Source: Escherichia phage PE37
Sequence record: NC_054929.1
DNA: 64,000 bases
Strand: one strand, 5' to 3'
Shown here: positions 1 through 64,000 of the stretch, piece after piece
Numbering within the stretch: position 1 is the first letter of the stretch
Layout: each line of letters starts with the position of its first letter
The notes under the pieces: generated by a model
Databases searched by the model: none
What the model was told of the DNA's origin: nothing
What the model saw: the letters and a program-made list of their open reading frames with translations, nothing else
Made by a program: the position numbers and the translations under genes

Positions 1-1
1 A

Positions 2-103
2 ATTTATCCTACGACAGAAATTTCTGTTCAAGGATATGGCATTCATGAACCTATTCGTTTAGTTGAATATGATTTATGTACTGGTGAGGAAGTCAAATAT
101 GAT
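2..103 (+). CDS. 3' end of an upstream ORF (partial, start outside window)
   Basis: Open frame from window edge to TGA at 101-103, overlapping next ATG (ATGA). Confidence 0.3.
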
Positions 104-365
104 TGAAGACATTAAGGGTTATAAGCCACATACTGAAGAGAAAATCGGTAAAGTGAATGCTATCAAAGATGCTGAAGTTCGTTTAGGACTTATCTTTGAC
201 GCTTTATATGATGAATTCTGGGAAGCACTAGATAATTGTGAAGACTGTGAATTCGCGAAGAATTATGCTGAAAGTCTCGATCAGTTAACTATTGCTAAAA
301 CGAAACTCAAAGAAGCCAGTATGTGGGCTTGTCGTGCTGTGTTCCAACCAGAGGAAAAATATTAA
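99..365 (+). CDS. hypothetical early protein (89 aa)
   Basis: Track ORF 63..365 trimmed to ATG 99 preceded by GGTGAGGAAG RBS. Confidence 0.55.
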
Positions 366-643
366 TGGCTCAATTAAGCGCAGGGTTTGGTTATGAGTAT
401 TATACTGCCCCTCGTCGTGCATCTGTTGCTCCTAAGAAAATTCAAAGTCTTGATGACTTCCAAGAAGTAGTCCGTAAAGCTTTTCAGGACTATGCACGTT
501 ATCTTAAAGAAGATTCACAGGACTGTCTCGAAGAAGATGAAATTGCTTACTATACGCAGCGTCTTGAACAGCTCAAAAATCTACATGAGGTTCGTGCAGA
601 AGTTTCAAAGTCTATGAATAAATTGATTAGATTTAAAGAATAA
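365..643 (+). CDS. hypothetical early protein (92 aa)
   Basis: Track ORF 323..643 trimmed to ATG 365 (TAATG overlap with upstream stop). Confidence 0.55.
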
Positions 644-645
644 CT

Positions 646-675
646 GTTTACTTTTCCTCTTGACTGTGGTATAAT
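646..675 (+). promoter_or_regulatory. T4-type early promoter (GTTTAC -35, 18 bp spacer, TATAAT -10)
   Basis: gtttacttttcctcttgactgtggtataat upstream of regB RBS GAGGAG. Confidence 0.6.
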
Positions 676-702
676 TTTTCTATCAGTTAAGAGGAGAATA
701 AC

Positions 703-1164
703 ATGACTATCAATACAGAAGTTTTTATCCGTCGAAATAAGCTTCGTCGTCACTTTGAGTCGGAGTTTCGTCAAATTAACAATGAGATTCGTGAGGCATC
801 AAAAGCAGCAGGGGTCTCATCGTTTCATCTAAAATATTCTCAGCATCTTCTTGATCGTGCAATTCAACGGGAGATTGATGAGACATATGTTTTTGAATTA
901 TTCCACAAAATAAAAGACCATGTTTTAGAAGTTAATGAATTCCTGAGTATGCCTCCGCGTCCTGACATTGACGAGGATTTTATTGATGGGGTTGAATATC
1001 GTCCTGGGCGTTTGGAAATTACAGATGGAAATCTTTGGCTTGGATTTACAGTTTGTAAGCCTAATGAGAAGTTCAAAAACCCGTCACTTCAATGCAGGAT
1101 GGCAATTATCAACAGTCGTCGTTTACCAGGAAAGGCTTCTAAAGCAGTAATTAAAACTCAATGA
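703..1164 (+). CDS. regB: RegB site-specific endoribonuclease
   Basis: 153 aa, matches recalled T4 RegB sequence/length; position upstream of tk cluster. Confidence 0.85.
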   Translation: MTINTEVFIRRNKLRRHFESEFRQINNEIREASKAAGVSSFHLKYSQHLLDRAIQREIDETYVFELFHKIKDHVLEVNEFLSMPPRPDIDEDFIDGVEYRPGRLEITDGNLWLGFTVCKPNEKFKNPSLQCRMAIINSRRLPGKASKAVIKTQ

Positions 1165-1171
1165 GGTAAGC

Positions 1172-1717
1172 ATGAGAAAAGCACTACTCGCTGGTCTATT
1201 GGCCATTTCAATGATGGCACATAGCTCCGAGCATACTTTCAGTAATGTCCAACTCGATAACATGCGTTACGCGTATCAATTCGGGGAACAATTTTCTAAG
1301 GATGGAAAATATAAAACACACAAAAATATCCACAAGAGCGGATTAGGTCATATAATGGCTGCTATTTTATGGCAAGAAAGCTCTGGCGGAGTTAATTTAA
1401 AATCTAAACCAAAGCATCACGCCTACGGAATGTTCCAAAATTATTTGCCTACTATGCGAGCAAGAGTTAAGGAACTTGGTTATAATATGACCGATGCTGA
1501 AATAAAAAGAATGTTGAATAAACGGTCCAATTCAGCTTCCTGGGCGTACATTGAACTTTCTTATTGGTTAAATATACATAAGGGCGATATAAGAAAAGCA
1601 ATATCCTCTTATAATTCGGGATGGAATGTTAAAGCAGGTTCTAAATATGCTTCTGAAGTCCTAGAAAAGGCTAATTACCTTAAAAATAATAAACTTTTGG
1701 AAATAGTAAATGACTAA
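1172..1717 (+). CDS. hypothetical secreted protein (181 aa), N-terminal signal peptide
   Basis: Track ORF; hydrophobic N-terminus MRKALLAGLLAISMMAHS. Confidence 0.6.
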   Translation: MRKALLAGLLAISMMAHSSEHTFSNVQLDNMRYAYQFGEQFSKDGKYKTHKNIHKSGLGHIMAAILWQESSGGVNLKSKPKHHAYGMFQNYLPTMRARVKELGYNMTDAEIKRMLNKRSNSASWAYIELSYWLNIHKGDIRKAISSYNSGWNVKAGSKYASEVLEKANYLKNNKLLEIVND

Positions 1718-2051
1718 AATTTTGGTTTTATGTATAGGATTAATTTCATTTTCTGCGTTAGCAAATACATCATATACTGAAATTAGAGAGTATGTAAACC
1801 GTACTGCCGCGGATTATTGCGGGAAAAATAAAGCATGCCAAGCTGAATTTGCGCAGAAATTAATATATGCATATAAAGACGGAGAAAGAGATAAATCAAG
1901 CAGATACAAAAATGATACATTGTTAAAACGATATGCTAAAAAGTGGAATACCTTAGAATGTTCAGTTGCGGAGGAGAAAGATAAAGCCGCTTGTCATTCA
2001 ATGGTTGACCGTTTAGTAGATTCTTATAATCGAGGATTGAGTACTAGATGA
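1710..2051 (+). CDS. hypothetical secreted protein (113 aa), Cys-containing
   Basis: Track ORF; signal-peptide-like N-terminus; start overlaps upstream stop. Confidence 0.55.
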   Translation: MTKILVLCIGLISFSALANTSYTEIREYVNRTAADYCGKNKACQAEFAQKLIYAYKDGERDKSSRYKNDTLLKRYAKKWNTLECSVAEEKDKAACHSMVDRLVDSYNRGLSTR

Positions 2052-2527
2052 TTGTAAAATATATCAAGGGCGATATTGTCGCCCTATTTCTTCAAGGTAA
2101 TATTATTGCGCACGGGTGCAATTGTTTTCATACTATGGGTTCAGGTGTAGCGGGTCAATTAGCAAGAGCCTATCCTAAAATTTTAGAAATAGATAAAACC
2201 ACTACTGAGTACGGTTCTCGTGATAAATTAGGCGATATGTCTATTGTTTTTAAACATAATCCTACGGGATTTGGTATATGCTATAACCTGTATACGCAAT
2301 ACGAACCGGGTCCTAATCTTGATTATGGTGCTTTAGTAAACTGCATGATAGAATTAAATCTACAGGCAGAAACCCTTTTGTTTAAACCAGTAATTTACAT
2401 TCCACGCATAGGTTGTGGTATTGCTGGCGGTGATTGGGATAAGGTTTCTAAATTAATCGACATGTTTACTCCTGATATTGATTTAATAGTGGTGGATTAT
2501 GAAAGTACATTACCCGCATCCGTTTGA
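2048..2527 (+). CDS. macro-domain protein (ADP-ribose binding / possible ADP-ribosyl hydrolase)
   Basis: Macro-domain-like Gly-rich motifs (HGCNCFHTMGSGVAGQ; IPRIGCGIAGGDW); 159 aa; ATGA overlap. Confidence 0.6.
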   Translation: MIVKYIKGDIVALFLQGNIIAHGCNCFHTMGSGVAGQLARAYPKILEIDKTTTEYGSRDKLGDMSIVFKHNPTGFGICYNLYTQYEPGPNLDYGALVNCMIELNLQAETLLFKPVIYIPRIGCGIAGGDWDKVSKLIDMFTPDIDLIVVDYESTLPASV

Positions 2528-2711
2528 TCCTAAAAACAAAGTGGAAATTATTCGTCAATGGGAACGCATTTGCCGTACTAAATGCCCAATTAATAGTCCA
2601 CATGATGTAGATAAAGACTATATTGGAACATTCGTTGAATATACCTTTATTGATAGGAAAGGTCGTAAACAACATGTAGAAGAATATTGCTTAAAGGTTA
2701 CATGGTTATGA
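2499..2711 (+). CDS. hypothetical protein (70 aa)
   Basis: Track ORF, overlaps macro gene 3' end by 29 nt. Confidence 0.4.
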   Translation: MKVHYPHPFDPKNKVEIIRQWERICRTKCPINSPHDVDKDYIGTFVEYTFIDRKGRKQHVEEYCLKVTWL

Positions 2712-2914
2712 GCCAAACTAGTATTCTTAAAAATGCTCATTGTGAAAAGTGTGAATGGCCAGTTGTTTTTGCTTTATGTAATGATGAAATGGCTTGTGAT
2801 TTCGATTATTGGTGCTATTGTTCCAATAAAGGATGCATCAATCATAAAGGTGAAGGATTTTATTCAGGATTTTATCCTTATCCTGATTTCGTTAAAGAAG
2901 GTAAACCGAAATGA
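2708..2914 (+). CDS. Cys-rich small protein (68 aa), possible zinc-binding
   Basis: Track ORF 2687..2914 trimmed to ATG 2708 (ATGA overlap); 9 Cys in 68 aa. Confidence 0.5.
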   Translation: MSQTSILKNAHCEKCEWPVVFALCNDEMACDFDYWCYCSNKGCINHKGEGFYSGFYPYPDFVKEGKPK

Positions 2915-3084
2915 ATAGTTTTGAGTTACAATATGAAGTGTTACGTGAGCTTGATAATTTAATTGAACTCGCTGCTAATAAAGGTTTTGCCATTGGAATC
3001 GGTCAAAAAGATACTGACCATTTAACTACGGAAATATTTAAGCAAAAGCGAATTATTTTAAAACTCCTGGAAATTAATATATGA
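2911..3084 (+). CDS. hypothetical small protein (57 aa)
   Basis: Hand-called ORF, ATGA overlaps on both sides; below track size cut-off. Confidence 0.4.
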   Translation: MNSFELQYEVLRELDNLIELAANKGFAIGIGQKDTDHLTTEIFKQKRIILKLLEINI

Positions 3085-3266
3085 GTCTGAGTAAAGAACA
3101 AAAAGATAAATTGTTTGAGCTTATCCATGAACTTCTAGATGAGCATGCAGAAGCAAACACCTTTTATGATGAATACGGCCCGCTATCTCCCGAACAACAA
3201 GAAGAATTTGCTGACCGGTTTGATAAGAAAGAAAACGAATTAATAGCTTATGTGAATACGCTTTAA
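3081..3266 (+). CDS. hypothetical acidic small protein (61 aa)
   Basis: Track ORF immediately upstream of tk. Confidence 0.5.
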   Translation: MSLSKEQKDKLFELIHELLDEHAEANTFYDEYGPLSPEQQEEFADRFDKKENELIAYVNTL

Positions 3267-3275
3267 GAAGGTGAT

Positions 3276-3857
3276 ATGGCGAGTTTAATTTTTACTTATG
3301 CAGCAATGAATGCTGGAAAATCTGCTTCTCTTTTGACTGCTGCACATAATTATAAAGAACGTGGAATGAGTGTATTAGTTCTTAAGCCTGCTATTGATAC
3401 TCGCGATTCTGTCTGTGAAGTTGTTTCTCGCATTGGAATTAAACAGGAAGCGAATATTATTACAGATGATATGGATATTTTCGAGTTCTATAAATGGGCT
3501 GAAGCACAAAAAGATATTCATTGTGTATTTGTAGATGAAGCTCAGTTTTTAAAAACTGAACAAGTGCATCAATTGAGCCGAATTGTTGATACATATAATG
3601 TTCCTGTTATGGCTTATGGATTAAGGACTGATTTCGCTGGAAAATTGTTTGAAGGTTCTAAAGAACTTTTAGCGATTGCAGATAAACTTATTGAACTAAA
3701 GGCAGTTTGTCATTGCGGCAAAAAAGCGATTATGACAGCTCGATTAATGGAAGATGGAACACCAGTTAAAGAAGGTAATCAAATCTGTATTGGTGATGAA
3801 ATTTATGTTTCTTTGTGCAGAAAACATTGGAATGAATTAACTAAAAAGCTCGGTTAG
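3276..3857 (+). CDS. tk: thymidine kinase
   Basis: 193 aa, P-loop NAGKSASL, near-identical to recalled T4 Tk. Confidence 0.95.
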   Translation: MASLIFTYAAMNAGKSASLLTAAHNYKERGMSVLVLKPAIDTRDSVCEVVSRIGIKQEANIITDDMDIFEFYKWAEAQKDIHCVFVDEAQFLKTEQVHQLSRIVDTYNVPVMAYGLRTDFAGKLFEGSKELLAIADKLIELKAVCHCGKKAIMTARLMEDGTPVKEGNQICIGDEIYVSLCRKHWNELTKKLG

Positions 3858-3899
3858 TGCAAAAGTTATAAATAGGTTTATCTAACTAAAGGGGTATAT

Positions 3900-4112
3900 A
3901 TGCTACAATTAACTGAAAAGCAACTTCGCAATCTTACTGTTCTTCAATTAGATGAAATTCGTAGGGAAGTTGGAAATATCATTTCAGCTTTGCGTCGAGA
4001 AGTATCACTCAACCAATCTCCGGCAGACTATACTAGATTGCGAAATTTTGAAAAATACCTTGATAAAGTTAAGGCCGTGCATCGGCATAAAGTAAATACA
4101 GGACAAAAATGA
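3900..4112 (+). CDS. hypothetical protein (70 aa), rI.1-like by position
   Basis: Track ORF with RBS GGGG upstream. Confidence 0.5.
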
Positions 4113-4124
4113 TAGGAGGCCTTT

Positions 4125-4418
4125 ATGGCCTTAAAAGCAACGGCACTATTTGCCATGCTAGGATTAGCGTTTGCTTTATCTCCACCGATTGAAGCGAATG
4201 TCGATCCTCATTTTGATAAATTTATGGAATCTGGCATTAGACATGTTTATATGCTTTTTGAAAATAAAAGCGTAGAATCATCTGAACAGTTCTATAGTTT
4301 TATGCGAACGACCTATAAAAATGACCCGTGCTCTTCCGATTTTGAATGTATAGAGCGAGGCGCGGAGATGGCACAATCATACGCTAGAATTATGAACATT
4401 AAATTGGAGACTGAATGA
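4125..4418 (+). CDS. rI: RI lysis-inhibition regulator (antiholin), periplasmic
   Basis: 97 aa with signal-anchor; near-identical to recalled T4 RI. Confidence 0.85.
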   Translation: MALKATALFAMLGLAFALSPPIEANVDPHFDKFMESGIRHVYMLFENKSVESSEQFYSFMRTTYKNDPCSSDFECIERGAEMAQSYARIMNIKLETE

Positions 4419-4801
4419 AATTCAGCGACTTTTCACAAAGTGGAAAACCTTCAAAGGCAGATGAATACTTAGGTTTATTAATGGCTGCACAAGCTTATTT
4501 TCATTCTGCACATTTTGAAACTAAAAGTTATGCTAGACACAAAGCATACGATTTTATTTTCTCCGAGTTGCCAGATTTGATTGATAAATTTGGTGAGCAA
4601 TATTTGGGGTATTCTGGTAGAAAATACACACCTTCAATTCCAGATGCCAGTAAACTTCCTACCGACACAATTAAAATGATTGATCGCATACTAGACCAAT
4701 CTAACAGCATTTATAAAGAAATGCCTCCAGCCATCCAAAGCACGATAGATGATATTACTGGAATGTTTTACCAGAGTAAATATCTTCTTTCCCTCGAATA
4801 A
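4415..4801 (+). CDS. hypothetical protein (128 aa), rI.-1-like by position
   Basis: Track ORF, ATGA overlap with rI. Confidence 0.55.
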
Positions 4802-4805
4802 CATT

Positions 4806-4829
4806 AGTCTCCTTCGGGAGACTTTTTTC
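4806..4829 (+). terminator. intrinsic terminator (UUCG-loop hairpin + T-run)
   Basis: agtctcc-ttcg-ggagact followed by tttttt. Confidence 0.65.
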
Positions 4830-4838
4830 ATTTTACCG

Positions 4839-4868
4839 GTTTACTTTCCATTTGAGCTGTGATACTAT
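4839..4868 (+). promoter_or_regulatory. T4-type early promoter
   Basis: gtttactttccatttgagctgtgatactat; follows terminator (PeSL-like arrangement). Confidence 0.55.
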
Positions 4869-4896
4869 ACAACTATCGGATAAAGAGGAGAACATC

Positions 4897-5085
4897 ATGA
4901 AAATTGAAGCACTTAATCAAGAAGGAAATATCTACGTCATTATTAATGGTGATTTTTTCGTCGACATGGATGAAGTTACTAGTGAAGAACTTGTAGAACT
5001 TCTTAAGAAACGTTATAATATGTGTGATGAAGTTGCAACTCACATGGCGTGTGCAATATTCTCTCTTTCATATGTGGTGGAATAA
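4897..5085 (+). CDS. hypothetical small protein (62 aa)
   Basis: Track ORF 4852..5085 trimmed to ATG 4897 with AGAGGAG RBS. Confidence 0.5.
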
Positions 5086-5288
5086 TGATTAGTATTGAAC
5101 AAGCAGATAAAATTAAGGAATTAGTGGCTTCAATTCGTAAAGCAGATGAAGAGCTGATTGACTTTGATTGGTATTCATCGGGTATTTCTAATAAAGGCAT
5201 TAAAGACTTTGAAACTAAAGTGGATAATGCTATAGAAGCGTTAGATATGTTTCTTGATGAAATTATCGATCATAATACAAGAGTGTAA
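5085..5288 (+). CDS. hypothetical acidic small protein (67 aa)
   Basis: Track ORF 5049..5288 trimmed to ATG 5085 (ATGA overlap). Confidence 0.5.
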   Translation: MISIEQADKIKELVASIRKADEELIDFDWYSSGISNKGIKDFETKVDNAIEALDMFLDEIIDHNTRV

Positions 5289-5290
5289 GT

Positions 5291-5485
5291 ATGCTAACAC
5301 GCGAACAGTTTGAAAAAATCATTAAATTAGCACGTGATATTGAAATAGATTCATATCAATTAGCAGTTGAGCATTGTGAAGGATATTCATACGACGGTAT
5401 AGAAGCAGCTAAAAAGGATTTGGATAAATCTAAAGCTAAGCTAGTTCAATATCTTGAAATGATTAGGTGGAATAATGAAAACTGA
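5291..5485 (+). CDS. hypothetical small protein (64 aa)
   Basis: Track ORF. Confidence 0.5.
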   Translation: MLTREQFEKIIKLARDIEIDSYQLAVEHCEGYSYDGIEAAKKDLDKSKAKLVQYLEMIRWNNEN

Positions 5486-5648
5486 AAAGCAGATGTTTTT
5501 AATGAAACTAATTGAAGAATATGCTAATGCAGTTTCTGACTATGAATGTTCTTCTCGGGAAAGAGGTACAGCTTTCGCCAAAGAAGAAATGAAAATCATG
5601 GTTGATGCTCACACAAAGCTTCAGAATTTTATTGAAAACGTCATTTAA
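5475..5648 (+). CDS. hypothetical small protein (57 aa)
   Basis: Hand-called ORF, start overlaps upstream gene. Confidence 0.4.
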   Translation: MKTEKQMFLMKLIEEYANAVSDYECSSRERGTAFAKEEMKIMVDAHTKLQNFIENVI

Positions 5649-5650
5649 TG

Positions 5651-5680
5651 GTTTACAAGTTGGCAAGGTTATGGTATAGT
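5651..5680 (+). promoter_or_regulatory. T4-type early promoter
   Basis: gtttacaagttggcaaggttatggtatagt. Confidence 0.55.
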
Positions 5681-5708
5681 AATCTTGTCAACTGCCAAGG
5701 AGAAGAGA

Positions 5709-5813
5709 ATGAAAGTTTTGTTTGTTATATATGTGATGATTCAATATAATTACCCAATGTTTACTTATAATTTGGTGAATAACATTATTGATATTATTCA
5801 AAGGAGTATGTAA
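5709..5813 (+). CDS. possible small hydrophobic peptide (34 aa)
   Basis: AAGGAG RBS then ATG; very hydrophobic; weak support. Confidence 0.25.
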   Translation: MKVLFVIYVMIQYNYPMFTYNLVNNIIDIIQRSM

Positions 5814-5998
5814 TGACAAGTGAGCAGGCTTTTAAATTAAGAGAATTAATTGAGACGTATAGTAGAGCTGTTCATACATCAACAATTATTGATGAATCAG
5901 CTTTCTCCGGACATGCTAACAAGATTAAATACAAAACTCTTATGGAAGAAGCTAAAGTAAATCTTGATTGTTATATTGAAACTTTAATTGGTAAATAA
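5813..5998 (+). CDS. hypothetical small protein (61 aa)
   Basis: Track ORF with AGGAG RBS. Confidence 0.5.
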   Translation: MTSEQAFKLRELIETYSRAVHTSTIIDESAFSGHANKIKYKTLMEEAKVNLDCYIETLIGK

Positions 5999-5999
5999 T

Positions 6000-6542
6000 A
6001 TGAAAGCTGTAATTGAAACAACTGATTTGTTCGGTAATCTAGTTATCGAAAAACGCGGTAATGTATATGTTCTGACGCAGGAAGACGATAGTATTATTAT
6101 TCTTCCTATGGAACTGGCTGCGATTTTATCTTATGCTCCCTCAAGAGTTACCGGTGTAACTAATATTACAGACGACCTCCAAGTTCGTTTTTATCGTGGC
6201 CTTTACGGCGGTAATATTGAAACTGAATTTATGTGTCTTTCTATCAACAATTGGGCAACATTCGTTGCCAAGGTGAAAGAATTCTTGGAATCTGAAACAG
6301 TCGAAACACCCGAAAAGGCTAAACTTCAATGGGCTAAAGATCGCGGTGCTAGCATTATTAATCCAGTAGCTGCAAATTATACTACGACTTTGGATGTCAA
6401 GACTTCTTATGAAGATGGCGATGTCGTACTTGTTCGCCAAATTGATGATTCTCGAGCACATATTGTCACATTTACCAAAGATGAAGCTATTGCACTAAAG
6501 ACTTATCTTGATTCTGTCATTCCAACTATGATTTCAAAGTGA
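6000..6542 (+). CDS. hypothetical protein (180 aa), paralog of the next ORF
   Basis: Track ORF 5988..6542 trimmed to ATG 6000; C-terminus resembles that of 6549..7070. Confidence 0.6.
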   Translation: MKAVIETTDLFGNLVIEKRGNVYVLTQEDDSIIILPMELAAILSYAPSRVTGVTNITDDLQVRFYRGLYGGNIETEFMCLSINNWATFVAKVKEFLESETVETPEKAKLQWAKDRGASIINPVAANYTTTLDVKTSYEDGDVVLVRQIDDSRAHIVTFTKDEAIALKTYLDSVIPTMISK

Positions 6543-6548
6543 GGAAAT

Positions 6549-7070
6549 ATGTTTATTTCAAGTGGAAGTGGTTTAATTCGTGTTGAATTTAAAAATGACA
6601 TCTTTCTTATTCAAGGAGATGATATTATTAAAATGAGTTATGACGAAATCAAGAAAATTTGTCATGCTCTTGAAAGTCATGGAAAAGTGAACGCTGTTAT
6701 TGATATTGGCGATTTATGGGTGACACTTTATGAAGTATCCGAAGGATTTAACATTGAAGATGAAAATAACATTTTAGCTATTGATAAAAGAACTGATTTG
6801 TTTGATGTATTAAAAGTTTATGAACAGTCAAATGGCGGAAGAAAAGCTGTATTGATTTATCAAAAACCGCATTCATGTGGAACTGCTTCAATCATTTCAA
6901 ATATTGAAGGCGAAGTTGATACTTATATGTGTGTTTTAAAAGCTGGTGGTGACCGTCATCCGGATTTTATTTCTATTCGTCAAAACAATGGAGAAATTTC
7001 ATTGTCAAAATCAGAAGCTGAAGCTATGATTAAGTATTTAACAACCGTTACGCCTTCAATGAAAGGATAG
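6549..7070 (+). CDS. hypothetical protein (173 aa), paralog of the previous ORF
   Basis: Track ORF; shared C-terminal motif E-A-x-A-x-x-K-Y-L-x-x-V-x-P-x-M. Confidence 0.6.
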   Translation: MFISSGSGLIRVEFKNDIFLIQGDDIIKMSYDEIKKICHALESHGKVNAVIDIGDLWVTLYEVSEGFNIEDENNILAIDKRTDLFDVLKVYEQSNGGRKAVLIYQKPHSCGTASIISNIEGEVDTYMCVLKAGGDRHPDFISIRQNNGEISLSKSEAEAMIKYLTTVTPSMKG

Positions 7071-7072
7071 TT

Positions 7073-7534
7073 ATGATTATTAATGAAAACTCTTGGCACT
7101 ATAAATTATTCAAATTGTTTAACGATGAATGGCAACGACCTAAGACACTATGTGCATACTTTTGGTCTATTGTTATCCCTACATTTTTCGTTTCTTTTTT
7201 CGGATGCACTATACTCGCAGGTCTAACTATCATCTGTGCAGAAATCATACAGAAATGGCTTATTTTTGGTAGTTTATGGACTCTTATTCCATCAGCATTT
7301 ATACTTGCTATTTTGCTTGTTTTACTTATTATCGGTTCATTTGTTATTCCTGTACATTTGCATGAAAAATATAAAGATTATAAATGGAAAAAGGATTATG
7401 CTTTACACGTAGAAAATATTGATAGAGCGTATAAAGGTTTACCTCCTATTCAACCCAAGAAATCTATTATCGTCGAATTTTTAAAAGCGCGTAAAGCTAA
7501 AGTATGTCCTGTTATTGAATATAAGGCTGAATGA
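7073..7534 (+). CDS. predicted membrane protein (153 aa, 2-3 TM helices)
   Basis: Track ORF; long hydrophobic stretches. Confidence 0.6.
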   Translation: MIINENSWHYKLFKLFNDEWQRPKTLCAYFWSIVIPTFFVSFFGCTILAGLTIICAEIIQKWLIFGSLWTLIPSAFILAILLVLLIIGSFVIPVHLHEKYKDYKWKKDYALHVENIDRAYKGLPPIQPKKSIIVEFLKARKAKVCPVIEYKAE

Positions 7535-8544
7535 TGAAAACAGTAATGAAAAGTTATTTTGGTAGTCATCTTTATGGAACTTCTACCCCAGAATCTGATG
7601 TAGATTTTAAAGAAATCTTTGTTCCTCCTGCTCGCGATATTCTTATTGGAAATGTCAAAGAGCATATGAGTAAAAACACTAACAACACATCATCTAAAAA
7701 CACTAAAGATGATATTGACCATGAACTATACAGTCTTAAGTATTTCTTTAAATTAGCAGCAGATGGTGAAACTGTAGCGTTAGATATGCTTCACACTCCG
7801 CCTGAACTAGTGGTTAAATCTGATTTGCCTGATGTATGGAAGTTTATTCAAGACAATCGTTCTCGTTTTTATACGACTAACATGAAATCCTACTTAGGAT
7901 ATGTTCGCAAGCAAGCTTCTAAATACGGTGTTAAGGGTTCTCGTTTGGCTGCATTACGTGATGTATTGAAAGTAGTTAATCAAATCCCCGATCAGTGGGT
8001 TGATTACCGAGAAGATGGAACACAAGGACAACGTCGCACTAAAGTTGAAGATATTAAGCATCGTCTTCCAGAAAACGAATTCTGTGAATGGGTGTTCCAT
8101 AATCATGAGAAAACAGGTCCACAAACGTTCTACACTGTATTGGGTCGTAAATATCAGACAACGCTTTCTCTTATTGAGCTTAAGCAGTCTTTGAATAAAC
8201 TTGATGCTGAATATGGTGAACGCGCTCGTAAGGCTGAAGCCAATGAAGGTATTGACTGGAAAGCTCTGAGCCATGCTTGTCGTGGTGGACTCCAACTATT
8301 GGAAATTTACAAAACTGGCGACTTAGTTTATCCACTCCAAGATGCTCCATTTATTCTCGACGTGAAGCTGGGTAAACATCCATTTAAAACTGTTCAAGAG
8401 TTTTTGGAAGATGTGGTCGATCAAGTAGAAGCAGCATCTACTGAAGCTTCTAAGAATGGTATGCCTAAAACAGTAGATATGAGCTTTTGGAATAATTTCC
8501 TCGAACAGGTTTATCTTGAAAACCACCGAAGTTATTATAAATGA
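7531..8544 (+). CDS. Pol-beta-superfamily nucleotidyltransferase-like protein (337 aa)
   Basis: N-terminal GS-x9-SDVD nucleotidyltransferase motif; ATGA overlap with upstream ORF. Confidence 0.6.
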   Translation: MMKTVMKSYFGSHLYGTSTPESDVDFKEIFVPPARDILIGNVKEHMSKNTNNTSSKNTKDDIDHELYSLKYFFKLAADGETVALDMLHTPPELVVKSDLPDVWKFIQDNRSRFYTTNMKSYLGYVRKQASKYGVKGSRLAALRDVLKVVNQIPDQWVDYREDGTQGQRRTKVEDIKHRLPENEFCEWVFHNHEKTGPQTFYTVLGRKYQTTLSLIELKQSLNKLDAEYGERARKAEANEGIDWKALSHACRGGLQLLEIYKTGDLVYPLQDAPFILDVKLGKHPFKTVQEFLEDVVDQVEAASTEASKNGMPKTVDMSFWNNFLEQVYLENHRSYYK

Positions 8545-8546
8545 TA

Positions 8547-8570
8547 GGGAGCCTTCGGGCTCCCTTTTTA
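8547..8570 (+). terminator. intrinsic terminator (UUCG-loop hairpin + T-run)
   Basis: gggagcc-ttcg-ggctccc followed by ttttta. Confidence 0.65.
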
Positions 8571-8593
8571 TTTCAAAAATTTTTCACAAAGTT

Positions 8594-8623
8594 GTTTACA
8601 AGCATAAAGCTTTATGGTACTAT
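8594..8623 (+). promoter_or_regulatory. T4-type early promoter with conserved leader
   Basis: gtttacaagcataaagctttatggtactat, then conserved leader acaactatcaactgatacggatttggagaataaaATG. Confidence 0.6.
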
Positions 8624-8657
8624 ACAACTATCAACTGATACGGATTTGGAGAATAAA

Positions 8658-9626
8658 ATGAAAACTGTAACTATCAATAAGGGTATCTACTTCGGTAAAG
8701 AAATCTCTGGAACTTTTGAGCTCTTAGGCGAATGGTTCCCAGATAATGCTCCGGTAGATGCACAAGGAGATGGTAAAGTTTTTGTTGAAATTGACGGTAA
8801 GCGTCGCGGTGTTTGGGTTTACAAATCAGACATTTCATATGATGGTGTAAAAGTTGAAGAAGTTAAAGAATCGTATGAAGATATGAAAACCCGCATTAAT
8901 AAAAGATTTAATGTTATGGGAATGATGACGAATGGTATTATTAATGGAAATATTCGTTCATTAATTATCTCTGGCGCAGCAGGTATTGGTAAAACGTATT
9001 CTTTAGATAAAGCTTTAAATAAAGCAAATGATATTGGATACATTGAATATAAAAGCATTAATGGTAAAATCTCTGGTATTGGTCTTTATGAGCAGCTTTG
9101 GAATAATCGTGAAGAGAATTCTGTCCTTTTGATTGATGATGTGGATGTTTTCTCTGATATGGACATTCTTAATCTTCTGAAAGCTGCTCTGGACACTGGA
9201 GAGACCCGTAAAGTCTGCTGGAGCACCGCATCTTCTTACTTAGAAGAAAAAGGCATTGAGCGTGAGTTTGAATTTAAAGGAACGATTGTTTTTATCACAA
9301 ACGTTGACATTGACCGCGAATTAGACCGTGGTACTAAACTTGCTCCACATTTACAAGCATTAGTGTCCCGCTCAGTTTATTTGGATTTGGGTGTTCACAC
9401 TAATGAAGAAATTATGGTCAGGGTTGAAGATGTTATTCTTTCAACTGACATGATGCAAAAGCGCGGTCTTTCTGATGAAGAAACTTATAAAGCATTATCA
9501 TGGATGAAAGTCAATGTTAATCGTTTACGCAATGTTTCACTGCGTACTGCTCTTTATCTTGCTGACTTTATTATGACCGACAAAAACGGTTGGGAAGAAA
9601 TTGCTACGGTTACTCTTCTGAAATAA
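8658..9626 (+). CDS. AAA+/P-loop ATPase-like protein (322 aa)
   Basis: Walker A SGAAGIGKT and Walker B VLLIDDVD; track ORF trimmed to ATG after conserved leader. Confidence 0.6.
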   Translation: MKTVTINKGIYFGKEISGTFELLGEWFPDNAPVDAQGDGKVFVEIDGKRRGVWVYKSDISYDGVKVEEVKESYEDMKTRINKRFNVMGMMTNGIINGNIRSLIISGAAGIGKTYSLDKALNKANDIGYIEYKSINGKISGIGLYEQLWNNREENSVLLIDDVDVFSDMDILNLLKAALDTGETRKVCWSTASSYLEEKGIEREFEFKGTIVFITNVDIDRELDRGTKLAPHLQALVSRSVYLDLGVHTNEEIMVRVEDVILSTDMMQKRGLSDEETYKALSWMKVNVNRLRNVSLRTALYLADFIMTDKNGWEEIATVTLLK

Positions 9627-9728
9627 ATTCATAAGAGGACTTCTAAGACAAAAAGGCAGTTCAGAAATAGATTATATGGACTGCCATCAAAAAGATGACT
9701 AGAATTAAACTGGTAAATGGAGGTAAAG

Positions 9729-10031
9729 ATGTTATACTCAAAAGCTCGTGAAATTTATGAAACTAAAATTAAAGACGCGGTTCATCAGTTCGCAACGACA
9801 ATGCGTTGGACAAATGACTGGGAATACTCCAAGAATCATAAGAAGCCCTTGGTGACAAGAAAGGCTCATATGTTAGTGTTAATAGACCGTGAGCAGATTA
9901 AAGCCCGAGAAGCCCTCCAGAATCATAAAAAGGCTGCCTTTGAATGGTTTATGGATAACACTGCTCCTGAGACTAAGAAAGCAGTGAGCGCTTGGTTCAG
10001 TGGAAAAAATTGTGAAAGAAGTTTCTTTTAG
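9729..10031 (+). CDS. hypothetical protein (100 aa)
   Basis: Track ORF 9717..10031 trimmed to ATG 9729 with GGAGG RBS. Confidence 0.5.
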   Translation: MLYSKAREIYETKIKDAVHQFATTMRWTNDWEYSKNHKKPLVTRKAHMLVLIDREQIKAREALQNHKKAAFEWFMDNTAPETKKAVSAWFSGKNCERSFF

Positions 10032-10033
10032 TT

Positions 10034-10063
10034 GTTTACAAGACTGTTCCTCTGTGGTACTAT
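10034..10063 (+). promoter_or_regulatory. T4-type early promoter with conserved leader
   Basis: gtttacaagactgttcctctgtggtactat + acaactatcaact leader. Confidence 0.55.
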
Positions 10064-10091
10064 ACAACTATCAACTACGGAGGAACAGAAA

Positions 10092-10619
10092 ATGAACGCT
10101 AAAGATATTTTCAACTTGGTAAACTACAATGATGGTAAATTTAAATCTGAAGCACAAAGTAAGTTCTTTAATGACATCTCAATCGGAGGTGAAATCACTG
10201 TTGATGGAGGACAAATTTACAAATCCCGTTGGAATTGGATCGTTATTATTGATGAGATTGGTATTGTAGAAATTTACAAAAATACGAATAAAAATCGTAC
10301 ATTACACTGGTCTCGTGATACTAACGAACAGTACAAAAAGGATAAAGCATCTAAGTTATCTCGTGTAACTCAAGAAGATATTGAGTTCATCAAGAAAGAT
10401 ATTTTGATGTATGATAACTTAATTGCTGAAGAGCAAGCTGTTATTGATAAATTTGATGAGATTAAAGCTTCTCATAAAATTCCTGATTTTATGAAAGAAT
10501 CAGTAAATGAACGATACACTCTCATTTCAGAGCGTATTGAAACTTACAAAAAGCAAAGAGCTGAACGCCAGAATACTCTTCGGAAGTTTGAAGAACGGTT
10601 AAAGACGGTACTTGCATAA
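10092..10619 (+). CDS. hypothetical protein (175 aa) with C-terminal coiled coil
   Basis: Track ORF trimmed to ATG 10092 with GGAGGAACAG RBS. Confidence 0.55.
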   Translation: MNAKDIFNLVNYNDGKFKSEAQSKFFNDISIGGEITVDGGQIYKSRWNWIVIIDEIGIVEIYKNTNKNRTLHWSRDTNEQYKKDKASKLSRVTQEDIEFIKKDILMYDNLIAEEQAVIDKFDEIKASHKIPDFMKESVNERYTLISERIETYKKQRAERQNTLRKFEERLKTVLA

Positions 10620-10621
10620 CC

Positions 10622-10646
10622 GCTTTATACCAAGGATGGTATAATG
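10622..10646 (+). promoter_or_regulatory. promoter (MotA-box-like GCTTTAT + TATAAT)
   Basis: cgctttataccaaggatggtataatgg. Confidence 0.4.
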
Positions 10647-10674
10647 GTTCTAAGCCCTTTTAATTGAGATTATT

Positions 10675-11082
10675 ATGAAACAGCTGATAATTAAAAGATT
10701 GAATTTATTGATATGTTGTTTATGTATAGTAATTGCATATGGTTATTACGCAATTAATGATTATATGCATTATAAAGATTATGATGTTACTGTAGTTAAT
10801 ACCCTTACAGGAACTCAAGGAAAGGGGTCTAGTTTATCGTTTATTGCCGTATATGAACTCAAAGACGGTTATAGATTTAGCGAATATATTTCCCCAGAGA
10901 TGTATTCATCAATAGAAAAAGGCGATAATATTACTGTAAGTTTACGTCCTTTCGACGTAAAACAGACATTGTTTGATAATATTGTTTGGTTCTTTGGAAT
11001 GGTATTAGTTCAATCTGTATGCGGTGCTTATATAGTCTTTTCCATCATATTCTGCGTATTTAGTAAAATTGAAATTGAGTGA
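10675..11082 (+). CDS. predicted membrane protein (135 aa)
   Basis: Track ORF; N- and C-terminal hydrophobic helices. Confidence 0.55.
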   Translation: MKQLIIKRLNLLICCLCIVIAYGYYAINDYMHYKDYDVTVVNTLTGTQGKGSSLSFIAVYELKDGYRFSEYISPEMYSSIEKGDNITVSLRPFDVKQTLFDNIVWFFGMVLVQSVCGAYIVFSIIFCVFSKIEIE

Positions 11083-11089
11083 GGAAAAT

Positions 11090-11977
11090 ATGTCAGTAGT
11101 AATTAATAATGTCAATGCAGTAATTAAATCTTTAGTTAATAAAAAATTGAATGAATGGACTGTACTTCGTCGTGGAGAGCCAGATAAATTTTTTCATAGA
11201 TTTAACCCAACTTTGGATTTGAATGTTATTGACAGAGATGTTCATGCAGAAATTTTAGATAAGTTTAAAGTTGATATTGGATTTGGATTAGAAAAACATT
11301 TACAGCGAACAAACGGGTCTGGAATGGGTTTATCTAATCGCATCATGAAAGCCCTTAATAAAATTGGAGCATTGTCTCGTATTAACGCGAGTGAAATCCT
11401 TCGTAATTATAATAAAGGATATGACCTTTATGGCCGACTAATGCCGAAATTGTCATTCGATCAAATGATTGCGGATTTGTGGGAAAATCAACGACGATTA
11501 TTAGCATTAGGCGCTAGATTAGCTAAAGGTCTAGATAAACAAATGATTTTTAAAACTAATAATACAGAAGACCTTAAATGCTTTAAATTTAGTACTCGTG
11601 GAGATGACTATTACATCAGAGCTCACTCTACAGATTATGTCAATATGGGGCATCATCTCTGTTTAGCTTTTGAAGTTTTAAAAGAAGCCGGAACATTAGA
11701 ATATTCATCTGGGGCAAAATGCCCGATTGGTTCAAATTGTATTTTAATTTATCGCCCGAATGAATCCAGTTCAACTAAATTGCCTACAAAACCTGTACCA
11801 GTTCGTAATAATGAAAAACATTCTGAGCAAATTGATTATTTTAATAAGCAAATTGAAGAGCTGAATATTTCTATTCAACAATATGATGATGAAATTTTCA
11901 GACTATCTGGACTGAGTAGTAAAGCTAAATCTGAGCGTGAAAAGTTAATTAAAATTGTTGATTTACTTAAATCTTAA
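11090..11977 (+). CDS. hypothetical protein (295 aa), C-terminal coiled coil
   Basis: Track ORF trimmed to ATG 11090 with GAGGAAAA RBS. Confidence 0.6.
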   Translation: MSVVINNVNAVIKSLVNKKLNEWTVLRRGEPDKFFHRFNPTLDLNVIDRDVHAEILDKFKVDIGFGLEKHLQRTNGSGMGLSNRIMKALNKIGALSRINASEILRNYNKGYDLYGRLMPKLSFDQMIADLWENQRRLLALGARLAKGLDKQMIFKTNNTEDLKCFKFSTRGDDYYIRAHSTDYVNMGHHLCLAFEVLKEAGTLEYSSGAKCPIGSNCILIYRPNESSSTKLPTKPVPVRNNEKHSEQIDYFNKQIEELNISIQQYDDEIFRLSGLSSKAKSEREKLIKIVDLLKS

Positions 11978-11985
11978 GGAACACC

Positions 11986-13005
11986 ATGAAAACTCGTTCT
12001 CAAATTGAAGATATGGTTCGTAATGCCAGCTATACTCGTGATGTTATGACATTTTTGTGCCAAAATAATTTAGACCCTGATAAAGTTAATCGTGATATTC
12101 ACTTTAAATATATGAATAGCAGTGAATGGTTACGTCATTTTAGTAAAGCGGGATATATTACACAAATGACTGCTCGTGAGCAGCTCACCGATTTCTGTAA
12201 AACTATTGATTATAAAAATCCTCTATTTGTTCAAGGCGTTGGTCAAAGTAAGGTCGATTTATCATCTGGATTTTTCAATCCAAATCATTATCGTATTGAA
12301 TGGAGATTTATTGCTCTGTTCCGTAGACAATTAAAGCAAATTTTGTCTACTGCTAGTCGATTAAAAGGCTCTGATATTAACTTAAAGAATCTGAAATTTG
12401 ATGGTTATACTCTTCAGATGGAAGTAAGACCGTTAAAAGAAAATAATAGAACTGCACGAATTAGCTTTAAACCTAATACAAAAAATTCTCTTTCAATTTG
12501 TGAATGCCTTAAATCACAGTTGACAGAAGCATTTAAGTATATGGATGTTGTTGCTGCTGTTCAATCTAAGATTTTACCTCGTTTTGAACGATTTAAGTTA
12601 GATACAACATCATATGAACTTGATATGATCGTTTCATTTAAATACGATTTTTTGAGAAAGGACGAAGTCCCGCAAGAGAAAAAGCAAGAAGTGCAAGATA
12701 ACTTAAATTTATCTAATTACTCATCAAACGATCCTAAATTTTGGATGTATAGTTCAGGCAATAAAGATGCATGGAAATTCAATAAAGTGAATTTTCTTCC
12801 TATTGAAAATCCGAGTCTTAAACCTGTTGAAAAATGGCACGCGGATGCGATTGGGAAGTCTATCAAGGCAGTAGATGATGAACTCGTTAAAGCAACTAAT
12901 GAAGTGTTAGAAGCTGAAAAGATGCTAGAAAAAGCTCAAGAAAAAGTCAAAAATCTCACGAAGCAACGTTCTAAACTGAACAATGCACTAAATGCACTGA
13001 ACTAG
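11986..13005 (+). CDS. hypothetical protein (339 aa), C-terminal coiled coil
   Basis: Track ORF, AGGAA RBS. Confidence 0.6.
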   Translation: MKTRSQIEDMVRNASYTRDVMTFLCQNNLDPDKVNRDIHFKYMNSSEWLRHFSKAGYITQMTAREQLTDFCKTIDYKNPLFVQGVGQSKVDLSSGFFNPNHYRIEWRFIALFRRQLKQILSTASRLKGSDINLKNLKFDGYTLQMEVRPLKENNRTARISFKPNTKNSLSICECLKSQLTEAFKYMDVVAAVQSKILPRFERFKLDTTSYELDMIVSFKYDFLRKDEVPQEKKQEVQDNLNLSNYSSNDPKFWMYSSGNKDAWKFNKVNFLPIENPSLKPVEKWHADAIGKSIKAVDDELVKATNEVLEAEKMLEKAQEKVKNLTKQRSKLNNALNALN

Positions 13006-13032
13006 TTTACTTTGCCACAAGGATGTGGTATA
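13005..13032 (+). promoter_or_regulatory. T4-type early promoter
   Basis: gtttactttgccacaaggatgtggtataat. Confidence 0.55.
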
Positions 13033-13062
13033 ATGTTCTTACTTTCTACTGAGGAGATTAAT

Positions 13063-14064
13063 ATGACTCGTAACGAATATATCAAATCATTCAATAGCGT
13101 TATTGATGATAAAGCTATACCGATGTTTGGCCAAAATAGCGTTCTTTCTATTATCAATCAATGGCTCAATAGTGTTGATGCAGGTATTGTTTCTTCTGCT
13201 AAATTTATTCATGAAATTCGTAAAATTTCTAGCCGTGTAGATAAAGATAATATCAAGAAAACCTTTAAAGAGTCTCGTCTTCTTTCATATTTGGTTAATC
13301 GGGATATTCTTGGTAATTTTGGGAAAGAAATTAAACGAACCAAAGATGTAGTAGGATATAATTGGTTCGGTGATGTTAATTCTTATCATCTTAATAATAA
13401 AGAAGACCCTGAGAATATTTTTACTCGTCGTTGGATTAGTAATTTCAGACTTTTTAAAGGACAAATTCTAAAATCAGCTTCTAAATTATGTTATGGCGAT
13501 TATCGTCAAATTCATCCTTTGGCTTCTGATATGATTATCGTAAAAGAATATGAGCTTGATGAAAATAAAGTAGCTATTTTTGTGAATTATGGATTTTTTA
13601 CACCAAACGCTAATCAAAAGAATATTAATAAATTTTTCTCAATTGCTAGTGATATAACTCGACAATTAGAGACTGCACTACTTTGTATGGAAACAGTAGA
13701 AAATATTCATACATATCCTTTTAAGAATATATGCGGATGGGAAGGATATAAAATTGTAATTAGTCTTCGTGAAGTGAAATGTGCTTATTCACCTACTGAT
13801 AAAGAAATTTACCAACAAAAATGTGATGAAATTGTGAATACTCCTAAAGAAGAAACTACCCTTGAGGAACTAATGGATAATCTTGATGATTCACCTGAAC
13901 CGGTAGAAATTCGTCCAGAAGTTATTGCATTAGAAAAAGCTTATAAAGAAGTTCTAGAAATTTCTAATAAAGCGCAGAAAGAATATGAGCAGGCTAAAAA
14001 GATTTGGGAAGAATCCGTTAATCGTCTTGATCGTCTTGAACAAGCTTTAAAGTTAATTAAGTAA
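13063..14064 (+). CDS. hypothetical protein (333 aa), C-terminal coiled coil
   Basis: Track ORF trimmed to ATG 13063 with GAGGAG RBS. Confidence 0.6.
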   Translation: MTRNEYIKSFNSVIDDKAIPMFGQNSVLSIINQWLNSVDAGIVSSAKFIHEIRKISSRVDKDNIKKTFKESRLLSYLVNRDILGNFGKEIKRTKDVVGYNWFGDVNSYHLNNKEDPENIFTRRWISNFRLFKGQILKSASKLCYGDYRQIHPLASDMIIVKEYELDENKVAIFVNYGFFTPNANQKNINKFFSIASDITRQLETALLCMETVENIHTYPFKNICGWEGYKIVISLREVKCAYSPTDKEIYQQKCDEIVNTPKEETTLEELMDNLDDSPEPVEIRPEVIALEKAYKEVLEISNKAQKEYEQAKKIWEESVNRLDRLEQALKLIK

Positions 14065-14116
14065 TTTAAAGCCAAGGATGGCTCGGAGTATAAATCATTA
14101 ACCAAGTGAGAAGAAC

Positions 14117-15043
14117 ATGAAAACTCGTAAACATTATATTGATTATTTTGACAGTCTTATTACTAAACACCGTAATTATCAAATCGGACACAGAGCAGTA
14201 ATCAATAATATTCTTCGTGATTTTTTAGACTATATTGGTTGGGAAAACCATATTTGTAAAGATACACAAAATGCGTATTCACATTCTCTTGGTTCTTTGC
14301 TCGAGTGGTTCAAGCGTTCCCGATTACTATCTTCTGTGATAGCTGTTAATAATGTTAAAAAATTTATGTATCCAATCTACATTAAGACTAATGTATCAAA
14401 TGCTAGTGTTGTTACATTTAATATTATTAACGACGTGAAAAGAACTTATTTAGAAGAATGGTTTTCTAAAGATAGTAAAGAAAAATTTGCTAGTGAATTT
14501 TCACACGAATTCAATAATAACGTAAATATGCTTTTTAAGCATTCTCGTAGACTGTTTTGTCATGGTGATAACCGTACTATTAATGTGAATGTAAAAGACT
14601 GGGTTACGGCTAAATTTATTCCATCGTCCCAGAATGGACAATTTGAATTGTCAATTATCGTTTGCGCTCCGCATGAGATATATAAAAATCTTCCGTATAT
14701 GAAACCACGCGAAGCTAATAAACACAATGAAACTATTAGTTCTTTGGCTTATAATTTGCGCGTGTTATTATCTGATATGGATGTAGTCAAATCCTTTGAT
14801 GATAATACGAATTATGGTCTTTCACTGTTTGAAACTAAATTTGTTATTAAATTAAAGGACCCTAGTGAATTTAAACCTATACCAAAATCCAATCATGGAA
14901 ATGATACTATGAAAGAAGAACGTGAATATCTCAATGTCCGTTTGACTGAAGTTGAAAAACAAATTGAAGAGCATACTAAAGTTCTTAAGGCTTTAACCGC
15001 CAAAGCAAATGGTTTACGTAATGCTATTGAGGTATTGAAATGA
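14117..15043 (+). CDS. hypothetical protein (308 aa), C-terminal coiled coil
   Basis: Track ORF; starts MKTR like ORF 11986. Confidence 0.6.
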   Translation: MKTRKHYIDYFDSLITKHRNYQIGHRAVINNILRDFLDYIGWENHICKDTQNAYSHSLGSLLEWFKRSRLLSSVIAVNNVKKFMYPIYIKTNVSNASVVTFNIINDVKRTYLEEWFSKDSKEKFASEFSHEFNNNVNMLFKHSRRLFCHGDNRTINVNVKDWVTAKFIPSSQNGQFELSIIVCAPHEIYKNLPYMKPREANKHNETISSLAYNLRVLLSDMDVVKSFDDNTNYGLSLFETKFVIKLKDPSEFKPIPKSNHGNDTMKEEREYLNVRLTEVEKQIEEHTKVLKALTAKANGLRNAIEVLK

Positions 15044-15429
15044 AAAAGCGTTTATTAGAAGACATTGCAGCTTCAAGTAATTCCAGTTTAATTAAAATTA
15101 TTATGGCTGGTGAGGAAGATGATATGGAAATGCGTGGAAAGATTCACGGCTGCGACGATTTAGATTTTAAACCTCCAGCATGGGATGCTATTATGGCTAT
15201 GGTTGAACGACGTGAAAGAGCTTCTAAAAACGTTCCTAATTGCCCTGAATGCGATACTGAACAAGTTCAATTGATTAACTGGCGTAAACCAGAGCTTGAA
15301 TATAAATGCCGTCAATGTAAACATAAATTCAGTAAGCATGCTCCGGAAATGGTTAAATTGCCTGACTCTACTGAGTTCTTTAAAGAACTTGTGAGTGTTC
15401 AACCAATGCCTAATAATATTTTGGATTAA
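15040..15429 (+). CDS. zinc-ribbon protein (129 aa; CPEC-x17-CRQC)
   Basis: Track ORF; two CxxC pairs. Confidence 0.6.
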
Positions 15430-15431
15430 AA

Positions 15432-15674
15432 ATGACCAAGCGTAAAGAATATATGGAGGCTGCTGAAAAGGCAGTCCGTGAATTAGCAATAGCTTATTAT
15501 AATGAACATGGTAAATTTCCTGATAGATACAGCGTGCTTAAATCTGCTTTAACTCGTTCATATAAAAATATGCTATCAGAAGTAAGTGATATTATATACA
15601 AACATAAAGAACAAACGGGCCAAAGTCTTGATTACGACGAGACTTTTAAACAAGTACTAGGAATTAAGGAATAA
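15432..15674 (+). CDS. hypothetical protein (80 aa)
   Basis: Track ORF. Confidence 0.55.
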
Positions 15675-15675
15675 T

Positions 15676-15939
15676 ATGTTTAAAGTATATGGTTATGATA
15701 GCAACATTCACAAATGTGTGTATTGCGATAATGCAAAACGTCTTTTGACCGTGAAGAAACAGCCGTTTGAATTTATCAACATTATGCCGGAAAAAGGTGT
15801 TTTTGATGATGAGAAAATCGCTGAGCTTCTGACTAAACTAGGTCGTGATACTCAAATCGGCTTGACAATGCCCCAGGTATTTGCTCCTGATGGAAGTCAT
15901 ATTGGTGGATTTGACCAACTGCGAGAATATTTTAAATGA
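15676..15939 (+). CDS. nrdC: thioredoxin/glutaredoxin NrdC
   Basis: 87 aa, CVYC active site, matches recalled T4 NrdC. Confidence 0.9.
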   Translation: MFKVYGYDSNIHKCVYCDNAKRLLTVKKQPFEFINIMPEKGVFDDEKIAELLTKLGRDTQIGLTMPQVFAPDGSHIGGFDQLREYFK

Positions 15940-16151
15940 TGCTCGAAGGAACTGACTATATTCACGATTACCGCGGAAGCGCGGTATATGTAGGTGATGA
16001 AGTTGCAGTTTATTATGGGTATGGAACTTTGATGACAGCAAAGGTTATTCAAATTAAAAATAATCGTGCTAAACTCGAAGTTTATTATTCTAATGATGAA
16101 AAGTCTATTTCTAAGTGGAAATACGGCGATTGTATGGTTAAATTGGGGTAA
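15936..16151 (+). CDS. hypothetical protein (71 aa)
   Basis: Track ORF, ATGA overlap. Confidence 0.5.
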   Translation: MMLEGTDYIHDYRGSAVYVGDEVAVYYGYGTLMTAKVIQIKNNRAKLEVYYSNDEKSISKWKYGDCMVKLG

Positions 16152-16153
16152 AT

Positions 16154-16324
16154 ATGATTTACGATATTAATGTATCACGAGCTCCGTCAATGGTTACTAT
16201 TCCAGCCGAAGAACTAGAACGTCTTCAGAAAATTGAAGAACTTCTTTGGGAAATTGAATGTGCCCTGCCATCAGGACTAGAATCCTGGATTGATGATGAA
16301 GAACTTAATAAATTGCGAAATTAA
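16154..16324 (+). CDS. hypothetical acidic small protein (56 aa)
   Basis: Hand-called ORF filling a gap; below track cut-off. Confidence 0.4.
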   Translation: MIYDINVSRAPSMVTIPAEELERLQKIEELLWEIECALPSGLESWIDDEELNKLRN

Positions 16325-16334
16325 TTGGTGAAAA

Positions 16335-16655
16335 ATGACTATTGAAAATAAATTAGATGTTGATGCAGTTCTGAGCGAAATCATTGAAGACCATGATGCA
16401 TTTTCGGAAAACTATGATTTCGATTTTTCCGATTATCTTAAACCTGTCGAAATAGAAGACTGGGTGCAAGATGGTAAATGTCAATATCGTCAGTGTGTTT
16501 ACTTTAGTCCAAAACATAATGTACATGTGGCTGTAAATGAATCTCGGTTAGGTTCTTATCATTCTGACTGGTATTATGCAGTTCCGACTGTTGAACTAGT
16601 CGAGCCCCATGAACGTGTAGTAACTCAGACAATACGAGAATGGATTACGCTATAA
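16335..16655 (+). CDS. hypothetical acidic protein (106 aa)
   Basis: Track ORF; very acidic N-terminal half. Confidence 0.55.
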   Translation: MTIENKLDVDAVLSEIIEDHDAFSENYDFDFSDYLKPVEIEDWVQDGKCQYRQCVYFSPKHNVHVAVNESRLGSYHSDWYYAVPTVELVEPHERVVTQTIREWITL

Positions 16656-16795
16656 AACCTTGGTGGGCGGCTAGATGGGAAACTGTAGAGCCAGAGCCGG
16701 AAGAACCGGTTTACACTGATGAAGAAACAATATATAATGAACCAACGATAAATGACTTAATTGATATGGAGATGGGACATGATTACAGTAGATAA
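16640..16795 (+). CDS. possible small acidic protein (51 aa)
   Basis: Hand-called ORF overlapping neighbours at both ends; weak support. Confidence 0.25.
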   Translation: MDYAIKPWWAARWETVEPEPEEPVYTDEETIYNEPTINDLIDMEMGHDYSR

Positions 16796-17264
16796 GTGGT
16801 TTAGAATTAATCGTGCTGATACAGGGCTGTGTAATTACTGGCCGGAACTTAGTGCAGGTACTGTCTTTAAAGTTCGTGAACTTGCAAAAGAATGTGAAGA
16901 TGATATAGAGCCTGATACTGGAATTATTGAAATTGAACTTTCTGATGGAAAGATTATTAACATCTACGATAAGCCAATTACGTATTGGTGCTTGTGGAAT
17001 ACTGAATCAGTAGAAAATGGCGAAATTGAAGAAGTTGTAGAGAGAACTAATCAAGTTGTTCAGAAGCCTAAAGCTGATTTTCAAGGTGAACGTATTTCAT
17101 ACGCATTAGCTAAATTAGCTGCACAAGAAAATAACGATGGCTATGAAGGAAATTTGATGCAAGCTGCGGCAGAATATATTGAATGGCTTGAAACCCAAAT
17201 TTCTTTTTCTGACCAAAAGATTCGGCAATATAAGCGATTGAATCAAATGTTTTACAATACTTGA
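16779..17264 (+). CDS. pin: hypothetical protein (161 aa), possibly Pin (Lon protease inhibitor)
   Basis: Length and position immediately upstream of gene 49 match T4 pin; sequence identity not verified. Confidence 0.4.
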   Translation: MITVDKWFRINRADTGLCNYWPELSAGTVFKVRELAKECEDDIEPDTGIIEIELSDGKIINIYDKPITYWCLWNTESVENGEIEEVVERTNQVVQKPKADFQGERISYALAKLAAQENNDGYEGNLMQAAAEYIEWLETQISFSDQKIRQYKRLNQMFYNT

Positions 17265-17276
17265 AAATAATAAATA

Positions 17277-17300
17277 CCCTTATCTATTTAAGGTAAGGGT
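17277..17300 (+). terminator. possible hairpin terminator
   Basis: Imperfect inverted repeat acccttatc/ggtaagggt followed by ttatt. Confidence 0.3.
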
Positions 17301-17305
17301 TTATT

Positions 17306-17779
17306 ATGTTATTGACTGGCAAATTATATAAAGAAGAAAAACAGAAATTTTATGATGCACAAAATGGTAAATGTTTAATTTGCCAACGAGAACTAAATCC
17401 TGACGTTCAAGCTAATCATCTTGATCATGACCATGAATTAAATGGACCAAAAGCAGGAAAAGTACGTGGATTGCTCTGTAATCTCTGCAATGCCGCGGAA
17501 GGTCAAATGAAGCATAAATTTAATCGTTCTGGCTTAAAGGGACAAGGCGTTGATTATCTTGAATGGTTAGAAAATTTACTTACTTATTTAAAATCCGATT
17601 ACACCCAAAATAATATTCATCCTAACTTTGTTGGAGATAAATCAAAGGAATTTTCTCGTTTAGGAAAAGAGGAAATGATGGCTGAGATGCTTCAAAGAGG
17701 ATTTGAATATAATGAATCTGACACTAAAACACAATTAATAGCTTCATTTAAGAAGCAGCTTAGAAAGAGTTTAAAATGA
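17306..17779 (+). CDS. 49: endonuclease VII (Holliday junction resolvase)
   Basis: 157 aa, Cys-rich zinc site and HLDHDH motif; matches recalled T4 gp49. Confidence 0.9.
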   Translation: MLLTGKLYKEEKQKFYDAQNGKCLICQRELNPDVQANHLDHDHELNGPKAGKVRGLLCNLCNAAEGQMKHKFNRSGLKGQGVDYLEWLENLLTYLKSDYTQNNIHPNFVGDKSKEFSRLGKEEMMAEMLQRGFEYNESDTKTQLIASFKKQLRKSLK

Positions 17780-19593
17780 CAATTGAAAAAGAAATTGAAG
17801 GATTGATTCATAAAACTAATAAAGACCTTTTAAACGAGAATGCTAATAAAGATTCTCGTGTTTTTCCAACTCAACGGGACCTTATGGCTGGTATTGTGTC
17901 TAAACACATTGCCAAAAATATGGTCCCGTCTTTTATTATGAAAGCGCATGAAAGCGGAATTATTCATTTCCATGATATTGATTATTCCCCTGCTCTTCCA
18001 TTTACTAATTGCTGTTTAGTAGATTTAAAAGGAATGCTTGAGAACGGATTTAAGCTTGGTAATGCACAGATTGAAACTCCTAAATCAATTGGTGTTGCTA
18101 CTGCAATTATGGCACAAATTACTGCACAGGTTGCTTCCCATCAATACGGCGGAACGACTTTTGCTAATGTAGATAAAGTACTTTCTCCTTATGTTAAACG
18201 CACCTATGCAAAACATATTGAGGATGCAGAAAAATGGCAAATCGCTGATGCGTTGAATTATGCTCAATCTAAAACAGAAAAAGATGTATACGATGCATTC
18301 CAAGCTTATGAATATGAAGTAAATACTCTCTTTAGTTCAAACGGACAAACGCCTTTTGTAACAATTACATTTGGTACGGGAACTGACTGGACTGAACGAA
18401 TGATTCAGAAAGCAATTCTGAAAAATCGTATTAAAGGTCTCGGTCGTGATGGGATAACTCCTATTTTTCCTAAGCTTGTTATGTTCGTCGAAGAAGGCGT
18501 TAATCTTTACAAAGACGATCCGAATTACGACATTAAGCAACTTGCTCTAGAGTGCGCAAGCAAAAGGATGTATCCTGATATTATTTCAGCTAAGAACAAT
18601 AAAGCTATCACCGGCTCATCTATTCCTGTTTCTCCAATGGGTTGCCGCAGTTTCTTGAGTGTGTGGAAAGATTCAACCGGTAATGAAATTCTTGATGGAC
18701 GTAATAATCTCGGTGTTGTAACGCTGAATCTTCCTCGTATCGCATTAGATTCTTATATTGGAACACAGTTCAATGAACAGAAATTTATCGAATTGTTCAA
18801 TGAACGAATGGATTTATGTTTTGAAGCTTTGATGTGCAGAATTAGTTCCTTAAAAGGAGTTAAAGCGACTGTTGCTCCTATTCTTTACCAAGAAGGTGCA
18901 TTCGGGGTTCGTCTTAAACCTGATGACGATATAATTGAGTTATTTAAAAACGGCAGAAGTTCAGTGTCTCTAGGATACATTGGTATTCACGAATTGAATA
19001 TTCTTGTCGGTCGTGATATTGGACGAGAAATTTTAACTAAAATGAATGCTCATCTTAAACAGTGGACTGAAAGAACCGGTTTTGCTTTTAGTTTGTATTC
19101 TACACCTGCTGAAAACCTGTGCTATCGCTTCTGTAAACTTGATACTGAAAAATATGGAAGTGTAAAGGATGTTACTGATAAAGGCTGGTACACTAACAGT
19201 TTCCACGTTTCAGTAGAAGAAAATATCACTCCGTTTGAAAAGATTTCTCGCGAAGCACCATATCATTTCATTGCGACAGGTGGCCACATTTCTTATGTTG
19301 AACTTCCTGATATGAAAAATAACTTAAAAGGTCTTGAGGCTGTATGGGATTATGCCGCACAACATTTAGATTATTTTGGTGTTAATATGCCGGTAGATAA
19401 ATGTTTTACATGCGGAAGTACCCATGAAATGACTCCTACTGAAAACGGATTTGTTTGTTCTATTTGTGGAGAAACTGATCCTAAAAAGATGAACACAATA
19501 AGAAGAACATGTGGTTATTTGGGAAATCCGAACGAACGCGGATTTAATCTCGGTAAAAATAAAGAAATCATGCATAGGGTTAAACACCAATGA
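17776..19593 (+). CDS. nrdD: anaerobic ribonucleoside-triphosphate reductase NrdD
   Basis: 605 aa, C-terminal glycyl-radical region RRTCGYLG; uninterrupted (no intron). Confidence 0.95.
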   Translation: MTIEKEIEGLIHKTNKDLLNENANKDSRVFPTQRDLMAGIVSKHIAKNMVPSFIMKAHESGIIHFHDIDYSPALPFTNCCLVDLKGMLENGFKLGNAQIETPKSIGVATAIMAQITAQVASHQYGGTTFANVDKVLSPYVKRTYAKHIEDAEKWQIADALNYAQSKTEKDVYDAFQAYEYEVNTLFSSNGQTPFVTITFGTGTDWTERMIQKAILKNRIKGLGRDGITPIFPKLVMFVEEGVNLYKDDPNYDIKQLALECASKRMYPDIISAKNNKAITGSSIPVSPMGCRSFLSVWKDSTGNEILDGRNNLGVVTLNLPRIALDSYIGTQFNEQKFIELFNERMDLCFEALMCRISSLKGVKATVAPILYQEGAFGVRLKPDDDIIELFKNGRSSVSLGYIGIHELNILVGRDIGREILTKMNAHLKQWTERTGFAFSLYSTPAENLCYRFCKLDTEKYGSVKDVTDKGWYTNSFHVSVEENITPFEKISREAPYHFIATGGHISYVELPDMKNNLKGLEAVWDYAAQHLDYFGVNMPVDKCFTCGSTHEMTPTENGFVCSICGETDPKKMNTIRRTCGYLGNPNERGFNLGKNKEIMHRVKHQ

Positions 19594-20060
19594 ATTATGA
19601 TAGATTTTATCCTTGCGATTTTGTGAATGGTCCTGGATGCAGGACTGTTCTTTTCGTTACAGGTTGTTTGCATAAATGTGAAGGGTGTTATAATAAATCA
19701 ACATGGAATGCTAGAAATGGTATTCCATTCACTGGTGAAACACTAGAGCAATTAATTGAATGTTTGAATAATGATTATATAGAAGGATTGACTATAACTG
19801 GAGGTGACCCTCTCTATCCTGATAATCGAGATGTTATTCATTGCATTGTTCAAACAGTAAAAAATCTTTATCCTAATAAAAGCATTTGGTTGTGGACAGG
19901 ATATAAGTTTGAAGATATTAAACAACTAGAAATGCTTAAATATGTTGATGTTATTATTGATGGGAAGTATGAGAAAAATCTTCCGACCAAAAAGCTGTGG
20001 CGAGGTTCAGATAATCAGCGACTTTGGTCAAATACCGATGGGGTGTGGAAACATGATTAA
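19590..20060 (+). CDS. nrdG: anaerobic RNR activating protein NrdG (radical SAM)
   Basis: 156 aa, Cys cluster CLHKCEGC; ATGA overlap with nrdD. Confidence 0.9.
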   Translation: MNYDRFYPCDFVNGPGCRTVLFVTGCLHKCEGCYNKSTWNARNGIPFTGETLEQLIECLNNDYIEGLTITGGDPLYPDNRDVIHCIVQTVKNLYPNKSIWLWTGYKFEDIKQLEMLKYVDVIIDGKYEKNLPTKKLWRGSDNQRLWSNTDGVWKHD

Positions 20061-20174
20061 ATTGAATTACATTATGGATACTATAAATGATATGATTTTT
20101 CATTTTGGTCCAGAATTTTATTCGCAATATAGTTTAGTGCTTATCAATGCTTGGTTAATCAATTAAGGGTAAAT

Positions 20175-20390
20175 ATGTATAAATTTCGTAAAGGTTTAGC
20201 TGATTTTCTTACAACTGTAACATTCTTTCTGTTTATGGCAGTTGGAGCTATTTTCCTTATTCCTTTTATTGCTATATTTTTCGTGATTAGTTTGATTTCT
20301 CCAGAAAAAGGCTTATCTTCTAGTGAGTTCAATAAGCGTCTGGATAAAATTACTAACAAGCTGAATGCTGTTCTTGATAAAAAGGCTTAA
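20175..20390 (+). CDS. predicted membrane protein (71 aa)
   Basis: Track ORF 20151..20390 trimmed to ATG 20175; one long TM helix. Confidence 0.5.
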   Translation: MYKFRKGLADFLTTVTFFLFMAVGAIFLIPFIAIFFVISLISPEKGLSSSEFNKRLDKITNKLNAVLDKKA

Positions 20391-20392
20391 TT

Positions 20393-20704
20393 ATGATTAG
20401 TTTTGAGCGGTATGTAGTAGAGAGTTGGAATGGTTTTGATATGTTCGGTAATGACTATTATTTCTATGAATGTAGTCTGAACCCAAGCTTCTGGGCTGGA
20501 CGTGAACAAGACCTCGAAGAAATCAACGCTCGTGCCGATTTGTTAGGTGAACTGCCTACTACTTATTTCACCTTTGATGAATCCGGCTTCGTTATCCAGG
20601 TTTATTTTCCTGAAGAAAACTCTGGTGAGGATTCTGTTAATCCTCCTTATTGGGCTTATCAAGGAATTATTTCTCGTGGAACAAAACTCGAACTTAAAGA
20701 ATAA
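20393..20704 (+). CDS. hypothetical protein (103 aa)
   Basis: Track ORF. Confidence 0.55.
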   Translation: MISFERYVVESWNGFDMFGNDYYFYECSLNPSFWAGREQDLEEINARADLLGELPTTYFTFDESGFVIQVYFPEENSGEDSVNPPYWAYQGIISRGTKLELKE

Positions 20705-20705
20705 G

Positions 20706-20999
20706 ATTGAAGTCTATGGAATTCCAGATGAAGTAGGTCGTTGTCCTGGATGTCAATCAGTTACAAAACTTCTAAAGGAGCTCAATGCTCCTTTTACTTT
20801 CTATAAAGTTCTTACAAATAACGGTAAGATTGAGTATGATCGTCCGCTGATTGTATCTCTTGCTAAACGCGCTGGATTCACATCTCTTAACATTCGTTAT
20901 CCGGTCATTTTCATTAATGATTCTAGACAAAAGAACATTAAACACTTCAAAGAAACTCTCATTTCACTTGGATATGATAGAGATATCATAGAAGATTAA
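20706..20999 (+). CDS. thioredoxin/glutaredoxin-like CxxC protein (nrdH-like); start codon uncertain, no in-frame ATG
   Basis: CPGC motif; frame opens right after upstream stop with no ATG/GTG before the redoxin motif; only in-frame ATG is 50 codons upstream inside previous gene. Confidence 0.4.
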   Translation: MEVYGIPDEVGRCPGCQSVTKLLKELNAPFTFYKVLTNNGKIEYDRPLIVSLAKRAGFTSLNIRYPVIFINDSRQKNIKHFKETLISLGYDRDIIED

Positions 21000-21002
21000 G
21001 AC

Positions 21003-21024
21003 GGGCCCTCTGGGCCTTTCTTTC
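21003..21024 (+). terminator. intrinsic terminator
   Basis: ggccc-tct-gggcc hairpin followed by T-rich tract. Confidence 0.5.
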
Positions 21025-21097
21025 TCGCATTCTGTATATTACCATTCTAAGCTATCGTTCCTTTCTTATCATTCCCTAAAATATTTTTCACAAAGTT

Positions 21098-21127
21098 GTT
21101 TACAACGAGCTCAAACTGTGGTATTAT
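21098..21127 (+). promoter_or_regulatory. T4-type early promoter
   Basis: gtttacaacgagctcaaactgtggtattat. Confidence 0.5.
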
Positions 21128-21157
21128 TAACACATGAATTGCCTTTGAGGAATTGAT

Positions 21158-21340
21158 ATGGTTATGATTGATAAAGAAATTAAAAAGGGACAGTATTATC
21201 TCATTAATGGTAATGCTGTTCGTGTTACTCATGTAAATAGTTTTGAAGTTTGCTATATTATACTCAAGTTACATAAACGCATGATTTGTGATCGTGCTGC
21301 ATTTAGTTCAGTTGCTAAGGAAATTAAACTCCATGGGTAA
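21158..21340 (+). CDS. hypothetical protein (60 aa)
   Basis: Track ORF with GAGGAA RBS. Confidence 0.45.
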   Translation: MVMIDKEIKKGQYYLINGNAVRVTHVNSFEVCYIILKLHKRMICDRAAFSSVAKEIKLHG

Positions 21341-21626
21341 AACGTATCGTCGTAAAGACTTGAAAGTTCGTGATTATGACTATTTCGGAAAGCGTAAAGC
21401 TCCTGATGGGGTAAGTCATAAAGATATGGTTGAAAACATTTTTCGCTCAGATAAATGGCGTAGAATGAAAGGCATTGATTCAGAAGTTAAAGATGAGCTA
21501 AATCGCCAATTACGTGGTGAAGTAAGAAAGTTGAAAAAATCAGTTTACATTGACGATGATTTTGATTATAATACTTCTCAACGAGTTGCTAAGCGCAAAT
21601 CAAACGAGTGTTATCGTTACAGCTGA
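21333..21626 (+). CDS. hypothetical basic protein (97 aa)
   Basis: Track ORF 21288..21626 trimmed to ATG 21333. Confidence 0.5.
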   Translation: MGKTYRRKDLKVRDYDYFGKRKAPDGVSHKDMVENIFRSDKWRRMKGIDSEVKDELNRQLRGEVRKLKKSVYIDDDFDYNTSQRVAKRKSNECYRYS

Positions 21627-21633
21627 GGAAAAT

Positions 21634-21765
21634 ATGAATATTAAACGAATGCTTTTTAAGCAAGGGCTATATACTTTAAATGTTACTCCAAAAGGCGATA
21701 CAACTAAGTGGTCAGTAAATGACTGGATTAAATTTATTGATGAAAACGGTAACTGGAAAATTTAA
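21634..21765 (+). CDS. hypothetical small protein (43 aa)
   Basis: Track ORF trimmed to ATG 21634 with GAGGAAAA RBS. Confidence 0.4.
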   Translation: MNIKRMLFKQGLYTLNVTPKGDTTKWSVNDWIKFIDENGNWKI

Positions 21766-21966
21766 ATGAATCCTGAATCTAAATTATCGCAACGAATTGC
21801 CGAAGCTCGTCGTCAGTTCTTTGAAAATATGATAGCCCAAGGTATTGATGACGAAGTTTTTCTGAACTGGTTTTGGAATCACAAATACTCAAAATGCGCA
21901 GGAGCAATATTAATATCAGCTGCAATGATGTACGAAGGCTGGAAGGGTGCCAAACAGTTTAGCTAA
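21766..21966 (+). CDS. hypothetical protein (66 aa)
   Basis: Track ORF, TAAATG overlap. Confidence 0.5.
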   Translation: MNPESKLSQRIAEARRQFFENMIAQGIDDEVFLNWFWNHKYSKCAGAILISAAMMYEGWKGAKQFS

Positions 21967-21984
21967 GGGCTTCGGCCCTTTTTG
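21965..21984 (+). terminator. intrinsic terminator (GGGC-UUCG-GCCC + T-run)
   Basis: agggcttcggcccttttt. Confidence 0.7.
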
Positions 21985-22018
21985 GATAATAAAATTTTAA
22001 TGTAATTGAGGATAATGT

Positions 22019-22345
22019 ATGACTATTCAAATTAAAAACGCCATCAATTCTTACGCATATGATAAAGTAGTTTCTTTGCTAGAAAAAGGCGATATTGTAA
22101 CTCCTCAAATTTTGGATAAATGGGAAAAAGAGCTTCATCAGACGATGAAACAGAATGATCAGAAAATTGGACGCAATACTGTCCGTGAATTGTTGGTTCA
22201 ATATATCTTGTCAGAATTTGATGTTAAAGCTTTTGGTGTAGAATCTAAAGCTTATCAGAAGCATGAAATTTCTGATAAAACTATTCGTCGTATGAAAAAT
22301 CAACGCAAGAAAAAATTTGCTGACCTGAAAATTACTAAGGCATAA
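22019..22345 (+). CDS. hypothetical protein (108 aa)
   Basis: Track ORF with GAGGA RBS. Confidence 0.55.
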   Translation: MTIQIKNAINSYAYDKVVSLLEKGDIVTPQILDKWEKELHQTMKQNDQKIGRNTVRELLVQYILSEFDVKAFGVESKAYQKHEISDKTIRRMKNQRKKKFADLKITKA

Positions 22346-22347
22346 TT

Positions 22348-22563
22348 ATGAATGAAGCTCTTATTAACGATTTGCGTCTTGCCGGATATGAAGTAAATAC
22401 AAACGGCATTGGTTTAACTCAAATTGAAGGAAATGGATTCATCCTTGAGTATGAATTTAGCCAATGGTGGTTATACGCTAATTACGGCGAATTGATTGAA
22501 TATGTTGACCAATTTGATTCACTAGATGCAGCTCTTGAAGCGGCTAAGTTGATGAATGTATGA
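22348..22563 (+). CDS. hypothetical acidic protein (71 aa)
   Basis: Track ORF. Confidence 0.5.
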   Translation: MNEALINDLRLAGYEVNTNGIGLTQIEGNGFILEYEFSQWWLYANYGELIEYVDQFDSLDAALEAAKLMNV

Positions 22564-22829
22564 AATTTATTAATATTTCTATTACTATTGAAAATTATGG
22601 CATTTTCTATGTTGACCAATACATGAAAATTTCATTTTTCCCAAATAAGACTGGTGTTGGATATTGGGAAAGTCATGTTTCTGAATTAAATGAAAGTGAA
22701 TATGTTAGCACACATGAAAAGTTTTTAGACTTTTTATATCATGCTGATTTAACTAGTCATTACATAGATATTCATGAATTTAAAAAGATGATGGAGAAAG
22801 TGTTCCAAGCATACTGCTTACTTAGATAA
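22560..22829 (+). CDS. hypothetical protein (89 aa)
   Basis: Track ORF, ATGA overlap. Confidence 0.5.
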   Translation: MKFINISITIENYGIFYVDQYMKISFFPNKTGVGYWESHVSELNESEYVSTHEKFLDFLYHADLTSHYIDIHEFKKMMEKVFQAYCLLR

Positions 22830-22880
22830 CTGATATCCTCTATGCTTTAAGATAGATCTTCAAATATTATGATATAATAG
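22813..22880 (+). promoter_or_regulatory. promoter region upstream of gene 55 (MotA-box-like TGCTTTA plus TATAAT)
   Basis: ctatgcttta and gatataat motifs; exact -10/-35 assignment uncertain. Confidence 0.35.
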
Positions 22881-22907
22881 ATCTATGAATTGAGCTAAGA
22901 GGTGAAA

Positions 22908-23465
22908 ATGTCAGAAACTAAGCCTAAATATAATTACGTAAACAATAAAGAGCTTTTACAAGCTATTATTGATTGGAAAACAGAATTAGCAAATAATAAA
23001 GACCCAAATAAAGTAGTTCGTCAGAATGATACTATCGGATTAGCCATTATGCTTATTGCAGAAGGCTTATCTAAACGTTTCAACTTTTCAGGATACACCC
23101 AGTCTTGGAAACAAGAAATGATTGCAGATGGTATAGAAGCTTCTATTAAGGGGCTTCATAATTTTGATGAAACGAAATATAAAAACCCACATGCATATAT
23201 AACTCAAGCTTGTTTTAATGCATTCGTCCAACGTATTAAAAAAGAACGTAAGGAAGTTGCAAAGAAATATAGTTACTTCGTTCACAATGTCTATGACAGC
23301 CGTGACGACGATATGGTTGCGTTAGTAGATGAAACTTTTATTCAAGACATCTATGATAAAATGACGCATTACGAAGAATCAACCTATAGAACACCGGGGG
23401 CTGAAAAGAAAAGTGTTGTAGACGATTCTCCTAGTTTGGATTTTTTATATGAGGCTAACGATTAA
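22908..23465 (+). CDS. 55: late-transcription sigma factor gp55
   Basis: Protein begins [24 protein letters not shown], matching recalled T4 gp55 (185 aa); start taken from track frame. Confidence 0.9.
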
Positions 23466-23667
23466 CCTCTCCGGATTCTTGGAAGAAATACCTGAAGTTG
23501 AAGCTATTCCCTATTTACTTAAAATGTATCTCAGGGAAGTTTTAGCTCTTGACATTGATATTGATCCAGAAAATCCGTATGATACCGCTTTTAAATCTAA
23601 TGGTGTAGAATTAAACTATCGGTATCATTTAACAGATGATGATTTTTATTTTATATTAGAGAAATAA
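23449..23667 (+). CDS. hypothetical acidic protein (72 aa)
   Basis: Track ORF overlapping gene 55 3' end. Confidence 0.45.
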
Positions 23668-23668
23668 T

Positions 23669-23986
23669 ATGACTGATAAACCCGAAATTAATGATGAAGT
23701 GGAAAAGCTTATTTCTTCTATTGAAGAAAAGAACCGTCTTGAAGCAGAAAGAAAAGCAAATAAGTTATTGTCTAAAAACAAACGCGAACTGAATCGTCTT
23801 TATAAGCACGCTCAGATTGCAGCTGAAAATAATAATTTTGCTCAATACGAATATGCTATCAAGAAAAGTCGGGATATTCTAAAACAGCCATATAACGATG
23901 AACTCATCAGTATTCTTTGGAAGACTACTAGATCGCAGATTGAGGATATGATTGATGCTTACACACGTAAAATTCAAGCGTCTTAA
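23669..23986 (+). CDS. hypothetical protein (105 aa)
   Basis: Track ORF. Confidence 0.55.
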   Translation: MTDKPEINDEVEKLISSIEEKNRLEAERKANKLLSKNKRELNRLYKHAQIAAENNNFAQYEYAIKKSRDILKQPYNDELISILWKTTRSQIEDMIDAYTRKIQAS

Positions 23987-24158
23987 AATTAATGCAGGAT
24001 TTACTGAATCTTTGAATGGTCATCTTTGTGTGAAAATTTCTGAAAAAGAATACCATGATAGTTCAATTAAAGAAGTTAATCCTCCTATTGTAAGAGCAGA
24101 CCCTAATATGAAAGTGTGGGTTGATTCTTATCAAGTCAAAAAATGGTGGCAGTTATGA
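23952..24158 (+). CDS. hypothetical protein (68 aa)
   Basis: Track ORF. Confidence 0.45.
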   Translation: MMLTHVKFKRLKINAGFTESLNGHLCVKISEKEYHDSSIKEVNPPIVRADPNMKVWVDSYQVKKWWQL

Positions 24159-24161
24159 AAG

Positions 24162-24335
24162 ATGAACACCCAGACTTCTGAAATAGATTATAATAAAGTT
24201 CGTTCCTTTAAAGAGGAAATGATGAGACTCTTTAAAGAGTCTCATGATAAAGCTAAAGCAGAAGGAACTATAACATATAAGCGCATAAAATTTAAAAGTT
24301 CTAACGAGCCTCTGTATGGCGTATTATGTGGATAG
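24162..24335 (+). CDS. hypothetical small protein (57 aa)
   Basis: Hand-called ORF ending at terminator hairpin. Confidence 0.4.
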   Translation: MNTQTSEIDYNKVRSFKEEMMRLFKESHDKAKAEGTITYKRIKFKSSNEPLYGVLCG

Positions 24336-24350
24336 GAGCTTCGGCTCCTA
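24333..24350 (+). terminator. UUCG-loop hairpin terminator
   Basis: taggagc-ttcg-gctccta. Confidence 0.5.
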
Positions 24351-24351
24351 T

Positions 24352-24378
24352 ATTGCTTTATAAATTTTTGGTAAAATA
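24352..24378 (+). promoter_or_regulatory. MotA-dependent middle promoter (MotA box ATTGCTTTA + -10 TAAAAT)
   Basis: attgctttataaatttttggtaaaat upstream of alpha-gt. Confidence 0.55.
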
Positions 24379-24401
24379 AACCAAAACAAAGAGGATATTA
24401 A

Positions 24402-25604
24402 ATGAAAGTATGTATTTTTATGGCTCGAGGTCTTGAAGGTTGTGGTGTAACAAAATTCTCACTCGAGCAACGTGATTGGTTTATTAAAAATGGTCATGAA
24501 GTGACTTTGGTTTATGCTAAAGATAAATCATTTACTCGTAACTGTGCACATGATTATAAATCATTTTCAATTCCGGTTTTATTGGCAAAAGAATACGATA
24601 AAACACTTAAGCTGGTAAATGATTGTGATATTCTAATTATCAATTCAGTTCCTGCTACTTCAGTTGAAGAAGACACTATTAATAACTATAAAAAAATTAT
24701 TGATAACATTAAACCTTCTGTTCGTGTTGTAGTTTATCAACATGACCATTCTTCTCTTTCTTTGCGCCGAAATTTGGGATTAGAAGAAACTATTCGTCGA
24801 GCTGATGTTATTTTTAGCCATTCTGATAATGGTGATTTTAATAAAGTTCTGATGAAAGAGTGGTATCCAGAAACTGTTTCTCTGTTTGATGATATTGAAG
24901 AAGCACCGACCGTATATAACTTTCAGCCTCCTATGGATATTGCGAAGGTTCGGTCAACTTACTGGAAAGATGTTTCTGAAATTAACATGAATATCAACCG
25001 TTGGATTGGTCGTACGACTACATGGAAAGGTTTTTATCAGATGTTTGATTTTCATGAAAAACATCTTAAACCTGCAGGACTAAGTACTGTTATGGAAGGT
25101 CTGGAACGTTCTCCAGCGTTCATTCCTATTAAAGAAAAAGGAATTCCATACGAGTATTATCGTCTTCATCAAGTAGACCAAATTAAAATTGCTCCTAATT
25201 TGCCAACGCAAATTCTTGACCGTTATGTAAATAGCGAAATGCTTGAACGCATGAGTAAATCCGGATTTGGTTATCAATTGAGTAAGTTGGATAAAAAATA
25301 TCTACAACGTTCTTTAGAATATACTCATCTCGAGCTTGGTGCATGTGGAACAATTCCGGTATTTTGGAAATCTACTGGCGAAAATTTAAAATTCCGTGTT
25401 GATAATACTCCTTTGACCTCGCATGATAGCGGTATCATTTGGTTTGATGAAAATGACATGGAATCAACATTTGAACGTATTAAAGAACTGTCATCTGACC
25501 GAGCTCTTTATGACCGTGAGCGAGAAAAAGCATATGAATTTTTGTATCAGCATCAAGATTCAAGCTTCTGCTTTAAAGAACAGTTTGACATTATTACAAA
25601 ATAA
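24402..25604 (+). CDS. a-gt: DNA alpha-glucosyltransferase (hmC alpha-glucosylation)
   Basis: 400 aa; closely matches recalled T4 alpha-gt sequence. Confidence 0.9.
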   Translation: MKVCIFMARGLEGCGVTKFSLEQRDWFIKNGHEVTLVYAKDKSFTRNCAHDYKSFSIPVLLAKEYDKTLKLVNDCDILIINSVPATSVEEDTINNYKKIIDNIKPSVRVVVYQHDHSSLSLRRNLGLEETIRRADVIFSHSDNGDFNKVLMKEWYPETVSLFDDIEEAPTVYNFQPPMDIAKVRSTYWKDVSEINMNINRWIGRTTTWKGFYQMFDFHEKHLKPAGLSTVMEGLERSPAFIPIKEKGIPYEYYRLHQVDQIKIAPNLPTQILDRYVNSEMLERMSKSGFGYQLSKLDKKYLQRSLEYTHLELGACGTIPVFWKSTGENLKFRVDNTPLTSHDSGIIWFDENDMESTFERIKELSSDRALYDREREKAYEFLYQHQDSSFCFKEQFDIITK

Positions 25605-25620
25605 AGGGCTTCGGCCCTTT
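25603..25620 (+). terminator. intrinsic terminator (GGGC-UUCG-GCCC)
   Basis: aaagggcttcggcccttt. Confidence 0.65.
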
Positions 25621-25646
25621 AGCTTTATACGGAGTTTGATATAATG
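25619..25646 (+). promoter_or_regulatory. middle promoter (MotA-box-like AGCTTTA + TATAAT)
   Basis: tagctttatacggagtttgatataat. Confidence 0.45.
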
Positions 25647-25784
25647 ATATTTCTTGGATATGTGATACTTTTTCTTGCATTTTATCTATTCACTAGAGCA
25701 TGTTGGATTGGGTTCTTTAGCACTCCAGATGGATTTATTTCAATAATTTTATTTTGCATTTCAATGACGGTTCTTGATATATGA
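25644..25784 (+). CDS. small membrane protein (46 aa)
   Basis: Hand-called ORF; hydrophobic; ATGA overlap with gene 47. Confidence 0.4.
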   Translation: MIFLGYVILFLAFYLFTRACWIGFFSTPDGFISIILFCISMTVLDI

Positions 25785-26800
25785 AAATTTTAAATTTAGG
25801 TGATTGGCATTTAGGCGTTAAAGCTGATGATGAGTGGGTTCAATCCATTCAGTTGGATGGAATTAAACAAGCAATAGAATATTCTAAGAAAAATGGAATT
25901 ACTACATGGATTCAATATGGTGATATTTTTGATGTGCGAAAAGCAATCACGCATAAAACTATGGAGTTCGCTCGTGAAATAGTTCAAATGCTTGATGATG
26001 CTGGTATTACCCTACATACTGTTGTAGGAAACCATGATATGCACTTTAAAAATACTTTAACTCCAAATGCCTCTACTGAGCTTTTGGCTAAATATCCTAA
26101 TGTTAAAGTATATGATAAGCCTACTACAGTAGATTTTGACGGATGTTTAATTGATTTAATTCCTTGGATGTGTGAAGAAAATACTGGTGAAATTCTTGAA
26201 CACATCAAAACTTCATCTGCTTCTTTTTGCGTTGGTCACTGGGAACTGAACGGATTTTATTTTTATAAAGGAATGAAATCTCATGGTCTTGAACCTGATT
26301 TCCTTAAGACTTATAAAGAAGTGTGGTCTGGTCACTTCCATACTATCTCTGAGGCTGCTAACGTCAGATATATTGGGACACCATGGACACTAACTGCAGG
26401 TGACGAGAATGACCCTCGTGGGTTCTGGATGTTTGATACAGAAACAGAACGAATGGAATTTATTCCAAACAACACTACCTGGCATCGTAGAATTCATTAT
26501 CCATTTAAAGGAAAAATTGATTATAAAGATTTTACAAATCTATCAGTACGTGTTATAGTAACTGAGGTAGACAAAAATCTGACGAAGTTCGAATCTGAAC
26601 TAGAAAAAGTTGTGCATTCATTACGAGTTGTGTCAAAGATTGATAACTCTGTCGAGTCAGATGACAGTGAAGAAGTTGAAGTTCAATCGCTTCAGACATT
26701 AATGGAAGAGTATATTAATGCAATTCCAGACATCACTGATTCTGACCGTGAAGCACTTATTCAATATGCAAATCAGCTATATGTAGAGGCAACACAATGA
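25781..26800 (+). CDS. 47: recombination endonuclease subunit gp47 (Mre11-like)
   Basis: 339 aa, phosphoesterase motifs (LGDWHLG, GNHD). Confidence 0.92.
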   Translation: MKILNLGDWHLGVKADDEWVQSIQLDGIKQAIEYSKKNGITTWIQYGDIFDVRKAITHKTMEFAREIVQMLDDAGITLHTVVGNHDMHFKNTLTPNASTELLAKYPNVKVYDKPTTVDFDGCLIDLIPWMCEENTGEILEHIKTSSASFCVGHWELNGFYFYKGMKSHGLEPDFLKTYKEVWSGHFHTISEAANVRYIGTPWTLTAGDENDPRGFWMFDTETERMEFIPNNTTWHRRIHYPFKGKIDYKDFTNLSVRVIVTEVDKNLTKFESELEKVVHSLRVVSKIDNSVESDDSEEVEVQSLQTLMEEYINAIPDITDSDREALIQYANQLYVEATQ

Positions 26801-27060
26801 CTTTTGATGAATTTAAAAATGTTATGATGAGTCAGCATTTTGAATGCGAAGTAAAAGATGATATTGGGCATAAAGAAATTATTGAATATTGGTTTGAACC
26901 GTTAGAGGTTGAAGATAATTGTATTAAAAAGGTTACGGTCTGCACTGATTGGGCTGTATCCTTTAACTTCAACATTTTAGATAATGACACACCTAAATCA
27001 TTACGAGATATGGCTGTATCTTGTATTAAGGATGCATACTGTGAAGTTTTCGACATTTGA
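26797..27060 (+). CDS. hypothetical protein (87 aa)
   Basis: Track ORF, ATGA overlap. Confidence 0.5.
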   Translation: MTFDEFKNVMMSQHFECEVKDDIGHKEIIEYWFEPLEVEDNCIKKVTVCTDWAVSFNFNILDNDTPKSLRDMAVSCIKDAYCEVFDI

Positions 27061-27247
27061 CATTAATGATGAATTCATAGCAAACATTGATTATACCGAA
27101 GAAGATTCTAGATATGTTGGAATAATTTATATTACATCAAAAACAGCACAAGGTGTTGTTTGCATGGCTGAATTTGATGAATACTTTTTAGATTATGATG
27201 ATATGATAGAATGGTCTAAAAGATACATTAAAAGGAATCTTTTGTGA
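27032..27247 (+). CDS. hypothetical protein (about 71 aa)
   Basis: Track ORF 26984..27247 trimmed to first plausible start; start uncertain. Confidence 0.4.
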   Translation: MHTVKFSTFDINDEFIANIDYTEEDSRYVGIIYITSKTAQGVVCMAEFDEYFLDYDDMIEWSKRYIKRNLL

Positions 27248-28926
27248 AGAATTTTAAACTTAATAGAGTAAAATATAAAAATATAATGTCAGTTGGTCAA
27301 AATGGGATTGACATTCAATTAGATAAGGTTCAAAAAACTCTTATTACTGGACGAAATGGCGGTGGTAAGTCTACTATGCTAGAAGCCATCACATTTGGGC
27401 TTTTTGGCAAGCCATTTCGTGATGTAAAGAAAGGTCAATTAATAAACAGCACAAATAAGAAAGAACTTTTAGTTGAACTGTGGATGGAATATGATGAGAA
27501 AAAGTACTATATCAAAAGAGGACAAAAACCGAACGTTTTCGAAATCACCGTTAACGGTACACGTCTTAATGAATCTGCCAGCAGTAAAGATTTCCAAGCA
27601 GAATTTGAACAGCTTATCGGAATGTCATATGCCAGTTTCAAGCAGATTGTTGTCCTTGGTACAGCAGGGTATACCCCTTTCATGGGTTTGTCGACCCCTG
27701 CGCGAAGAAAGCTTGTGGAAGACCTGCTCGAGGTAGGAACATTAGCTGAAATGGATAAGCTTAATAAAGCACTAATACGTGAATTAAATTCACAAAACCA
27801 AGTGCTTGATGTTAAAAAAGATAGTATTATCCAACAAATTAAAATATATAATGATAACGTTGAACGCCAGAAAAAATTAACGGGTGACAACCTTACTCGT
27901 CTTCAAAATATGTATGATGATTTGGCAAAAGAAGCTAGAACGCTAAAATCGGAAATAGAAGAAGCTAATGAAAGATTAGTTAATATTGTTTTAGATGAAG
28001 ACCCTACTGATGCATTTAATAAAATCGGTCAAGAAGCAGTTTTAATTAAATCAAAAATTGACTCGTATAATAAAGTCATTAATATGTATCACGAAGGTGG
28101 ATTATGTCCAACCTGTTTGTCACAATTAAGTTCCGGTGATAAAGTTGTTTCTAAAATTAAAGATAAAGTTTCTGAATGCACGCATTCGTTTGAACAGCTT
28201 TCAACACATCGTGATAATTTAAAAGTTCTTGTTGATGAATACCGAGATAATATTAAAACCCAGCAGTCGCTGGCAAATGATATTCGCAATAAAAAGCAAT
28301 CTCTAATCACGACGGTAGATAAAGCTAAAAAGGTTAAAGCGGCTATAGAAAAAGCATCTTCTGAGTTTATTGACCATGCTGATGAAATAGCATTGCTTCA
28401 AGAAGAACTTGATAAAATTGTTAAGACAAAAACTAATTTAGTAATGGAAAAATACCACCGAGGAATTTTGACTGATATGCTCAAAGATTCTGGTATTAAA
28501 GGTGCTATTATTAAAAAGTACATTCCATTATTTAATAAGCAGATTAACCATTATCTTAAAATAATGGAAGCGGATTATGTGTTTACATTAGATGAAGAAT
28601 TTAATGAGACAATTAAATCCCGTGGTCGTGAAGATTTTAGTTATGCTTCATTTAGTGAAGGTGAAAAAGCAAGAATTGATATTGCTCTTTTATTTACTTG
28701 GCGTGATATTGCTTCTATTGTATCTGGTGTTAGTATTAGTACATTAATACTCGATGAAGTGTTTGATGGGTCATTTGATGCCGAAGGTATTAAAGGTGTA
28801 GCTAATATTATAAATTCAATGAAAAACACTAATGTTTTTATAATTTCGCATAAAGACCATGACCCGCAAGAATACGGTCAGCATCTTCAAATGAAGAAAG
28901 TTGGTCGATTTACTGTAATGGTTTAA
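27244..28926 (+). CDS. 46: recombination endonuclease subunit gp46 (Rad50/SbcC-like ATPase)
   Basis: 560 aa, Walker A GRNGGGKST, zinc hook CPTC, coiled coils; GTG start. Confidence 0.92.
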   Translation: MKNFKLNRVKYKNIMSVGQNGIDIQLDKVQKTLITGRNGGGKSTMLEAITFGLFGKPFRDVKKGQLINSTNKKELLVELWMEYDEKKYYIKRGQKPNVFEITVNGTRLNESASSKDFQAEFEQLIGMSYASFKQIVVLGTAGYTPFMGLSTPARRKLVEDLLEVGTLAEMDKLNKALIRELNSQNQVLDVKKDSIIQQIKIYNDNVERQKKLTGDNLTRLQNMYDDLAKEARTLKSEIEEANERLVNIVLDEDPTDAFNKIGQEAVLIKSKIDSYNKVINMYHEGGLCPTCLSQLSSGDKVVSKIKDKVSECTHSFEQLSTHRDNLKVLVDEYRDNIKTQQSLANDIRNKKQSLITTVDKAKKVKAAIEKASSEFIDHADEIALLQEELDKIVKTKTNLVMEKYHRGILTDMLKDSGIKGAIIKKYIPLFNKQINHYLKIMEADYVFTLDEEFNETIKSRGREDFSYASFSEGEKARIDIALLFTWRDIASIVSGVSISTLILDEVFDGSFDAEGIKGVANIINSMKNTNVFIISHKDHDPQEYGQHLQMKKVGRFTVMV

Positions 28927-28936
28927 TTTATAAGAG

Positions 28937-28965
28937 ATTATGCTTTAATTTATTAGAGTATAATC
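28937..28965 (+). promoter_or_regulatory. MotA-dependent middle promoter
   Basis: attatgctttaatttattagagtataat (MotA box + TATAAT), flanked by inverted repeat. Confidence 0.5.
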
Positions 28966-28981
28966 TCTATGGAGGAAAAAC

Positions 28982-29170
28982 ATGGAATATTCAACTGGAC
29001 AGCATCTATTAACTTTTCCTGAAATAAAACGATATATTCTGAGAAATAATTTTTCTAATGAAGAGCATATAGTTACTGAATCTATGCTTAGGAATGCATT
29101 TAAAGCAGAATATACAAAAATAATGTCCAATAGAAATGAAGCTTGGACTGTTACTGATTATTATGACTAA
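28982..29170 (+). CDS. hypothetical protein (62 aa)
   Basis: Track ORF with GGAGGAAAAA RBS. Confidence 0.5.
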   Translation: MEYSTGQHLLTFPEIKRYILRNNFSNEEHIVTESMLRNAFKAEYTKIMSNRNEAWTVTDYYD

Positions 29171-29179
29171 AGGTGTATT

Positions 29180-29569
29180 ATGACTAAAATTACTGTGAAT
29201 TATAACGTTGATGTAAAAGATATTCAGCCAAAACACGTGCGTTCTGAATCAAATCCACAAAACCAAAATAAAATTCGTCGAGCATGGGTTTTGTCTCTTT
29301 CTGATAACGCAATGGAAGTTATTCAAAACAAAATTAAATCTGCACCTGCTCGTCATGCGTATTATGAAGCTATCGATCGTGAAGTAAGTAATAAATGGAT
29401 TGAACTAATGCGCAAACATACTACAGAATCCCTAAACGCCGGTGCTAAATTTATTATGACTTCATGTGGTGAACGCCTTGAAGATGATTATTGCGGTAAT
29501 GCAGATGAACGTCTAATTGTTGCTGCTCAAATTGTTGCGGAAACAATTGCGGCTGATTTTAATCGTTAA
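29180..29569 (+). CDS. rpbA: RNA polymerase-binding protein RpbA
   Basis: 129 aa, position between 46 and 45 as in T4. Confidence 0.8.
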
Positions 29570-29594
29570 TTGCTTTATTAAATTAGTTATAAAA
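29568..29594 (+). promoter_or_regulatory. middle promoter (MotA box TTGCTTTAT) upstream of gene 45
   Basis: ttgctttattaaattagttataaaat. Confidence 0.4.
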
Positions 29595-29624
29595 TTAAAT
29601 CTCATTTGAATTGAAGGAAATTAC

Positions 29625-30311
29625 ATGAAACTGTCTAAAGATACTACTGCTCTGCTTAAAAATTTCGCTACTATTAACTCCGGTATTATGCTTAAATCCG
29701 GTCAATTTATTATGACTCGCGCAGTTAATGGTACAACTTACGCAGAAGCAAATATTTCTGACACTATTGATTTTGATGTAGCAATTTACGATTTGAACGG
29801 TTTTCTCGGTATTCTGTCCCTAGTTAATGACGATGCAGAAATTTCCCAGTCAGAAGATGGAAATATTAAAATTGCTGATGCCCGTTCAACAATTTTTTGG
29901 CCAGCAGCCGATCCGAGTACAGTAGTTGCTCCTAATAAACCAATTCCATTCCCGGTAGCATCTGTTGTTACTGAAATTAAAGCTGAAGACCTTCAACAAC
30001 TGTTGCGTGTATCTCGTGGTCTGCAGATTGATACAATTGCTATCACGGTAAAAGAAGGTAAAATCGTAATTAACGGTTTTAATAAAGTGGAAGATTCTGC
30101 TTTGACCCGTGTTAAATATTCTTTGACTCTTGGTGATTATGATGGTGAAAATACATTTAATTTCATTATCAATATGGCAAATATGAAAATGCAACCAGGA
30201 AATTATAAACTTCTGCTCTGGGCAAAAGGTAAACAAGGTGCTGCTAAATTTGAAGGTGAACATGCGAATTATGTAGTAGCTCTTGAAGCTGATTCTACCC
30301 ACGATTTTTAA
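29625..30311 (+). CDS. 45: sliding clamp gp45
   Basis: 228 aa, near-identical to recalled T4 gp45. Confidence 0.95.
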   Translation: MKLSKDTTALLKNFATINSGIMLKSGQFIMTRAVNGTTYAEANISDTIDFDVAIYDLNGFLGILSLVNDDAEISQSEDGNIKIADARSTIFWPAADPSTVVAPNKPIPFPVASVVTEIKAEDLQQLLRVSRGLQIDTIAITVKEGKIVINGFNKVEDSALTRVKYSLTLGDYDGENTFNFIINMANMKMQPGNYKLLLWAKGKQGAAKFEGEHANYVVALEADSTHDF

Positions 30312-30314
30312 TAG

Positions 30315-30330
30315 AGGGCTTCGGCCCTTT
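30315..30330 (+). terminator. UUCG-loop hairpin (GGGC-UUCG-GCCC)
   Basis: agagggcttcggcccttt. Confidence 0.6.
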
Positions 30331-30362
30331 ATAATTTACACTAAAACTTGAATGAGGAAATT

Positions 30363-31322
30363 ATGATTACCGTAAATGAAAAAGAACACATTCTTGAACA
30401 GAAATATCGTCCATCTACTATCGATGAATGTATTCTTCCCGCCTTTGATAAAGAAACCTTTAAATCTATTACAAGTAAAGGTAAGATTCCACATATTATT
30501 CTTCATTCTCCTTCTCCAGGAACAGGTAAAACAACTGTAGCGAAAGCATTGTGTCATGATGTAAATGCTGATATGATGTTTGTAAATGGATCAGACTGTA
30601 AAATTGATTTCGTTCGTGGTCCTTTGACTAATTTTGCTAGTGCAGCTTCATTTGATGGTCGTCAAAAGGTAATTGTTATTGATGAATTTGACCGCTCAGG
30701 TTTAGCAGAGTCTCAGCGACATCTTCGTTCCTTTATGGAAGCTTATAGTTCAAACTGTAGTATTATTATTACTGCTAACAATATTGATGGTATTATTAAA
30801 CCTCTCCAGTCACGCTGCCGAGTTATTACATTCGGTCAACCGACCGATGAAGATAAAATTGAAATGATGAAGCAGATGATTCGTCGATTGACTGAAATCT
30901 GCAAGCATGAAGGAATTGCTATAGCTGATATGAAAGTTGTAGCAGCTTTGGTTAAAAAGAATTTTCCTGATTTTCGTAAAACTATTGGCGAGCTCGATAG
31001 TTATTCATCTAAAGGTATTTTGGATGCTGGTATTTTATCACTGGTTACTAACGATCGTGGTGCTATTGATGATGTTCTTGAGTCTCTCAAAAATAAAGAT
31101 GTTAAACAACTCAGAGCTTTAGCACCAAAATATGCAGCCGATTATTCGTGGTTCGTGGGTAAACTTGCCGAAGAAATCTATTCACGTGTAACTCCACAGA
31201 GTATTATTCGTATGTACGAAATTGTCGGCGAAAATAATCAGTATCATGGTATTGCAGCTAATACTGAATTGCATTTAGCTTATCTTTTCATTCAGTTAGC
31301 ATGTGAAATGCAATGGAAGTGA
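30363..31322 (+). CDS. 44: clamp loader large subunit gp44
   Basis: 319 aa, Walker A SPGTGKTT; track ORF trimmed to ATG with GAGGAAA RBS. Confidence 0.95.
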
Positions 31323-31323
31323 T

Positions 31324-31887
31324 ATGAGCTTATTTGAAGATGATATTCAATTAAACGAGCATCAAGTTGCTTGGTATTCAAAAGATTGGACAGCTGTCCA
31401 ATCCGCTGCTGATTCTTTTAAAGAAAAAGCTGAAAATGAGTTTTTTGAAATAATTGGAGCTATTAATAATAAAACTAAATGTTCTATTGCTCAAAAAGAT
31501 TATTCAAAATTCATGGTTGAAAATGCATTATCACAATTTCCAGAGTGCATGCCAGCTGTATATGCTATGAATTTAATTGGATCAGGTTTAAGTGATGAAG
31601 CTCATTTTAATTATCTAATGGCTGCAGTTCCTCGTGGTAAAAGATATGGTAAATGGGCAAAACTGGTTGAAGATTCCACCGAAGTATTGATTATTAAGTT
31701 ACTTGCTAAGCGGTATCAAGTTAATACAAATGATGCAATTAACTATAAATCAATTCTTACTAAAAATGGAAAACTTCCTTTAGTATTAAAAGAACTAAAA
31801 GGTTTAGTCACGGATGATTTCTTGAAAGAAGTGACTAAGAACGTAAAAGAACAGAAACAACTCAAAAAACTAGCATTGGAATGGTAA
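31324..31887 (+). CDS. 62: clamp loader small subunit gp62
   Basis: 187 aa; ATG overlapping gene 44 stop. Confidence 0.9.
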
Positions 31888-31888
31888 A

Positions 31889-32257
31889 ATGATTGAAATT
31901 ACTCTTAAAAAACCTGAAGATTTTCTGAAAGTAAAAGAAACTTTGACTCGTATGGGAATTGCTAATAATAAAGATAAAGTTCTGTATCAGTCCTGCCACA
32001 TTCTTCAGAAAAAAGGACTATACTATATCGTTCATTTTAAAGAAATGCTTCGTATGGATGGTCGCCAGGTTGAAATGACAGAAGAAGATGAAGTTCGTCG
32101 TGATTCGATTGCATGGCTGTTAGAAGATTGGGGACTGATTGAAATCGTTCCTGGACAAAGAACTTTTATGAAAGATTTAACTAATAACTTCCGAGTTATT
32201 TCTTTTAAACAGAAACATGAATGGAAACTCGTTCCTAAATATACGATTGGTAATTAA
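31889..32257 (+). CDS. regA: translational repressor RegA
   Basis: 122 aa, matches recalled T4 RegA. Confidence 0.92.
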   Translation: MIEITLKKPEDFLKVKETLTRMGIANNKDKVLYQSCHILQKKGLYYIVHFKEMLRMDGRQVEMTEEDEVRRDSIAWLLEDWGLIEIVPGQRTFMKDLTNNFRVISFKQKHEWKLVPKYTIGN

Positions 32258-32258
32258 T

Positions 32259-32480
32259 ATGACTGCTATAACTCCACAAGAATACATGGCGTCTCTTAAA
32301 GAAAAATATAATCTTTCTGCAACAGAAACACTTTTTGATTTACCAGAAAACCTCCAACTAAAATTTCAGGTAGAATTTCAAAAATTAATTCATCCAGAAC
32401 AAAAACACTTTACCGCAGTCGTTAAGTCAATTAATGCAGATGGAATGACAATTTTTCACCGACAAATAGTACTAATTTAA
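32259..32480 (+). CDS. hypothetical protein (73 aa)
   Basis: Track ORF 32217..32480 trimmed to ATG 32259. Confidence 0.5.
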   Translation: MTAITPQEYMASLKEKYNLSATETLFDLPENLQLKFQVEFQKLIHPEQKHFTAVVKSINADGMTIFHRQIVLI

Positions 32481-32482
32481 GC

Positions 32483-32500
32483 AAGGGGCTTCGGCCCCTT
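32483..32500 (+). terminator. UUCG-loop hairpin terminator (GGGGC-UUCG-GCCCC)
   Basis: aaggggcttcggcccctt. Confidence 0.65.
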
Positions 32501-32520
32501 ATTTGGAGTATAATATATCA

Positions 32521-32558
32521 AGAGCCTAATAACTCGGGCTATAAACTAAGGAATATCT
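32521..32558 (+). promoter_or_regulatory. gene 43 translational operator (RNA hairpin bound by gp43)
   Basis: agagcctaataactcgggct hairpin plus RBS AAGGAA just upstream of gene 43 ATG, matching the known T4 operator. Confidence 0.7.
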
Positions 32559-35255
32559 ATGAAAGAATTTTATATCTCTATTGAAACAGTCGGAAATAAC
32601 ATTGTTGAACGTTATATTGATGAAAACGGAAAGGAACGTACTCGTGAAGTAGAATATCTTCCAACTATGTTTAGGCATTGTAAGGAAGAGTCAAAATACA
32701 AAGACATCTATGGTAAAAATTGTGCTCCTCAAAAATTTCCATCAATGAAAGATGCTCGAGATTGGATGAAACGAATGGAAGACATCGGTCTCGAAGCTCT
32801 CGGTATGAACGATTTTAAACTCGCTTATATCAGTGATACATATGGTTCAGAAATTGTTTATGACCGAAAATTTGTTCGTGTAGCTAACTGTGACATTGAG
32901 GTTACTGGTGATAAATTTCCTGACCCAATGAAAGCTGAATATGAAATTGATGCTATCACTCATTACGATTCAATTGACGATCGTTTTTATGTTTTCGACC
33001 TTTTGAATTCAATGTATGGTTCAGTATCAAAATGGGATGCAAAGTTAGCTGCTAAGCTTGACTGTGAAGGTGGTGATGAAGTTCCTCAAGAAATTCTTGA
33101 CCGAGTAATTTATATGCCATTCGATAATGAGCGTGATATGCTCATGGAATATATTAATCTTTGGGAACAGAAACGACCTGCTATTTTTACCGGTTGGAAT
33201 ATTGAGGGATTTGACGTTCCGTATATCATGAATCGCGTTAAAATGGTTCTCGGTGAACGTAGTATGAAACGCTTCTCTCCAATCGGTCGAGTAAAATCTA
33301 AATTAATTCAAAATATGTACGGTAGCAAAGAAATTTATTCTATTGATGGCGTATCTATTCTTGATTATTTAGATTTGTACAAGAAATTCGCTTTTACTAA
33401 TTTGCCGTCATTCTCTTTGGAATCAGTTGCTCAACATGAAACCAAAAAAGGTAAATTACCATACGACGGTCCTATTAATAAACTTCGTGAGACTAATCAT
33501 CAACGATACATTAGTTATAACATCATTGACGTAGAATCAGTTCAAGCAATTGATAAAATTCGCGGGTTTATCGATCTAGTTTTAAGTATGTCTTATTACG
33601 CTAAAATGCCTTTTTCCGGTGTAATGAGTCCTATTAAAACTTGGGATGCTATTATTTTTAACTCATTGAAAGGTGAACATAAGGTTATTCCTCAACAAGG
33701 TTCGCACGTTAAACAGAGTTTTCCGGGTGCATTTGTATTTGAACCTAAACCAATTGCTCGTCGATATATTATGAGTTTTGACTTGACGTCTCTGTATCCG
33801 AGCATTATTCGTCAGGTTAACATTAGTCCTGAAACTATTCGTGGTCAGTTTAAAGTTCATCCAATTCATGAATATATCGCAGGAACAGCTCCTAAACCGA
33901 GTGATGAATATTCTTGTTCTCCGAATGGATGGATGTATGATAAGCATCAAGAAGGTATCATTCCAAAGGAAATCGCTAAAGTATTTTTCCAGCGTAAAGA
34001 CTGGAAAAAGAAAATGTTCGCTGAAGAAATGAATGCCGAAGCTATTAAAAAGATTATTATGAAAGGCGCAGGGTCTTGTTCAACTAAACCTGAAGTTGAA
34101 CGATATGTTAAGTTCAGTGATGATTTCTTAAATGAACTATCGAATTATACTGAATCTGTTCTCAATAGTTTGATTGAAGAATGTGAAAAAGCAGCTACAC
34201 TTGCTAATACAAATCAGCTGAACCGTAAAATTCTTATTAACAGTCTTTATGGTGCTCTTGGTAATATTCATTTCCGTTACTATGATTTGCGAAATGCTAC
34301 TGCTATCACAATTTTCGGCCAAGTTGGTATTCAGTGGATTGCTCGTAAAATTAATGAATACCTGAATAAGGTGTGTGGAACTAATGGCGAAGATTTCATC
34401 GCAGCAGGTGATACTGATTCGGTATATGTTTGTGTAGATAAAGTTATTGAAAAAGTAGGTCTTGACCGCTTTAAAGAACAAAATGATTTAGTTGAATTCA
34501 TGAATCAGTTCGGTAAGAAAAAGATGGAACCTATGATTGATGTTGCATATCGTGAGTTATGTGATTATATGAATAACCGCGAGCATCTGATGCATATGGA
34601 CCGTGAAGCTATTTCTTGTCCTCCGCTCGGTTCAAAGGGTGTTGGTGGATTTTGGAAAGCGAAAAAACGTTATGCTCTGAACGTTTATGATATGGAAGAT
34701 AAGCGATTTGCTGAACCGCATCTAAAAATCATGGGTATGGAAACTCAGCAAAGTTCAACACCAAAAGCAGTACAAGAAGCTCTTGAAGAAAGTATTCGTC
34801 GTATTCTTCAGGAAGGTGAAGAGTCTGTCCAAGAATATTACAAGAACTTCGAGAAAGAATATCGTCAACTTGACTATAAAGTTATTGCTGAAGTAAAAAC
34901 TGCGAACGATATAGCGAAATATGATGATAAAGGTTGGCCAGGGTTTAAATGCCCGTTCCATATTCGCGGTGTGCTAACTTATCGTCGAGCTGTTAGCGGT
35001 CTGGGTGTAGCTCCAATTTTGGATGGAAATAAAGTAATGGTTCTTCCATTACGTGAAGGAAATCCATTTGGCGACAAGTGCATTGCTTGGCCGTCGGGTA
35101 CGGAACTTCCAAAAGAAATTCGTTCTGATGTACTGTCTTGGATTGACTACTCAACTTTGTTCCAAAAATCGTTTGTTAAACCGCTTGCGGGCATGTGTGA
35201 ATCGGCTGGTATGGACTATGAAGAAAAAGCTTCGTTAGACTTCCTGTTTGGCTGA
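32559..35255 (+). CDS. 43: DNA polymerase gp43 (family B, 3'-5' exonuclease)
   Basis: 898 aa, near-identical to recalled T4 gp43; motifs DTDS, SLYPS. Confidence 0.97.
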   Translation: MKEFYISIETVGNNIVERYIDENGKERTREVEYLPTMFRHCKEESKYKDIYGKNCAPQKFPSMKDARDWMKRMEDIGLEALGMNDFKLAYISDTYGSEIVYDRKFVRVANCDIEVTGDKFPDPMKAEYEIDAITHYDSIDDRFYVFDLLNSMYGSVSKWDAKLAAKLDCEGGDEVPQEILDRVIYMPFDNERDMLMEYINLWEQKRPAIFTGWNIEGFDVPYIMNRVKMVLGERSMKRFSPIGRVKSKLIQNMYGSKEIYSIDGVSILDYLDLYKKFAFTNLPSFSLESVAQHETKKGKLPYDGPINKLRETNHQRYISYNIIDVESVQAIDKIRGFIDLVLSMSYYAKMPFSGVMSPIKTWDAIIFNSLKGEHKVIPQQGSHVKQSFPGAFVFEPKPIARRYIMSFDLTSLYPSIIRQVNISPETIRGQFKVHPIHEYIAGTAPKPSDEYSCSPNGWMYDKHQEGIIPKEIAKVFFQRKDWKKKMFAEEMNAEAIKKIIMKGAGSCSTKPEVERYVKFSDDFLNELSNYTESVLNSLIEECEKAATLANTNQLNRKILINSLYGALGNIHFRYYDLRNATAITIFGQVGIQWIARKINEYLNKVCGTNGEDFIAAGDTDSVYVCVDKVIEKVGLDRFKEQNDLVEFMNQFGKKKMEPMIDVAYRELCDYMNNREHLMHMDREAISCPPLGSKGVGGFWKAKKRYALNVYDMEDKRFAEPHLKIMGMETQQSSTPKAVQEALEESIRRILQEGEESVQEYYKNFEKEYRQLDYKVIAEVKTANDIAKYDDKGWPGFKCPFHIRGVLTYRRAVSGLGVAPILDGNKVMVLPLREGNPFGDKCIAWPSGTELPKEIRSDVLSWIDYSTLFQKSFVKPLAGMCESAGMDYEEKASLDFLFG

Positions 35256-35268
35256 TAGAATAAATCTA

Positions 35269-35289
35269 GGGACCTCCAGGTCCCTTTTT
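35269..35289 (+). terminator. intrinsic terminator
   Basis: gggacc-tcca-ggtccc followed by ttttt. Confidence 0.7.
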
Positions 35290-35371
35290 CATACAAGTAA
35301 TATAAATCTATACTTATGAAAAACAGATGATTCTGGACATTTAGAATTCCCTAAAAAATTTTCACAAAACT

Positions 35372-35405
35372 GTTTACAAGAATGTTCTTCCATGGTACTA
35401 TACAA
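35372..35405 (+). promoter_or_regulatory. T4-type early promoter with conserved leader
   Basis: tgtttacaagaatgttcttccatggtactat + leader acaactatcaactactgatacggatttggataataaaATG. Confidence 0.6.
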
Positions 35406-35438
35406 CTATCAACTACTGATACGGATTTGGATAATAAA

Positions 35439-35675
35439 ATGAAAATTGTTATGGGTTGCTTAGCAGTTTGTTTAGTTGCATTAGCAGCAGTTCCATTTGT
35501 TAGTGTTGAAAATGATACTCAACCTGTGATTGAATCTAGCACTGTTATTCACACTAATGGTAAAATATCAGTTAAAATTGATGATAATCTTCATGTGAAT
35601 ACAAATGGATCTTTAGGTGTGCAAATGGGTAATACCTGCATAAGCACTACTGGAGTAATTACTACTTGCATTTGA
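35439..35675 (+). CDS. small secreted/membrane protein (78 aa)
   Basis: Track ORF trimmed to ATG after conserved leader; signal-peptide-like N-terminus. Confidence 0.55.
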   Translation: MKIVMGCLAVCLVALAAVPFVSVENDTQPVIESSTVIHTNGKISVKIDDNLHVNTNGSLGVQMGNTCISTTGVITTCI

Positions 35676-35685
35676 GGAAATTATT

Positions 35686-36066
35686 ATGAAAATCGCTATT
35701 TTGGTTATTGCATTAGGTCTTACTGGTTGTGTGGCTCAAGGACCGGTAGTAAATCAGTCTGATGCAGGAAAAATTGTAAACTGTTCAAGCAAGTTTTATA
35801 ATCCTAATGTCAAGTGTTATAAAGAAGCTCCAAAGCAAACAGTCGAACAAATGCAGGCGAATTTTGACGAAGCTATTCGTCCAGATGAATCTGCTCAAGC
35901 ATATCGTAATTCGGATGTAATTACACGCGAAGAAAAAATTGAAAACTACTGCGCCGAGCTTTGGGCAAATTGGGCTAATAATTACCAATGGCGTACCGGT
36001 AAAAATGCTCCGATGGAGTATGTAGTGAATTCTTATAATTCATGCGTAAAAAATTTGACTAAGTGA
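35686..36066 (+). CDS. predicted lipoprotein (126 aa)
   Basis: Signal peptide with lipobox LTGC. Confidence 0.6.
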   Translation: MKIAILVIALGLTGCVAQGPVVNQSDAGKIVNCSSKFYNPNVKCYKEAPKQTVEQMQANFDEAIRPDESAQAYRNSDVITREEKIENYCAELWANWANNYQWRTGKNAPMEYVVNSYNSCVKNLTK

Positions 36067-36073
36067 GGAAAAC

Positions 36074-36325
36074 ATGGAAACTTTAGTAGCAGGTTCAATT
36101 TTTATGGTTTTAGTTTCAGGTGTGTTGGCTATTATTATATACATGCTTCCATGGTTTATCGCCTTGATGCGTGGGTCAAAATCGACAGTAGGAATCTTTT
36201 TCACATCTTTACTGTTTAACTGGTCAATTATTGGTTGGTTTATTACATTTATTTGGTCAATTGCGGGTGAAACTAAAAAGTCTGCACAACCAAATCAGGT
36301 AATTATCATCAGAGAGAAGGAATGA
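36074..36325 (+). CDS. imm: superinfection immunity membrane protein Imm
   Basis: 83 aa, two TM helices, position upstream of gene 42 as in T4. Confidence 0.8.
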   Translation: METLVAGSIFMVLVSGVLAIIIYMLPWFIALMRGSKSTVGIFFTSLLFNWSIIGWFITFIWSIAGETKKSAQPNQVIIIREKE

Positions 36326-36471
36326 AAAGCAAAATTATAGCAGTGTTGCTTTTAATCTTGATGATTATAATAAGTATATACTATAGTGTAACGGTTCCTC
36401 TTATGATTCCAACTATTATTTTAGGTTGGGGTTTATTACTGTTACAAGTTAAATATGAATGTATCAATTGA
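36322..36471 (+). CDS. small membrane protein (49 aa)
   Basis: Hand-called ORF, ATGA overlap with imm; very hydrophobic. Confidence 0.4.
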   Translation: MKSKIIAVLLLILMIIISIYYSVTVPLMIPTIILGWGLLLLQVKYECIN

Positions 36472-36478
36472 GGTTTAA

Positions 36479-37219
36479 ATGATTAGTGACTCTATGACAG
36501 TTGAAGAAATCCGTCTTCATTTGGGGCTTGCATTAAAAGAAAAAGATTTCGTAGTTGATAAAACCGGTGTTAAAACTATTGAAATTATTGGCGCATCATT
36601 TGTAGCAGATGAACCGTTTATTTTTGGCGCTCTTAATGATGAATACATTCAGCGTGAACTTGAATGGTATAAATCTAAGAGCTTGTTTGTTAAAGATATT
36701 CCAGGTGAAACACCAAAGATTTGGCAGCAGGTAGCATCTTCTAAAGGCGAAATTAACTCGAATTATGGTTGGGCTATTTGGTCAGAAGATAACTATGCCC
36801 AGTATGATATGTGTTTAGCTGAACTTGGTCAAAATCCTGATTCTCGACGTGGTATCATGATTTATACTCGTCCATCCATGCAATTTGACTACAATAAAGA
36901 TGGTATGTCAGATTTCATGTGTACGAATACCGTACAATACTTGATTCGTGACAAGAAAATCAATGCGGTTGTTAACATGAGAAGCAATGATTGCTGGGCA
37001 GGCTATCGTAATGATTATGCATGGCAAAAATACGTATTAGATAAATTAGTATCTGATTTGAATGCAGGCGACCCATCGCGGCAATATAAAGCAGGTTCTA
37101 TTATATGGAACGTTGGAAGTCTTCATGTGTACGAAAATCAGTTTTATTTAGTTGACCATTGGTGGAACACTGGTGAAACTCATATTGCTAAAAAGGATTA
37201 TACTGGAAAATGGAAGTAA
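36479..37219 (+). CDS. 42: dCMP hydroxymethylase gp42
   Basis: 246 aa, thymidylate-synthase-like fold; length and position as in T4. Confidence 0.9.
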   Translation: MISDSMTVEEIRLHLGLALKEKDFVVDKTGVKTIEIIGASFVADEPFIFGALNDEYIQRELEWYKSKSLFVKDIPGETPKIWQQVASSKGEINSNYGWAIWSEDNYAQYDMCLAELGQNPDSRRGIMIYTRPSMQFDYNKDGMSDFMCTNTVQYLIRDKKINAVVNMRSNDCWAGYRNDYAWQKYVLDKLVSDLNAGDPSRQYKAGSIIWNVGSLHVYENQFYLVDHWWNTGETHIAKKDYTGKWK

Positions 37220-37851
37220 ATGCGCCACATGTTTATAAGTATAAACATCCTAAAACTAAAAAGTGGTATATAGGAAGTCATGATGGTCACAACCCGAATT
37301 ATGATGGTTCGGGTGTAGTTTGGCAACATGCTAAAAAGAAATATGGAATAAAATCCTTTAATAAAGAAATATTATATGAAGGACCAATGTTTAGACAGGT
37401 TGAAGAAATTATTTTAACTTGTTTAGATGCTGCTAATTGTCCGGATTCATATAATTTAAAGAATGAAGCATGGGGAGGAAGTTTTCCAGGCAAATTAAAT
37501 GGAATGTACGGTAAAAAACTATCTCCAGAAGAAAGATATAAGTGCGGAAATGCCTTTCGTGGAATCAAGCGTCCTGATCATTCTAAAAGAATGAAAGGCG
37601 AAGGTAATCCAATGTATGGTAAAAATGAGCAAGCATATGGAATTATAAATCGAGCAAAGGAAAATTCTGGTAAAACTTATGAAGAAATTTTTGGCGCAGA
37701 AAAAGCTAAAATAATTAAAGAAACGATGTCTAAAAATCGTAAAGGAAAACCTCATAATTTGATAGAAAAAATATGTCCGTATTGCGGACTAAAAGGACGT
37801 GGGCCAAATATGACAAGATACCATTTTGACAAATGTAAGGCACTTAAATGA
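37210..37851 (+). mobile_element. GIY-YIG homing endonuclease gene (Seg-like, free-standing)
   Basis: N-terminal VYKYKHP-x5-WYIGS motif, repeated GxxxS/NPMYGK motifs, C-terminal CPYC-x-CxxC zinc finger; absent at this locus in T4. Confidence 0.7.
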
Positions 37852-38690
37852 TTCAATTCGTAATTCCAAGCTATCAACGCGTAGGGGCAGTTTCTGCCCT
37901 TGATATGTTTCCGACTGATTATGAACCTCATATTGTAGTACGTGAACATGAAGAAAAAGCTTATTATGACGCTTACGGGTCTAGGGCTAAAATTATAACT
38001 ATTCCTGATGATGTTAATGGAATTGCTGGTACTCGTAAAGCAATTACTGATATGTATGCAGGTCAACGAATCTGGATGATTGATGATGATACTACTATTC
38101 GTATGAGTTCAATGCGAAAAAGAGATGATCGTCGTTGTGTGGATAAAGTCAATCAATTGACTCGTGAACAGTTCTATGAATTGATTCAATATGTTGAGGA
38201 TGCCATGGATTGTGGGTATTATCATGGCCATGCTCGTCTACCTATTTTTAAAATTACTTCATCTTGGGGTAATTATCGTGAAAATTCATATGGATTCACG
38301 AATACATGGTATGACCTCGGAAAACTTACGACAGAACAAATTGGGTATGGAAAAATTGATTTGTGCGAAGATATGTATGCATTTCTCAATTTAATTAATC
38401 AAGGTTATCCGCATTTGGCCTTGTTCAAATATCTGGTTGTATCTGGAAAAGCACAAGCTCCTGGCGGGTGCAGTTCAATTCGTAGTAATTCTAAACATAA
38501 TAGAGCGCTTGAACAAATCAATAGAGAATTTCCAGAGCAAGCTCGTTGGAAAACTTCTAATATTGAAAAACGAAAATCGTTGGGTGAAGAAGATGAGCCA
38601 TTAAAGGTTCTTCGTATGTGTGTTTCGCGCAAAGAAAAATCAGAAGCATTTCATAAGTTTAATGCTATTCATCCGATAGCAGTTGATTAA
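37848..38690 (+). CDS. putative DNA glycosyltransferase (GT-A-like, DxD motif) at the beta-gt locus; candidate T2/T6-type beta-alpha-glucosyltransferase
   Basis: 280 aa; IWMIDDDTT DxD motif; occupies position of T4 beta-gt but is unrelated to the 351-aa T4 protein. Confidence 0.5.
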   Translation: MIQFVIPSYQRVGAVSALDMFPTDYEPHIVVREHEEKAYYDAYGSRAKIITIPDDVNGIAGTRKAITDMYAGQRIWMIDDDTTIRMSSMRKRDDRRCVDKVNQLTREQFYELIQYVEDAMDCGYYHGHARLPIFKITSSWGNYRENSYGFTNTWYDLGKLTTEQIGYGKIDLCEDMYAFLNLINQGYPHLALFKYLVVSGKAQAPGGCSSIRSNSKHNRALEQINREFPEQARWKTSNIEKRKSLGEEDEPLKVLRMCVSRKEKSEAFHKFNAIHPIAVD

Positions 38691-38767
38691 TGCCTAAATT
38701 TATTGTGTTATAATTACTCTATCTTTAACCAGTGAGGAAAATATAATGATGCCTATGGAAAAAATGA

Positions 38768-39949
38768 ATGTCTATTGCAGATTTAAAATCCCGTTTGATT
38801 AAAGCTTCCACTTCTAAAATGACTGCTGAACTGACTACATCTAAATTCTTTAATGAAAAGGATGTAATCCGTACAAAAATTCCAATGCTGAATATTGCTA
38901 TTTCTGGTGCGATTGATGGCGGTATGCAGTCTGGTTTAACTATTTTCGCAGGGCCTTCTAAACACTTTAAATCAAATATGTCTTTGACTATGGTTGCGGC
39001 ATATTTGAACAAATATCCTGACGCGGTTTGTCTATTCTATGATAGCGAATTTGGTATTACTCCAGCTTATTTGCGATCCATGGGAGTTGACCCGGAACGA
39101 GTAATTCATACGCCAATCCAGTCAGTTGAACAGCTGAAAATTGATATGGTGAATCAGCTTGAAGCTATTGAGCGTGGTGAAAAGGTTATTGTATTCATCG
39201 ACTCAATCGGTAATATGGCTTCTAAGAAAGAAACGGAAGATGCTTTGAATGAAAAATCTGTGGCAGATATGACTCGTGCTAAATCACTGAAGTCATTATT
39301 CCGTATTGTTACTCCTTATTTTAGCATTAAAAATATTCCATGTGTTGCGGTTAACCATACAATTGAAACAATTGAAATGTTTAGTAAAACCGTGATGACA
39401 GGTGGTACAGGCGTAATGTATTCGGCTGATACTGTATTCATTATCGGTAAACGTCAGATTAAAGATGGTTCTGATCTTCAAGGGTATCAATTTGTTCTAA
39501 ATGTAGAAAAATCTCGTACCGTTAAAGAAAAAAGTAAATTCTTTATTGATGTTAAATTTGACGGTGGTATCGATCCTTATTCTGGATTGTTAGATATGGC
39601 TCTAGAATTAGGATTCGTAGTAAAACCTAAGAATGGTTGGTATGCTCGTGAATTTCTTGACGAAGAAACCGGCGAGATGATTCGCGAAGAAAAATCTTGG
39701 CGTGCAAAAGATACTAACTGCACTACATTCTGGGGTCCTTTATTTAAGCATCAACCATTCCGAGATGCTATTAAACGTGCTTATCAGTTAGGTGCTATTG
39801 ATAGTAATGAAATTGTTGAAGCTGAAGTTGACGAATTGATTAACTCAAAGGTTGAAAAATTTAAATCTCCAGAAAGTAAAAGTAAATCAGCAGCTGATTT
39901 AGAAACTGACCTAGAACAGTTAAGTGATATGGAAGAATTTAATGAATAA
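38768..39949 (+). CDS. uvsX: recombinase UvsX (RecA-like)
   Basis: 393 aa; Walker A GPSKHFKS; closely matches recalled T4 UvsX. Confidence 0.95.
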   Translation: MSIADLKSRLIKASTSKMTAELTTSKFFNEKDVIRTKIPMLNIAISGAIDGGMQSGLTIFAGPSKHFKSNMSLTMVAAYLNKYPDAVCLFYDSEFGITPAYLRSMGVDPERVIHTPIQSVEQLKIDMVNQLEAIERGEKVIVFIDSIGNMASKKETEDALNEKSVADMTRAKSLKSLFRIVTPYFSIKNIPCVAVNHTIETIEMFSKTVMTGGTGVMYSADTVFIIGKRQIKDGSDLQGYQFVLNVEKSRTVKEKSKFFIDVKFDGGIDPYSGLLDMALELGFVVKPKNGWYAREFLDEETGEMIREEKSWRAKDTNCTTFWGPLFKHQPFRDAIKRAYQLGAIDSNEIVEAEVDELINSKVEKFKSPESKSKSAADLETDLEQLSDMEEFNE

Positions 39950-40286
39950 AGATGATTTAGATTTAGATCTAGAAATTATCGATGAATCCCCCTCTTCGGA
40001 GGGGGAAGAAGAAAGAAAAGAACGTCTTTTTAATGAGTCTCTTAAGATAATTAAATCCGCTATGGAAAATGTTATCCAGGAGATTGTCATTAAACTAGAA
40101 GATGGTTCTACACATATAGTGTATGTAACTAAACTGGATTGGGTTGATGGAAAGGTTGTAATGGACTTTGCTGTTCTTGACCAAGAAAGAAAAGCTGAGT
40201 TAGCTCCTCATGTAGAAAAATGTATTACAATGCAACTGCAAGATGCATTTAATAAAAGGTCAAAGAAAAAATTTAAATTCTTTTAA
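39942..40286 (+). CDS. 40: gp40 head-initiation-related protein
   Basis: Track ORF 39924..40286 trimmed to ATG 39942; position between uvsX and 41. Confidence 0.6.
   Translation: MNKDDLDLDLEIIDESPSSEGEEERKERLFNESLKIIKSAMENVIQEIVIKLEDGSTHIVYVTKLDWVDGKVVMDFAVLDQERKAELAPHVEKCITMQLQDAFNKRSKKKFKFF
39988..40005 (+). other. stable UUCG-tetraloop hairpin inside gene 40 coding sequence
   Basis: cccctc-ttcg-gagggg, 6-7 bp GC stem, no following T-run. Confidence 0.5.
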
Positions 40287-40295
40287 GGAGTAAGT

Positions 40296-41723
40296 GTGGT
40301 AGAAATTATTCTTTCTCATCTCATATTTGATCAAGCTTATTTTTCAAAAGTTTGGCCATATATGGATTCAGAATATTTTGAAAGTGGTCCAGCTAAAAAT
40401 ACATTCAAATTAATTAAATCTCATGTTAATGAGTACCATAGCGTTCCATCTATTAATGCGTTAAATGTTGCATTAGAAAATAGTTCATTTACTGAAACAG
40501 AATATTCTGGTGTAAAAACACTTATTTCAAAACTGGCTGATTCTCCAGAAGACCACAGTTGGTTAGTAAAAGAAACAGAAAAATATGTTCAGCAAAGGGC
40601 GATGTTTAATGCTACGTCTAAAATAATCGAAATTCAAACTAATGCTGAACTTCCTCCGGAAAAACGAAATAAGAAAATGCCGGATGTTGGTGCTATTCCT
40701 GACATCATGCGCCAGGCATTATCAATTTCATTTGATAGTTACGTTGGTCATGACTGGATGGATGACTACGAAGCACGTTGGCTATCTTATATGAATAAAG
40801 CTCGTAAGGTTCCATTTAAACTCAAAATTCTAAATAAAATTACTAAAGGCGGAGCTGAGACTGGAACACTGAACGTTTTAATGGCTGGTGTTAACGTTGG
40901 TAAGTCATTAGGTCTGTGTTCATTGGCAGCAGATTATTTACAGCTCGGTCATAATGTTCTTTACATTTCAATGGAAATGGCAGAAGAAGTCTGTGCTAAA
41001 CGTATTGACGCTAACATGCTTGATGTTTCTCTTGATGACATTGATGATGGGCATATTTCTTACGCTGAATATAAAGGAAAAATGGAAAAATGGCGTGAGA
41101 AATCTACTCTCGGTCGTTTAATCGTTAAACAGTATCCTACTGGTGGAGCAGACGCTAATACATTTCGATCACTTTTAAACGAATTGAAGCTCAAAAAGAA
41201 TTTTGTTCCAACAATCATTATCGTCGACTATTTAGGTATTTGTAAATCTTGCCGCATTAGAGTTTATTCAGAAAATAGTTACACAACTGTTAAAGCTATC
41301 GCAGAGGAATTGCGTGCTCTGGCTGTTGAAACCGAAACTGTTCTTTGGACCGCAGCACAAGTTGGTAAGCAAGCTTGGGATTCTTCTGATGTTAACATGA
41401 GCGATATTGCAGAATCTGCTGGTCTTCCAGCAACAGCTGATTTTATGCTTGCGGTCATTGAAACCGAGGAGCTAGCAGCTGCTGAACAACAACTCATTAA
41501 GCAAATCAAATCACGATATGGCGATAAGAATAAGTGGAATAAGTTTTTAATGGGTGTTCAAAAGGGAAATCAGAAATGGGTAGAAATTGAACAAGATTCT
41601 ACTCCAACTGAAGTGAACGAAGTAGCAGGTTCACAGCAGATTCAGGCTGAACAGAATCGCTATCAAAGAAATGAATCCACTCGAGCTCAGTTAGATGCTT
41701 TGGCGAATGAATTAAAATTTTAG
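40296..41723 (+). CDS. 41: replicative DNA helicase gp41 (DnaB-like)
   Basis: 475 aa; Walker A GVNVGKS; GTG start after AAGGAG RBS. Confidence 0.95.
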   Translation: MVEIILSHLIFDQAYFSKVWPYMDSEYFESGPAKNTFKLIKSHVNEYHSVPSINALNVALENSSFTETEYSGVKTLISKLADSPEDHSWLVKETEKYVQQRAMFNATSKIIEIQTNAELPPEKRNKKMPDVGAIPDIMRQALSISFDSYVGHDWMDDYEARWLSYMNKARKVPFKLKILNKITKGGAETGTLNVLMAGVNVGKSLGLCSLAADYLQLGHNVLYISMEMAEEVCAKRIDANMLDVSLDDIDDGHISYAEYKGKMEKWREKSTLGRLIVKQYPTGGADANTFRSLLNELKLKKNFVPTIIIVDYLGICKSCRIRVYSENSYTTVKAIAEELRALAVETETVLWTAAQVGKQAWDSSDVNMSDIAESAGLPATADFMLAVIETEELAAAEQQLIKQIKSRYGDKNKWNKFLMGVQKGNQKWVEIEQDSTPTEVNEVAGSQQIQAEQNRYQRNESTRAQLDALANELKF

Positions 41724-41752
41724 TTTACAAACTGACAAGACTATGGTATAGT
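41724..41752 (+). promoter_or_regulatory. T4-type early promoter
   Basis: gtttacaaactgacaagactatggtatagt. Confidence 0.55.
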
Positions 41753-41781
41753 AGTCCTGTTGGTTAAATGAGGAGATTGTT

Positions 41782-41964
41782 ATGGAATTGGTAAAGGTAG
41801 TTTTTATGGGGTGGTTTAAGAATGAAAGCATGTTTACTAAAGAAACCACAATGATGAAAGATGACGTTCAATGGGCTACTACTCAGTATGCTGAAGTTAA
41901 TAAAGCATTAGTTAAAGCTTTCATTGATGACAAGAAAGTATGTGAAGTAGATTGCCGAGGATAA
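41782..41964 (+). CDS. dmd: Dmd antitoxin (inhibitor of host RnlA/LsoA toxins)
   Basis: 60 aa, matches recalled T4 Dmd. Confidence 0.85.
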   Translation: MELVKVVFMGWFKNESMFTKETTMMKDDVQWATTQYAEVNKALVKAFIDDKKVCEVDCRG

Positions 41965-41965
41965 T

Positions 41966-42223
41966 ATGCATATTGTTTTATTTAAACCTACTCCGTATAA
42001 CGTCAGGAAAAATACTCAATTCAAAGCACTTATTGCGGATACGTGGGAATTGGTGTTAGATATTCCAGCAGAAGAAAGTCCTCCATTTGGTCGAGTGGAA
42101 TTTATTAAGTTTGCTGTACGTCCTACGAAGCGACAGATTCGTCAGTGTAAAAGGTATTTTCGTAAGATCGTTAAGCTAGAGAAACAGTTTGTAACATGTG
42201 ATTACGCAGAAATTTTAAAATAA
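41966..42223 (+). CDS. hypothetical protein (85 aa)
   Basis: Track ORF. Confidence 0.55.
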   Translation: MHIVLFKPTPYNVRKNTQFKALIADTWELVLDIPAEESPPFGRVEFIKFAVRPTKRQIRQCKRYFRKIVKLEKQFVTCDYAEILK

Positions 42224-42225
42224 CT

Positions 42226-42255
42226 GTTTACTTTTGTTGGAAATTGAGATACTAT
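42226..42255 (+). promoter_or_regulatory. T4-type early promoter
   Basis: gtttacttttgttggaaattgagatactat. Confidence 0.5.
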
Positions 42256-42283
42256 ATAAACATAAACTACTGAGGAGATTATC

Positions 42284-42577
42284 ATGAAAAAATTTATTTT
42301 TGCTACAATTTTTACTTTGGCTTCTTGTGCTGCTCAGCCTGCTATGGCAGGATATGATAAAGACTTGTGCGAATGGTCTATGACTGCAGATCAGACTGAA
42401 GTTGAAACTCAAATTGAAGCGGATATTATGAATATTGTTGAGCGCGATCGTCCTGAAATGAAAGCTGAAGTGCAAAAACAACTTAAGTCTGGTGGTGTAA
42501 TGCAGTATAATTATGTTCTGTATTGCGATAAAAACTTTAATAACAAAAATATCGTAACCGAAATCACAGGCGAATAA
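42284..42577 (+). CDS. sp: Spackle periplasmic protein (inhibitor of gp5 lysozyme; superinfection exclusion)
   Basis: 97 aa with signal peptide; position between 41 and 61. Confidence 0.75.
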   Translation: MKKFIFATIFTLASCAAQPAMAGYDKDLCEWSMTADQTEVETQIEADIMNIVERDRPEMKAEVQKQLKSGGVMQYNYVLYCDKNFNNKNIVTEITGE

Positions 42578-42578
42578 T

Positions 42579-43214
42579 ATGATTTATTATATGCACAAAA
42601 ATCCACCGTTTAAATACGGTAAATTTCCTGATGCACAATGTTATAATATAACACCTGATGAAAATAACCGTGGATATCTTATTGGCACAATTTTTGTAAT
42701 TGTTAAAGATAACGAAATCGTTGCCTGGGCAGATTTTAAAGGTACAACATATGATGTTAATCCGGTGCCTTTCACATATTACAATATAATGGATTTGGCG
42801 TACGATTATAATTGGTTTAATCATGACACGTTGGCTCCTCATATTGAAGGTGTAGGATTTGACATCTCTTATTCTAGTTACTCGTTGTGTCCTATGAGCC
42901 GAGCTCATAGAGAGCCTGAATATTTTTCATTTCGTCGGCGTGTAGACTTTAAACGCAGCACAGAGTATGTCGGTGGAATATTTGTTAAAGATAATCGAAT
43001 TACTCGCATTATTTATCCTTTGGGCGGTGGTCAAAAAGATATTGATGTTGATTTAGACTTTACTGAAAACATCATTAATCATATTGCTTCTGTGTATTTT
43101 GATATTGATCACAAAATTGTAATATGTGGATATGAATTACCATCAGAAAAACAGTCTAAAGTAAATGTTTCTATTGATGACCAAATTTTTAATGCTTTTA
43201 TGAATAGAGGTTAA
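42579..43214 (+). CDS. hypothetical protein (211 aa)
   Basis: Track ORF. Confidence 0.6.
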   Translation: MIYYMHKNPPFKYGKFPDAQCYNITPDENNRGYLIGTIFVIVKDNEIVAWADFKGTTYDVNPVPFTYYNIMDLAYDYNWFNHDTLAPHIEGVGFDISYSSYSLCPMSRAHREPEYFSFRRRVDFKRSTEYVGGIFVKDNRITRIIYPLGGGQKDIDVDLDFTENIINHIASVYFDIDHKIVICGYELPSEKQSKVNVSIDDQIFNAFMNRG

Positions 43215-43215
43215 T

Positions 43216-43380
43216 ATGAAAACATATAAAGAATTTATCAAAGAAGATATGGTCGCTGGAGATTCAGGTGGTAATCCTGAAAATATCTCTACTGGAACAA
43301 CGTCAGGCGCTGTAGTAAATAAAGGTCCTGAACAGATTCCTAAAAAGAAGAAAGAGGAATCTAAAGAAAAAGAAGAGTAA
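43216..43380 (+). CDS. hypothetical Lys/Glu-rich small protein (54 aa)
   Basis: Hand-called ORF between 42579 ORF and gene 61. Confidence 0.45.
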   Translation: MKTYKEFIKEDMVAGDSGGNPENISTGTTSGAVVNKGPEQIPKKKKEESKEKEE

Positions 43381-43382
43381 AA

Positions 43383-44411
43383 ATGTCATCAATACCTTGG
43401 ATTGATAATGAGTTTGCGTATCGTGCATTAGCTCATTTACCTAAATTCACACAAGTAAATAACAGTTCAACTTTTAAATTGCGGTTTAGATGTCCTGTTT
43501 GTGGAGATTCAAAAACCGACCAAAATAAAGCCCGTGGATGGTATTATGGTGATAATAATGAAGGAAATATTCATTGTTATAACTGTAACTATCATGCACC
43601 AATCGGAATATATTTAAAGGAGTTTGAACCCGATTTATATCGTGAGTATATCCTTGAAATAAGAAAAGAAAAAGGTAAAAGTCGTCCAGTAGAAAAACCT
43701 AAAGAACTTCCTAAGCGACCTGAGAAGAAAATAATTAAATCTCTTCCGTCATGTGTTAGATTAGATAAACTGGCGGAAGACCATCCAATTATAAAATATG
43801 TAAAAGCTCGTTGTATTCCAAAGGATAAATGGAAATATCTTTGGTTTACAACCGAATGGCCTAAATTAGTTAATAGCATAGCACCGGGAACATACAAAAA
43901 GGAAATTTCTGAGCCTCGTCTTGTTATTCCAATTTATAATGCTAATGGAAAAGCTGAGTCTTTTCAAGGACGTGCATTAAAGAAAGATGCTCCTCAAAAA
44001 TATATCACCATTAAAGCTTATCCTGAGGCAACAAAAATATATGGAGTCGAACGAGTTAAAGATGGTGATGTATATGTTCTAGAAGGACCTATAGATTCAC
44101 TTTTTATTGAAAATGGTATAGCTATTACGGGTGGTCAATTAGACCTAGAAGTTGTTCCATTTAAAGATAGACGTGTGTGGGTCTTAGATAATGAACCTCG
44201 TCACCCTGACACTATCAAACGAATGACTAAATTAGTTGATGCAGGAGAAAGGGTTATGTTTTGGGATAAATCTCCCTGGAAATCAAAAGATGTCAATGAT
44301 ATGATTAGAAAGGAAGGTGCAACCCCTGAACAAATTATGGAATATATGAAAAATAATATTGCACAGGGGTTGATGGCTAAAATGCGGCTATCTAAATATG
44401 CCAAGATTTAA
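43383..44411 (+). CDS. 61: DNA primase gp61
   Basis: 342 aa; zinc ribbon CPVCGDS...CYNC; TOPRIM-like region. Confidence 0.93.
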   Translation: MSSIPWIDNEFAYRALAHLPKFTQVNNSSTFKLRFRCPVCGDSKTDQNKARGWYYGDNNEGNIHCYNCNYHAPIGIYLKEFEPDLYREYILEIRKEKGKSRPVEKPKELPKRPEKKIIKSLPSCVRLDKLAEDHPIIKYVKARCIPKDKWKYLWFTTEWPKLVNSIAPGTYKKEISEPRLVIPIYNANGKAESFQGRALKKDAPQKYITIKAYPEATKIYGVERVKDGDVYVLEGPIDSLFIENGIAITGGQLDLEVVPFKDRRVWVLDNEPRHPDTIKRMTKLVDAGERVMFWDKSPWKSKDVNDMIRKEGATPEQIMEYMKNNIAQGLMAKMRLSKYAKI

Positions 44412-44608
44412 ATTAACCCAACTAAAGCAAATGCTAAATCTACGAATGTATCAAGAGTAACTACTGGAATATTAATACCATGTGCAATTGCAACAGGTGA
44501 TAGAATAAAGTTCCAGAGTAAAATTCCTACCATAGCAGAAATAGTAAAAGCTATACGTTTCTTATTACCTTTTATGGCATTAACAAGTGCCATTAATTTT
44601 TGTACCAT
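44408..44608 (-). CDS. antisense small membrane protein (66 aa, 2 predicted TM helices)
   Basis: Only minus-strand gene in window; strong AGGAGGA RBS; ATAAATA late-promoter-like motif upstream on minus strand; stop overlaps gene 61 stop. Confidence 0.55.
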   Translation of the reverse strand: MVQKLMALVNAIKGNKKRIAFTISAMVGILLWNFILSPVAIAHGINIPVVTLDTFVDLAFALVGLI

Positions 44609-44648
44609 ATATATATATCCTCCTTTAAATTAATATTTATCATAAATT

Positions 44649-44678
44649 TGTTTACTTTCTCAGCTTGTTATGGTATTA
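44649..44678 (+). promoter_or_regulatory. T4-type early promoter
   Basis: gtttactttctcagcttgttatggtattat upstream of 44705 ORF. Confidence 0.5.
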
Positions 44679-44704
44679 TAAAATAAATTGCTGAGGATGA
44701 TATA

Positions 44705-46042
<1,338 letters not shown>

Positions 46043-46044
<2 letters not shown>

Positions 46045-46071
46045 TTGCTTACATACTCAAATGATATAATT
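46043..46071 (+). promoter_or_regulatory. middle promoter (MotA-box-like TTGCTTAC + TATAAT) upstream of gene 56
   Basis: aattgcttacatactcaaatgatataat. Confidence 0.4.
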
Positions 46072-46104
46072 ATTTAACTTATTAATGAATTGAAAGGAAA
46101 AATA

Positions 46105-46623
46105 ATGTCTCACTTTAATGAATGCGCTCATTTGATCGAAGGTGTTGATAAAGCAACTCGTGCATATGCTGAGAATATTATGCGCAATATTGACCCATTG
46201 CAGGTTATGCTTGATATGCAGCGGTCTTTACAGATTCGTTTGGCTAATGATAAACCAGAAACAAATCGTCATCCTGATTCACTTGAAACAGCAGGAGAAG
46301 TTCTTGCTTGGTTGCGAAACCAAGACGATTATATCGCAGATGAAACTCGCGAACTATATACTTCTCTTGGTGGTATGAGTAATGGTGAAAAAGAAGCTTC
46401 TGCTGTATGGAAACCTTGGAAGAAACGTTATTCTGAAATGCAATCCAAGAAAATTCAAGATTTATCTCCCGAAGATCAGCTTGAAATTAAATTTGAACTG
46501 ATTGACCAATTTCACTTTTTCATGAATAAATTTATTGCTCTTGGAATGTCAGCTGAAGAAATATTTAAACTTTATTATCTGAAAAATGCTGAAAATTTCG
46601 CTCGTCAAGACCGAGGTTATTGA
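46105..46623 (+). CDS. 56: dCTP pyrophosphatase gp56
   Basis: 172 aa; matches recalled T4 gp56. Confidence 0.9.
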   Translation: MSHFNECAHLIEGVDKATRAYAENIMRNIDPLQVMLDMQRSLQIRLANDKPETNRHPDSLETAGEVLAWLRNQDDYIADETRELYTSLGGMSNGEKEASAVWKPWKKRYSEMQSKKIQDLSPEDQLEIKFELIDQFHFFMNKFIALGMSAEEIFKLYYLKNAENFARQDRGY

Positions 46624-46665
46624 TGATATAAATATACCTGTAATTAAACAATAAAGGAGTTTATT

Positions 46666-46902
46666 ATGGGTGGTTTCGTTAACATCAAGACCTTTACTCA
46701 TCCAGCGGGTGAAGGCAAAGAAGTTAAAGGTATGGAAGTTTCTGTTCCGTTTGAAATCTATTCTAACGAGCATCGTATTGCAGATTCTCATTATCAAATC
46801 TTTCCGTCAGAAAAAGCAGCTTATTCTGATGTAGTTTCCGATGCAGCAACTTGGAAAACTAAGAATGCTGCAATGTTTACGCCTACAGAAATAGGTGGTT
46901 AA
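46666..46902 (+). CDS. soc: small outer capsid protein Soc
   Basis: 78 aa; central and C-terminal similarity to recalled T4 Soc (HYQxFPSEKAAYS). Confidence 0.8.
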   Translation: MGGFVNIKTFTHPAGEGKEVKGMEVSVPFEIYSNEHRIADSHYQIFPSEKAAYSDVVSDAATWKTKNAAMFTPTEIGG

Positions 46903-46910
46903 TAATTCAA

Positions 46911-46935
46911 GGACTCCCGAAGGAGTCCTTTTTTT
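46911..46935 (+). terminator. intrinsic terminator
   Basis: ggactcc-cgaa-ggagtcc followed by ttttttt. Confidence 0.75.
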
Positions 46936-46945
46936 CATTTAAATG

Positions 46946-46975
46946 GTTTACTTTCCAAAATGAGTATGGTATAAT
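46946..46975 (+). promoter_or_regulatory. T4-type early promoter
   Basis: gtttactttccaaaatgagtatggtataat. Confidence 0.55.
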
Positions 46976-47001
46976 AAAATTATCTTATAGAGGAGAGCAC
47001 T

Positions 47002-47208
47002 ATGTTAAATCGTTGGATTAAACCAAATGAAGATTTAGATATTATCATTTCACGACATGTAATGAAGAAATATGAACTGCAGCCATGGTCTACAGAAGTT
47101 GTTGTGCATTCATTTATGATGTACGCAGATGGTTCTGTCGAATTTAATGCAGAGATTCGATATGATTATGGTGAAAAGCAAGTCGAATTCAAGAGAGGCT
47201 TTTTGTAA
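47002..47208 (+). CDS. hypothetical protein (68 aa)
   Basis: Track ORF with GAGGAGAG RBS. Confidence 0.5.
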   Translation: MLNRWIKPNEDLDIIISRHVMKKYELQPWSTEVVVHSFMMYADGSVEFNAEIRYDYGEKQVEFKRGFL

Positions 47209-47549
47209 TGTTTATCTTTAATTGGTTTAAAAATTTCTTTACAGATTTTTTCTCTACGACTCCTGGGGAAGGTGTAGTTCCTATTTCAAATGACTATCTT
47301 CCTTTAACTGTAGTTGAGTATGTTTATATGGGAGATGGAACAGTAGAAGCAGTTACTATGACTTATGAAGAAGCCCAAGAATATTATAAAAATCCTTGGC
47401 GCTGGTCAGTACCTACTACATCATCTAACACACAGAATACACAGTCTAGTTCTGATTCATATGATACGAATGTTCCTGTTCATGTGTGGACGGGCGATTC
47501 ATGTGGAAGTTCTTGTGATTCTAGTTGTTCATCTACATCTTGCGATTGA
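47208..47549 (+). CDS. hypothetical protein (113 aa) with Ser/Cys-rich C-terminus
   Basis: Track ORF. Confidence 0.5.
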
Positions 47550-47557
47550 GGAAAATT

Positions 47558-48043
47558 ATGGAAGCGATTTTGTTTGAAATGTATATTAGCAGTAATAGTA
47601 TGTCGTTTGCTAAAGACGTTCCAATTACCGTAGCAGTAATGATTGATAAGGGTTATTGCGACCCAATGTATCTCGTAGAAAATTTCGTTTCAATGCCAAT
47701 TCCAGAAGATGCTGAAATAAAACTTAAAAAGATTGGTATTATTGAAACTGTGCCAAATATTCCATTTAGAGCAATTGAAGCATTTACTAAATCAGAATAC
47801 ATTAATGTTAACACAGAAAAATATAATGATGAACCTTTATCTTTTTATTCGTACGATTCAGTATATAGTTGGAAAATAGATAAAGGAAATAAATTTATAA
47901 TTGTGGACGAAGATGCTTTATCATACTTTATTTCTTCTGTATGGAATAGTTTACATCCAAATTTGCTAAAAATTCATGAATTTGATGATGCTCCTACTGT
48001 TGTTTTAGGTAAAACAGATGAAAGTTCTGAAGAAAATGCTTGA
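47558..48043 (+). CDS. hypothetical protein (161 aa)
   Basis: Track ORF 47525..48043 trimmed to ATG 47558 with GAGGAAAA RBS. Confidence 0.55.
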
Positions 48044-48221
48044 ATGGTTCAGTAGACCAAACTCAATGTATATTGACGATGGTTGGGTTGAACAAGCAAA
48101 TAAAGAAATGCAGAACGAGTCAGAAGAATGGATGAAATCAATGATTAGTGCTGAGAAAGAAAAGAAATTAGAACGCTCAGCGCTTAAATTGATGAGAGAC
48201 ATCTATGGGGATAAATCATGA
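48036..48221 (+). CDS. hypothetical protein (61 aa)
   Basis: Track ORF 48018..48221 trimmed to ATG 48036. Confidence 0.45.
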
Positions 48222-48382
48222 ACAAGAATATGGCGTTAGAAGAGGCTAAAGCTAAAGCAAATGAAGCAATGGATTTGCTTCTTAAAATTGGCAGTAAAAT
48301 GATGGAAGAAAATGAGAAATACATTCAGGAAAACAAAATTCCTGACGGTCCATTAGTAGGCAAAAGGAAATCACATGATTGA
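48218..48382 (+). CDS. hypothetical protein (54 aa)
   Basis: Hand-called ORF, ATGA overlap upstream. Confidence 0.4.
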
Positions 48383-48845
48383 AGTAGCAAAACATTATTC
48401 AATAGAATTTATGTCTAAAGAAGGTAAATCAGTAAATACACTTGATAAAAATTGCTCATTAATTATTCCTTTAGCAGAAAATCCGGATATTTTAATTAAA
48501 GATATAAAAGAAAGAAAATATCCAGAAAATGTTATTCTAATTATAAAGCATACTGAAGATATTTTGCAGAATACTGATTCACCATTTTCTTCTTCTGAAG
48601 CTTTAACTATTAAAGGCTATAAAAGAGCTCATGAATATAGTCTTTTTGACCTGTTTGAAGATGATAAAGTTAAATTAGCTAGTCAACCTTCTAAAAGTAA
48701 AACATTCATTATTGAAGATATTAAAGATATAAATGCATTTGTTAAGATGGTCTGGGCTCATTTTGATGTTGGACTACGCTGGAGAATGTCCGAAGAAGAA
48801 AGAAAGATTATTGAAGCTAATCGTCAATTTGGTTTTTATCGCTAA
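48375..48845 (+). CDS. hypothetical protein (156 aa)
   Basis: Track ORF. Confidence 0.55.
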
Positions 48846-48853
48846 GAATTAGT

Positions 48854-49036
48854 ATGGATTTATTTGAGATGTTAGAAGATAATCATTCTACGAATATCCA
48901 GAATGATTCTAGTGATTATAAGAAAGAGTACCGTATAGTATTACAGAATTATGGAATTGAAGCCCCAGATGCTCTTCTAGAAGAACTAGCTTCATACCAT
49001 CTTGACCCTCCGCCTTGGGCTCCCTGGGCAAAATAA
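48854..49036 (+). CDS. hypothetical acidic protein (60 aa)
   Basis: Track ORF. Confidence 0.45.
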   Translation: MDLFEMLEDNHSTNIQNDSSDYKKEYRIVLQNYGIEAPDALLEELASYHLDPPPWAPWAK

Positions 49037-49103
49037 TTCAAAAAGTTGTTTACTTTCCTTTCTAACGATGATATGATAGCTTCTGAAGTATACGGAGGCT
49101 ATC

Positions 49104-49727
49104 ATGATTATTAATCCTGCAGATGTTGAACAGTTATCTATAAAAGCTGAAAGCGTTGATTTTCAATATGATATGTATAAAAAGGTCTGTGAAAAATTTA
49201 CTGACTTTGAACAGTCAGTTCTTTGGCAGTGTATGGAAGCCAAAAAGAATGAAGCTCTTCATCGGCAGTTGAATAAAATCATTAAAAAGCATTTAACTAA
49301 ATCGCCTTATCAATTATATCGTGGTATATCAAAATCGACAAAAGAACTTATTAAAGATTTACAAGTTGGAGAAGTGTTTTCAACGAACAGGGTAGATTCA
49401 TTTACTACTAGTTTGCATACAGCGTGTTCTTTTTCTTATGCTGAATATTTCACTGAAACAATACTTCGTTTAAAAACTGATAAAGCTTTTAATTACTCTG
49501 ACCATATCAGCGATATTATACTTTCTTCTCCTAATACTGAGTTTAAGTACACGTATGAAGACACTGATGGATTAGATTCAGAGCGTACTGATAACTTAAT
49601 GATGATTGTACATGAACAAGAATGGATGATTCCAATTGGAAAGTATAGAATAACTTCTATTTCAAAAGAAAAATTACATGATTCATTTGGAACATTTAAA
49701 GTTTATGATATTGAGGTAGTTGAATGA
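49104..49727 (+). CDS. modB: ADP-ribosyltransferase ModB
   Basis: 207 aa, matches recalled T4 ModB; R-S-E-type ART signature (YRGI, STS). Confidence 0.8.
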   Translation: MIINPADVEQLSIKAESVDFQYDMYKKVCEKFTDFEQSVLWQCMEAKKNEALHRQLNKIIKKHLTKSPYQLYRGISKSTKELIKDLQVGEVFSTNRVDSFTTSLHTACSFSYAEYFTETILRLKTDKAFNYSDHISDIILSSPNTEFKYTYEDTDGLDSERTDNLMMIVHEQEWMIPIGKYRITSISKEKLHDSFGTFKVYDIEVVE

Positions 49728-50326
49728 AATACTCAGTAATGCAACTAAAAGATTTTAAAATAAAATCAATGGATGCATCGGTGCGTGCTTCTATTCGTGA
49801 AGAATTACTTTCTGAAGGGTTTAATTTATCTGAAATTGAACTTTTAATTCATTGTATTACTAATAAGCCAGATGACCATACTTGGTTAAATGAAATAATC
49901 AAATCTCGTTTGGTTCCAAACGATAAACCTCTTTGGAGAGGTGTTCCAGTCGAGACTAAGCAGGTGTTAAATCAAGGAATTGATATTATTACATTTGATA
50001 AAGTCGTATCAGCTTCATATGATAAAAATATAGCTCTACATTTTGCTTCCGGTTTAGAGTATAACACGCAAGTTATTTTTGAATTCAAAGCTCCTATGGT
50101 ATTCAATTTTCAGGAGTATGCTATAAAAGCTCTACGCTGTAAAGAATACAATCCAAACTTTAAGTTTCCGGATAGCCATCGTTATCGTAATATGGAATTA
50201 GTTTCAGATGAACAAGAAGTAATGATACCAGCTGGAAGTGTATTTAGAATTGCAGATAGATATGAGTACAAAAAGTATTCAACATACACTATCTATACTC
50301 TTGATTTTGAAGGATTTAATCTATAA
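49724..50326 (+). CDS. modA: ADP-ribosyltransferase ModA
   Basis: 200 aa, paralog of ModB, ATGA overlap; position as in T4. Confidence 0.75.
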   Translation: MKYSVMQLKDFKIKSMDASVRASIREELLSEGFNLSEIELLIHCITNKPDDHTWLNEIIKSRLVPNDKPLWRGVPVETKQVLNQGIDIITFDKVVSASYDKNIALHFASGLEYNTQVIFEFKAPMVFNFQEYAIKALRCKEYNPNFKFPDSHRYRNMELVSDEQEVMIPAGSVFRIADRYEYKKYSTYTIYTLDFEGFNL

Positions 50327-50380
50327 TGGAAGGACTTAGATTCATTATACCATGAAATTTTTGAAGCATTTTTCATAAAA

Positions 50381-50412
50381 TTGTTTACAAGCCAAGGTAA
50401 AAATGTTATAGT
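50381..50412 (+). promoter_or_regulatory. T4-type early promoter
   Basis: gtttacaagccaaggtaaaaatgttatagt. Confidence 0.5.
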
Positions 50413-50447
50413 ATAGTAGTCAATCGTCCGTAAGATGTGAGAAAAAT

Positions 50448-51203
50448 ATGAAACTGCATAATATGTCTAATAATCAAATTCGTAAAATTAAACGTCGTTT
50501 AGAGCACACTCAGGCATCTGCAAAAAGGCGTTCTAAAGATTTTAACTTAGACTTCAATTACATTAAGAATATTTTAGATCAAAAAGTTTGTGCTTACTCG
50601 GGAGAACCTTTTGATAATCGTATTGAAGGAGAGAAATTATCATTAGAACGTTTTGATAATAACGTTGGATACATTAAAGGGAATGTTATTGCAGTAAAGA
50701 AAAAGTATAATACATTTCGTTCTGATTATACTTTAGAAGAGTTGATTGAAAAACGGGATTTATTTGCTTTGCGAATTGGTCGTTCATCTGCGAAAAAAGT
50801 TCATAAACTAAATTTAGATGAAAAGAAATGGGCTAAAATCAAAAAGACTTATAATCAAATTAAAGCTATACAGAAAAAGCGTGAAAATCGAATTGAACAC
50901 ATTTCTCAGCTTTCTAAATCAAAACAGACCTCTGACATTAAGCTAAGGATTATAGCACTTAAAGCTCGTATTGATGGTTCTCGCATAGCAGAAGGCGCTG
51001 AAGTTGTTAAACTGAACGTTCTTCTTAAAGGCTCGGATTGGAAAACTGTGAAAAAGTTGTCAGAAGCAGAAATGCAATATGATATGTGTGATAAAATTAT
51101 TCAAGGTGTAGAGCGGTATCAAAACTTGTCTTTTATTGATAAACTTAAACTGAAAAGAGGATACCCGCTAAATTGTTCAATTTTTAAACTTATCCGAGGA
51201 TAA
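50448..51203 (+). CDS. srd: hypothetical basic protein (251 aa), possibly Srd
   Basis: Position between modA and dda.1 as T4 srd; identity by synteny only. Confidence 0.4.
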   Translation: MKLHNMSNNQIRKIKRRLEHTQASAKRRSKDFNLDFNYIKNILDQKVCAYSGEPFDNRIEGEKLSLERFDNNVGYIKGNVIAVKKKYNTFRSDYTLEELIEKRDLFALRIGRSSAKKVHKLNLDEKKWAKIKKTYNQIKAIQKKRENRIEHISQLSKSKQTSDIKLRIIALKARIDGSRIAEGAEVVKLNVLLKGSDWKTVKKLSEAEMQYDMCDKIIQGVERYQNLSFIDKLKLKRGYPLNCSIFKLIRG

Positions 51204-51204
51204 T

Positions 51205-51516
51205 ATGTTTTATGTATATGCGATAGTGTATAGAGATAAAGATGGATTTGCGGTGCCTGTTCCTCTTGATGAACATCGTCCTGCTGTGTTTTTTGAAAGA
51301 GAGATTGCTGATAGAGTTTTTACTACTCTCAAAGACCAATATAAACTAGCTTTAGGTATGGGAATTCCAAGACTAGTTGAGACTCCACGCAAGTTTTGGT
51401 TTAATAAAATAGAAGTTAAACATGTTAAGCCTGATGTAGATACACAAAGATTATATCAACGAATTTTAGATACTGGGCGTATTGTTAGTATACCAATTGC
51501 AGGGAATTTACGATGA
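51205..51516 (+). CDS. hypothetical protein (103 aa), dda.1-like by position
   Basis: Track ORF. Confidence 0.55.
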   Translation: MFYVYAIVYRDKDGFAVPVPLDEHRPAVFFEREIADRVFTTLKDQYKLALGMGIPRLVETPRKFWFNKIEVKHVKPDVDTQRLYQRILDTGRIVSIPIAGNLR

Positions 51517-52832
51517 CATTTGATGATTTGACCGAAGGCCAGAAAAATGCCTTTAACATCGTTATGAGGGCTATTAAAGAAAAGAAACATCATGTAACTA
51601 TTAATGGACCTGCTGGTACTGGTAAGACTACTCTTACTAAGTTCATCATTGAAGCCTTAATATCTACGGGCGAAACTGGTATCATTTTAGCAGCTCCTAC
51701 TCATGCAGCTAAAAAGATTCTTTCAAAACTGTCAGGGAAAGAAGCGAGTACTATTCACAGTATTCTTAAAATTAACCCAGTAACATATGAAGAAAACGTT
51801 CTTTTTGAACAAAAAGAAGTACCGGATTTAGCTAAATGCAGGGTATTAATCTGCGATGAAGTATCAATGTATGATAGAAAGCTATTTAAAATTCTGCTTT
51901 CAACTATCCCGCCGTGGTGTACTATAATTGGAATAGGCGATAATAAGCAAATTAGACCTGTTGACCCAGGAGAAAACACTGCTTATATCAGTCCATTCTT
52001 TACACATAAAGATTTTTATCAGTGTGAACTCACTGAAGTTAAACGCAGTAATGCTCCTATTATTGATGTAGCTACTGACGTTCGTAACGGTAAGTGGATT
52101 TATGATAAAGTTGTTGACGGGCATGGAGTACGTGGATTTACTGGTGATACCGCTTTACGCGATTTTATGGTAAATTATTTTTCAATCGTCAAATCTTTAG
52201 ATGATTTGTTTGAAAATCGCGTAATGGCATTTACGAATAAATCTGTTGACAAGTTAAATAGCATTATTCGTAAAAAGATTTTTGAAACTGATAAAGATTT
52301 TATTGTCGGTGAAATTATTGTAATGCAGGAACCATTAATTAAAACATATAAAATTGATGGAAAGCCTGTGTCAGAAATTATTTTTAATAATGGACAATTA
52401 GTTCGTATTATAGAAGCAGAGTATACATCGACGTTTGTTAAAGCTCGTGGTGTTCCTGGAGAATATCTAATTCGTCATTGGGATTTAACAGTAGAAACTT
52501 ACGGCGATGATGAATATTATCGTGAAAAGATTAAAATAATTTCATCTGATGAAGAGCTATATAAGTTTAACCTGTTTTTAGGTAAAACGGCAGAAACTTA
52601 TAAAAATTGGAATAAAGGCGGAAAAGCTCCATGGAGTGATTTTTGGGATGCTAAATCACAGTTTAGTAAAGTGAAAGCACTTCCTGCATCAACATTCCAT
52701 AAAGCTCAGGGTATGTCTGTAGACCGTGCTTTCATTTATACGCCTTGTATTCATTATGCAGATGCTGAACTAGCTCAGCAGCTTCTTTATGTTGGTGTAA
52801 CACGTGGTCGTTATGATGTGTTTTACGTATGA
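51513..52832 (+). CDS. dda: Dda DNA helicase (SF1B)
   Basis: 439 aa; Walker A GPAGTGKT; near-identical to recalled T4 Dda. Confidence 0.95.
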   Translation: MTFDDLTEGQKNAFNIVMRAIKEKKHHVTINGPAGTGKTTLTKFIIEALISTGETGIILAAPTHAAKKILSKLSGKEASTIHSILKINPVTYEENVLFEQKEVPDLAKCRVLICDEVSMYDRKLFKILLSTIPPWCTIIGIGDNKQIRPVDPGENTAYISPFFTHKDFYQCELTEVKRSNAPIIDVATDVRNGKWIYDKVVDGHGVRGFTGDTALRDFMVNYFSIVKSLDDLFENRVMAFTNKSVDKLNSIIRKKIFETDKDFIVGEIIVMQEPLIKTYKIDGKPVSEIIFNNGQLVRIIEAEYTSTFVKARGVPGEYLIRHWDLTVETYGDDEYYREKIKIISSDEELYKFNLFLGKTAETYKNWNKGGKAPWSDFWDAKSQFSKVKALPASTFHKAQGMSVDRAFIYTPCIHYADAELAQQLLYVGVTRGRYDVFYV

Positions 52833-52853
52833 TTAAATTCGAGGAAGCTATTC

Positions 52854-53099
52854 GTGGAAATAACTAAAGACCAGTTTTATCTGCTTCAAGATAAAGTGAG
52901 CGAAATTTATGAAATAGCTTATAGTAAAAATCGCAAAAACGTGAAAATTGAATCGGGAAAGTTAATGCTTCAATTGGAAGAAATTGAACGAGATTTAATT
53001 GCGTTAGAATTCTTTTGTGGTGAAGTGAAAACTGTTACAATCAGTGATTATGTTTTAGGTGAAATTAGCCATCTTTATAAGGCGGTTATTAATGATTGA
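52854..53099 (+). CDS. hypothetical protein (81 aa)
   Basis: Track ORF, GTG start with GAGGAAG RBS. Confidence 0.5.
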   Translation: MEITKDQFYLLQDKVSEIYEIAYSKNRKNVKIESGKLMLQLEEIERDLIALEFFCGEVKTVTISDYVLGEISHLYKAVIND

Positions 53100-53301
53100 A
53101 TTAAGTTTGCATCAGTTTAAATCTCTTGTGGCAAATGTTAAAGCTGTCATTCAAGAAAATTCAGGACCTGATAATGTTACTATTCGCGAAAAAGCTTTAA
53201 AGATAGTATACAGTCTTGAAGAGATACAAAAAGATATTGAATCTATGGCAAAATTTATTGATGAGCCCATTAATAAAGTTATATCCAAGATTATACTGTA
53301 G
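53092..53301 (+). CDS. hypothetical protein (69 aa)
   Basis: Track ORF 53059..53301 trimmed to ATG 53092. Confidence 0.5.
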   Translation: MIELSLHQFKSLVANVKAVIQENSGPDNVTIREKALKIVYSLEEIQKDIESMAKFIDEPINKVISKIIL

Positions 53302-53332
53302 GTCAAATTCGCGATTTAGCGAGGAAAATTTA

Positions 53333-54016
53333 ATGTTTGATTTTATTATAGATTTTGAAACAATGGGAAGCGGTGAAAAGGCAGCTGTTATTGATTTGGC
53401 TGTAATTGCTTTTGACCCTAATCCGGAAGTTGTTGAAACATTCGATGAACTAGTTTCACGTGGCATTAAAATTAAATTTGACTTAAAAAGTCAAAAAGGA
53501 CACCGTCTTTTTACTAAAAGCACTATTGAATGGTGGAAAAATCAATCGCCTGAAGCTAGAAAAAATATTGCACCATCAGATGAAGATGTAAGCACCATTG
53601 ATGGTATTGCAAAATTCAATGATTACATCAATGCACATAATATCGATCCTTGGAAATCTCAAGGCTGGTGCCGTGGAATGTCGTTTGATTTTCCAATTTT
53701 AGTCGATCTCATTCGCGATATTCAACGTCTTAACGGCGTTTCCGAGAATGAGCTTGACACATTTAAGTTAGAACCATGTAAATTCTGGAATCAGCGTGAT
53801 ATTCGTACCAGAATTGAAGCACTTCTACTTGTTCGTGATATGACCACATGTCCTCTTCCAAAGGGAACTTTAGATGGATTCGTTGCGCATGATTCTATTC
53901 ATGACTGTGCGAAAGACATCCTGATGATGAAGTATGCTTTGCGCTATGCTATGGGTCTTGAAGATGCTCCGTCAGAGGAAGAGTGCGATCCTCTGTCTCT
54001 TCCAACAAAACGATAA
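53333..54016 (+). CDS. dexA: exonuclease A DexA
   Basis: 227 aa; DEDD-type exonuclease motif FDFIIDFET; track ORF trimmed to ATG 53333. Confidence 0.9.
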   Translation: MFDFIIDFETMGSGEKAAVIDLAVIAFDPNPEVVETFDELVSRGIKIKFDLKSQKGHRLFTKSTIEWWKNQSPEARKNIAPSDEDVSTIDGIAKFNDYINAHNIDPWKSQGWCRGMSFDFPILVDLIRDIQRLNGVSENELDTFKLEPCKFWNQRDIRTRIEALLLVRDMTTCPLPKGTLDGFVAHDSIHDCAKDILMMKYALRYAMGLEDAPSEEECDPLSLPTKR

Positions 54017-54022
54017 AAAGTT

Positions 54023-54052
54023 GTTTACTTCCTCGGTTAGTTGTGGTATTAT
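54023..54052 (+). promoter_or_regulatory. T4-type early promoter
   Basis: gtttacttcctcggttagttgtggtattat. Confidence 0.5.
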
Positions 54053-54079
54053 AACAGCATAGCTACTGAGGATAATAAA

Positions 54080-54592
54080 ATGAAAATTTATCGTGTTGAA
54101 TCATCGTTTAGCGCATTAAATGATGATAGTGGTATAATGAAAATTAGGCAAGAGTTATGTGTTCAATCAACTCCTTATCGTGGATTTGATTCTATGAAAA
54201 CTCGAACTTGGCTAAAATTTTGCGGTATTAATTCATCGTCATTTCATCATCATAGCGATAATTATGAAAGTCATGAAAGTATTCCTATTCCACACGATGA
54301 TAAGTTATTAGTTGAAAATGCTAATGATGCTATTAAAACTAAATGGAATAAAGATTATTCACGAATTGAAAATTATATTCCATTATGGTTTATTGCATTA
54401 TATCATTTTGCTTTCGCTAGTGAATATGATATAATGAGATGGTTTACTCGAGAAGAGCGTGAAGACTTAAAAGATCGTGGAATGTACATTGCGATTTATG
54501 AAGTGCCAGATGATCAAGTTATCATTGGTGGGCATCAAGTAATGTTTCGCAAATCGCATGCCGAATTAAAAGGCTTTATTACCTTAGATTAA
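54080..54592 (+). CDS. hypothetical protein (170 aa)
   Basis: Track ORF 54041..54592 trimmed to ATG 54080 with GAGGA RBS. Confidence 0.55.
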   Translation: MKIYRVESSFSALNDDSGIMKIRQELCVQSTPYRGFDSMKTRTWLKFCGINSSSFHHHSDNYESHESIPIPHDDKLLVENANDAIKTKWNKDYSRIENYIPLWFIALYHFAFASEYDIMRWFTREEREDLKDRGMYIAIYEVPDDQVIIGGHQVMFRKSHAELKGFITLD

Positions 54593-54601
54593 AGGAAAAT
54601 T

Positions 54602-55102
54602 ATGATTAAAATTAATACTACGTATCAAATGAAAAAACCATCTGAAATTGATTTCCAGACAATGTCGAATACGACTGATAGCAAGTTTTGGGAACTTCTT
54701 GGTACAACTGGCGGATATCCTTTTACTGTTATTAGTGTTAATAGCGGAATTCTCATTGGTACAGTGTACATGGAAATTAGAAACTATTATGGAAGGGTAT
54801 CATCATTCATCATCTATGAAGAAGATTTCAATTTATTGACAGAAATTGAAAAAGAAGAACAAGAAAAATCCCATATTGATATGGATTTAGTTTCTATGTA
54901 TGTAACACCAGTTGAAAAAATTGAAGACCCGACTGATTTGTTGTGTAAGGCAGTTTATATTCGTCGTCCATTCGCGAATCCGATTGGCGGTTGGGTAACT
55001 GATCAGTGGATTGAAGATGGTGTTGAACTTCTGAACGTAGTTCATGCTGGAGAGTACTCTGTAGTTCCTCGCAGCGCAGTGATTAATGTTCGTGTAAGCT
55101 AG
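54602..55102 (+). CDS. hypothetical protein (166 aa), paralog of the next ORF
   Basis: Track ORF; shared C-terminal TDQW-x-EDGV-x-L-x-NVV motif. Confidence 0.6.
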   Translation: MIKINTTYQMKKPSEIDFQTMSNTTDSKFWELLGTTGGYPFTVISVNSGILIGTVYMEIRNYYGRVSSFIIYEEDFNLLTEIEKEEQEKSHIDMDLVSMYVTPVEKIEDPTDLLCKAVYIRRPFANPIGGWVTDQWIEDGVELLNVVHAGEYSVVPRSAVINVRVS

Positions 55103-55131
55103 TTTACAAACTCTTGGGATCAGAGTATAAT
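55102..55131 (+). promoter_or_regulatory. T4-type early promoter
   Basis: gtttacaaactcttgggatcagagtataat. Confidence 0.5.
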
Positions 55132-55175
55132 GATCCCGTGGAGTATAAAATCTTTTTAACAAGTGAGAGATAACT

Positions 55176-55664
55176 ATGATTATTAATATTGGTGAAATTG
55201 CTCGTGTATCTGATAAATCCCGTTCTAAAGCAGCAGGAAAATTGGTTGAAATTGTAAGCATTCAGCTTAAACACGGTGTTAAAGATGAAGATTCTGAAGT
55301 AAAAGTGCGTATCATTCCTAAAGATGGAAAGTCTAAACCTCAGTTTGGCTATGTTCGTGCGAAATTTCTTGAGTCTGCGTTTTTGAAAGCTGTTCCTGCT
55401 AAAGGAATTGAAACGATTGATACTTCGCATGTAGGCGTAGACTTTAAGTGGAAACTCGGTCAGGCTATTAAGTTCATTGCTCCTTGCGAATTTAAATTTA
55501 TCAAAGATGATGGAAAGGCTGCTTATACTCGCGCTATGTGTGGATACATTACCGATCAATGGGTAGAAGATGGCGTTAAGTTGTACAACGTGGTATTTTT
55601 AGGAACATACAAAGTCATTCCTGAAAGTTGGATTAAACACTATAGCAATGCTCTCTATGCATAA
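55176..55664 (+). CDS. motB: hypothetical protein (162 aa), possibly MotB
   Basis: Length and position match T4 motB; symbol by synteny only. Confidence 0.4.
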   Translation: MIINIGEIARVSDKSRSKAAGKLVEIVSIQLKHGVKDEDSEVKVRIIPKDGKSKPQFGYVRAKFLESAFLKAVPAKGIETIDTSHVGVDFKWKLGQAIKFIAPCEFKFIKDDGKAAYTRAMCGYITDQWVEDGVKLYNVVFLGTYKVIPESWIKHYSNALYA

Positions 55665-55761
55665 AGTTTAAAATTTTTTCATAAAACTATATACATCAGT
55701 AGTTGATTATGGTACTATATCAATATCAACTACTGATACAGAAAACAACTTGGAGAATAAA

Positions 55762-56031
55762 ATGGAAAACTTAATTATCATCGAGCAATCTTTCAACGAT
55801 TATGGTATGGCTTACGGTTATCGTGCGATAATGGAAGATTCTCGTGGATGTGTTATCGATATTGCTGAATGTAAAGATTTACTACAGCTTTTGAAGATTG
55901 TTCGTAAAAATTGGGATTGTGAAAATATTAAAGTTCGAGTTGTTACAGAAGAAGAAACTGTTTTTCATGATGTAAAATTCGCTAAAGGTGCTGCTACTCT
56001 TCTGAAACGTATCGCTCCAATGTTTAATTAA
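55762..56031 (+). CDS. hypothetical protein (89 aa)
   Basis: Track ORF trimmed to ATG after conserved leader ggagaataaaATG. Confidence 0.55.
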   Translation: MENLIIIEQSFNDYGMAYGYRAIMEDSRGCVIDIAECKDLLQLLKIVRKNWDCENIKVRVVTEEETVFHDVKFAKGAATLLKRIAPMFN

Positions 56032-56044
56032 TGAGGAAATTGTA

Positions 56045-56260
56045 ATGAAACGTAAAATTGTTCAGAATTGCACTAATGACGAATTTGAAGATGTATTATT
56101 TGATCCAAATCTTGTAGTAGTTCAAAAGGAACATACTAATAAGTTTACTCACTTGACTTCGGTTTATGTGTACGAAAAAGTTGGTGATAAACAACCAATT
56201 TATGGTGTGTTTCGCGAAATTACTGAAGATGGTACAACTTATTGGAAGGAAACTTATTAA
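56045..56260 (+). CDS. hypothetical protein (71 aa), possibly Cef
   Basis: Track ORF; length/position resemble T4 cef. Confidence 0.45.
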
Positions 56261-56685
56261 TGGCTATTAAATTTGAAGTTAATAAATGGTATCAATTTAA
56301 AAATAAACAAGCTCAAGAAGATTTTATCAAGGACCATACTGAAAACGGAATTTATGCACGACGTCTTGGTATGGAACCTTTTAGAGTTACAGATATTGAC
56401 TATCTTGGTCGTCCTACTAAACTTGTGACATCTAGTGGAAAATTGGGGTTATCTTCTGGTAAAGATATTTTGGATGAAGATTTTATCTGGCTTTCAACGA
56501 GTGAAGCTGTGTTCTTTGATGAAGTGGAAAATCCATACCAGGCAGCTGAAGAGCAAGAGCAGGAAGAGAAAGAGCAAGAACAAATAGAAGATTTCACAGA
56601 ATTCCCGGTCATGAAAGTTACTATTGAAAATAATGAACAGGCATGGTCTTTGTATCAGATGTTGAAAGCACACTTTAAGGAATAA
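56260..56685 (+). CDS. goF: hypothetical protein (141 aa) with acidic C-terminus, possibly GoF
   Basis: Length and position match T4 goF; symbol by synteny only. Confidence 0.4.
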
Positions 56686-56687
56686 TT

Positions 56688-56864
56688 ATGCCAATGTATG
56701 ATTATAAATGCCAATCCGAAGATTGCGGGCATGAATATGAAAAAATTAAAAAGATTTCTGAACGAGAAAATGATGTTTGCCCTAAATGTCATCGTTTGTC
56801 TACTCGTCGGCCTTCTGCTCCTAAGCATGTGAATGGCGGTTTTTACGATTTACTTAAAGGGTGA
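56688..56864 (+). CDS. small zinc-ribbon protein (58 aa; CxxC-x16-CxxC)
   Basis: Hand-called ORF MPMYDYKCQSEDCGHEYEK...CPKCHR; below track cut-off. Confidence 0.5.
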   Translation: MPMYDYKCQSEDCGHEYEKIKKISERENDVCPKCHRLSTRRPSAPKHVNGGFYDLLKG

Positions 56865-56866
56865 TT

Positions 56867-57241
56867 ATGTTTAAAATCGGTAAGAAATATCGTGTTCGCG
56901 AAGGTGAAGAAAAGAAATATCTACTTTCTGCTAGTAATAGGAATGGTTCTATTAATGCCGTAATATCTACAAGCGAATTTATCGTTGAAGATATGAAAGG
57001 TCATAATGTTACAATGATTAGTACAGCAACTAGCAGAAATGCTGGAAAAATTCTTCACAGTCTGCGGAGTGAAGTTCTAATTTATGATGAAGAATTTGAC
57101 TTCTTCGAAGAAGTCACTGAAGATTTTGATTTTGAATGCACTATCACTATGAAATCTGGCGACCCTCTTTCTTTTACAGTTAAAGATGAAAGAAGCCGTT
57201 TGAGAATTATTAGTCTCCTTCAAGCCATTAAATTTAAGTGA
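56867..57241 (+). CDS. hypothetical protein (124 aa)
   Basis: Track ORF 56861..57241 trimmed to ATG 56867. Confidence 0.55.
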   Translation: MFKIGKKYRVREGEEKKYLLSASNRNGSINAVISTSEFIVEDMKGHNVTMISTATSRNAGKILHSLRSEVLIYDEEFDFFEEVTEDFDFECTITMKSGDPLSFTVKDERSRLRIISLLQAIKFK

Positions 57242-57507
57242 AAACTATGAAATATATTAATCGTTCTATTGCAGCATTAGTATTAGCAGTATCTTTAGTA
57301 GGATGTACTGATGCTGATAATGCAACTAAAATTTTATCATCAAGTGGTTTTACGAATATTGAAATCACTGGATATAACTGGTTCGGTTGCTCTGAAAATG
57401 ATTTCCAACATACTGGATTTCGTGCTATTGGACCTACTGGGCAGAAAGTAGAAGGAACAGTATGTTCTGGGTTGTTCTTTAAGGATTCAACTATTCGTTT
57501 TAAATAA
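57238..57507 (+). CDS. predicted lipoprotein (89 aa)
   Basis: Signal peptide with lipobox LVGC. Confidence 0.55.
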   Translation: MKTMKYINRSIAALVLAVSLVGCTDADNATKILSSSGFTNIEITGYNWFGCSENDFQHTGFRAIGPTGQKVEGTVCSGLFFKDSTIRFK

Positions 57508-57524
57508 AAGGCCTTCGGGCCTTT
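57507..57524 (+). terminator. UUCG-loop hairpin terminator
   Basis: aaaggccttcgggccttt. Confidence 0.6.
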
Positions 57525-57550
57525 AGCTTTATGATTGCCGGAGTATAATA
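57522..57550 (+). promoter_or_regulatory. middle promoter (MotA-box-like AGCTTTA + TATAAT) upstream of gene 39
   Basis: tagctttatgattgccggagtataat. Confidence 0.45.
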
Positions 57551-57576
57551 TTCCCGAAACCAAACGAGGATAAGTA

Positions 57577-59394
57577 ATGATTAAGAATGAAATTAAAATT
57601 CTGAGCGATATTGAACATATCAAAAAGCGTAGTGGCATGTATATTGGCTCTTCTGCTAATGAAATGCATGAGCGCTTTCTGTTTGGTAAATGGGAAAGTG
57701 TTCAGTATGTACCTGGTCTTGTTAAGCTCATTGATGAAATTATCGATAACTCAGTCGATGAAGGTATTCGTACTAAGTTTAAATTCGCGAATAAAATTAA
57801 TGTTACCATTAAAAATAATCAGGTAACAGTTGAAGATAACGGTCGTGGTATTCCACAAGCGATGGTTAAAACACCTACCGGTGAAGAAATTCCTGGTCCA
57901 GTTGCTGCTTGGACTATTCCAAAAGCAGGTGGTAACTTTGGTGATGATAAAGAACGTGTCACCGGTGGTATGAATGGTGTTGGTTCTAGTTTAACTAACA
58001 TTTTTTCTGTGATGTTTGTCGGTGAAACTGGCGATGGTCAAAATAATATTGTAGTTCGTTGTTCAAATGGTATGGAAAATAAATCCTGGGAAACTATTCC
58101 TGGAAAATGGAAAGGAACTCGTGTTACTTTCATTCCTGATTTTATGTCATTTGAAACTAATGAGCTGTCTCAGGTTTATCTTGATATTACACTGGATCGT
58201 CTCCAGACACTTGCTGTTGTTTATCCTGATATTCAATTTACCTTTAATGGTAAAAAGGTTCAGGGCAATTTTAAGAAATATGCACGACAGTATGATGAAC
58301 ACGCTATTGTTCAAGAACAAGAAAATTGTTCTATTGCGGTTGGTCGTTCACCGGATGGTTTTCGTCAATTAACTTATGTGAATAACATTCACACTAAGAA
58401 TGGTGGTCATCACATTGATTGTGTTATGGATGATATTTGTGAAGACCTTATTCCACAAATCAAACGTAAATTCAAAATTGATGTAACTAAAGCACGCGTT
58501 AAAGAATGTTTGACTATCGTTATGTTTGTTCGTGATATGAAAAACATGCGATTTGATTCTCAAACTAAAGAGCGTTTGACTTCTCCATTTGGCGAAATTC
58601 GTAGTCATATTCAGCTTGATGCTAAAAAGATTTCACGCGCTATTCTAAATAATGAAGCAATTTTAATGCCGATTATTGAAGCTGCGTTGGCTCGTAAATT
58701 GGCGGCAGAAAAAGCAGCAGAAACTAAAGCAGCTAAAAAGGCTTCTAAAGCTAAGGTTCATAAACATATCAAAGCGAATCTCTGTGGTAAAGATGCTGAC
58801 ACTACTCTTTTCTTGACTGAGGGTGATTCTGCTATCGGATATCTTATTGATGTTCGTGATAAAGAACTTCATGGTGGTTATCCATTGCGTGGTAAAGTTC
58901 TCAACAGTTGGGGTATGTCATATGCTGATATGCTTAAAAACAAAGAACTATTTGATATTTGCGCAATCACTGGATTAGTTCTTGGTGAAAAAGCTGAAAA
59001 CTTGAATTATCATAATATTGCTATTATGACCGATGCTGACCATGATGGTTTAGGAAGCATTTATCCTTCTCTGCTCGGATTTTTTAGTAATTGGCCAGAA
59101 TTGTTTGAGCAAGGACGAATTCGCTTTGTCAAAACTCCTGTAATCATCGCTCAGGTCGGTAAAAAACAAGAATGGTTTTATACAGTCGCTGAATATGAGA
59201 GTGCTAAAGATGCTCTACCTAAACATAGCATCCGTTATATTAAAGGACTTGGCTCTTTGGAAAAATCTGAATATCGTGAGATGATTCAAAATCCAGTATA
59301 TGATGTTGTTAAACTTCCTGAGAACTGGAAAGAGCTTTTTGAAATGCTCATGGGAGATAATGCTGACCTTCGTAAAGAATGGATGAGCCAGTAG
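57577..59394 (+). CDS. 39: DNA topoisomerase II large subunit gp39, fused form (ATPase + gene-60-equivalent C-terminus)
   Basis: 605 aa single ORF with GHKL ATPase motifs; T4 has split 39/60, T2/T6 have a fused gene. Confidence 0.9.
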   Translation: MIKNEIKILSDIEHIKKRSGMYIGSSANEMHERFLFGKWESVQYVPGLVKLIDEIIDNSVDEGIRTKFKFANKINVTIKNNQVTVEDNGRGIPQAMVKTPTGEEIPGPVAAWTIPKAGGNFGDDKERVTGGMNGVGSSLTNIFSVMFVGETGDGQNNIVVRCSNGMENKSWETIPGKWKGTRVTFIPDFMSFETNELSQVYLDITLDRLQTLAVVYPDIQFTFNGKKVQGNFKKYARQYDEHAIVQEQENCSIAVGRSPDGFRQLTYVNNIHTKNGGHHIDCVMDDICEDLIPQIKRKFKIDVTKARVKECLTIVMFVRDMKNMRFDSQTKERLTSPFGEIRSHIQLDAKKISRAILNNEAILMPIIEAALARKLAAEKAAETKAAKKASKAKVHKHIKANLCGKDADTTLFLTEGDSAIGYLIDVRDKELHGGYPLRGKVLNSWGMSYADMLKNKELFDICAITGLVLGEKAENLNYHNIAIMTDADHDGLGSIYPSLLGFFSNWPELFEQGRIRFVKTPVIIAQVGKKQEWFYTVAEYESAKDALPKHSIRYIKGLGSLEKSEYREMIQNPVYDVVKLPENWKELFEMLMGDNADLRKEWMSQ

Positions 59395-59397
59395 TTT

Positions 59398-59428
59398 ACT
59401 TTACCACAAGGATGTGGTATAATTAATT
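59398..59428 (+). promoter_or_regulatory. T4-type early promoter
   Basis: gtttactttaccacaaggatgtggtataat. Confidence 0.55.
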
Positions 59429-59448
59429 GGGCAAATGAGGATATTGAA

Positions 59449-59652
59449 ATGAAATCATATAGAGTAAATTTAGAACTTTTTGATAAAGCAGTTCATCGAG
59501 AATATAGAATCATTCAACGCTTTTTCGATATGGGAGAAGCCGAAGAATTTAAAAACCGCTTTAAAGATATTAGAGATAAAATTCAATCCGACACCGCAAC
59601 TAAAGATGAACTACTAGAAGTTGCTGAAGTTATTAAGCGTAATATGAATTAA
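59449..59652 (+). CDS. hypothetical protein (67 aa), rIIA.1-like by position
   Basis: Track ORF. Confidence 0.55.
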
Positions 59653-59662
59653 TGAGGAAATT

Positions 59663-61840
59663 ATGATTATCACCACTGAAAAAGAAACAATTCTTGGTAA
59701 TGGTTCTAAATCAAAAGCATTTAGCATCACAGCATCTCCTAAAGTATTTAAAATTCTGTCATCTGATTTGTATACAAACAAAATTCGCGCAGTAGTCCGT
59801 GAATTGATTACCAACATGATTGATGCTCATGCTCTCAATGGAAATCCTGAAAAATTTATCATTCAAGTTCCTGGACGTTTAGATCCACGATTTGTTTGCC
59901 GAGATTTTGGTCCGGGTATGAGTGATTTTGATATTCAGGGTGATGATAATTCTCCTGGTTTGTATAATTCATACTTCAGTTCATCTAAGGCTGAATCTAA
60001 CGATTTCATTGGCGGATTTGGTTTAGGTTCTAAATCTCCGTTTAGTTATACTGATACGTTTAGTATTACTTCGTATCATAAAGGTAAAATTCGTGGTTAT
60101 GTAGCTTACATGGATGGTGATGGCCCACAGATTAAACCTACATTCGTAAAAGAAATGGGTCCAGATGATAAAACTGGTATTGAAATCGTAGTTCCAGTTG
60201 AAGAAAAAGACTTTAGAAACTTTGCTTATGAAGTTTCTTATATCATGCGACCGTTCAAAGATTTGGCTATTATTAATGGTCTTGACCGTGAAATTGATTA
60301 TTTTCCGGATTTTGATGATTATTACGGTGTAAATCCAGAAAGATACTGGCCTGATCGTGGTGGATTATATGCTATCTATGGCGGTATTGTTTATCCTATC
60401 GATGGTGTTATTAGAGACCGTAACTGGCTAAGCATTCGCAATGAAGTGAATTACATTAAGTTTCCAATGGGTTCACTTGATATTGCTCCATCACGTGAAG
60501 CTCTTTCATTGGATGATCGCACTCGTAAAAATATTATTGAACGAGTTAAAGAGCTTAGTGAGAAAGCATTTAATGAAGATGTAAAACGATTTAAAGAATC
60601 TACATCTCCCCGTCACACATATCGTGAATTGATGAAGATGGGGTATTCTGCTCGAGATTATATGATTAGTAATTCAGTCAAATTCACGACTAAAAATCTG
60701 TCATATAAAAAGATGCAGAGTATGTTTGAACCTGACAGTAAGTTATGTAATGCAGGCGTGGTGTATGAAGTAAATCTTGACCCTCGACTGAAGCGCATTA
60801 AGCAAAGTCATGAAACTTCAGCCGTTGCATCAAGTTATCGTCTGTTTGGTATTAATGCAACAAAAATTAATATCGTTATTGATAATATTAAAAATCGTGT
60901 TAATATTGTCCGTGGATTAGCACATGCGTTAGATGATAGTGAATTTAATAACACTTTGAATATTCATCACAATGAGCGTCTTCTGTTTATTAATCCGGAA
61001 GTAGAATCGCAGATTGATTTGCTTCCTGATATTATGGCGATGTTTGAAAGTGATGAAGTTAACATTCATTATTTGTCAGAAATTGAAAATTTAGTTAAAA
61101 GCTATATTCCAAAGGTAGTTAAAAGTAAAGCTCCTCGTCCTAAAGCTGCTACAGCATTTAAGTTTGAAATTAAAGACGGGCGCTGGGAAAAAGAGGAACT
61201 GTTTACACTTACGTCAGAAGCAGATGAAATTACTGGGTATGTAGCGTATATGCATCGTTCTGATATTTTCTCTATGGATGGTACTACATCTCTTTGTCAT
61301 CCATCTATGAATATTTTGATTCGTATGGCTAATCTTATTGGCATTAATGAATTTTATGTTATTCGTCCGCTTTTGCAGAAAAAGGTAAAAGAACTCGGTC
61401 AGTGCCAATGTATTTTTGAAACTCTGCGTGATTTATATGTAGATGCTTTTGATGATGTAGATTATGATAAGTATGTAGGTTATTCAAGTTCAGCTCAACG
61501 GTATATTGATAAAATTATCAAGCATCCTGAACTAGATTTTATGATGAAGTACTTCAGTACAGATGAAGTTTCTGAAGAATATACACGACTCGCTAATATA
61601 GTTAGTTCATTGCGCGGTGTATATTTTAATGGTGGAAAAGATACCATCGGTCATGATATCTGGACAGTAACTAATCTTTTTGATGTATTATCAAATAATG
61701 CTTCAAAAAACAGTGATAAAATGGTTGCTGAGTTTACCAAGAAATTCCGTATTGTTTCCGACTTCATCGGATATCGCAACTCTTTAAGTGATGATGAAGT
61801 TTCCCAAATCGCTAAAACTATGAAGGCCCTTGCGGCCTAA
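59663..61840 (+). CDS. rIIA: rIIA membrane-associated protein
   Basis: 725 aa, length and position as T4 rIIA. Confidence 0.9.
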
Positions 61841-61851
61841 TAAGGAAAATT

Positions 61852-62790
61852 ATGTACAATATTAAATGCCTGACCAAAAACGAACAAGCTGAAATTGTTA
61901 AACTGTATTCAAGCGGTAATTATACTCAGCAGGAATTGGCTGATTGGCAAGGTGTATCAGTTGATACAATCCGTCGTGTTTTGAAAAATGCTGAAGAAGC
62001 TAAACGCTCTAAAGTTACTATTAGCGGTGATATTACAGTTAAAGTTAATAGCGATGCAGTTATTGCTCCAGTTACTAAATCTGACATTATTTGGAATGCA
62101 TCTAAAAAATTCATTTCGATTACTGTCGATGGTGTAACTTATAATGCAACACCTAATACTCATTCAAACTTCCAGGAAATTCTCAATCTGCTTGTAGCGG
62201 ATAAGCTGGAAGAAGCGGCACAAAAAATTAATGTTCGTCGCGCTGTTGAAAAATATATTTCCGGCGATGTTCGAATTGAAGGTGGAAGCTTATTCTATCA
62301 AAATATTGAATTGCGGTCTGGTTTGGTTGATCGTATTCTTGATTCGATGGAAAAAGGCGAAAACTTTGAATTTTATTTTCCGTTCTTGGAAAATCTGCTG
62401 GAAAACCCAAGCCAGAAAGCGGTATCTCGACTTTTTGATTTCTTGGTAGCAAACGATATTGAAATTACAGAAGATGGTTACTTCTATGCTTGGAAAGTAG
62501 TTCGCAGCAATTACTTTGACTGTCACTCAAATACCTTTGATAACAGTCCTGGTAAAGTAGTTAAAATGCCGCGTATTCGTGTGAATGACGATGATACACA
62601 AACTTGTTCTCGTGGTCTGCATGTGTGTTCTAAATCTTATATTCGTCATTTTGGCAGTTCAACCAGCCGAGTTGTAAAAGTTAAAGTTCATCCTCGCGAT
62701 GTAGTATCAATTCCGATTGATTACAACGACGCTAAAATGCGTACCTGCCAATACGAAGTAGTTGAAGACGTTACTGAACAATTTAAATAA
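61852..62790 (+). CDS. rIIB: rIIB protein
   Basis: 312 aa, directly downstream of rIIA. Confidence 0.9.
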   Translation: MYNIKCLTKNEQAEIVKLYSSGNYTQQELADWQGVSVDTIRRVLKNAEEAKRSKVTISGDITVKVNSDAVIAPVTKSDIIWNASKKFISITVDGVTYNATPNTHSNFQEILNLLVADKLEEAAQKINVRRAVEKYISGDVRIEGGSLFYQNIELRSGLVDRILDSMEKGENFEFYFPFLENLLENPSQKAVSRLFDFLVANDIEITEDGYFYAWKVVRSNYFDCHSNTFDNSPGKVVKMPRIRVNDDDTQTCSRGLHVCSKSYIRHFGSSTSRVVKVKVHPRDVVSIPIDYNDAKMRTCQYEVVEDVTEQFK

Positions 62791-62805
62791 GGGCTTCGGC
62801 CCTTA
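62788..62805 (+). other. UUCG-loop hairpin (GGGC-UUCG-GCCC) without strong T-run
   Basis: aagggcttcggccctt after rIIB stop. Confidence 0.5.
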
Positions 62806-62818
62806 ACTAAGGAAAATT

Positions 62819-63013
62819 ATGTTAGGTTATCAAGCACGAGTAAAAGAAGAATACGATCAATTAATGCTCAAAATTAATGCACTGAGCAAATTTTTAGAAA
62901 GCGCAAAGTTTCTAACGGTTAGTGCAGTTGAGCAAGAATTACTGCTTTCGCAGTTTATTTCAATGAAATCTTACGCAGATTGTTTAGAGAAAAGAATTGC
63001 ACAATTCAAATAA
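62819..63013 (+). CDS. hypothetical protein (64 aa)
   Basis: Track ORF. Confidence 0.5.
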   Translation: MLGYQARVKEEYDQLMLKINALSKFLESAKFLTVSAVEQELLLSQFISMKSYADCLEKRIAQFK

Positions 63014-63016
63014 AGT

Positions 63017-63040
63017 AAAGGGCTTCGGCCCTTTTGTTTT
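63017..63040 (+). terminator. intrinsic terminator (GGGC-UUCG-GCCC + T-run)
   Basis: aaagggcttcggcccttttgtttt. Confidence 0.7.
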
Positions 63041-63099
63041 AAGGGAAACTATGATTTATTATATTAACATCAGTGATTCCGACGTAAAAGGAAAGTTTA

Positions 63100-63657
63100 A
63101 TGCAGAAAACGAATCCGGGTTTACAGAGACTACTTCAGATTCCGGCATTTACCATGTCTAATAGTGACTTGACTAGTGAAATGAAGGTCAAAATTGCTGA
63201 TACAGCAAGATACTCTTTAAAACAAAATCCAAATCAGGATAAAGCAGAAGTTATCGAAAGATGCCGTATCGCGGTGTACGCAGAGTTTTTTGTAGCAGAT
63301 TGGCTAAGCGGGTATGTTAACAAAGGCCAAGAGGATGTTAATGACCCATATACATACGCATGGGATGTATTGGCGCATCCAAGATACTGCGGGCTTCGTG
63401 TAGAAGTTAAGACACACCAAACTGGCTCACGTTGGATTTCTGTAACAACAGGATGCAGCGGAGAGTATCCATATGGTTCTGGAATAAATCTAGGGCCCAT
63501 TCTAAATCATCAAGTCGCTGACTGTATAATTATATTCAACACTAAAGAAATTCATCCAGGTGTCATCCAGTACACTCCGAAGTTCATCGGTGATAAAGAA
63601 GACCTTCGTAAGGTTGTAAGAAAAAGCAACTACAACGGATGGTATCTTTCCATTTAA
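63100..63657 (+). CDS. denB: endonuclease IV DenB
   Basis: 185 aa, position downstream of rIIB as T4 denB. Confidence 0.75.
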   Translation: MQKTNPGLQRLLQIPAFTMSNSDLTSEMKVKIADTARYSLKQNPNQDKAEVIERCRIAVYAEFFVADWLSGYVNKGQEDVNDPYTYAWDVLAHPRYCGLRVEVKTHQTGSRWISVTTGCSGEYPYGSGINLGPILNHQVADCIIIFNTKEIHPGVIQYTPKFIGDKEDLRKVVRKSNYNGWYLSI

Positions 63658-63674
63658 AAATTTCACAAAACGGT

Positions 63675-63705
63675 TTACATACCACAAGGACTGTGGTACT
63701 ATACA
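63675..63705 (+). promoter_or_regulatory. T4-type early promoter with conserved leader
   Basis: gtttacataccacaaggactgtggtactat + acaactatcaactgatacggatttggagagtaaaATG. Confidence 0.55.
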
Positions 63706-63736
63706 ACTATCAACTGATACGGATTTGGAGAGTAAA

Positions 63737-64000
63737 ATGAAATTTAAATTTTATTATGCTAAGCATAAAATAACTGATGAGTTTGTGTCAGTTGAATATT
63801 CTAGCGATGATGAAGGCATGATTTATACTCGCTTAGGACTATCGCATTGGGAGTCTGATCAGCCTTATTTTTCAACTCCTGAAGAAATTACACGCTTAGT
63901 TAATGGTCATATGAATGACCACTGGAATGTAATTCTTTCGGATAGTCTTAAAAATGCTATTAATAATAATGAAATGAAAATCGCTGAGATTGAACTATGA
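63737..64000 (+). CDS. hypothetical protein (87 aa)
   Basis: Track ORF 63725..64000 trimmed to ATG after conserved leader. Confidence 0.5.
   Translation: MKFKFYYAKHKITDEFVSVEYSSDDEGMIYTRLGLSHWESDQPYFSTPEEITRLVNGHMNDHWNVILSDSLKNAINNNEMKIAEIEL

What the first reader, a model, noticed from the sequence alone, without database searches (positions are those of the whole stretch)
2048..2527. Macro-domain protein encoded just upstream of tk, in the same genome as ModA/ModB ADP-ribosyltransferases
The 159-aa ORF has the Gly-rich motifs typical of macro domains (HGCNCFHTMGSGVAGQ and IPRIGCGIAGGDW), which bind or hydrolyse ADP-ribose. T-even phages ADP-ribosylate host proteins (ModA, ModB here at 49104-50326), and several bacterial defences signal through ADP-ribose or NAD derivatives. 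A phage macro domain could be an eraser or counter-defence enzyme.
Basis: partly seen in the sequence, partly recalled or inferred. Interest (0 to 1): 0.6.

Follow-up and report, generated by a model that had tools for sequence, protein, structure and literature searches.

The report
T4-type phage macrodomain Tk.4 (AdfM)

Summary
The ORF at 2048-2527 (+), 159 aa, and both quoted motifs are present. It is a true macrodomain. Pfam Macro scores 33.1 bits against a cutoff of 22. The AlphaFold model has pLDDT 92. The best fold matches are TARG1, Poa1p, BT1257, DarG and SCO6735.

The window is a Tequatrovirus. The gene sits in the tk.4 slot (vs, tk.4, tk.3 ... tk). The A1pp/macro match of tk.4 orthologues was reported in 2006, and T4 RefSeq notes the same motif. 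A bioRxiv preprint from November 2025 (HIDEN-SEQ) found tk.4 to be the only T4 gene needed on a DarTG2 host. A knockout became sensitive, and the gene was renamed adfM.

The counter-defence reading is therefore supported. The specific link to ModA/ModB is not.

Three details are added here:
- This allele is only about 57% identical to T4 Tk.4, although the flanking genes are 91-100% identical.
- The family has an invariant Gln at the position of the catalytic Lys of DarG and TARG1, as SCO6735 does.
- PhiKZ "AdfM" belongs to a different, Lys-type lineage.

No enzymatic activity has been shown for any Tk.4 protein. Novelty: already known. Interest is low.

The parts
2048..2527 (+). tk.4 / adfM coding sequence, 159 aa, a single macrodomain with no extra domain
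   Evidence: ORF. Pfam Macro 33.1 bits. AF2 pLDDT 92.3. Foldseek matches to TARG1, Poa1p, DarG and SCO6735. Syntenic with tk.4 of PP01 and T4.
2111..2158 (+). Loop 1 motif HGCNCFHTMGSGVAGQ (residues 22-37). Contains invariant H22, G23, N25, C26, G33, A35.
   Evidence: Invariant in all 119 members that cover these positions, out of 121 sequences (query + 120). Aligns with SCO6735 H24-V25-C26-N27 via family member P0096.
2120..2122 (+). Asn25, the canonical macrodomain active-site Asn (equivalent to SCO6735 Asn27)
   Evidence: Present in 119 of 119 members that cover it. The N27S mutant of SCO6735 almost loses activity (PMC9411070). A conserved Asn is also needed in PhiKZ AdfM (PMC13309987).
2297..2299 (+). 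Gln84 in the invariant N-x-Y-T-Q motif. It occupies the position of catalytic Lys84 of TARG1, the DarG Lys, and Gln85 of SCO6735.
   Evidence: Gln in 121 of 121 sequences (query + 120). The profile alignment to TARG1 pairs it with K84. P0096 alignments pair the family Gln with SCO6735 Q85 and with the Lys of Mtb DarG PTK.
2399..2437 (+). Phosphate-binding loop IPRIGCGIAGGDW (residues 118-130). G122 and G124 are equivalent to SCO6735 G126 and G128. A126 sits where TARG1 has Asp125.
   Evidence: Alignment to 5e3b 'LPRIGCGLAGGTW'. TARG1 alignment. Invariant P119, G122, G124, W130.
1710..2051 (+). vs (valyl-tRNA synthetase modifier), the upstream gene. Its stop overlaps the tk.4 start (ATGA).
   Evidence: phrog_1256 E 6.5e-40. 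96.5% identical to T4 Vs. Sequence read.
2499..2711 (+). tk.3, the downstream gene. It overlaps the tk.4 3' end by 29 nt.
   Evidence: ORF. phrog_2008. 91% identical to T4 Tk.3.

Best explanation
The gene is the Tequatrovirus orthologue, in a divergent allele, of T4 tk.4, also called adfM (anti-DarT factor Macrodomain). It encodes a stand-alone, single-domain macrodomain of the TARG1/ALC1-like class. When a host DarT2 toxin ADP-ribosylates thymidines in single-stranded phage DNA and blocks replication, this protein most likely binds the ADP-ribose through its two Gly-rich loops and cleaves the thymine-ribose bond. That restores the DNA, so the protein acts as an orphan antitoxin.

Shown here: the ORF, the macro fold, its class, synteny and orthology with T4 tk.4, and the conserved active-site residues.

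Shown by others, for the T4 allele only: tk.4 is required for T4 growth on a DarTG2 host.

Inferred: the same role for this 57%-identical allele, and the enzymatic step itself. The family carries an invariant Gln where DarG and TARG1 have the catalytic Lys. The chemistry is therefore more likely that proposed for SCO6735 (Gln and Asn position the distal ribose, and a water molecule starts catalysis) than the Lys-dependent chemistry of TARG1 and DarG.
For: - Macro domain: Pfam 33.1 bits against a cutoff of 22. AF2 pLDDT 92.3 and pTM 0.88.
- Fold class: the top Foldseek PDB matches are TARG1, Poa1p, BT1257, Taq and Mtb DarG and SCO6735, all at probability 1.0 with TM 0.68-0.82. A PDB profile search gives BT1257 3e-18, TARG1 4e-17, SCO6735 2.7e-14 and DarG 1.5e-11.
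- Best curated-family hits are DarG: NCBIfam NF048014 at E 1.4e-6 and PADLOC DarG at 4.5e-7, over the macro half only.
- Orthology: same slot between vs and tk.3 as in PP01 and T4. BLASTP against T4 Tk.4 gives 58% identity, E 1e-70, with no gaps over 155 residues.
- Genetics: T4 tk.4 was the single HIDEN-SEQ hit on DarTG2, and a clean knockout was sensitised (10.1101/2025.11.20.689424). T2 and T4 lacking the NADAR factor stay DarTG2-resistant (PMC11825919).
- Active site: H22, N25, Q84, G122 and G124 are invariant. SCO6735 has Gln85 at the same position, cleaves dT-ADPr, and is killed by Q85A; N27S and G128E also impair it (PMC9411070).
- Precedent: an independent phage macrodomain, PhiKZ gp104, removes ADP-ribose from DarT2-modified DNA in vitro (PMC13309987).
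Against: - I found no biochemical assay for any Tk.4-family protein. The preprint itself only says the enzymatic mechanism 'seems likely'.
- The genetics come from a preprint and from the T4 allele. The window allele shares only 57-58% identity with it, and its phosphate-binding loop differs (IGCGIAGGDW here, IGAGIGKGNW in T4).
- The catalytic Lys of DarG and TARG1 is absent.
- The DNA-positioning lysines of SCO6735 (K34, K89) are not conserved here: S32 aligns with K34, and there is a gap or E86 at K89.
- SCO6735 Q85A still inhibits DarT by binding, so a non-catalytic contribution cannot be excluded.
Confidence: 0.75

Rival explanations
1. It is a small-molecule ADP-ribose-metabolite enzyme, either an ADP-ribose-1''-phosphate phosphatase like yeast Poa1p or an O-acetyl-ADP-ribose deacetylase. 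This is what the database names 'phosphatase' and 'A1pp' imply.
For: T4 RefSeq calls it 'phosphatase; contains A1pp phosphatase motif'. PHROG 335 is labelled 'phosphatase'. Poa1p is among the best sequence and fold matches (6lfu 1.5e-9; 6lfr TM 0.75) and shares the H-x-C-N-C motif.
Against: The names derive from the domain name, not from any assay (the 2006 paper reports only a CDD match). The only phenotype on record is DarTG2 sensitivity. The residue aligned with Poa1p S30 (mutated in PDB 6lft) is T29 here, and it varies across the family: T in 70 of 121 sequences, otherwise L, V, Q, S or M. Macrodomains of this class often show such side activities in vitro, so a positive assay would not make it the biological role.
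Confidence: 0.08
2. It erases or tunes the phage's own ADP-ribosylation marks, meaning protein Arg-ADP-ribose or RNAylation written by Alt, ModA and ModB. This is the link the first reader hinted at.
For: ModB and ModA are encoded in the same window at 49104-50326. Arginine-specific macrodomains exist (MavL, cited in PMC13036486).
Against: There is no genomic linkage: the genes are 47 kb apart. All nearest relatives belong to the TARG1-like class. In the U-ADPr assays of PMC13036486, only TARG1-like macrodomains were active, and other macrodomain, ARH and NADAR hydrolases were not. The family occurs in 2776 phage records spanning many genera. Whether those genomes also carry Mod homologues was not checked. 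tk.4 was not reported as required on plain E. coli K-12.
Confidence: 0.04
3. It neutralises DarT2 mainly by binding, either to the toxin or to the modified DNA, rather than by catalysis.
For: Catalytically dead SCO6735 Q85A, DarG K80A and TARG1 K84A all inhibit DarT in vitro, and SCO6735 does so most strongly (PMC9411070). The family lacks the catalytic Lys.
Against: H22, N25, Q84 and both Gly loops are invariant across 121 sequences at 38-97% identity. That pattern is expected for a conserved active site. The protein lacks the C-terminal DarT-binding domain of DarG, matching only model positions 2-142 of 338. PhiKZ AdfM acts enzymatically.
Confidence: 0.08
4. Its main targets are other base-linked ADP-ribose marks, such as uracil-ADP-ribose on RNA or the products of defence ADP-ribosyltransferases not yet described. 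On this view DarT2 is only one of its targets.
For: TARG1, DarG and SCO6735 all also reverse U-ADPr on RNA (PMC13036486). Two old, strongly diverged alleles are exchanged at this locus within otherwise near-identical genomes. Bacterial homologues stand alone with no adjacent darT.
Against: There is no direct evidence. T4 remains sensitive to the RNA adenine ADP-ribosyltransferase CmdT (PMC11618068), so not all such marks are reversed.
Confidence: 0.05

Closest known systems
T4 Tk.4 = AdfM (anti-DarT factor Macrodomain; NP_049723; bioRxiv 10.1101/2025.11.20.689424)
   Same: It has the same genomic slot (vs, tk.4, tk.3). It is a single macrodomain of similar length (159 aa here, 155 in T4). The alignment is gap-free at 58% identity, E 1e-70. 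All family-invariant residues are shared.
   Different: It is a distinct, old allele: about 57% identity against 91-100% for the flanking genes, with synonymous sites saturated. The phosphate-binding loop is IGCGIAGGDW here and IGAGIGKGNW in T4. The anti-DarTG2 phenotype was tested only for the T4 allele.
Streptomyces coelicolor SCO6735 (PDB 5e3b), thymidine-ADPr DNA hydrolase
   Same: It is also a stand-alone macrodomain of the ALC1/TARG1-like class. It has Gln at the catalytic-Lys position, the H-x-C-N motif, and a near-identical PB loop (PRIGCGLAGGTW against PRIGCGIAGGDW) (PMC9411070).
   Different: It is bacterial and DNA-damage-inducible. Sequence identity is about 26%. Its DNA-positioning K34 and K89 are not conserved in the window protein.
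DarG antitoxin macrodomain (Taq 5m31/5m3e, Mtb 5m3i; NCBIfam NF048014)
   Same: DarG gives the best curated-family hit. It has the same fold (TM 0.73-0.78), and the proposed reaction is the same: removal of ADP-ribose from DarT2-modified thymidine.
   Different: The window protein has no C-terminal DarT-binding domain and no adjacent darT. It has Gln instead of the catalytic Lys. It scores 27.8 bits against a family cutoff of 250.
PhiKZ gp104 'AdfM' (Cell Rep 2026, PMC13309987)
   Same: It is a phage stand-alone macrodomain that counters DarT2. It shares the conserved Asn and the Gly loops.
   Different: Identity is only 18-23% (hhalign probability 96%). It carries a DarG-type P-T-K lysine motif and is imported into the phage nucleus. 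It belongs to a different lineage that shares the name.
Human TARG1/OARD1 and yeast Poa1p; Bacteroides BT1257 (2afc/2fg1)
   Same: These are the top fold and sequence matches. BT1257 also has Gln at the catalytic position, and Poa1p shares H-x-C-N-C.
   Different: The TARG1 catalytic pair K84/D125 corresponds to Q84/A126 here. Poa1p acts on ADPr-1''-phosphate. BT1257 has no known function.

Membership tests
Macro domain superfamily (Pfam PF01661) | Profile score above Pfam's gathering threshold over the whole domain | tested here: met
   33.1 bits against a cutoff of 22, E 5.8e-8, profile positions 2-117 of 118.
Macro domain superfamily (Pfam PF01661) | Three-layer alpha/beta/alpha macro fold | tested here: met
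   AF2 model at pLDDT 92.3 with a mixed beta-sheet flanked by helices. 156 PDB matches at E<=0.001, and the 50 listed are macrodomains or designed proteins that also match TTHA0132.
Macro domain superfamily (Pfam PF01661) | Conserved Asn plus two Gly-rich ADP-ribose/phosphate-binding loops | tested here: met
   N25, G31-x-G33 and G122-x-G124-x-x-G-G are invariant or nearly so in 121 sequences (query + 120).
Macro domain superfamily (Pfam PF01661) | Binds ADP-ribose | not testable with these tools
   Needs ITC, DSF or a co-crystal structure.
T4 Tk.4 / AdfM orthologous group | Full-length homology and conserved position between vs and tk.3 | tested here: met
   58% identity, E 1e-70, no gaps. 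Synteny in PP01 and T4. PHROG 335 at E 1.6e-71.
T4 Tk.4 / AdfM orthologous group | Confers resistance to DarTG2 | not testable with these tools
   Shown only for the T4 allele, in a preprint.
DarG antitoxin (NCBIfam NF048014, equivalog) | Whole-protein score above the curated cutoff, with a two-domain architecture (macro plus C-terminal DarT-binding domain) | tested here: not met
   27.8 bits against a cutoff of 250. The match covers only model positions 2-142 of 338, and the protein is 159 aa.
DarG antitoxin (NCBIfam NF048014, equivalog) | Catalytic lysine (Taq DarG K80) | tested here: not met
   The family Gln aligns with the Lys of Mtb DarG 'PTK' and with TARG1 K84. Gln in 121 of 121 sequences.
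DarG antitoxin (NCBIfam NF048014, equivalog) | Encoded next to a darT toxin gene | tested here: not met
   The neighbours are vs and tk.3. Bacterial homologue P0096 also has no darT neighbour.
SCO6735-type (Gln-type) thymidine-ADPr hydrolases within the ALC1/TARG1-like class | Gln at the catalytic-Lys position, held by the canonical Asn; conserved PB-loop Gly (G128) | tested here: met
   Q84, N25 and G124 align with Q85, N27 and G128 of SCO6735. Their roles are described in PMC9411070.
SCO6735-type (Gln-type) thymidine-ADPr hydrolases within the ALC1/TARG1-like class | DNA-positioning lysines K34 and K89 | tested here: not met
   K34 aligns with S32. K89 falls in a gap or at E86 of the window protein.
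SCO6735-type (Gln-type) thymidine-ADPr hydrolases within the ALC1/TARG1-like class | Hydrolyses dT-ADPr on ssDNA | not testable with these tools
   Needs a gel-shift de-ADP-ribosylation assay.
Poa1p-like ADP-ribose-1''-phosphate phosphatase | Residues probed by the deposited Poa1p mutants (H23, S30, F152) conserved | tested here: inconclusive
   The H23 equivalent, H22, is invariant. The S30 equivalent, T29, is variable. The Poa1p alignment is only local, covering residues 3-79 and 116-148. F152 was not placed.
PhiKZ-type AdfM (gp104) | Close homology and the DarG-like P-T-K motif | tested here: not met
   18-23% identity. The window protein has Y-T-Q.

The most novel reading that the evidence does not exclude
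Tk.4-type AdfM proteins may be a separate, Gln-type lineage of phage DNA de-ADP-ribosylases, SCO6735-like in mechanism and not derived from DarG. The two old alleles exchanged among near-identical T-even genomes may differ in substrate range, for example against different DarT2 variants, U-ADPr on RNA, or base-ADP-ribosylating defences not yet described. If so, this locus would be a swappable counter-defence cassette rather than a simple orphan DarG.
Probability: 0.25. Interest if true: 0.45.

Novelty: already known. Interest (0 to 1): 0.2.

Why it matters
Host ADP-ribosylation of phage DNA by DarT toxins is an established anti-phage defence. T-even phages are now known to carry separate erasers for the guanine mark (AdfN, a NADAR protein) and the thymine mark (Tk.4/AdfM). 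This window carries the tk.4-type eraser and an AdfA homologue. That is useful for annotation and for predicting host range against DarTG2.

Three things remain open, and they are modestly interesting. No Tk.4 protein has been assayed biochemically. The family lacks the lysine that TARG1 and DarG use for catalysis. This phage carries an allele far from the one tested. None of this makes the finding new: the macro domain has been annotated since the 2000s, and the counter-defence role was published in 2025.

Tried and rejected
- A terminator-like hairpin at 2067-2085, just inside the tk.4 5' end, has the same bases in T4. Its RNA fold is not better than shuffles (z = -1.43, 17 of 200 shuffles fold as well), so I dropped it as chance.
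- The sigma-70 promoter scan of 600-4200 found 14 sites against 14.9 expected, so it gives no information.
- I asked whether bacterial relatives are DarG-like operon members. P0096 in Pelagimonas has no darT neighbour, and P0111 sits on a phage-like contig. This gives no support for recent capture from a DarTG operon.
- I asked whether PhiKZ AdfM is the same family. It is not: 18-23% identity and Lys-type.
I repeated it without that row.
- Querying the PDB with only the C-terminal 105 residues, to force display of a SCO6735 alignment, gave only the PB-loop part. Using family member P0096 as the query gave full alignments to SCO6735 and Mtb DarG.
- I searched JACS 2026 (PMC12879935) and the 2021 review (PMC8120803) for biochemistry on phage Tk.4 and found none.

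Full report
**Observation.** HGCNCFHTMGSGVAGQ is residues 22-37 and IPRIGCGIAGGDW is residues 118-130. The start codon overlaps the stop of the upstream gene (ATGA at 2048-2051). The next ORF starts at 2499, 29 nt before the stop, so the genes are packed like an operon. tk is at 3276-3857 (phrog_592, E 4e-88). That is 749 bp downstream with four small ORFs between, so 'just upstream' is approximate. The two Mod genes are at the coordinates given. 49104-49727 is 97.1% identical to T4 ModB, and 49724-50326 is 98.5% identical to T4 ModA.

**Is it a macrodomain?** Yes.
- Pfam Macro (PF01661) scores 33.1 bits against a curated cutoff of 22 and covers essentially the whole profile.
- phmmer against PDB sequences finds BT1257 (1.6e-10), Poa1p (1.5e-9), SCO6735 (8.5e-8), Mtb DarG (4.8e-5) and TARG1 (0.0098).
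- A profile of 36 family members raises these to 3e-18, 5.5e-15, 2.7e-14, 1.5e-11 and 4e-17 respectively.
- An AlphaFold2 model built on that alignment has mean pLDDT 92.3 and pTM 0.88.
- Foldseek against the PDB returns TARG1, Poa1p, BT1257, Taq and Mtb DarG and SCO6735 at probability 1.0 with TM-scores of 0.68-0.82. Viral nsp3 macrodomains rank lower.

All the best hits belong to the group that the literature calls the ALC1-like or TARG1-like class (PMC9411070).

**What gene is it?** The 2.2-kb region is 98% identical at the DNA level to hundreds of Tequatrovirus genomes. In phage PP01 the corresponding CDS is annotated tk.4, in the order regB, vs.1, vs, tk.4, tk.3..., tk, rI. T4 itself has the same order. 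There tk.4 (NP_049723, 155 aa) is annotated 'phosphatase; contains A1pp phosphatase motif'. The A1pp (macro) match of tk.4 orthologues was reported in 2006 (PMC1524935). Several GenBank records call this protein 'macro domain protein'. The domain assignment is therefore old knowledge.

**What does it do?** A bioRxiv preprint of November 2025 (10.1101/2025.11.20.689424) ran a transposon library of T4 on E. coli expressing DarTG2. tk.4 was the single significant hit. A clean knockout sensitised T4 to DarTG2. The authors noted similarity to the M. tuberculosis DarG macrodomain and renamed the gene adfM. They stated that enzymatic removal of ADP-ribose from DNA 'seems likely'. This fits earlier work showing that T2 and T4 lacking the NADAR factor AdfN, which handles the guanine mark of DarT1, remain resistant to DarTG2 (PMC11825919). 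Consistent with this, the best NCBIfam and PADLOC hits of the window protein are the DarG models. They cover only the macro half and score far below the family cutoff: 27.8 bits against 250, matching model positions 2-142 of 338.

**Detail 1: a divergent allele.** The window protein is not the T4 allele. Against T4, the amino-acid identities are:

| Gene | Identity to T4 |
|---|---|
| vs.1 | 100% |
| vs | 96.5% |
| tk.4 | 57% |
| tk.3 | 91% |
| tk | 99.5% |
| rI.1 | 100% |

BLASTP over the aligned 155 residues gives 58% identity. The first 30 nt of tk.4 are identical, after which identity falls to 37-87% per 30-nt block. Synonymous differences are saturated (pS 0.62 overall), and dN/dS is about 0.2-0.3. 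This is an old, selectively maintained allele moved by recombination, not a decaying gene. Of the 50,697 phage records searched, 311 carry this allele at 90% identity or more, and 2776 records have a family member at E<=1e-5. Function is therefore transferred from T4 by inference, not by identity.

**Detail 2: the catalytic position.** In the query plus its 120 closest family representatives, H22, N25, Q84, G122, G124 and W130 are essentially invariant. Gln84 is present in 121 of 121. The profile alignment to TARG1 pairs Q84 with the catalytic K84, and A126 with D125. Using the bacterial family member P0096 as a bridge, the family's N-x-Y-T-Q aligns with SCO6735 N-M-I-G-Q (Gln85) and with Mtb DarG N-F-P-T-K. 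Three facts come from PMC9411070:
- DarG K80, TARG1 K84 and SCO6735 Q85 are equivalent positions.
- SCO6735 nevertheless cleaves thymidine-linked ADP-ribose.
- Q85A abolishes activity, N27S almost abolishes it and G128E substantially reduces it. The proposed mechanism is started by a water molecule.

The window protein has the equivalents of all three residues (Q84, N25, G124) and a near-identical phosphate-binding loop. It lacks equivalents of the DNA-positioning K34 and K89 of SCO6735. So it works like DarG but is not a DarG: it has no C-terminal domain, no darT neighbour and no catalytic Lys. Within the class it is closest to the Gln-type enzymes SCO6735 and BT1257.

**Detail 3: a name collision.** A Cell Reports 2026 paper (PMC13309987) independently named PhiKZ gp104 'AdfM' and showed that it removes ADP-ribose from DarT2-modified DNA in vitro. 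gp104 is only 18-23% identical to the window protein (hhalign probability 96%) and carries a DarG-like F-P-T-K motif. Two different macrodomain lineages therefore share one name. The in vitro proof belongs to the other lineage.

**Rivals.**
- The 'phosphatase' label derives from the domain name and has no assay behind it. Poa1p similarity is real but local, and the residue aligned with Poa1p S30 is variable in the family.
- A role in erasing the phage's own Alt/ModA/ModB marks has no support beyond co-occurrence in the genome. The gene lies 47 kb from the mod genes and belongs to the TARG1-like class. Arg-specific macrodomains do exist (MavL, cited), so the idea is not excluded in principle.
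- Inhibition of DarT2 by binding is conceivable, because dead SCO6735 still inhibits DarT. The invariant active-site residues argue for catalysis.
- Activity on other base-linked marks, such as U-ADPr on RNA, is plausible as an addition, since TARG1, DarG and SCO6735 all have it.

**Context of relatives.** A bacterial homologue (P0096, Pelagimonas) is a stand-alone gene with no darT nearby. Another homologue (P0111) lies on a phage-like contig. This gives no sign of recent capture from a DarTG operon.

**Verdict.** The feature is already known, both as a macrodomain (2003-2006 annotations) and as a counter-defence gene (2025 preprint). What remains open is biochemical proof for any Tk.4-type protein, the Gln-based mechanism, and whether this divergent allele has the same specificity.

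Noticed in passing
window 2048-2527 compared with T4 (L002 4423-4890): tk.4 is an island of divergence. It is about 57% identical to T4 at the amino-acid level, while flanking vs.1, vs, tk.3, tk and rI.1 are 91-100% identical. The first 30 nt are identical. Synonymous sites are saturated and dN/dS is about 0.2-0.3. This points to an old allele exchanged by recombination.
   Followed up: partly
window 2687-3266: The gene content between tk.3 and tk differs from T4. ORF 2687-2914 is a Pfam 'Phage zinc binding domain' protein, ORF 2911-3084 matches phrog_3452, and ORF 3081-3266 is DUF7438 with only 54% identity to T4 Tk.2. There is no clear Tk.1 counterpart.
   Followed up: partly
window 2067-2085: There is an 8-bp GC-rich hairpin (AGGGCGATATTGTCGCCCT) 20 nt into tk.4, with identical bases in T4. 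Its predicted RNA stability is not better than shuffled sequence (z = -1.43), so it is probably chance.
   Followed up: yes
window 42579-43211: This is a homologue of T4 gp61.2, 79% identical by tblastn. From my own knowledge of LeRoux et al. 2022 (not read here), 61.2 is the gene named AdfA, the anti-DarTG1 factor. If so, the same phage carries a second anti-DarT gene in this window. dmd lies at 41782-41961 (AdfA background in PMC11825919).
   Followed up: partly
window 49104-51203: The gene order is ModB (207 aa) first, then ModA (200 aa), then Srd anti-sigma factor (50448-51203, 99% identical to T4). Neither Mod protein hits any Pfam family at E<=0.01, although both match phrog_832.
   Followed up: yes
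L003 7518-8006 (PhiKZ gp104) compared with the window protein: The name AdfM is used in the literature for two macrodomain lineages that are only 18-23% identical and differ at the catalytic position (P-T-K in PhiKZ, Y-T-Q in T-even phages).
   Followed up: yes
window 1172-1717: vs.1 is 100% identical to T4 Vs.1. It has a hydrophobic N-terminus that looks like a signal peptide (by eye) and a weak match to a lytic tail protein PHROG. An SLT transglycosylase match was reported in 2006.
   Followed up: no

Follow-up and report, generated by a model that had tools for sequence, protein, structure and literature searches.

The closest described relative of the two genes considered here is mobD.1 of phage T4, whose product, y05I, carries two Pfam domains, PF24449 (T4_y05I_N) and PF24448 (T4_y05I_C), and belongs to PHROG 1502. 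Our literature search found no functional study of mobD.1/y05I, and mobD.1 is mentioned in a single paper, as the label of an insertion site. In Straboviridae, the family occupies a slot located 3′ of rI/rI.-1 and small mobD.x genes and 5′ of genes coding for a membrane protein and nrdC.11. In phage T6 (GenBank MH550421), the gene order is MobD.1, RB32ORF097c (“similar to mobD.1”), RB32ORF096c (“replaces mobD”) and nrdC.11. Since the T6 record describes the equivalent of our second gene in these words, the family and the pair are already known at annotation level, and the finding itself is ordinary, Pfam and PHROGs both listing the family and the T6/RB32 annotation including the second copy. 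What the present analysis adds is the recognition of T4 as a derived state, of a Pur-alpha-like yet acidic architecture and of a conserved membrane partner.

The 64,000-nucleotide stretch of phage DNA analyzed here (the window) is from a Tequatrovirus and is 99.9% identical to Escherichia phage EO1, and hundreds of Tequatrovirus genomes match the region at 93–98% identity. What is the plus strand here is the minus strand of T4, in its early region tk – rI – mobD.x – nrdC.11. An earlier note, made from the sequence alone, had described two similarly sized open reading frames ending in related peptides, and both frames (ORF1, 180 aa; ORF2, 173 aa) and both peptides are indeed present, the two frames being neighbors in the variable stretch of early genes that extends from rI to nrdC.11. 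The features of the locus are as follows.

5813..5998, plus strand: 61-aa DUF7438 gene directly 5′ of ORF1 (Pfam PF24219, E = 1.7e-14)
6000..6542, plus strand: ORF1, 180 aa, ATG 6000 to TGA 6542; mobD.1 slot, MobD.1/y05I family
6009–6299, plus strand: ORF1 N domain, aa 4–100 (PF24449)
6321–6530, plus strand: ORF1 C domain, aa 108–177 (PF24448)
6408..6567, plus strand: segment 89% identical to T4 DNA (blastn, window versus T4); last 45 codons of ORF1, ribosome-binding site and first 6 codons of ORF2
6471..6539, plus strand: ORF1 C-terminal family motif, FTKDEAIALKTYLDSVIPTMISK, where conservation within the family alignments is highest
6541..6551, plus strand: GAGGA ribosome-binding site, then the ORF2 ATG (read from the sequence); overlaps the ORF1 stop codon
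6549..7070, plus strand: ORF2, 173 aa, ATG 6549 to TAG 7070; second, deeply diverged MobD.1/y05I member
6552–6833, plus strand: ORF2 N domain, aa 2–95 (PF24449)
6852–7061, plus strand: ORF2 C domain, aa 102–171 (PF24448)
7002..7067, plus strand: ORF2 C-terminal family motif, LSKSEAEAMIKYLTTVTPSMKG (BLASTP, family alignments)
7073..7534, plus strand: ORF3, 153-aa small membrane protein (PHROG 944 “membrane protein”, E = 2e-50)
7531..8544, plus strand: nrdC.11 nucleotidyltransferase, RlaP-like (Pfam PF10127 RlaP, E = 3.3e-11)

The genes are tightly packed. The stop codon of the DUF7438 gene lies 1 nt ahead of the ORF1 ATG, ORF2 and ORF3 are separated by 2 nt, and the ORF3 stop overlaps the nrdC.11 start (ATGA). 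The gap of 6 nt between ORF1 and ORF2 suggests that their translation may be coupled. Terminator-like hairpins were detected only at 4806–4823 and 8546–8565, and nrdC.11 is the last gene of the apparent transcription unit that includes ORF1, ORF2 and ORF3. A promoter scan returned 20 σ70-like sites as compared with 16.5 ± 4.1 in shuffled sequences; this is no excess, and no promoter is claimed.

Relationship between ORF1 and ORF2

Residues 12–177 of ORF1 align with residues 8–171 of ORF2 at 28% identity over 173 columns (BLASTP, E = 5e-7). The Smith–Waterman score of the pair was 86, as compared with 29.9 ± 4.9 for shuffled sequences (z = 11.5), and none of 2000 shuffles reached it. One could suppose that the similarity is limited to the C-terminal 20 residues or is an effect of chance or composition, and the low overall identity is the one point in favor of this reading. 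The last 25 residues alone scored 45 versus 16.4 ± 3.7, a value reached by one of 2000 shuffles. However, with these residues removed from both proteins the score was still 58 versus 28.1 ± 4.6 (z = 6.5, 0 of 2000 shuffles), which rules out a similarity confined to the C-terminus, and the N domains of ORF1 and ORF2 each match PF24449 independently at E values of the order of 1e-31 or below. We therefore consider the C-terminal-only or chance reading extremely improbable. The similarity extends over the full length of both proteins, far above chance, and their common ancestry is firmly supported.

Both proteins exceed the Pfam gathering scores of both y05I domains (24.9 bits for PF24449 and 27 bits for PF24448). 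ORF1 matched PF24449 with E = 2.9e-31 (108.5 bits) and PF24448 with E = 5.5e-17 (62.3 bits); the corresponding values for ORF2 were 2.2e-34 (118.5 bits) and 9.1e-23 (80.8 bits). Matches to PHROG 1502 had E values of 1.8e-67 (ORF1) and 4.3e-67 (ORF2). Both Pfam domains of T4 MobD.1 are matched end to end by each of the two proteins. ORF1 is 48% identical to T4 MobD.1 and sits in the same slot, after the mobD.2 and DUF7438 genes and 5′ of nrdC.11, but is a mosaic allele whose N part is closer to Mosigvirus; ORF2 is 28% identical to T4 MobD.1, and its own counterpart is absent from T4, where mobD stands in its place. ORF1 and ORF2 both belong to the T4 MobD.1 (y05I) family, within which they diverged long ago.

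The shared C-terminal motif, which the earlier note had pointed out, is present in both proteins but is not special to the pair. All of the family has it as a signature, [FL][TS]KxEAxALxxYL[NT][ST]VIP[ST]M, located at the end of PF24448, and no other block is as well conserved in any of the family alignments. The ORF1 version is FTKDEAIALKTYLDSVIPTM and that of ORF2 is LSKSEAEAMIKYLTTVTPSM, with T in place of I168. The family is small: when 1.84 billion representative proteins were searched with a profile, 28 clusters (50% identity) were retrieved at E ≤ 1e-3, comprising full-length proteins of 173–196 aa and stand-alone C-domain proteins of 69–87 aa, and the latter carry the signature as well. 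The profile was needed for this purpose, since a single-sequence search with ORF2 (word index) found just 13 proteins. All named family members that we encountered come from T4-like phages, and a Foldseek search against viral models returned family members only.

History of the locus in T-even phages

Comparison with T4, T2 and T6, which had been put forward as a check on the pair, revealed that it is intact in T6, frameshifted in T2 and, in T4, deprived of ORF2, which is replaced by mobD. In T6/RB32, which has the same gene order as the window, RB32ORF097c is 97% identical to ORF2 and RB32ORF096c is 92% identical to ORF3. In slot 1, T6 carries an allele of the T4 type with 51% identity to ORF1; there is otherwise no substantial difference from the window.

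T4 DNA is homologous to the window up to position 5824 (96%), in the segment 6408–6567 (89%) and from 7530 on (95%; 94.7% DNA identity in the nrdC.11 region), as determined by blastn. The T4 gene mobD, which codes for an HNH homing endonuclease, replaces window positions 6568–7529 exactly, i.e., ORF2 and ORF3. T4 retains the GAGGA ribosome-binding site of ORF2, its ATG and first six codons (MFISSG); this remnant opens a 23-codon ORF whose TGA overlaps the mobD ATG. T4 mobD was found in just 47 phage records, none of them below 99% identity, whereas of 484 phage records that matched ORF2, 431 have it at 90% identity or more. Judging from this distribution, the T4 arrangement is derived and arose recently, when mobD took the place of ORF2 and ORF3. 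The common Tequatrovirus arrangement is MobD.1, its paralogue and the membrane protein, and the reference phage is the derived exception; since mobD erased two of the genes, T4-based studies cannot see the module.

We also considered ORF2 as a decaying redundant copy. We rejected this reading, since ORF2 is intact and 93–100% conserved in the 431 records.

In T2, all three genes are present and all have frameshifting deletions of 1–2 bp: −2 and −1 in mobD.1, −1 and −2 in ORF2, and −2 at the start of ORF3. An in-frame deletion of 9 bp is also present in T2 mobD.1. These data come from two T2 records that show no difference over 1600 bases and are possibly not independent of each other.

Phages of the Mosigvirus, Gaprivervirus and Dhakavirus genera have one family gene (of the slot-1 type), followed by the membrane protein gene and nrdC.11. 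In a neighbor-joining tree, ORF2-type proteins (from the window, T6, P0003 and P0010) form a clade with 100% bootstrap support that branches outside the MobD.1 genes found in slot 1 of Tequatrovirus and Mosigvirus as well as outside the Dhakavirus/Gaprivervirus clade. ORF1 groups with Mosigvirus and T4-type MobD.1, while ORF2 groups with P0010, the sole family gene of a single-copy phage; orthologues in other genomes are thus nearer to each of the two than they are to each other. The phage in question is represented by a metagenomic contig (L009) with ca. 81% DNA identity to Tequatrovirus, whose slot holds an ORF2-type gene only, 57% identical to ORF2 at the protein level. In the family alignment, identity between ORF1 and ORF2 is 29% of the aligned columns, as compared with 33–36% between slot-1 orthologues of different genera. 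Since the ORF2 clade is deep, the identity of the pair is no higher than that of the orthologues and a relative with an ORF2-type gene only exists, the split between ORF1 and ORF2 is old.

The earlier note had proposed a local duplication followed by divergence. The common ancestry implied by this proposal stands; the pair could, however, have originated in either of two ways, of which duplication is one, and the event is not recent. A tandem duplication within this phage lineage, with one copy then diverging fast, would account for two adjacent genes of similar length on the same strand with the same domain order, and tandem family copies are also present in Gelderlandvirus SEA1, so that tandem duplication recurs. 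However, no DNA similarity is left between the copies beyond the level of global alignments of AT-rich sequences, and the protein identity of ca. 29% does not exceed that of slot-1 orthologues across genera. ORF2 branches outside the slot-1 genes of four genera, a gene of its type is the sole copy in a relative, and the high conservation of ORF2 argues against ongoing rapid divergence. A recent origin in situ is, in our view, unlikely.

The mobD.1 region clearly recombines, as judged from its alleles. ORF1 is a minority, mosaic allele: as compared with T6 MobD.1, residues 1–135 are 39% identical and residues 136–180 are 89% identical, while identity to Mosigvirus is 69% in residues 1–103 and 67% overall to Mosigvirus NBG1. 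A natural hybrid (P0011, found in six contigs) combines the N part of T6-type MobD.1 with the C part of ORF2 in one gene, and a natural deletion fusion of MobD.1 to NrdC.11 (P0035) also exists. Such a region could have allowed illegitimate or unequal recombination between co-infecting genomes to join two long-diverged orthologues of one slot. Since the metagenomic relative carries the ORF2-type gene only, stacking of alleles in this way is as consistent with the data as duplication in situ. Both single-copy types are known (slot-1 in Mosigvirus, Dhakavirus and Gaprivervirus; ORF2 in the metagenomic contig), and the abrupt change in ORF1 about residue 135, together with the hybrid and the fusion, points the same way. 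On the other hand, the same pattern would be expected if an ancient duplication had been followed by differential loss, the single-copy ORF2 type is known from one contig only, and no donor lineage with a close (>60%) single copy of this type was identified. We regard the joining of diverged alleles as a real but tentative possibility; the present data fit such recombination and an ancient duplication with later losses equally well.

The adjacent membrane protein and the predicted fold

ORF3 has two hydrophobic segments (approximately aa 25–65 and 62–99), a conserved N-terminus (MIINxNSWH...RPxxLCxYFW) and a basic C-terminal tail (net charge +6). Its homologues are located directly 3′ of a y05I-family gene in all seven lineages examined (six named genera and the metagenomic contig). 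Identity to ORF3 decreases from 50% in Mosigvirus through 35% in Gaprivervirus, 34% in Dhakavirus and 31% in the metagenomic contig to 29% in Gelderlandvirus SEA1 (E = 8e-21) and 26% in Marfavirus R3_1 (E = 6.5e-10). In the last two phages, the family proteins next to the ORF3 homologue consist of the C domain only, and SEA1 has two such genes in tandem. Since the linkage persists at 26–35% protein identity, it is the best evidence that the family may work together with the ORF3 membrane protein and that the C domain would be the required part. This tight, genus-spanning linkage to a membrane protein offers a concrete experimental handle on T-even early genes.

Structure prediction, also suggested earlier, was informative for ORF1. 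An AlphaFold2 model built with ORF1 as a query and an alignment of 40 sequences had a mean pLDDT of 80.8 (ca. 90 in residues 1–100 and 57–83, a moderate confidence, in the C domain) and a pTM of 0.56; an earlier run with ORF2 as a query and an alignment of five sequences gave a pLDDT of 52.7 and was unusable. The ORF1 model predicts three β-β-β-β-α units, at residues 2–43, 52–100 and 108–173, an arrangement as in Pur-alpha. The C-terminal motif corresponds, in this model, to the last strand (E153–159) and the helix (H160–173) of the third repeat. Between repeats I and III, hhalign detected a weak sequence relationship (E = 1.9e-4, probability 48%; VLTQEDD...ELAAIL aligned with VLVRQIDD...DEAIALKTYL), while none was found between repeats I and II or II and III (E = 0.38).

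No significant match to the model was obtained when the PDB was searched with Foldseek, the top hits, Ctf4 and sliding clamps (TM < 0.2), being noise; for PUR repeat III, the target-normalized TM was 0.65–0.69 with E values of 0.14–0.2. Members of the PC4-like class (Whirly PBF-2, StWhy2, MRP1/MRP2, Pur-alpha repeat III, Borrelia Pur-alpha, PC4 and the T5 PC4 homologue) ranked among the structural matches. Matches of this class are presumably the reason for the Pfam label “putative transcription factor”. Searches of Pfam at E ≤ 1 revealed no PurA, Whirly or other nucleic-acid-binding family for ORF1 or ORF2, and a sequence-profile search of the PDB returned nothing relevant (the sole match was NMD3, E = 0.86).

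A review of PC4-like proteins describes Pur-alpha as the only one in which an intramolecular PC4-like domain, formed by repeats I and II, is combined with an intermolecular domain; its repeat III mediates dimerization (PMC7549692). By analogy, repeats I and II of the phage proteins (the Pfam N domain) would pack into one PC4/PUR/Whirly-like domain, and repeat III (the Pfam C domain) would be a single half-domain. Repeat III may then pair with another repeat III, forming a homodimer or an ORF1-ORF2 heterodimer, or may dock onto a partner such as ORF3.

Possible ligands and role

All family members are acidic (pI 4.1–5.8, net charge −3 to −30), with pI values of 4.7 for ORF1 and 5.0 for ORF2. 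Acidic or polar residues make up most of the conserved positions (QEDD, GFNIExE, RQxDD), and the only near-invariant basic residues are two lysines. Characterized nucleic-acid binders with a Whirly/PC4-like fold, including phage ChmC, rely on basic clusters (PMC11077065). It is conceivable that ORF1 and ORF2 are classical regulators that bind single-stranded DNA or RNA in the manner of Pur-alpha, Whirly or the jumbo-phage protein ChmC. However, as far as composition goes, the acidity of both proteins and of the family argues against binding, and we find this reading doubtful. Since the family is uniformly acidic, a protein ligand, probably a basic one, appears more likely than naked nucleic acid. 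The combination of a Pur-alpha-like architecture with an acidic surface is a warning against taking the Pfam label literally.

The interpretation that we prefer joins family membership, the Pur-alpha-like fold, pairing or docking of repeat III and a module with ORF3, and we think that, taken as a whole, it is probably correct, with some reserve. According to this model, ORF1, ORF2 and ORF3 would be co-transcribed, and the soluble acidic proteins would act with the membrane protein via the conserved C domain. The variable N domains would supply ligand specificity, so that two paralogues sharing one platform could provide two specificities.

In T4, MobD.1 has remained intact in the absence of ORF2 and ORF3. 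This observation counts against the model, though the mobD arrangement is very young.

The T4 block from nrdC.11 to mobD.3 can be deleted in the laboratory (PMC9825161); the module is therefore accessory, and no phenotype anchors the model. One can speculate further that the y05I gene or genes and the adjacent membrane protein form an uncharacterized accessory module conserved across Tevenvirinae, in which the acidic PUR-like proteins would pair via repeat III (as ORF1-ORF2 heterodimers in phages with two copies), the complex would dock at the inner membrane and the fast-evolving N domains would bind or mimic a target, e.g., as a decoy for a host nucleic-acid-binding defense or takeover factor. 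We give this extension little credence. Were it true, the hypervariable slot-1 N domain would reflect an arms race, and genetic studies would have missed the module because mobD removed it from T4 and frameshifts disrupted it in T2.

Three described systems may be compared with the predicted architecture. ChmC of chimalliviruses, which is Whirly-like, is basic, binds RNA and assembles into tetramers and condensates; it comes from another family of phages and has no sequence similarity to ORF1 or ORF2. SsgA/SsgB have a Whirly-like fold and are protein-binding, recruiting FtsZ, but are actinobacterial, trimeric and consist of one domain, and their sequence and genomic context are unrelated to those of ORF1 and ORF2. 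Pur-alpha has no detectable sequence relationship to the phage proteins, the Foldseek matches to it are not significant, and, unlike Pur-alpha, the acidic phage proteins have no basic or aromatic residues conserved in the sheets. Nevertheless, Pur-alpha (PDB 3k44, 5fgo and 8chw) has the same three-repeat layout as that predicted for the phage family, and the single-repeat Pur-alpha protein of Borrelia is paralleled by the stand-alone C-domain relatives of y05I.

Allelic diversity and natural recombinants of the slot-1 gene

Within Tequatrovirus, the slot-1 gene (ORF1, which occupies the mobD.1 slot in PE37) is strikingly polymorphic, as can be seen when window positions 6000-6407 and 6408-6542 are compared. 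Of the 731 records that match ORF1, only 72 do so with at least 90% identity, and in 507 identity is below 60%. Most of these 507 records appear to carry the T4-type allele, which is ~48% identical to ORF1 among the matches listed. Unlike the rest of the slot-1 gene, the last 45 codons of ORF1 (6408-6542) are conserved, as are the diverged paralogue ORF2 and the membrane protein gene ORF3.

Two further proteins from this locus are natural recombinants. P0011, present on six contigs (including L010, positions 4001-4540, L011 and L012), is the product of a single hybrid gene, in which the N part of a T6-type MobD.1 ending in ...CDQNDET is joined to the C part of ORF2, beginning with DTYMCVLKAGG. 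P0035 is a deletion fusion that joins residues 1-50 of MobD.1 to NrdC.11.

The ORF2 locus in T4 and T2

In T4, where the homing endonuclease gene mobD replaces ORF2 and ORF3, a remnant of ORF2 was located:

L001 13206-13277 (T4 record 57205-57276, minus strand): ORF2 remnant ORF of 23 codons, MFISSGTDMCYKCKAKLNETKNQ

This short ORF is opened by ORF2 leftovers, namely, a ribosome-binding site, the ATG and MFISSG. Since its TGA overlaps the ATG of mobD (ATGA), translation of the homing endonuclease is apparently coupled to ORF2's start signals, those of the very gene that mobD destroyed.

In T2 (L003 1940-3481, NC_054931; L007, PV648364; the two records are identical at the locus and may not be independent), five frameshifting deletions of 1-2 bp are spread across three adjacent genes:

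mobD.1: -2, -1
ORF2: -1, -2
ORF3: -2

The two deletions within mobD.1 total -3, as do those within ORF2. The genes flanking this trio are intact.

The nrdC.11-nrdC.10 boundary and product names

Directly after nrdC.11, a perfect, GC-rich 8-bp hairpin is found at window positions 8546-8565; T runs flank it on either side, making it a bidirectional terminator-like site. The start of the mechanically called ORF 8541-9626 falls within this hairpin, and the true start of nrdC.10, which encodes an AAA/STAND-like NTPase, is probably at 8658, matching the annotation of phage EO1.

Misleading product names for genes of this region have spread among phage records. MobD.1 and MobD.4 are labelled [quoted passage not shown] through a clash with a bacterial gene name, nrdC.10 and nrdC.11 "thioredoxin", a DUF7438 gene "helicase loader", and MobD.1-family proteins "thymidine kinase" or "prohead core scaffold protein".

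Tandem arrays in PE37 and SEA1

Just upstream of ORF1, four small genes with Pfam matches to DUF7438 (E 1e-14 to 1e-17; products of 57-67 aa) were identified in the window:

5085-5288: DUF7438 gene
5291-5485: DUF7438 gene
5475-5648: DUF7438 gene
5813-5998: DUF7438 gene

Together they make up a second tandem paralogue array, larger than the ORF1/ORF2 pair. The array is of the mobD.3/.4/.5 and tk.1/.2 type, with five or six copies at related loci.

Salmonella phage SEA1 (Gelderlandvirus) carries two MobD.1-family genes consisting of the C domain only:

L013 3001-3237: C-domain-only gene, 78 aa
L013 3227-3457: C-domain-only gene, 76 aa

These genes are tandem and overlapping, and are followed by a membrane-protein homologue; the second matches the C-domain model PF24448 with E=7.8e-5, which is under the gathering score. 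It thus follows that tandem pairs recur, in shortened form, in the MobD.1 family.

Follow-up and report, generated by a model that had tools for sequence, protein, structure and literature searches.

The stretch of DNA analysed here (the window), 64,000 nucleotides of Escherichia phage PE37 (NC_054929.1), belongs to a Tequatrovirus and reads in reverse to the T4 map, being colinear in the alignment with T4 positions 63442..1 and 168903..167014 at 86-99% identity; its closest record is that of phage EO1 (99.7%). It harbours five copies of a promoter-plus-leader cassette, a partial copy and a distant family member, the cassettes lying on the early-gene strand at positions that, on the window-to-T4 map, are orthologous to T4 intergenic promoter regions. 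The features are as follows, with the numbers by which the copies are called below in brackets:

4806..4823, + strand: terminator-like hairpin with UUCG loop and T-run, 16 nt 5' of the partial cassette
4839..4899, + strand: partial family member (4839) with GTTTAC, 18-nt spacer, TACTATACAACTATC and its own leader
4897-5085, + strand: mobD.5 homologue ORF, starting at the ATG after the partial member
8546..8565, + strand: intrinsic-terminator-like hairpin GGGAGCC-UUCG-GGCUCCC with T-run, after the nrdC.11 homologue
8575..8660, + strand: cassette copy 1 (8594), nrdC.10 homologue, UP-like AAAAATTTTTCACAAAGTT
8594-8599, + strand: copy 1, -35 GTTTAC; spacer 8600-8617; TGn and -10 TACTAT 8618-8623
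8624-8647, + strand: copy 1, shared initial transcribed region and leader
8648-8658, + strand: copy 1, Shine-Dalgarno/RegB-S1 consensus GGAGAATAAAA
8658, + strand: copy 1, ATG; the nrdC.10 homologue ORF ends at 9626
10034..10094, + strand: cassette copy 2 (10034), nrdC.8 homologue
10034-10039, + strand: copy 2, -35; -10 10058-10063; short leader; ATG 10092
35268..35285, + strand: terminator-like hairpin GGGACC-UCCA-GGUCCC with T-run, after gene 43
35353..35441, + strand: cassette copy 3 (35372), UP-like element, full leader with GGAT variant
35372-35377, + strand: copy 3, -35; -10 35396-35401; GGATAATAAAA 35429-35439
35439, + strand: copy 3, ATG; 78-aa ORF to 35675, 5' of imm.1, deleted in T4
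42226..42286, + strand: distant family member (TACTATATAAACATAAACT), 5' of the spackle (sp) homologue
55689..55764, + strand: cassette copy 4 (55689), -35 degenerate (ATATAC), longer leader
55713-55718, + strand: copy 4, -10; RegB consensus GGAGAATAAAA 55752-55762
55762, + strand: copy 4, ATG; 89-aa ORF to 56031, truncated by deletion in T4
63656..63739, + strand: cassette copy 5 (63673), UP-like element, full leader
63673-63678, + strand: copy 5, -35; -10 63697-63702; GGAGAGTAAAA 63727-63737
63737, + strand: copy 5, ATG; 87-aa ORF to 64000, of which T4 keeps only the last 8 codons

Core repeat, promoter and leader

The core of the repeat is a 21-mer, GGTACTATACAACTATCAACT, present exactly at 8616, 10056, 35394 and 63695 and with three mismatches at 55711, all five matches being on the + strand and each close upstream of an ORF. 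The downstream proteins yielded no mutual blastp match better than E=0.019 and are therefore unrelated; ORFs of 62-175 aa gave no Pfam match, and the nrdC.10 homologue (322 aa) gave only AAA-type Pfam matches that stay sub-threshold under curated cut-offs. Thus, the sequence-only reading, which had placed five near-identical copies in front of unrelated genes, is confirmed in this point. It had also claimed a likeness extending past the canonical -35/-10 elements, and the alignment agrees: over the 15 nt 3' of the -10 hexamer mean identity within the family is 11.9/15, as against 5.1/15 in the same stretch of 13 other early promoters of the window, and the family likeness therefore exceeds the -35/-10 consensus.

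Chance likeness or an assembly artefact, for which nothing but the AT-richness of this intergenic DNA speaks, is virtually impossible as an explanation. Neither the 21-mer (chance expectation 0) nor a 24-mer occurred in 100 dinucleotide shuffles, and T4 as well as hundreds of genomes sequenced independently of one another have the same copies at orthologous sites, the 49-nt segment from -10 to ATG occurring at 1400 places in 531 phage records, nearly all named as enterobacterial T4-type phages; shuffles, T4 orthologues and this spread together refute the artefact. The five copies are orthologous to T4 sites 5' of nrdC.10, nrdC.8, imm.1, cef and ndd.6, and the orthologous T4 copies lie at 55360, 53919, 27056, 6606, 167062 and 58756, the last (mobD.5) corresponding to the partial copy 4839. 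T4 itself has 13 family members, all on the early-gene strand, upstream of ndd.6, ndd.4, motA, frd.3, trna.4, e.8, denV, mobD.5, nrdC.10, nrdC.8, imm.1, sp and cef, and the cassette loci (nrdC.x, mobD.x, imm.1, motB-cef, ndd.x) are hyperplastic regions.

All six copies have the geometry GTTTAC-N18-TAnnnT with a TG, the -35 of 55689 being degenerate. An A/T-rich UP element, i.e. a tract of the AAAAATTTTTCACAAAAC type, is aligned in 8594, 35372 and 63673, carries one substitution in 55689 and is weaker in 10034 and 4839. Geometry, TG and A/T-rich upstream region thus match the T4 early promoters, which have been described as 'UP/-35/TGn/-10' (PMC2988021). The conserved leader had been ascribed to every copy, which holds only in part: the full 3' leader GATACGGATTTGGAGAATAAAATG is found in three copies only (8637, 35418, 63716), is broken by an insertion in 55689 and is replaced in 10034 by a shorter, different leader, ACGGAGGAACAGAAAATG.

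The target consensus of RegB/S1 is GGAGRAYARAA, the published T4 optimum being GGAGAAUAAAA. Within the 64 kb the consensus occurs exactly only at 8648 and 55752, both in family leaders and both predicted to be unstructured, suggesting that the leaders of 8594 and 55689 carry a putative RegB/S1 cleavage site at the T4 optimum. The site at 63727 has one mismatch, 35429 is a GGAU variant and 10034 shows no fit; the T4 nrdC.8 site has been published as only 'moderately cleaved'.

Hairpins in and around the cassettes

Several copies had been described as following a UUCG-loop terminator. This applies to the hairpin at 8546-8565, also present in phage Aplg8 and annotated there as a rho-independent terminator, but not to that at 35268-35285, 87 nt before copy 35372, the loop of which is UCCA. 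No terminator lies upstream of copies 10034, 55689 and 63673, and 63673 lacks a hairpin of any kind, inside or upstream.

Two copies contain a stem within the promoter that encloses the -10. In 10034 a spacer arm (10044-10058) pairs with a Shine-Dalgarno arm (10074-10088; -23.2 kcal/mol, z -6.3), and in 55689 a spacer arm (55695-55707) pairs with an arm in the initial transcribed region (55725-55737; -20.2 kcal/mol, z -5.0). No significant within-promoter structure was found in the other three of the five copies (8594, 35372, 63673), nor in 4839. The arrangement extends beyond the family, as the Shine-Dalgarno sequence also pairs with a 5' arm in the non-family early promoters at 646, 44650, 49048 and 54023, and in these as in 10034 this arm precedes the predicted start site. 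Some 40% of Tequatrovirus early promoters contain a hairpin of which the -35/-10 spacer forms the 5' arm and the initial transcribed region or Shine-Dalgarno sequence of the same promoter forms the 3' arm, with the -10 and the predicted start site located in the loop. This set includes family copies 10034 and 55689 as well as the regB, motB.2 and ndd.4 promoters; in the hairpin of the modB promoter, which is related, the Shine-Dalgarno sequence pairs with the -10 region instead of the spacer. When pairing in cis was compared with that of swapped partners, 0 of 20000 permutations reached the observed value. Moreover, three lineages keep a stem of 11-15 bp at the regB promoter, six positions of which are changed on both sides, and nrdC.8 orthologues keep the hairpin via different partners. 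Taken together, these three observations are evidence of selection on the pairing.

We tentatively suggest, with the odds rather against it, that the stem-loop part of the cassettes serves as a translational gate rather than as a terminator. Read-through RNA would then fold and hide the Shine-Dalgarno sequence and the RegB site, RNA begun at the embedded promoter, lacking the 5' arm, would be translated, and the promoter-ORF modules would be insulated from their neighbours, which would explain their tolerance of shuffling; the hairpin-less copies 8594, 35372 and 63673 would be recombinants that have lost one arm, in line with the single arm left in T4 imm.1. The '16 structured, RegB-resistant RNAs' of Durand et al. 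may already cover part of this structure; the location of early promoters within spacer-to-Shine-Dalgarno hairpins is a side result that may be of newer standing.

Breakpoints, mosaics and gene conversion

The nrdC.11|nrdC.10 site (copy 8594) occurs in four gene-content states, i.e. none, X, Y+Z and Y+Z+X, and their junctions fall inside TACTATA[C/G]A[A/C]CTATCAA or at the GGAGAATAAAATG end. A Tequatrovirus-type contig and Mosigvirus APCEc01 share the ORF-X module at 95% identity over 334 nt, the module residing in another genomic region in APCEc01, and the homology begins at the module's own -35 and stops in the next promoter. Three T4 deletions terminate at the start codons of cassettes 35372, 55689 and 63673. 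Two of the sites have repeats of 8-14 nt, the third has a comparable one; as these short repeats at the ATG evidently suffice, the whole cassette is not needed. At 55689 a replaced segment also terminates at the 5' edge in two genomes. Breakpoints at the cassettes, as predicted by the sequence-only reading, thus exist for four of the five copies; none was found at 10034 or 4839 among the genome comparisons made, and the enrichment over ordinary gene boundaries is weak (6 ends within 5 nt of six family cassettes versus ~2.7 expected, Poisson P ~0.06, for ~32 distinct indel/replacement events relative to three genomes and a null that spreads the ends over ~140 gene junctions).

This weak enrichment would suit an explanation by function only, in which selection on promoter, initial transcribed region and RBS/RegB site alone accounts for the likeness, recombination plays no role, and breakpoints coincide with cassettes since viable indels must respect gene boundaries. 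The 3' module is indeed a functional consensus, and the ORFs after 55689 and 63673 occupy orthologous positions in different genera and show the graded identity that is typical of vertical inheritance. However, identity also reaches a spacer that is under no consensus requirement: in the T4 promoters of frd.3 and nrdC.10 the non-consensus spacer is the same at 18/18 positions, after which their leaders differ. T4 imm.1 contains an orphan 5' arm of the ndd.4/nrdC.8 hairpin, its partner being absent, as expected of a chimeric cassette. In 232Ecol030PP the ndd.4 cassette is identical to the phage's own nrdC.8 cassette at 60 of 61 positions, whereas its FZ and T4 orthologues differ at ~7 positions and the flanks are 96-100% identical; the cassette thus shows ectopic gene conversion, and paralogous cassettes are mosaic. 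As, in addition, the four-state junctions fall inside the shared -10/initial transcribed motif and the cross-genus ORF-X module terminates inside promoters, function alone is an unlikely explanation, and the recombination reading of the cassettes is supported.

That the cassettes are instead ends or attachment sites of an autonomous, integron-like mobile element, with a dedicated recombinase reading the motif or hairpin, is very improbable. Arbiol et al. consider such a system for PeSLs, comparing them with integrons, and the presence of the ORF-X module at differing loci in two genera would agree with it, but the junctions vary between the -10/initial transcribed motif and the Shine-Dalgarno/ATG, as homology-driven exchange predicts, a significant hairpin is missing in three of the five copies, and the PeSL papers report no recombinase. 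Furthermore, the copies stay at orthologous loci between genomes rather than being freely mobile, and copy-specific spacers are conserved between genomes, indicating that most copies are long-term residents.

In all likelihood, the repeats thus constitute a paralogous family of Tequatrovirus (T4) early promoters with 5' leaders, i.e. PeSL-type cassettes, that also serve as recombination patches. An optional upstream intrinsic terminator would close the preceding transcription unit, and UP element, -35 GTTTAC(A), 18-nt spacer and TGn plus TACTAT would allow host σ70 RNA polymerase to start right after infection. The common initial transcribed region (ACAACTATCAACT...) would be the next module, followed by the leader end GGAGAAUAAAAUG, which would combine Shine-Dalgarno sequence and start codon with an optimal RegB/S1 cleavage site, so that the message could be translated early and later be inactivated. 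As ~60-90 bp are near-identical at many loci and homologous recombination is very active, the cassettes probably double as portable patches of homology: crossovers inside the cassettes, as well as short-repeat deletions at ATGAAAAT ends, would insert, delete or exchange the small accessory ORFs under their control, and gene conversion between copies would preserve their likeness. Promoter activity and RegB cleavage are presumed here on the basis of published T4 work, as is the mechanism, which would be general UvsX-type homologous recombination, no dedicated enzyme having been seen.

Comparison with known systems

The cassettes match published PeSLs and T4 early promoters, and their recombination role has already been described for T4-type phages. 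Raw sequence alone thus re-identifies regulatory cassettes for T4-like immediate-early expression, which are proposed guides of modular gene shuffling. For annotation they mark starts of transcription units, RegB-controlled messages and places of accessory-gene turnover, which is useful in comparing T4-like isolates, therapeutic or environmental. The four-state site, the cross-genus module, the conversion and the conserved spacer-to-Shine-Dalgarno hairpins sharpen the published model rather than open a new one.

With T4 early promoters (Pe) the PE37 copies share the A/T-rich UP element, GTTTAC, 17-18-nt spacing, TGn, TAnnnT, the early-gene strand and orthologous positions at nrdC.10, nrdC.8, imm.1, cef, ndd.6 and mobD.5. 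They differ in forming a sub-family with the -10 TACTAT instead of TATAAT and with a 13-19-nt shared initial transcribed region plus leader, which is absent from the 13 other early promoters of the window.

PeSLs have been described in RB49/phi1 (Arbiol et al. 2010) and in the pairs PST/T4 and nt-1/KVP40, the PST/T4 consensus being TTTACW-N17-TAYWAT (Comeau et al. 2014), which fits the PE37 copies. The proposed resemblance to PeSLs is borne out by the intergenic AT-rich region, the strong σ70-type promoter, Shine-Dalgarno sequence and ATG, the location in hyperplastic regions 5' of small ORFs, and indel/replacement crossovers between -10 and Shine-Dalgarno sequence; a stem-loop or terminator, usual in PeSLs, accompanies some of the copies. 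In contrast to PeSLs, three of the five PE37 copies have no significant in-promoter stem-loop, and 63673 is hairpin-free; the stems of 10034 and 55689 enclose the -10 as in RB49, whereas PST stems were described just upstream. As for RegB/S1 sites, the leaders of 8594 and 55689 equal the exact T4 optimum over Shine-Dalgarno sequence and AUG, whereas copy 10034 is off-consensus and its GGAG is predicted to be paired in read-through RNA.

Translation of the T4 genes e, soc, 49 and I-TevI is controlled by a promoter inside a hairpin, and 10034 and the four non-family early promoters may be built likewise, their Shine-Dalgarno sequences predicted to be exposed only in RNA from the proximal promoter. 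The T4 cases, however, involve late promoters and restrict translation to late times, whereas the embedded promoters of PE37 are early, their control function is putative, and three family copies are without structure. Finally, integron cassettes, lambdoid 'morons' and the 'linker' sequences of Botstein likewise combine small accessory genes that carry their own expression signals with exchange sites guided by conserved flanks. The PE37 cassettes differ in having no apparent integrase or attC-type site, in their variable, homology-driven junctions and in being oriented throughout like the early transcription units.

A family of early-promoter cassettes

The cassettes, i.e. early promoters together with the mRNA leader up to the ATG, are named here by the position of their -35 element. 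The 21-mer GGTACTATACAACTATCAACT occurs exactly at 8616, 10056, 35394 and 63695 and with three mismatches at 55711, always on the + strand and not once in 100 dinucleotide-preserving shuffles, which confirms, with these corrections, the five sites proposed in a sequence-only reading of this DNA. Repeat finding adds two further members.

Members of the cassette family in the window
4839-4899, + strand: partial sixth member (TACTATACAACTATC...), upstream of the mobD.5 homologue
8594, + strand: copy upstream of the nrdC.10 homologue
10034, + strand: copy upstream of the nrdC.8 homologue
35372, + strand: copy before a 78-aa ORF, itself ahead of imm.1
42226: distant member
55689, + strand: copy before an 89-aa ORF located between motB and cef
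63673, + strand: copy before an 87-aa ORF located after denB

A conserved leader had been ascribed to each copy. This holds at 8637, 35418 and 63716, the only places that fit the 24-mer GATACGGATTTGGAGAATAAAATG with no more than one mismatch, whereas copy 55689 retains both ends of this sequence with additional bases in between and copy 10034 carries a short leader of another kind (ACGGAGGAACAGAAAATG). Blocks common to the family copies are visible in their alignment and, among the ~19 early-type promoters on the + strand of the window, identity over the 15 nt 3' of the -10 hexamer is 11.9/15 for the six members versus 5.1/15 for the other 13 promoters, ruling out that only the -35/-10 consensus is shared. 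As had been stated, the genes behind the copies are unrelated: their proteins show no mutual relationship, and in Pfam the nrdC.10 homologue gives sub-threshold AAA-type matches, with no match for any of the remaining proteins.

Terminator-like hairpins are located upstream of copies 4839, 8594 and 35372, and none was found upstream of copies 10034, 55689 and 63673. The UUCG terminators that had been suggested to precede copies are thus present at 8594, and also at 4839, but the hairpin at 35372 has a UCCA loop. Intergenic DNA also contains a family of GGGCUUCGGCCC hairpins with UUCG loop (21966-21979, 25598-25627, 30308-30337, 32485-32498, 57502-57531, 62777-62804 and 63017-63034), some followed by a T-run, which recall the GGGC/GCCC motifs at T4 deletion endpoints described by Mosig et al. 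(cited in Arbiol et al.).

Modules of the cassette, 5' to 3'
Module 1: T-run of the upstream terminator (often)
Module 2: A/T-rich tract AAAAATTTTTCACAAAAC
Module 3: GTTTAC
Module 4: 18-nt spacer, locus-specific
Module 5: TGn and TACTAT
Module 6: ACAACTATCAACT(ACT)GATAC...
Module 7: GGAGAATAAAATG, Shine-Dalgarno sequence and start codon

Modules 2-5 reproduce the 'UP/-35/TGn/-10' architecture published for T4 early promoters, which prevail over host promoters when infection begins (PMC2988021), and the cassettes show all tested features of these promoters. The consensus cleaved by RegB/S1, GGAGRAYARAA, is found exactly only twice in the whole window (0.45 expected), at 8648 and 55752, both in family leaders; copy 63673 has a RegB-type sequence with one mismatch and copy 35372 a GGAU variant. 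Judging from work on T4 for both promoter firing and cleavage, a cassette would provide an early expression burst and would then be inactivated by RegB. Module 6 has no evident function, and common descent and exchange account better for its sameness. As an Rfam scan of the whole window at gathering threshold returned no family, the leaders match no known structured RNA.

According to megablast the window belongs to Tequatrovirus, the T4 genus. For segment 34000-37000, the one segment analysed in this way, 495 records have at least 80% query coverage in one place, and 445 best matches reach 95% identity or more (top: phage EO1, 99.7%). The window is colinear with reversed T4, positions 1-61851 corresponding to T4 63442-1 and 61852-63742 to T4 168903-167014. 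Complete T4 contains 13 sites with at most four mismatches to TACTATACAACTATCAACT, every one on the early-gene strand, upstream of ndd.6, ndd.4, motA, frd.3, trna.4, e.8, denV, mobD.5, nrdC.10, nrdC.8, imm.1, sp and cef. The 49-nt segment of copy 8594 from -10 to ATG is found at 1400 places in 531 phage records, by name almost all enterobacterial T4-type phages, the copies fetched being all from Tequatrovirus. In IMG/VR contigs these copies recur at identical loci (a scan with the exact 21-mer gave six contigs only, good for examples and too few for statistics). Therefore, the five copies belong to a wider family that extends across these T4-type phages, and their loci are unchanged in the copies fetched from the genomes examined.

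Exchange at the cassettes

Alignment of the window to T4, FriedrichZschokke (FZ, MZ501067) and Sf24 (NC_042078) reveals ~32 distinct indel or replacement events, six ends of which are no more than 5 nt away from a family cassette: 35452, 55769 and 63742 versus T4, 8634 and 8648 versus FZ, and 55658 versus both FZ and Sf24. This enrichment is strong against a uniform null (~0.6 ends expected), but weak against a gene-boundary null in which ends are spread over gene junctions (~149 annotated genes in the homologous FZ stretch; ~2.7 ends expected at the six cassettes), and we make no claim that cassettes exceed other gene junctions in this respect. In these alignments no breakpoint was found at copies 10034 and 4839. 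Thus, the proposal that the copies mark recombination joints is supported at four of the five, copy 10034 being the exception.

The three differences from T4 at cassettes are deletions in T4, each of which removed the first ORF behind a cassette.

ORFs missing from the T4 reference and present in most relatives
Window 35439-35675, versus T4 27013
Window 55762-56031, versus T4 6557
Window 63737-64000, versus T4 167019

The deletion endpoints are the cassette end AATAAAATGAAAAT, at the start codon, and a downstream ATGAAAAT-like sequence; the alignments overlap (14 nt at imm.1, 8 nt at cef), the repeat at the window end being seen by eye. A repeat of only 8-14 nt is required. T4 retains remnants, i.e. 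an 8-codon stub before ndd.6, MKIAEIEL, identical to the final codons of the 87-aa ORF of the window, and a frameshifted stub upstream of cef in the unannotated motB-cef gap. Movement between loci was considered for the ORFs behind copies 55689 and 63673 and rejected, as they occupy orthologous positions and their divergence looks vertical. Some Tequatroviruses, e.g. 232Ecol030PP (2001-2264 of L032 versus window 63737-64000), carry a divergent allele of the ORF after copy 63673 (~55% protein identity), whose boundaries are not at the cassette but inside the ORF, ~45 nt past the start and ~25 nt before the stop; in this phage the counterpart of cassette 63673 has exchanged its leader for a shorter one of ACGGAGGAG type.

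Also absent from the window are several homing-endonuclease insertions of T4, namely the nrdD intron with I-TevII, mobC and mobB, and its mobD and segF regions are likewise unlike T4. In place of T4 3910-2807 (gene 39 end, mobA, 60.1 and gene 60 start, with the 50-nt translational-bypass segment) the window has 51 nt, so that genes 39 and 60 appear to be fused, in line with the annotation of FZ and Sf24. The sites of all these differences are 18311-18314, 19590-19610, 24386-24411, 58994-59046, 6567-7530 and 46610-46896.

At the nrdC.11/nrdC.10 site, i.e. at copy 8594, at least four gene-content states exist, which differ in three accessory ORFs, ORF-X, ORF-Y and ORF-Z.

States of the nrdC.11/nrdC.10 site
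None (window, T4, Sf24): cassette immediately before nrdC.10
X, native promoter (Aplg8): ORF-X (66 aa) with its own family-like promoter
X, chimeric promoter (FZ): ORF-X leader joined to an nrdC.10-type promoter
Y+Z (232Ecol030PP): ORF-Y, ORF-Z, a further family-like promoter, nrdC.10
Y+Z+X (IMG/VR contig L016): ORF-Y, ORF-Z and ORF-X all present

All junctions lie inside a promoter cassette or at the GGAGAATAAAATG with which it ends, and the FZ crossover is located within the common TACTATA[C/G]A[A/C]CTATCAA. ORF-X is present in 146 records, Mosigvirus among them; in Mosigvirus APCEc01 it precedes nudE and e, in another hyperplastic region. The modules of L016 and APCEc01 (2433-2765 of L031) are 95.2% identical at the nucleotide level over 334 nt, the homology starting at the -35 element of the ORF-X promoter and ending inside the next promoter. 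The ORF-X unit is thus a promoter-bounded module common to two genera, at different loci. The shared module comprises the ORF for the 66-aa product (MTTLNKRFGKAKSG...), its own promoter and the promoter-hairpin that comes next; ORF-X is present in L031, L016, L030 and FZ, and more distant copies are found in Klebsiella and Serratia T4-like phages.

Several cassettes are mosaic. In T4, frd.3 and nrdC.10 share the spacer (18/18) and the upstream region while their leaders diverge, motA and frd.3 have 36 identical upstream nt, imm.1 combines the spacer of ndd.4 (17/18) with a leader of nrdC.10 type, e.8 combines an imm.1-like spacer with a cef-type leader, and ndd.4 has an initial transcribed region of trna.4 type. 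In 232Ecol030PP the ndd.4 cassette is identical to the phage's own nrdC.8 cassette at 60/61 positions; the FZ and T4 orthologues differ from it at ~7 positions, with flanks 96-100% identical. This cassette is a product of gene conversion. Outside the family, the early promoters at 13003-13034 and 59392-59423 form a near-identical pair (97% over 32 nt) and those at 5651-5688 and 41723-41760 a second pair (82% over 38 nt), spacers included in both; therefore, sub-families with shared non-consensus sequence are not confined to the TACTAT group.

Hairpins enclosing early promoters

Each promoter-leader was folded as RNA from -35 to ATG. Strong structures are predicted for copies 10034 (-23.2 kcal/mol, z -6.3) and 55689 (-20.2 kcal/mol, z -5.0), and no significant fold over this range for copies 8594 (z +0.95), 35372 (+1.43), 63673 (-0.37) and 4839 (-0.44); the full-leader copies contain a small palindrome, TATCA-AC(TAC)-TGATA, without significant fold. 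The spacer pairs with the Shine-Dalgarno region in copy 10034 (CUGUUCCUCUGUGG... with ACGGAGGAACAG) and with the initial transcribed region in copy 55689, the loop containing the -10 element and the predicted start site in both. Many non-family early promoters lie within strong hairpins as well, with z from -3.7 to -5.8 at four of them (646, 5651, 54023 and 55102).

Hairpins at non-family early promoters
646-705 (regB), 44650-44707, 54023-54082 (motB.2): spacer pairs with Shine-Dalgarno region
49048-49106 (modB): -10 region, not spacer, pairs with Shine-Dalgarno region
5651-5711, 55102-55178, 41723-41784: stem spans the -10 element

Across 26 T4 early promoters, pairing of the spacer with its own downstream segment averages -12.3 kcal/mol versus -7.6 with swapped partners, the observed sum being reached in 0/20000 permutations, and -12 kcal/mol or lower is attained by 11/26 cis pairs versus 55/650 trans pairs. 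At the regB promoter three lineages (protein identity of 100%, 77% and 67-68%) keep an ungapped stem of 11-15 bp in which six positions are altered on both sides; this anchored ungapped comparison replaced RNAalifold on a MAFFT alignment, which misaligned the 3' arms and under-counted covariation. Orthologues of nrdC.8 retain a hairpin with differing arms, and T4 ndd.4 and denV represent additional independent hairpin solutions. Taken together, these data speak for selection on the hairpins around early promoters. In genes e, soc, 49 and I-TevI a late promoter lies within a Shine-Dalgarno-sequestering hairpin, allowing translation only from late transcripts, and Durand et al. reported 16 structured, RegB-resistant GGAG RNAs. 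By analogy, we infer that the early promoters may be built, in functional terms, like the hairpins of e, soc, 49 and I-TevI.

Relation to known systems

Arbiol et al. 2010 defined promoter-early stem-loops (PeSLs), and Comeau et al. 2014 added the T4/PST pair, with the consensus TTTACW-N17-TAYWAT and an ndd-region exchange. Since T4-type phages, T4 included, are already known to show the phenomenon, novelty is low; what is added are clean examples, i.e. a four-state site, a cross-genus module, a converted cassette and T4 deletion remnants, and the evidence for selection on hairpins enclosing early promoters.

Nothing suggests that a dedicated recombinase acts on the cassettes, and the variable junction positions are as expected for homologous exchange. 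On balance, the cassettes are best read as long-term residents used again and again as exchange points, not as free-moving elements. Their likeness to integron cassettes is a loose one only. The proposed resemblance to PeSL cassettes is borne out for most features, the stem-loop being present in some copies only, and in their mode of action the cassettes work like the 'linkers' of Botstein.
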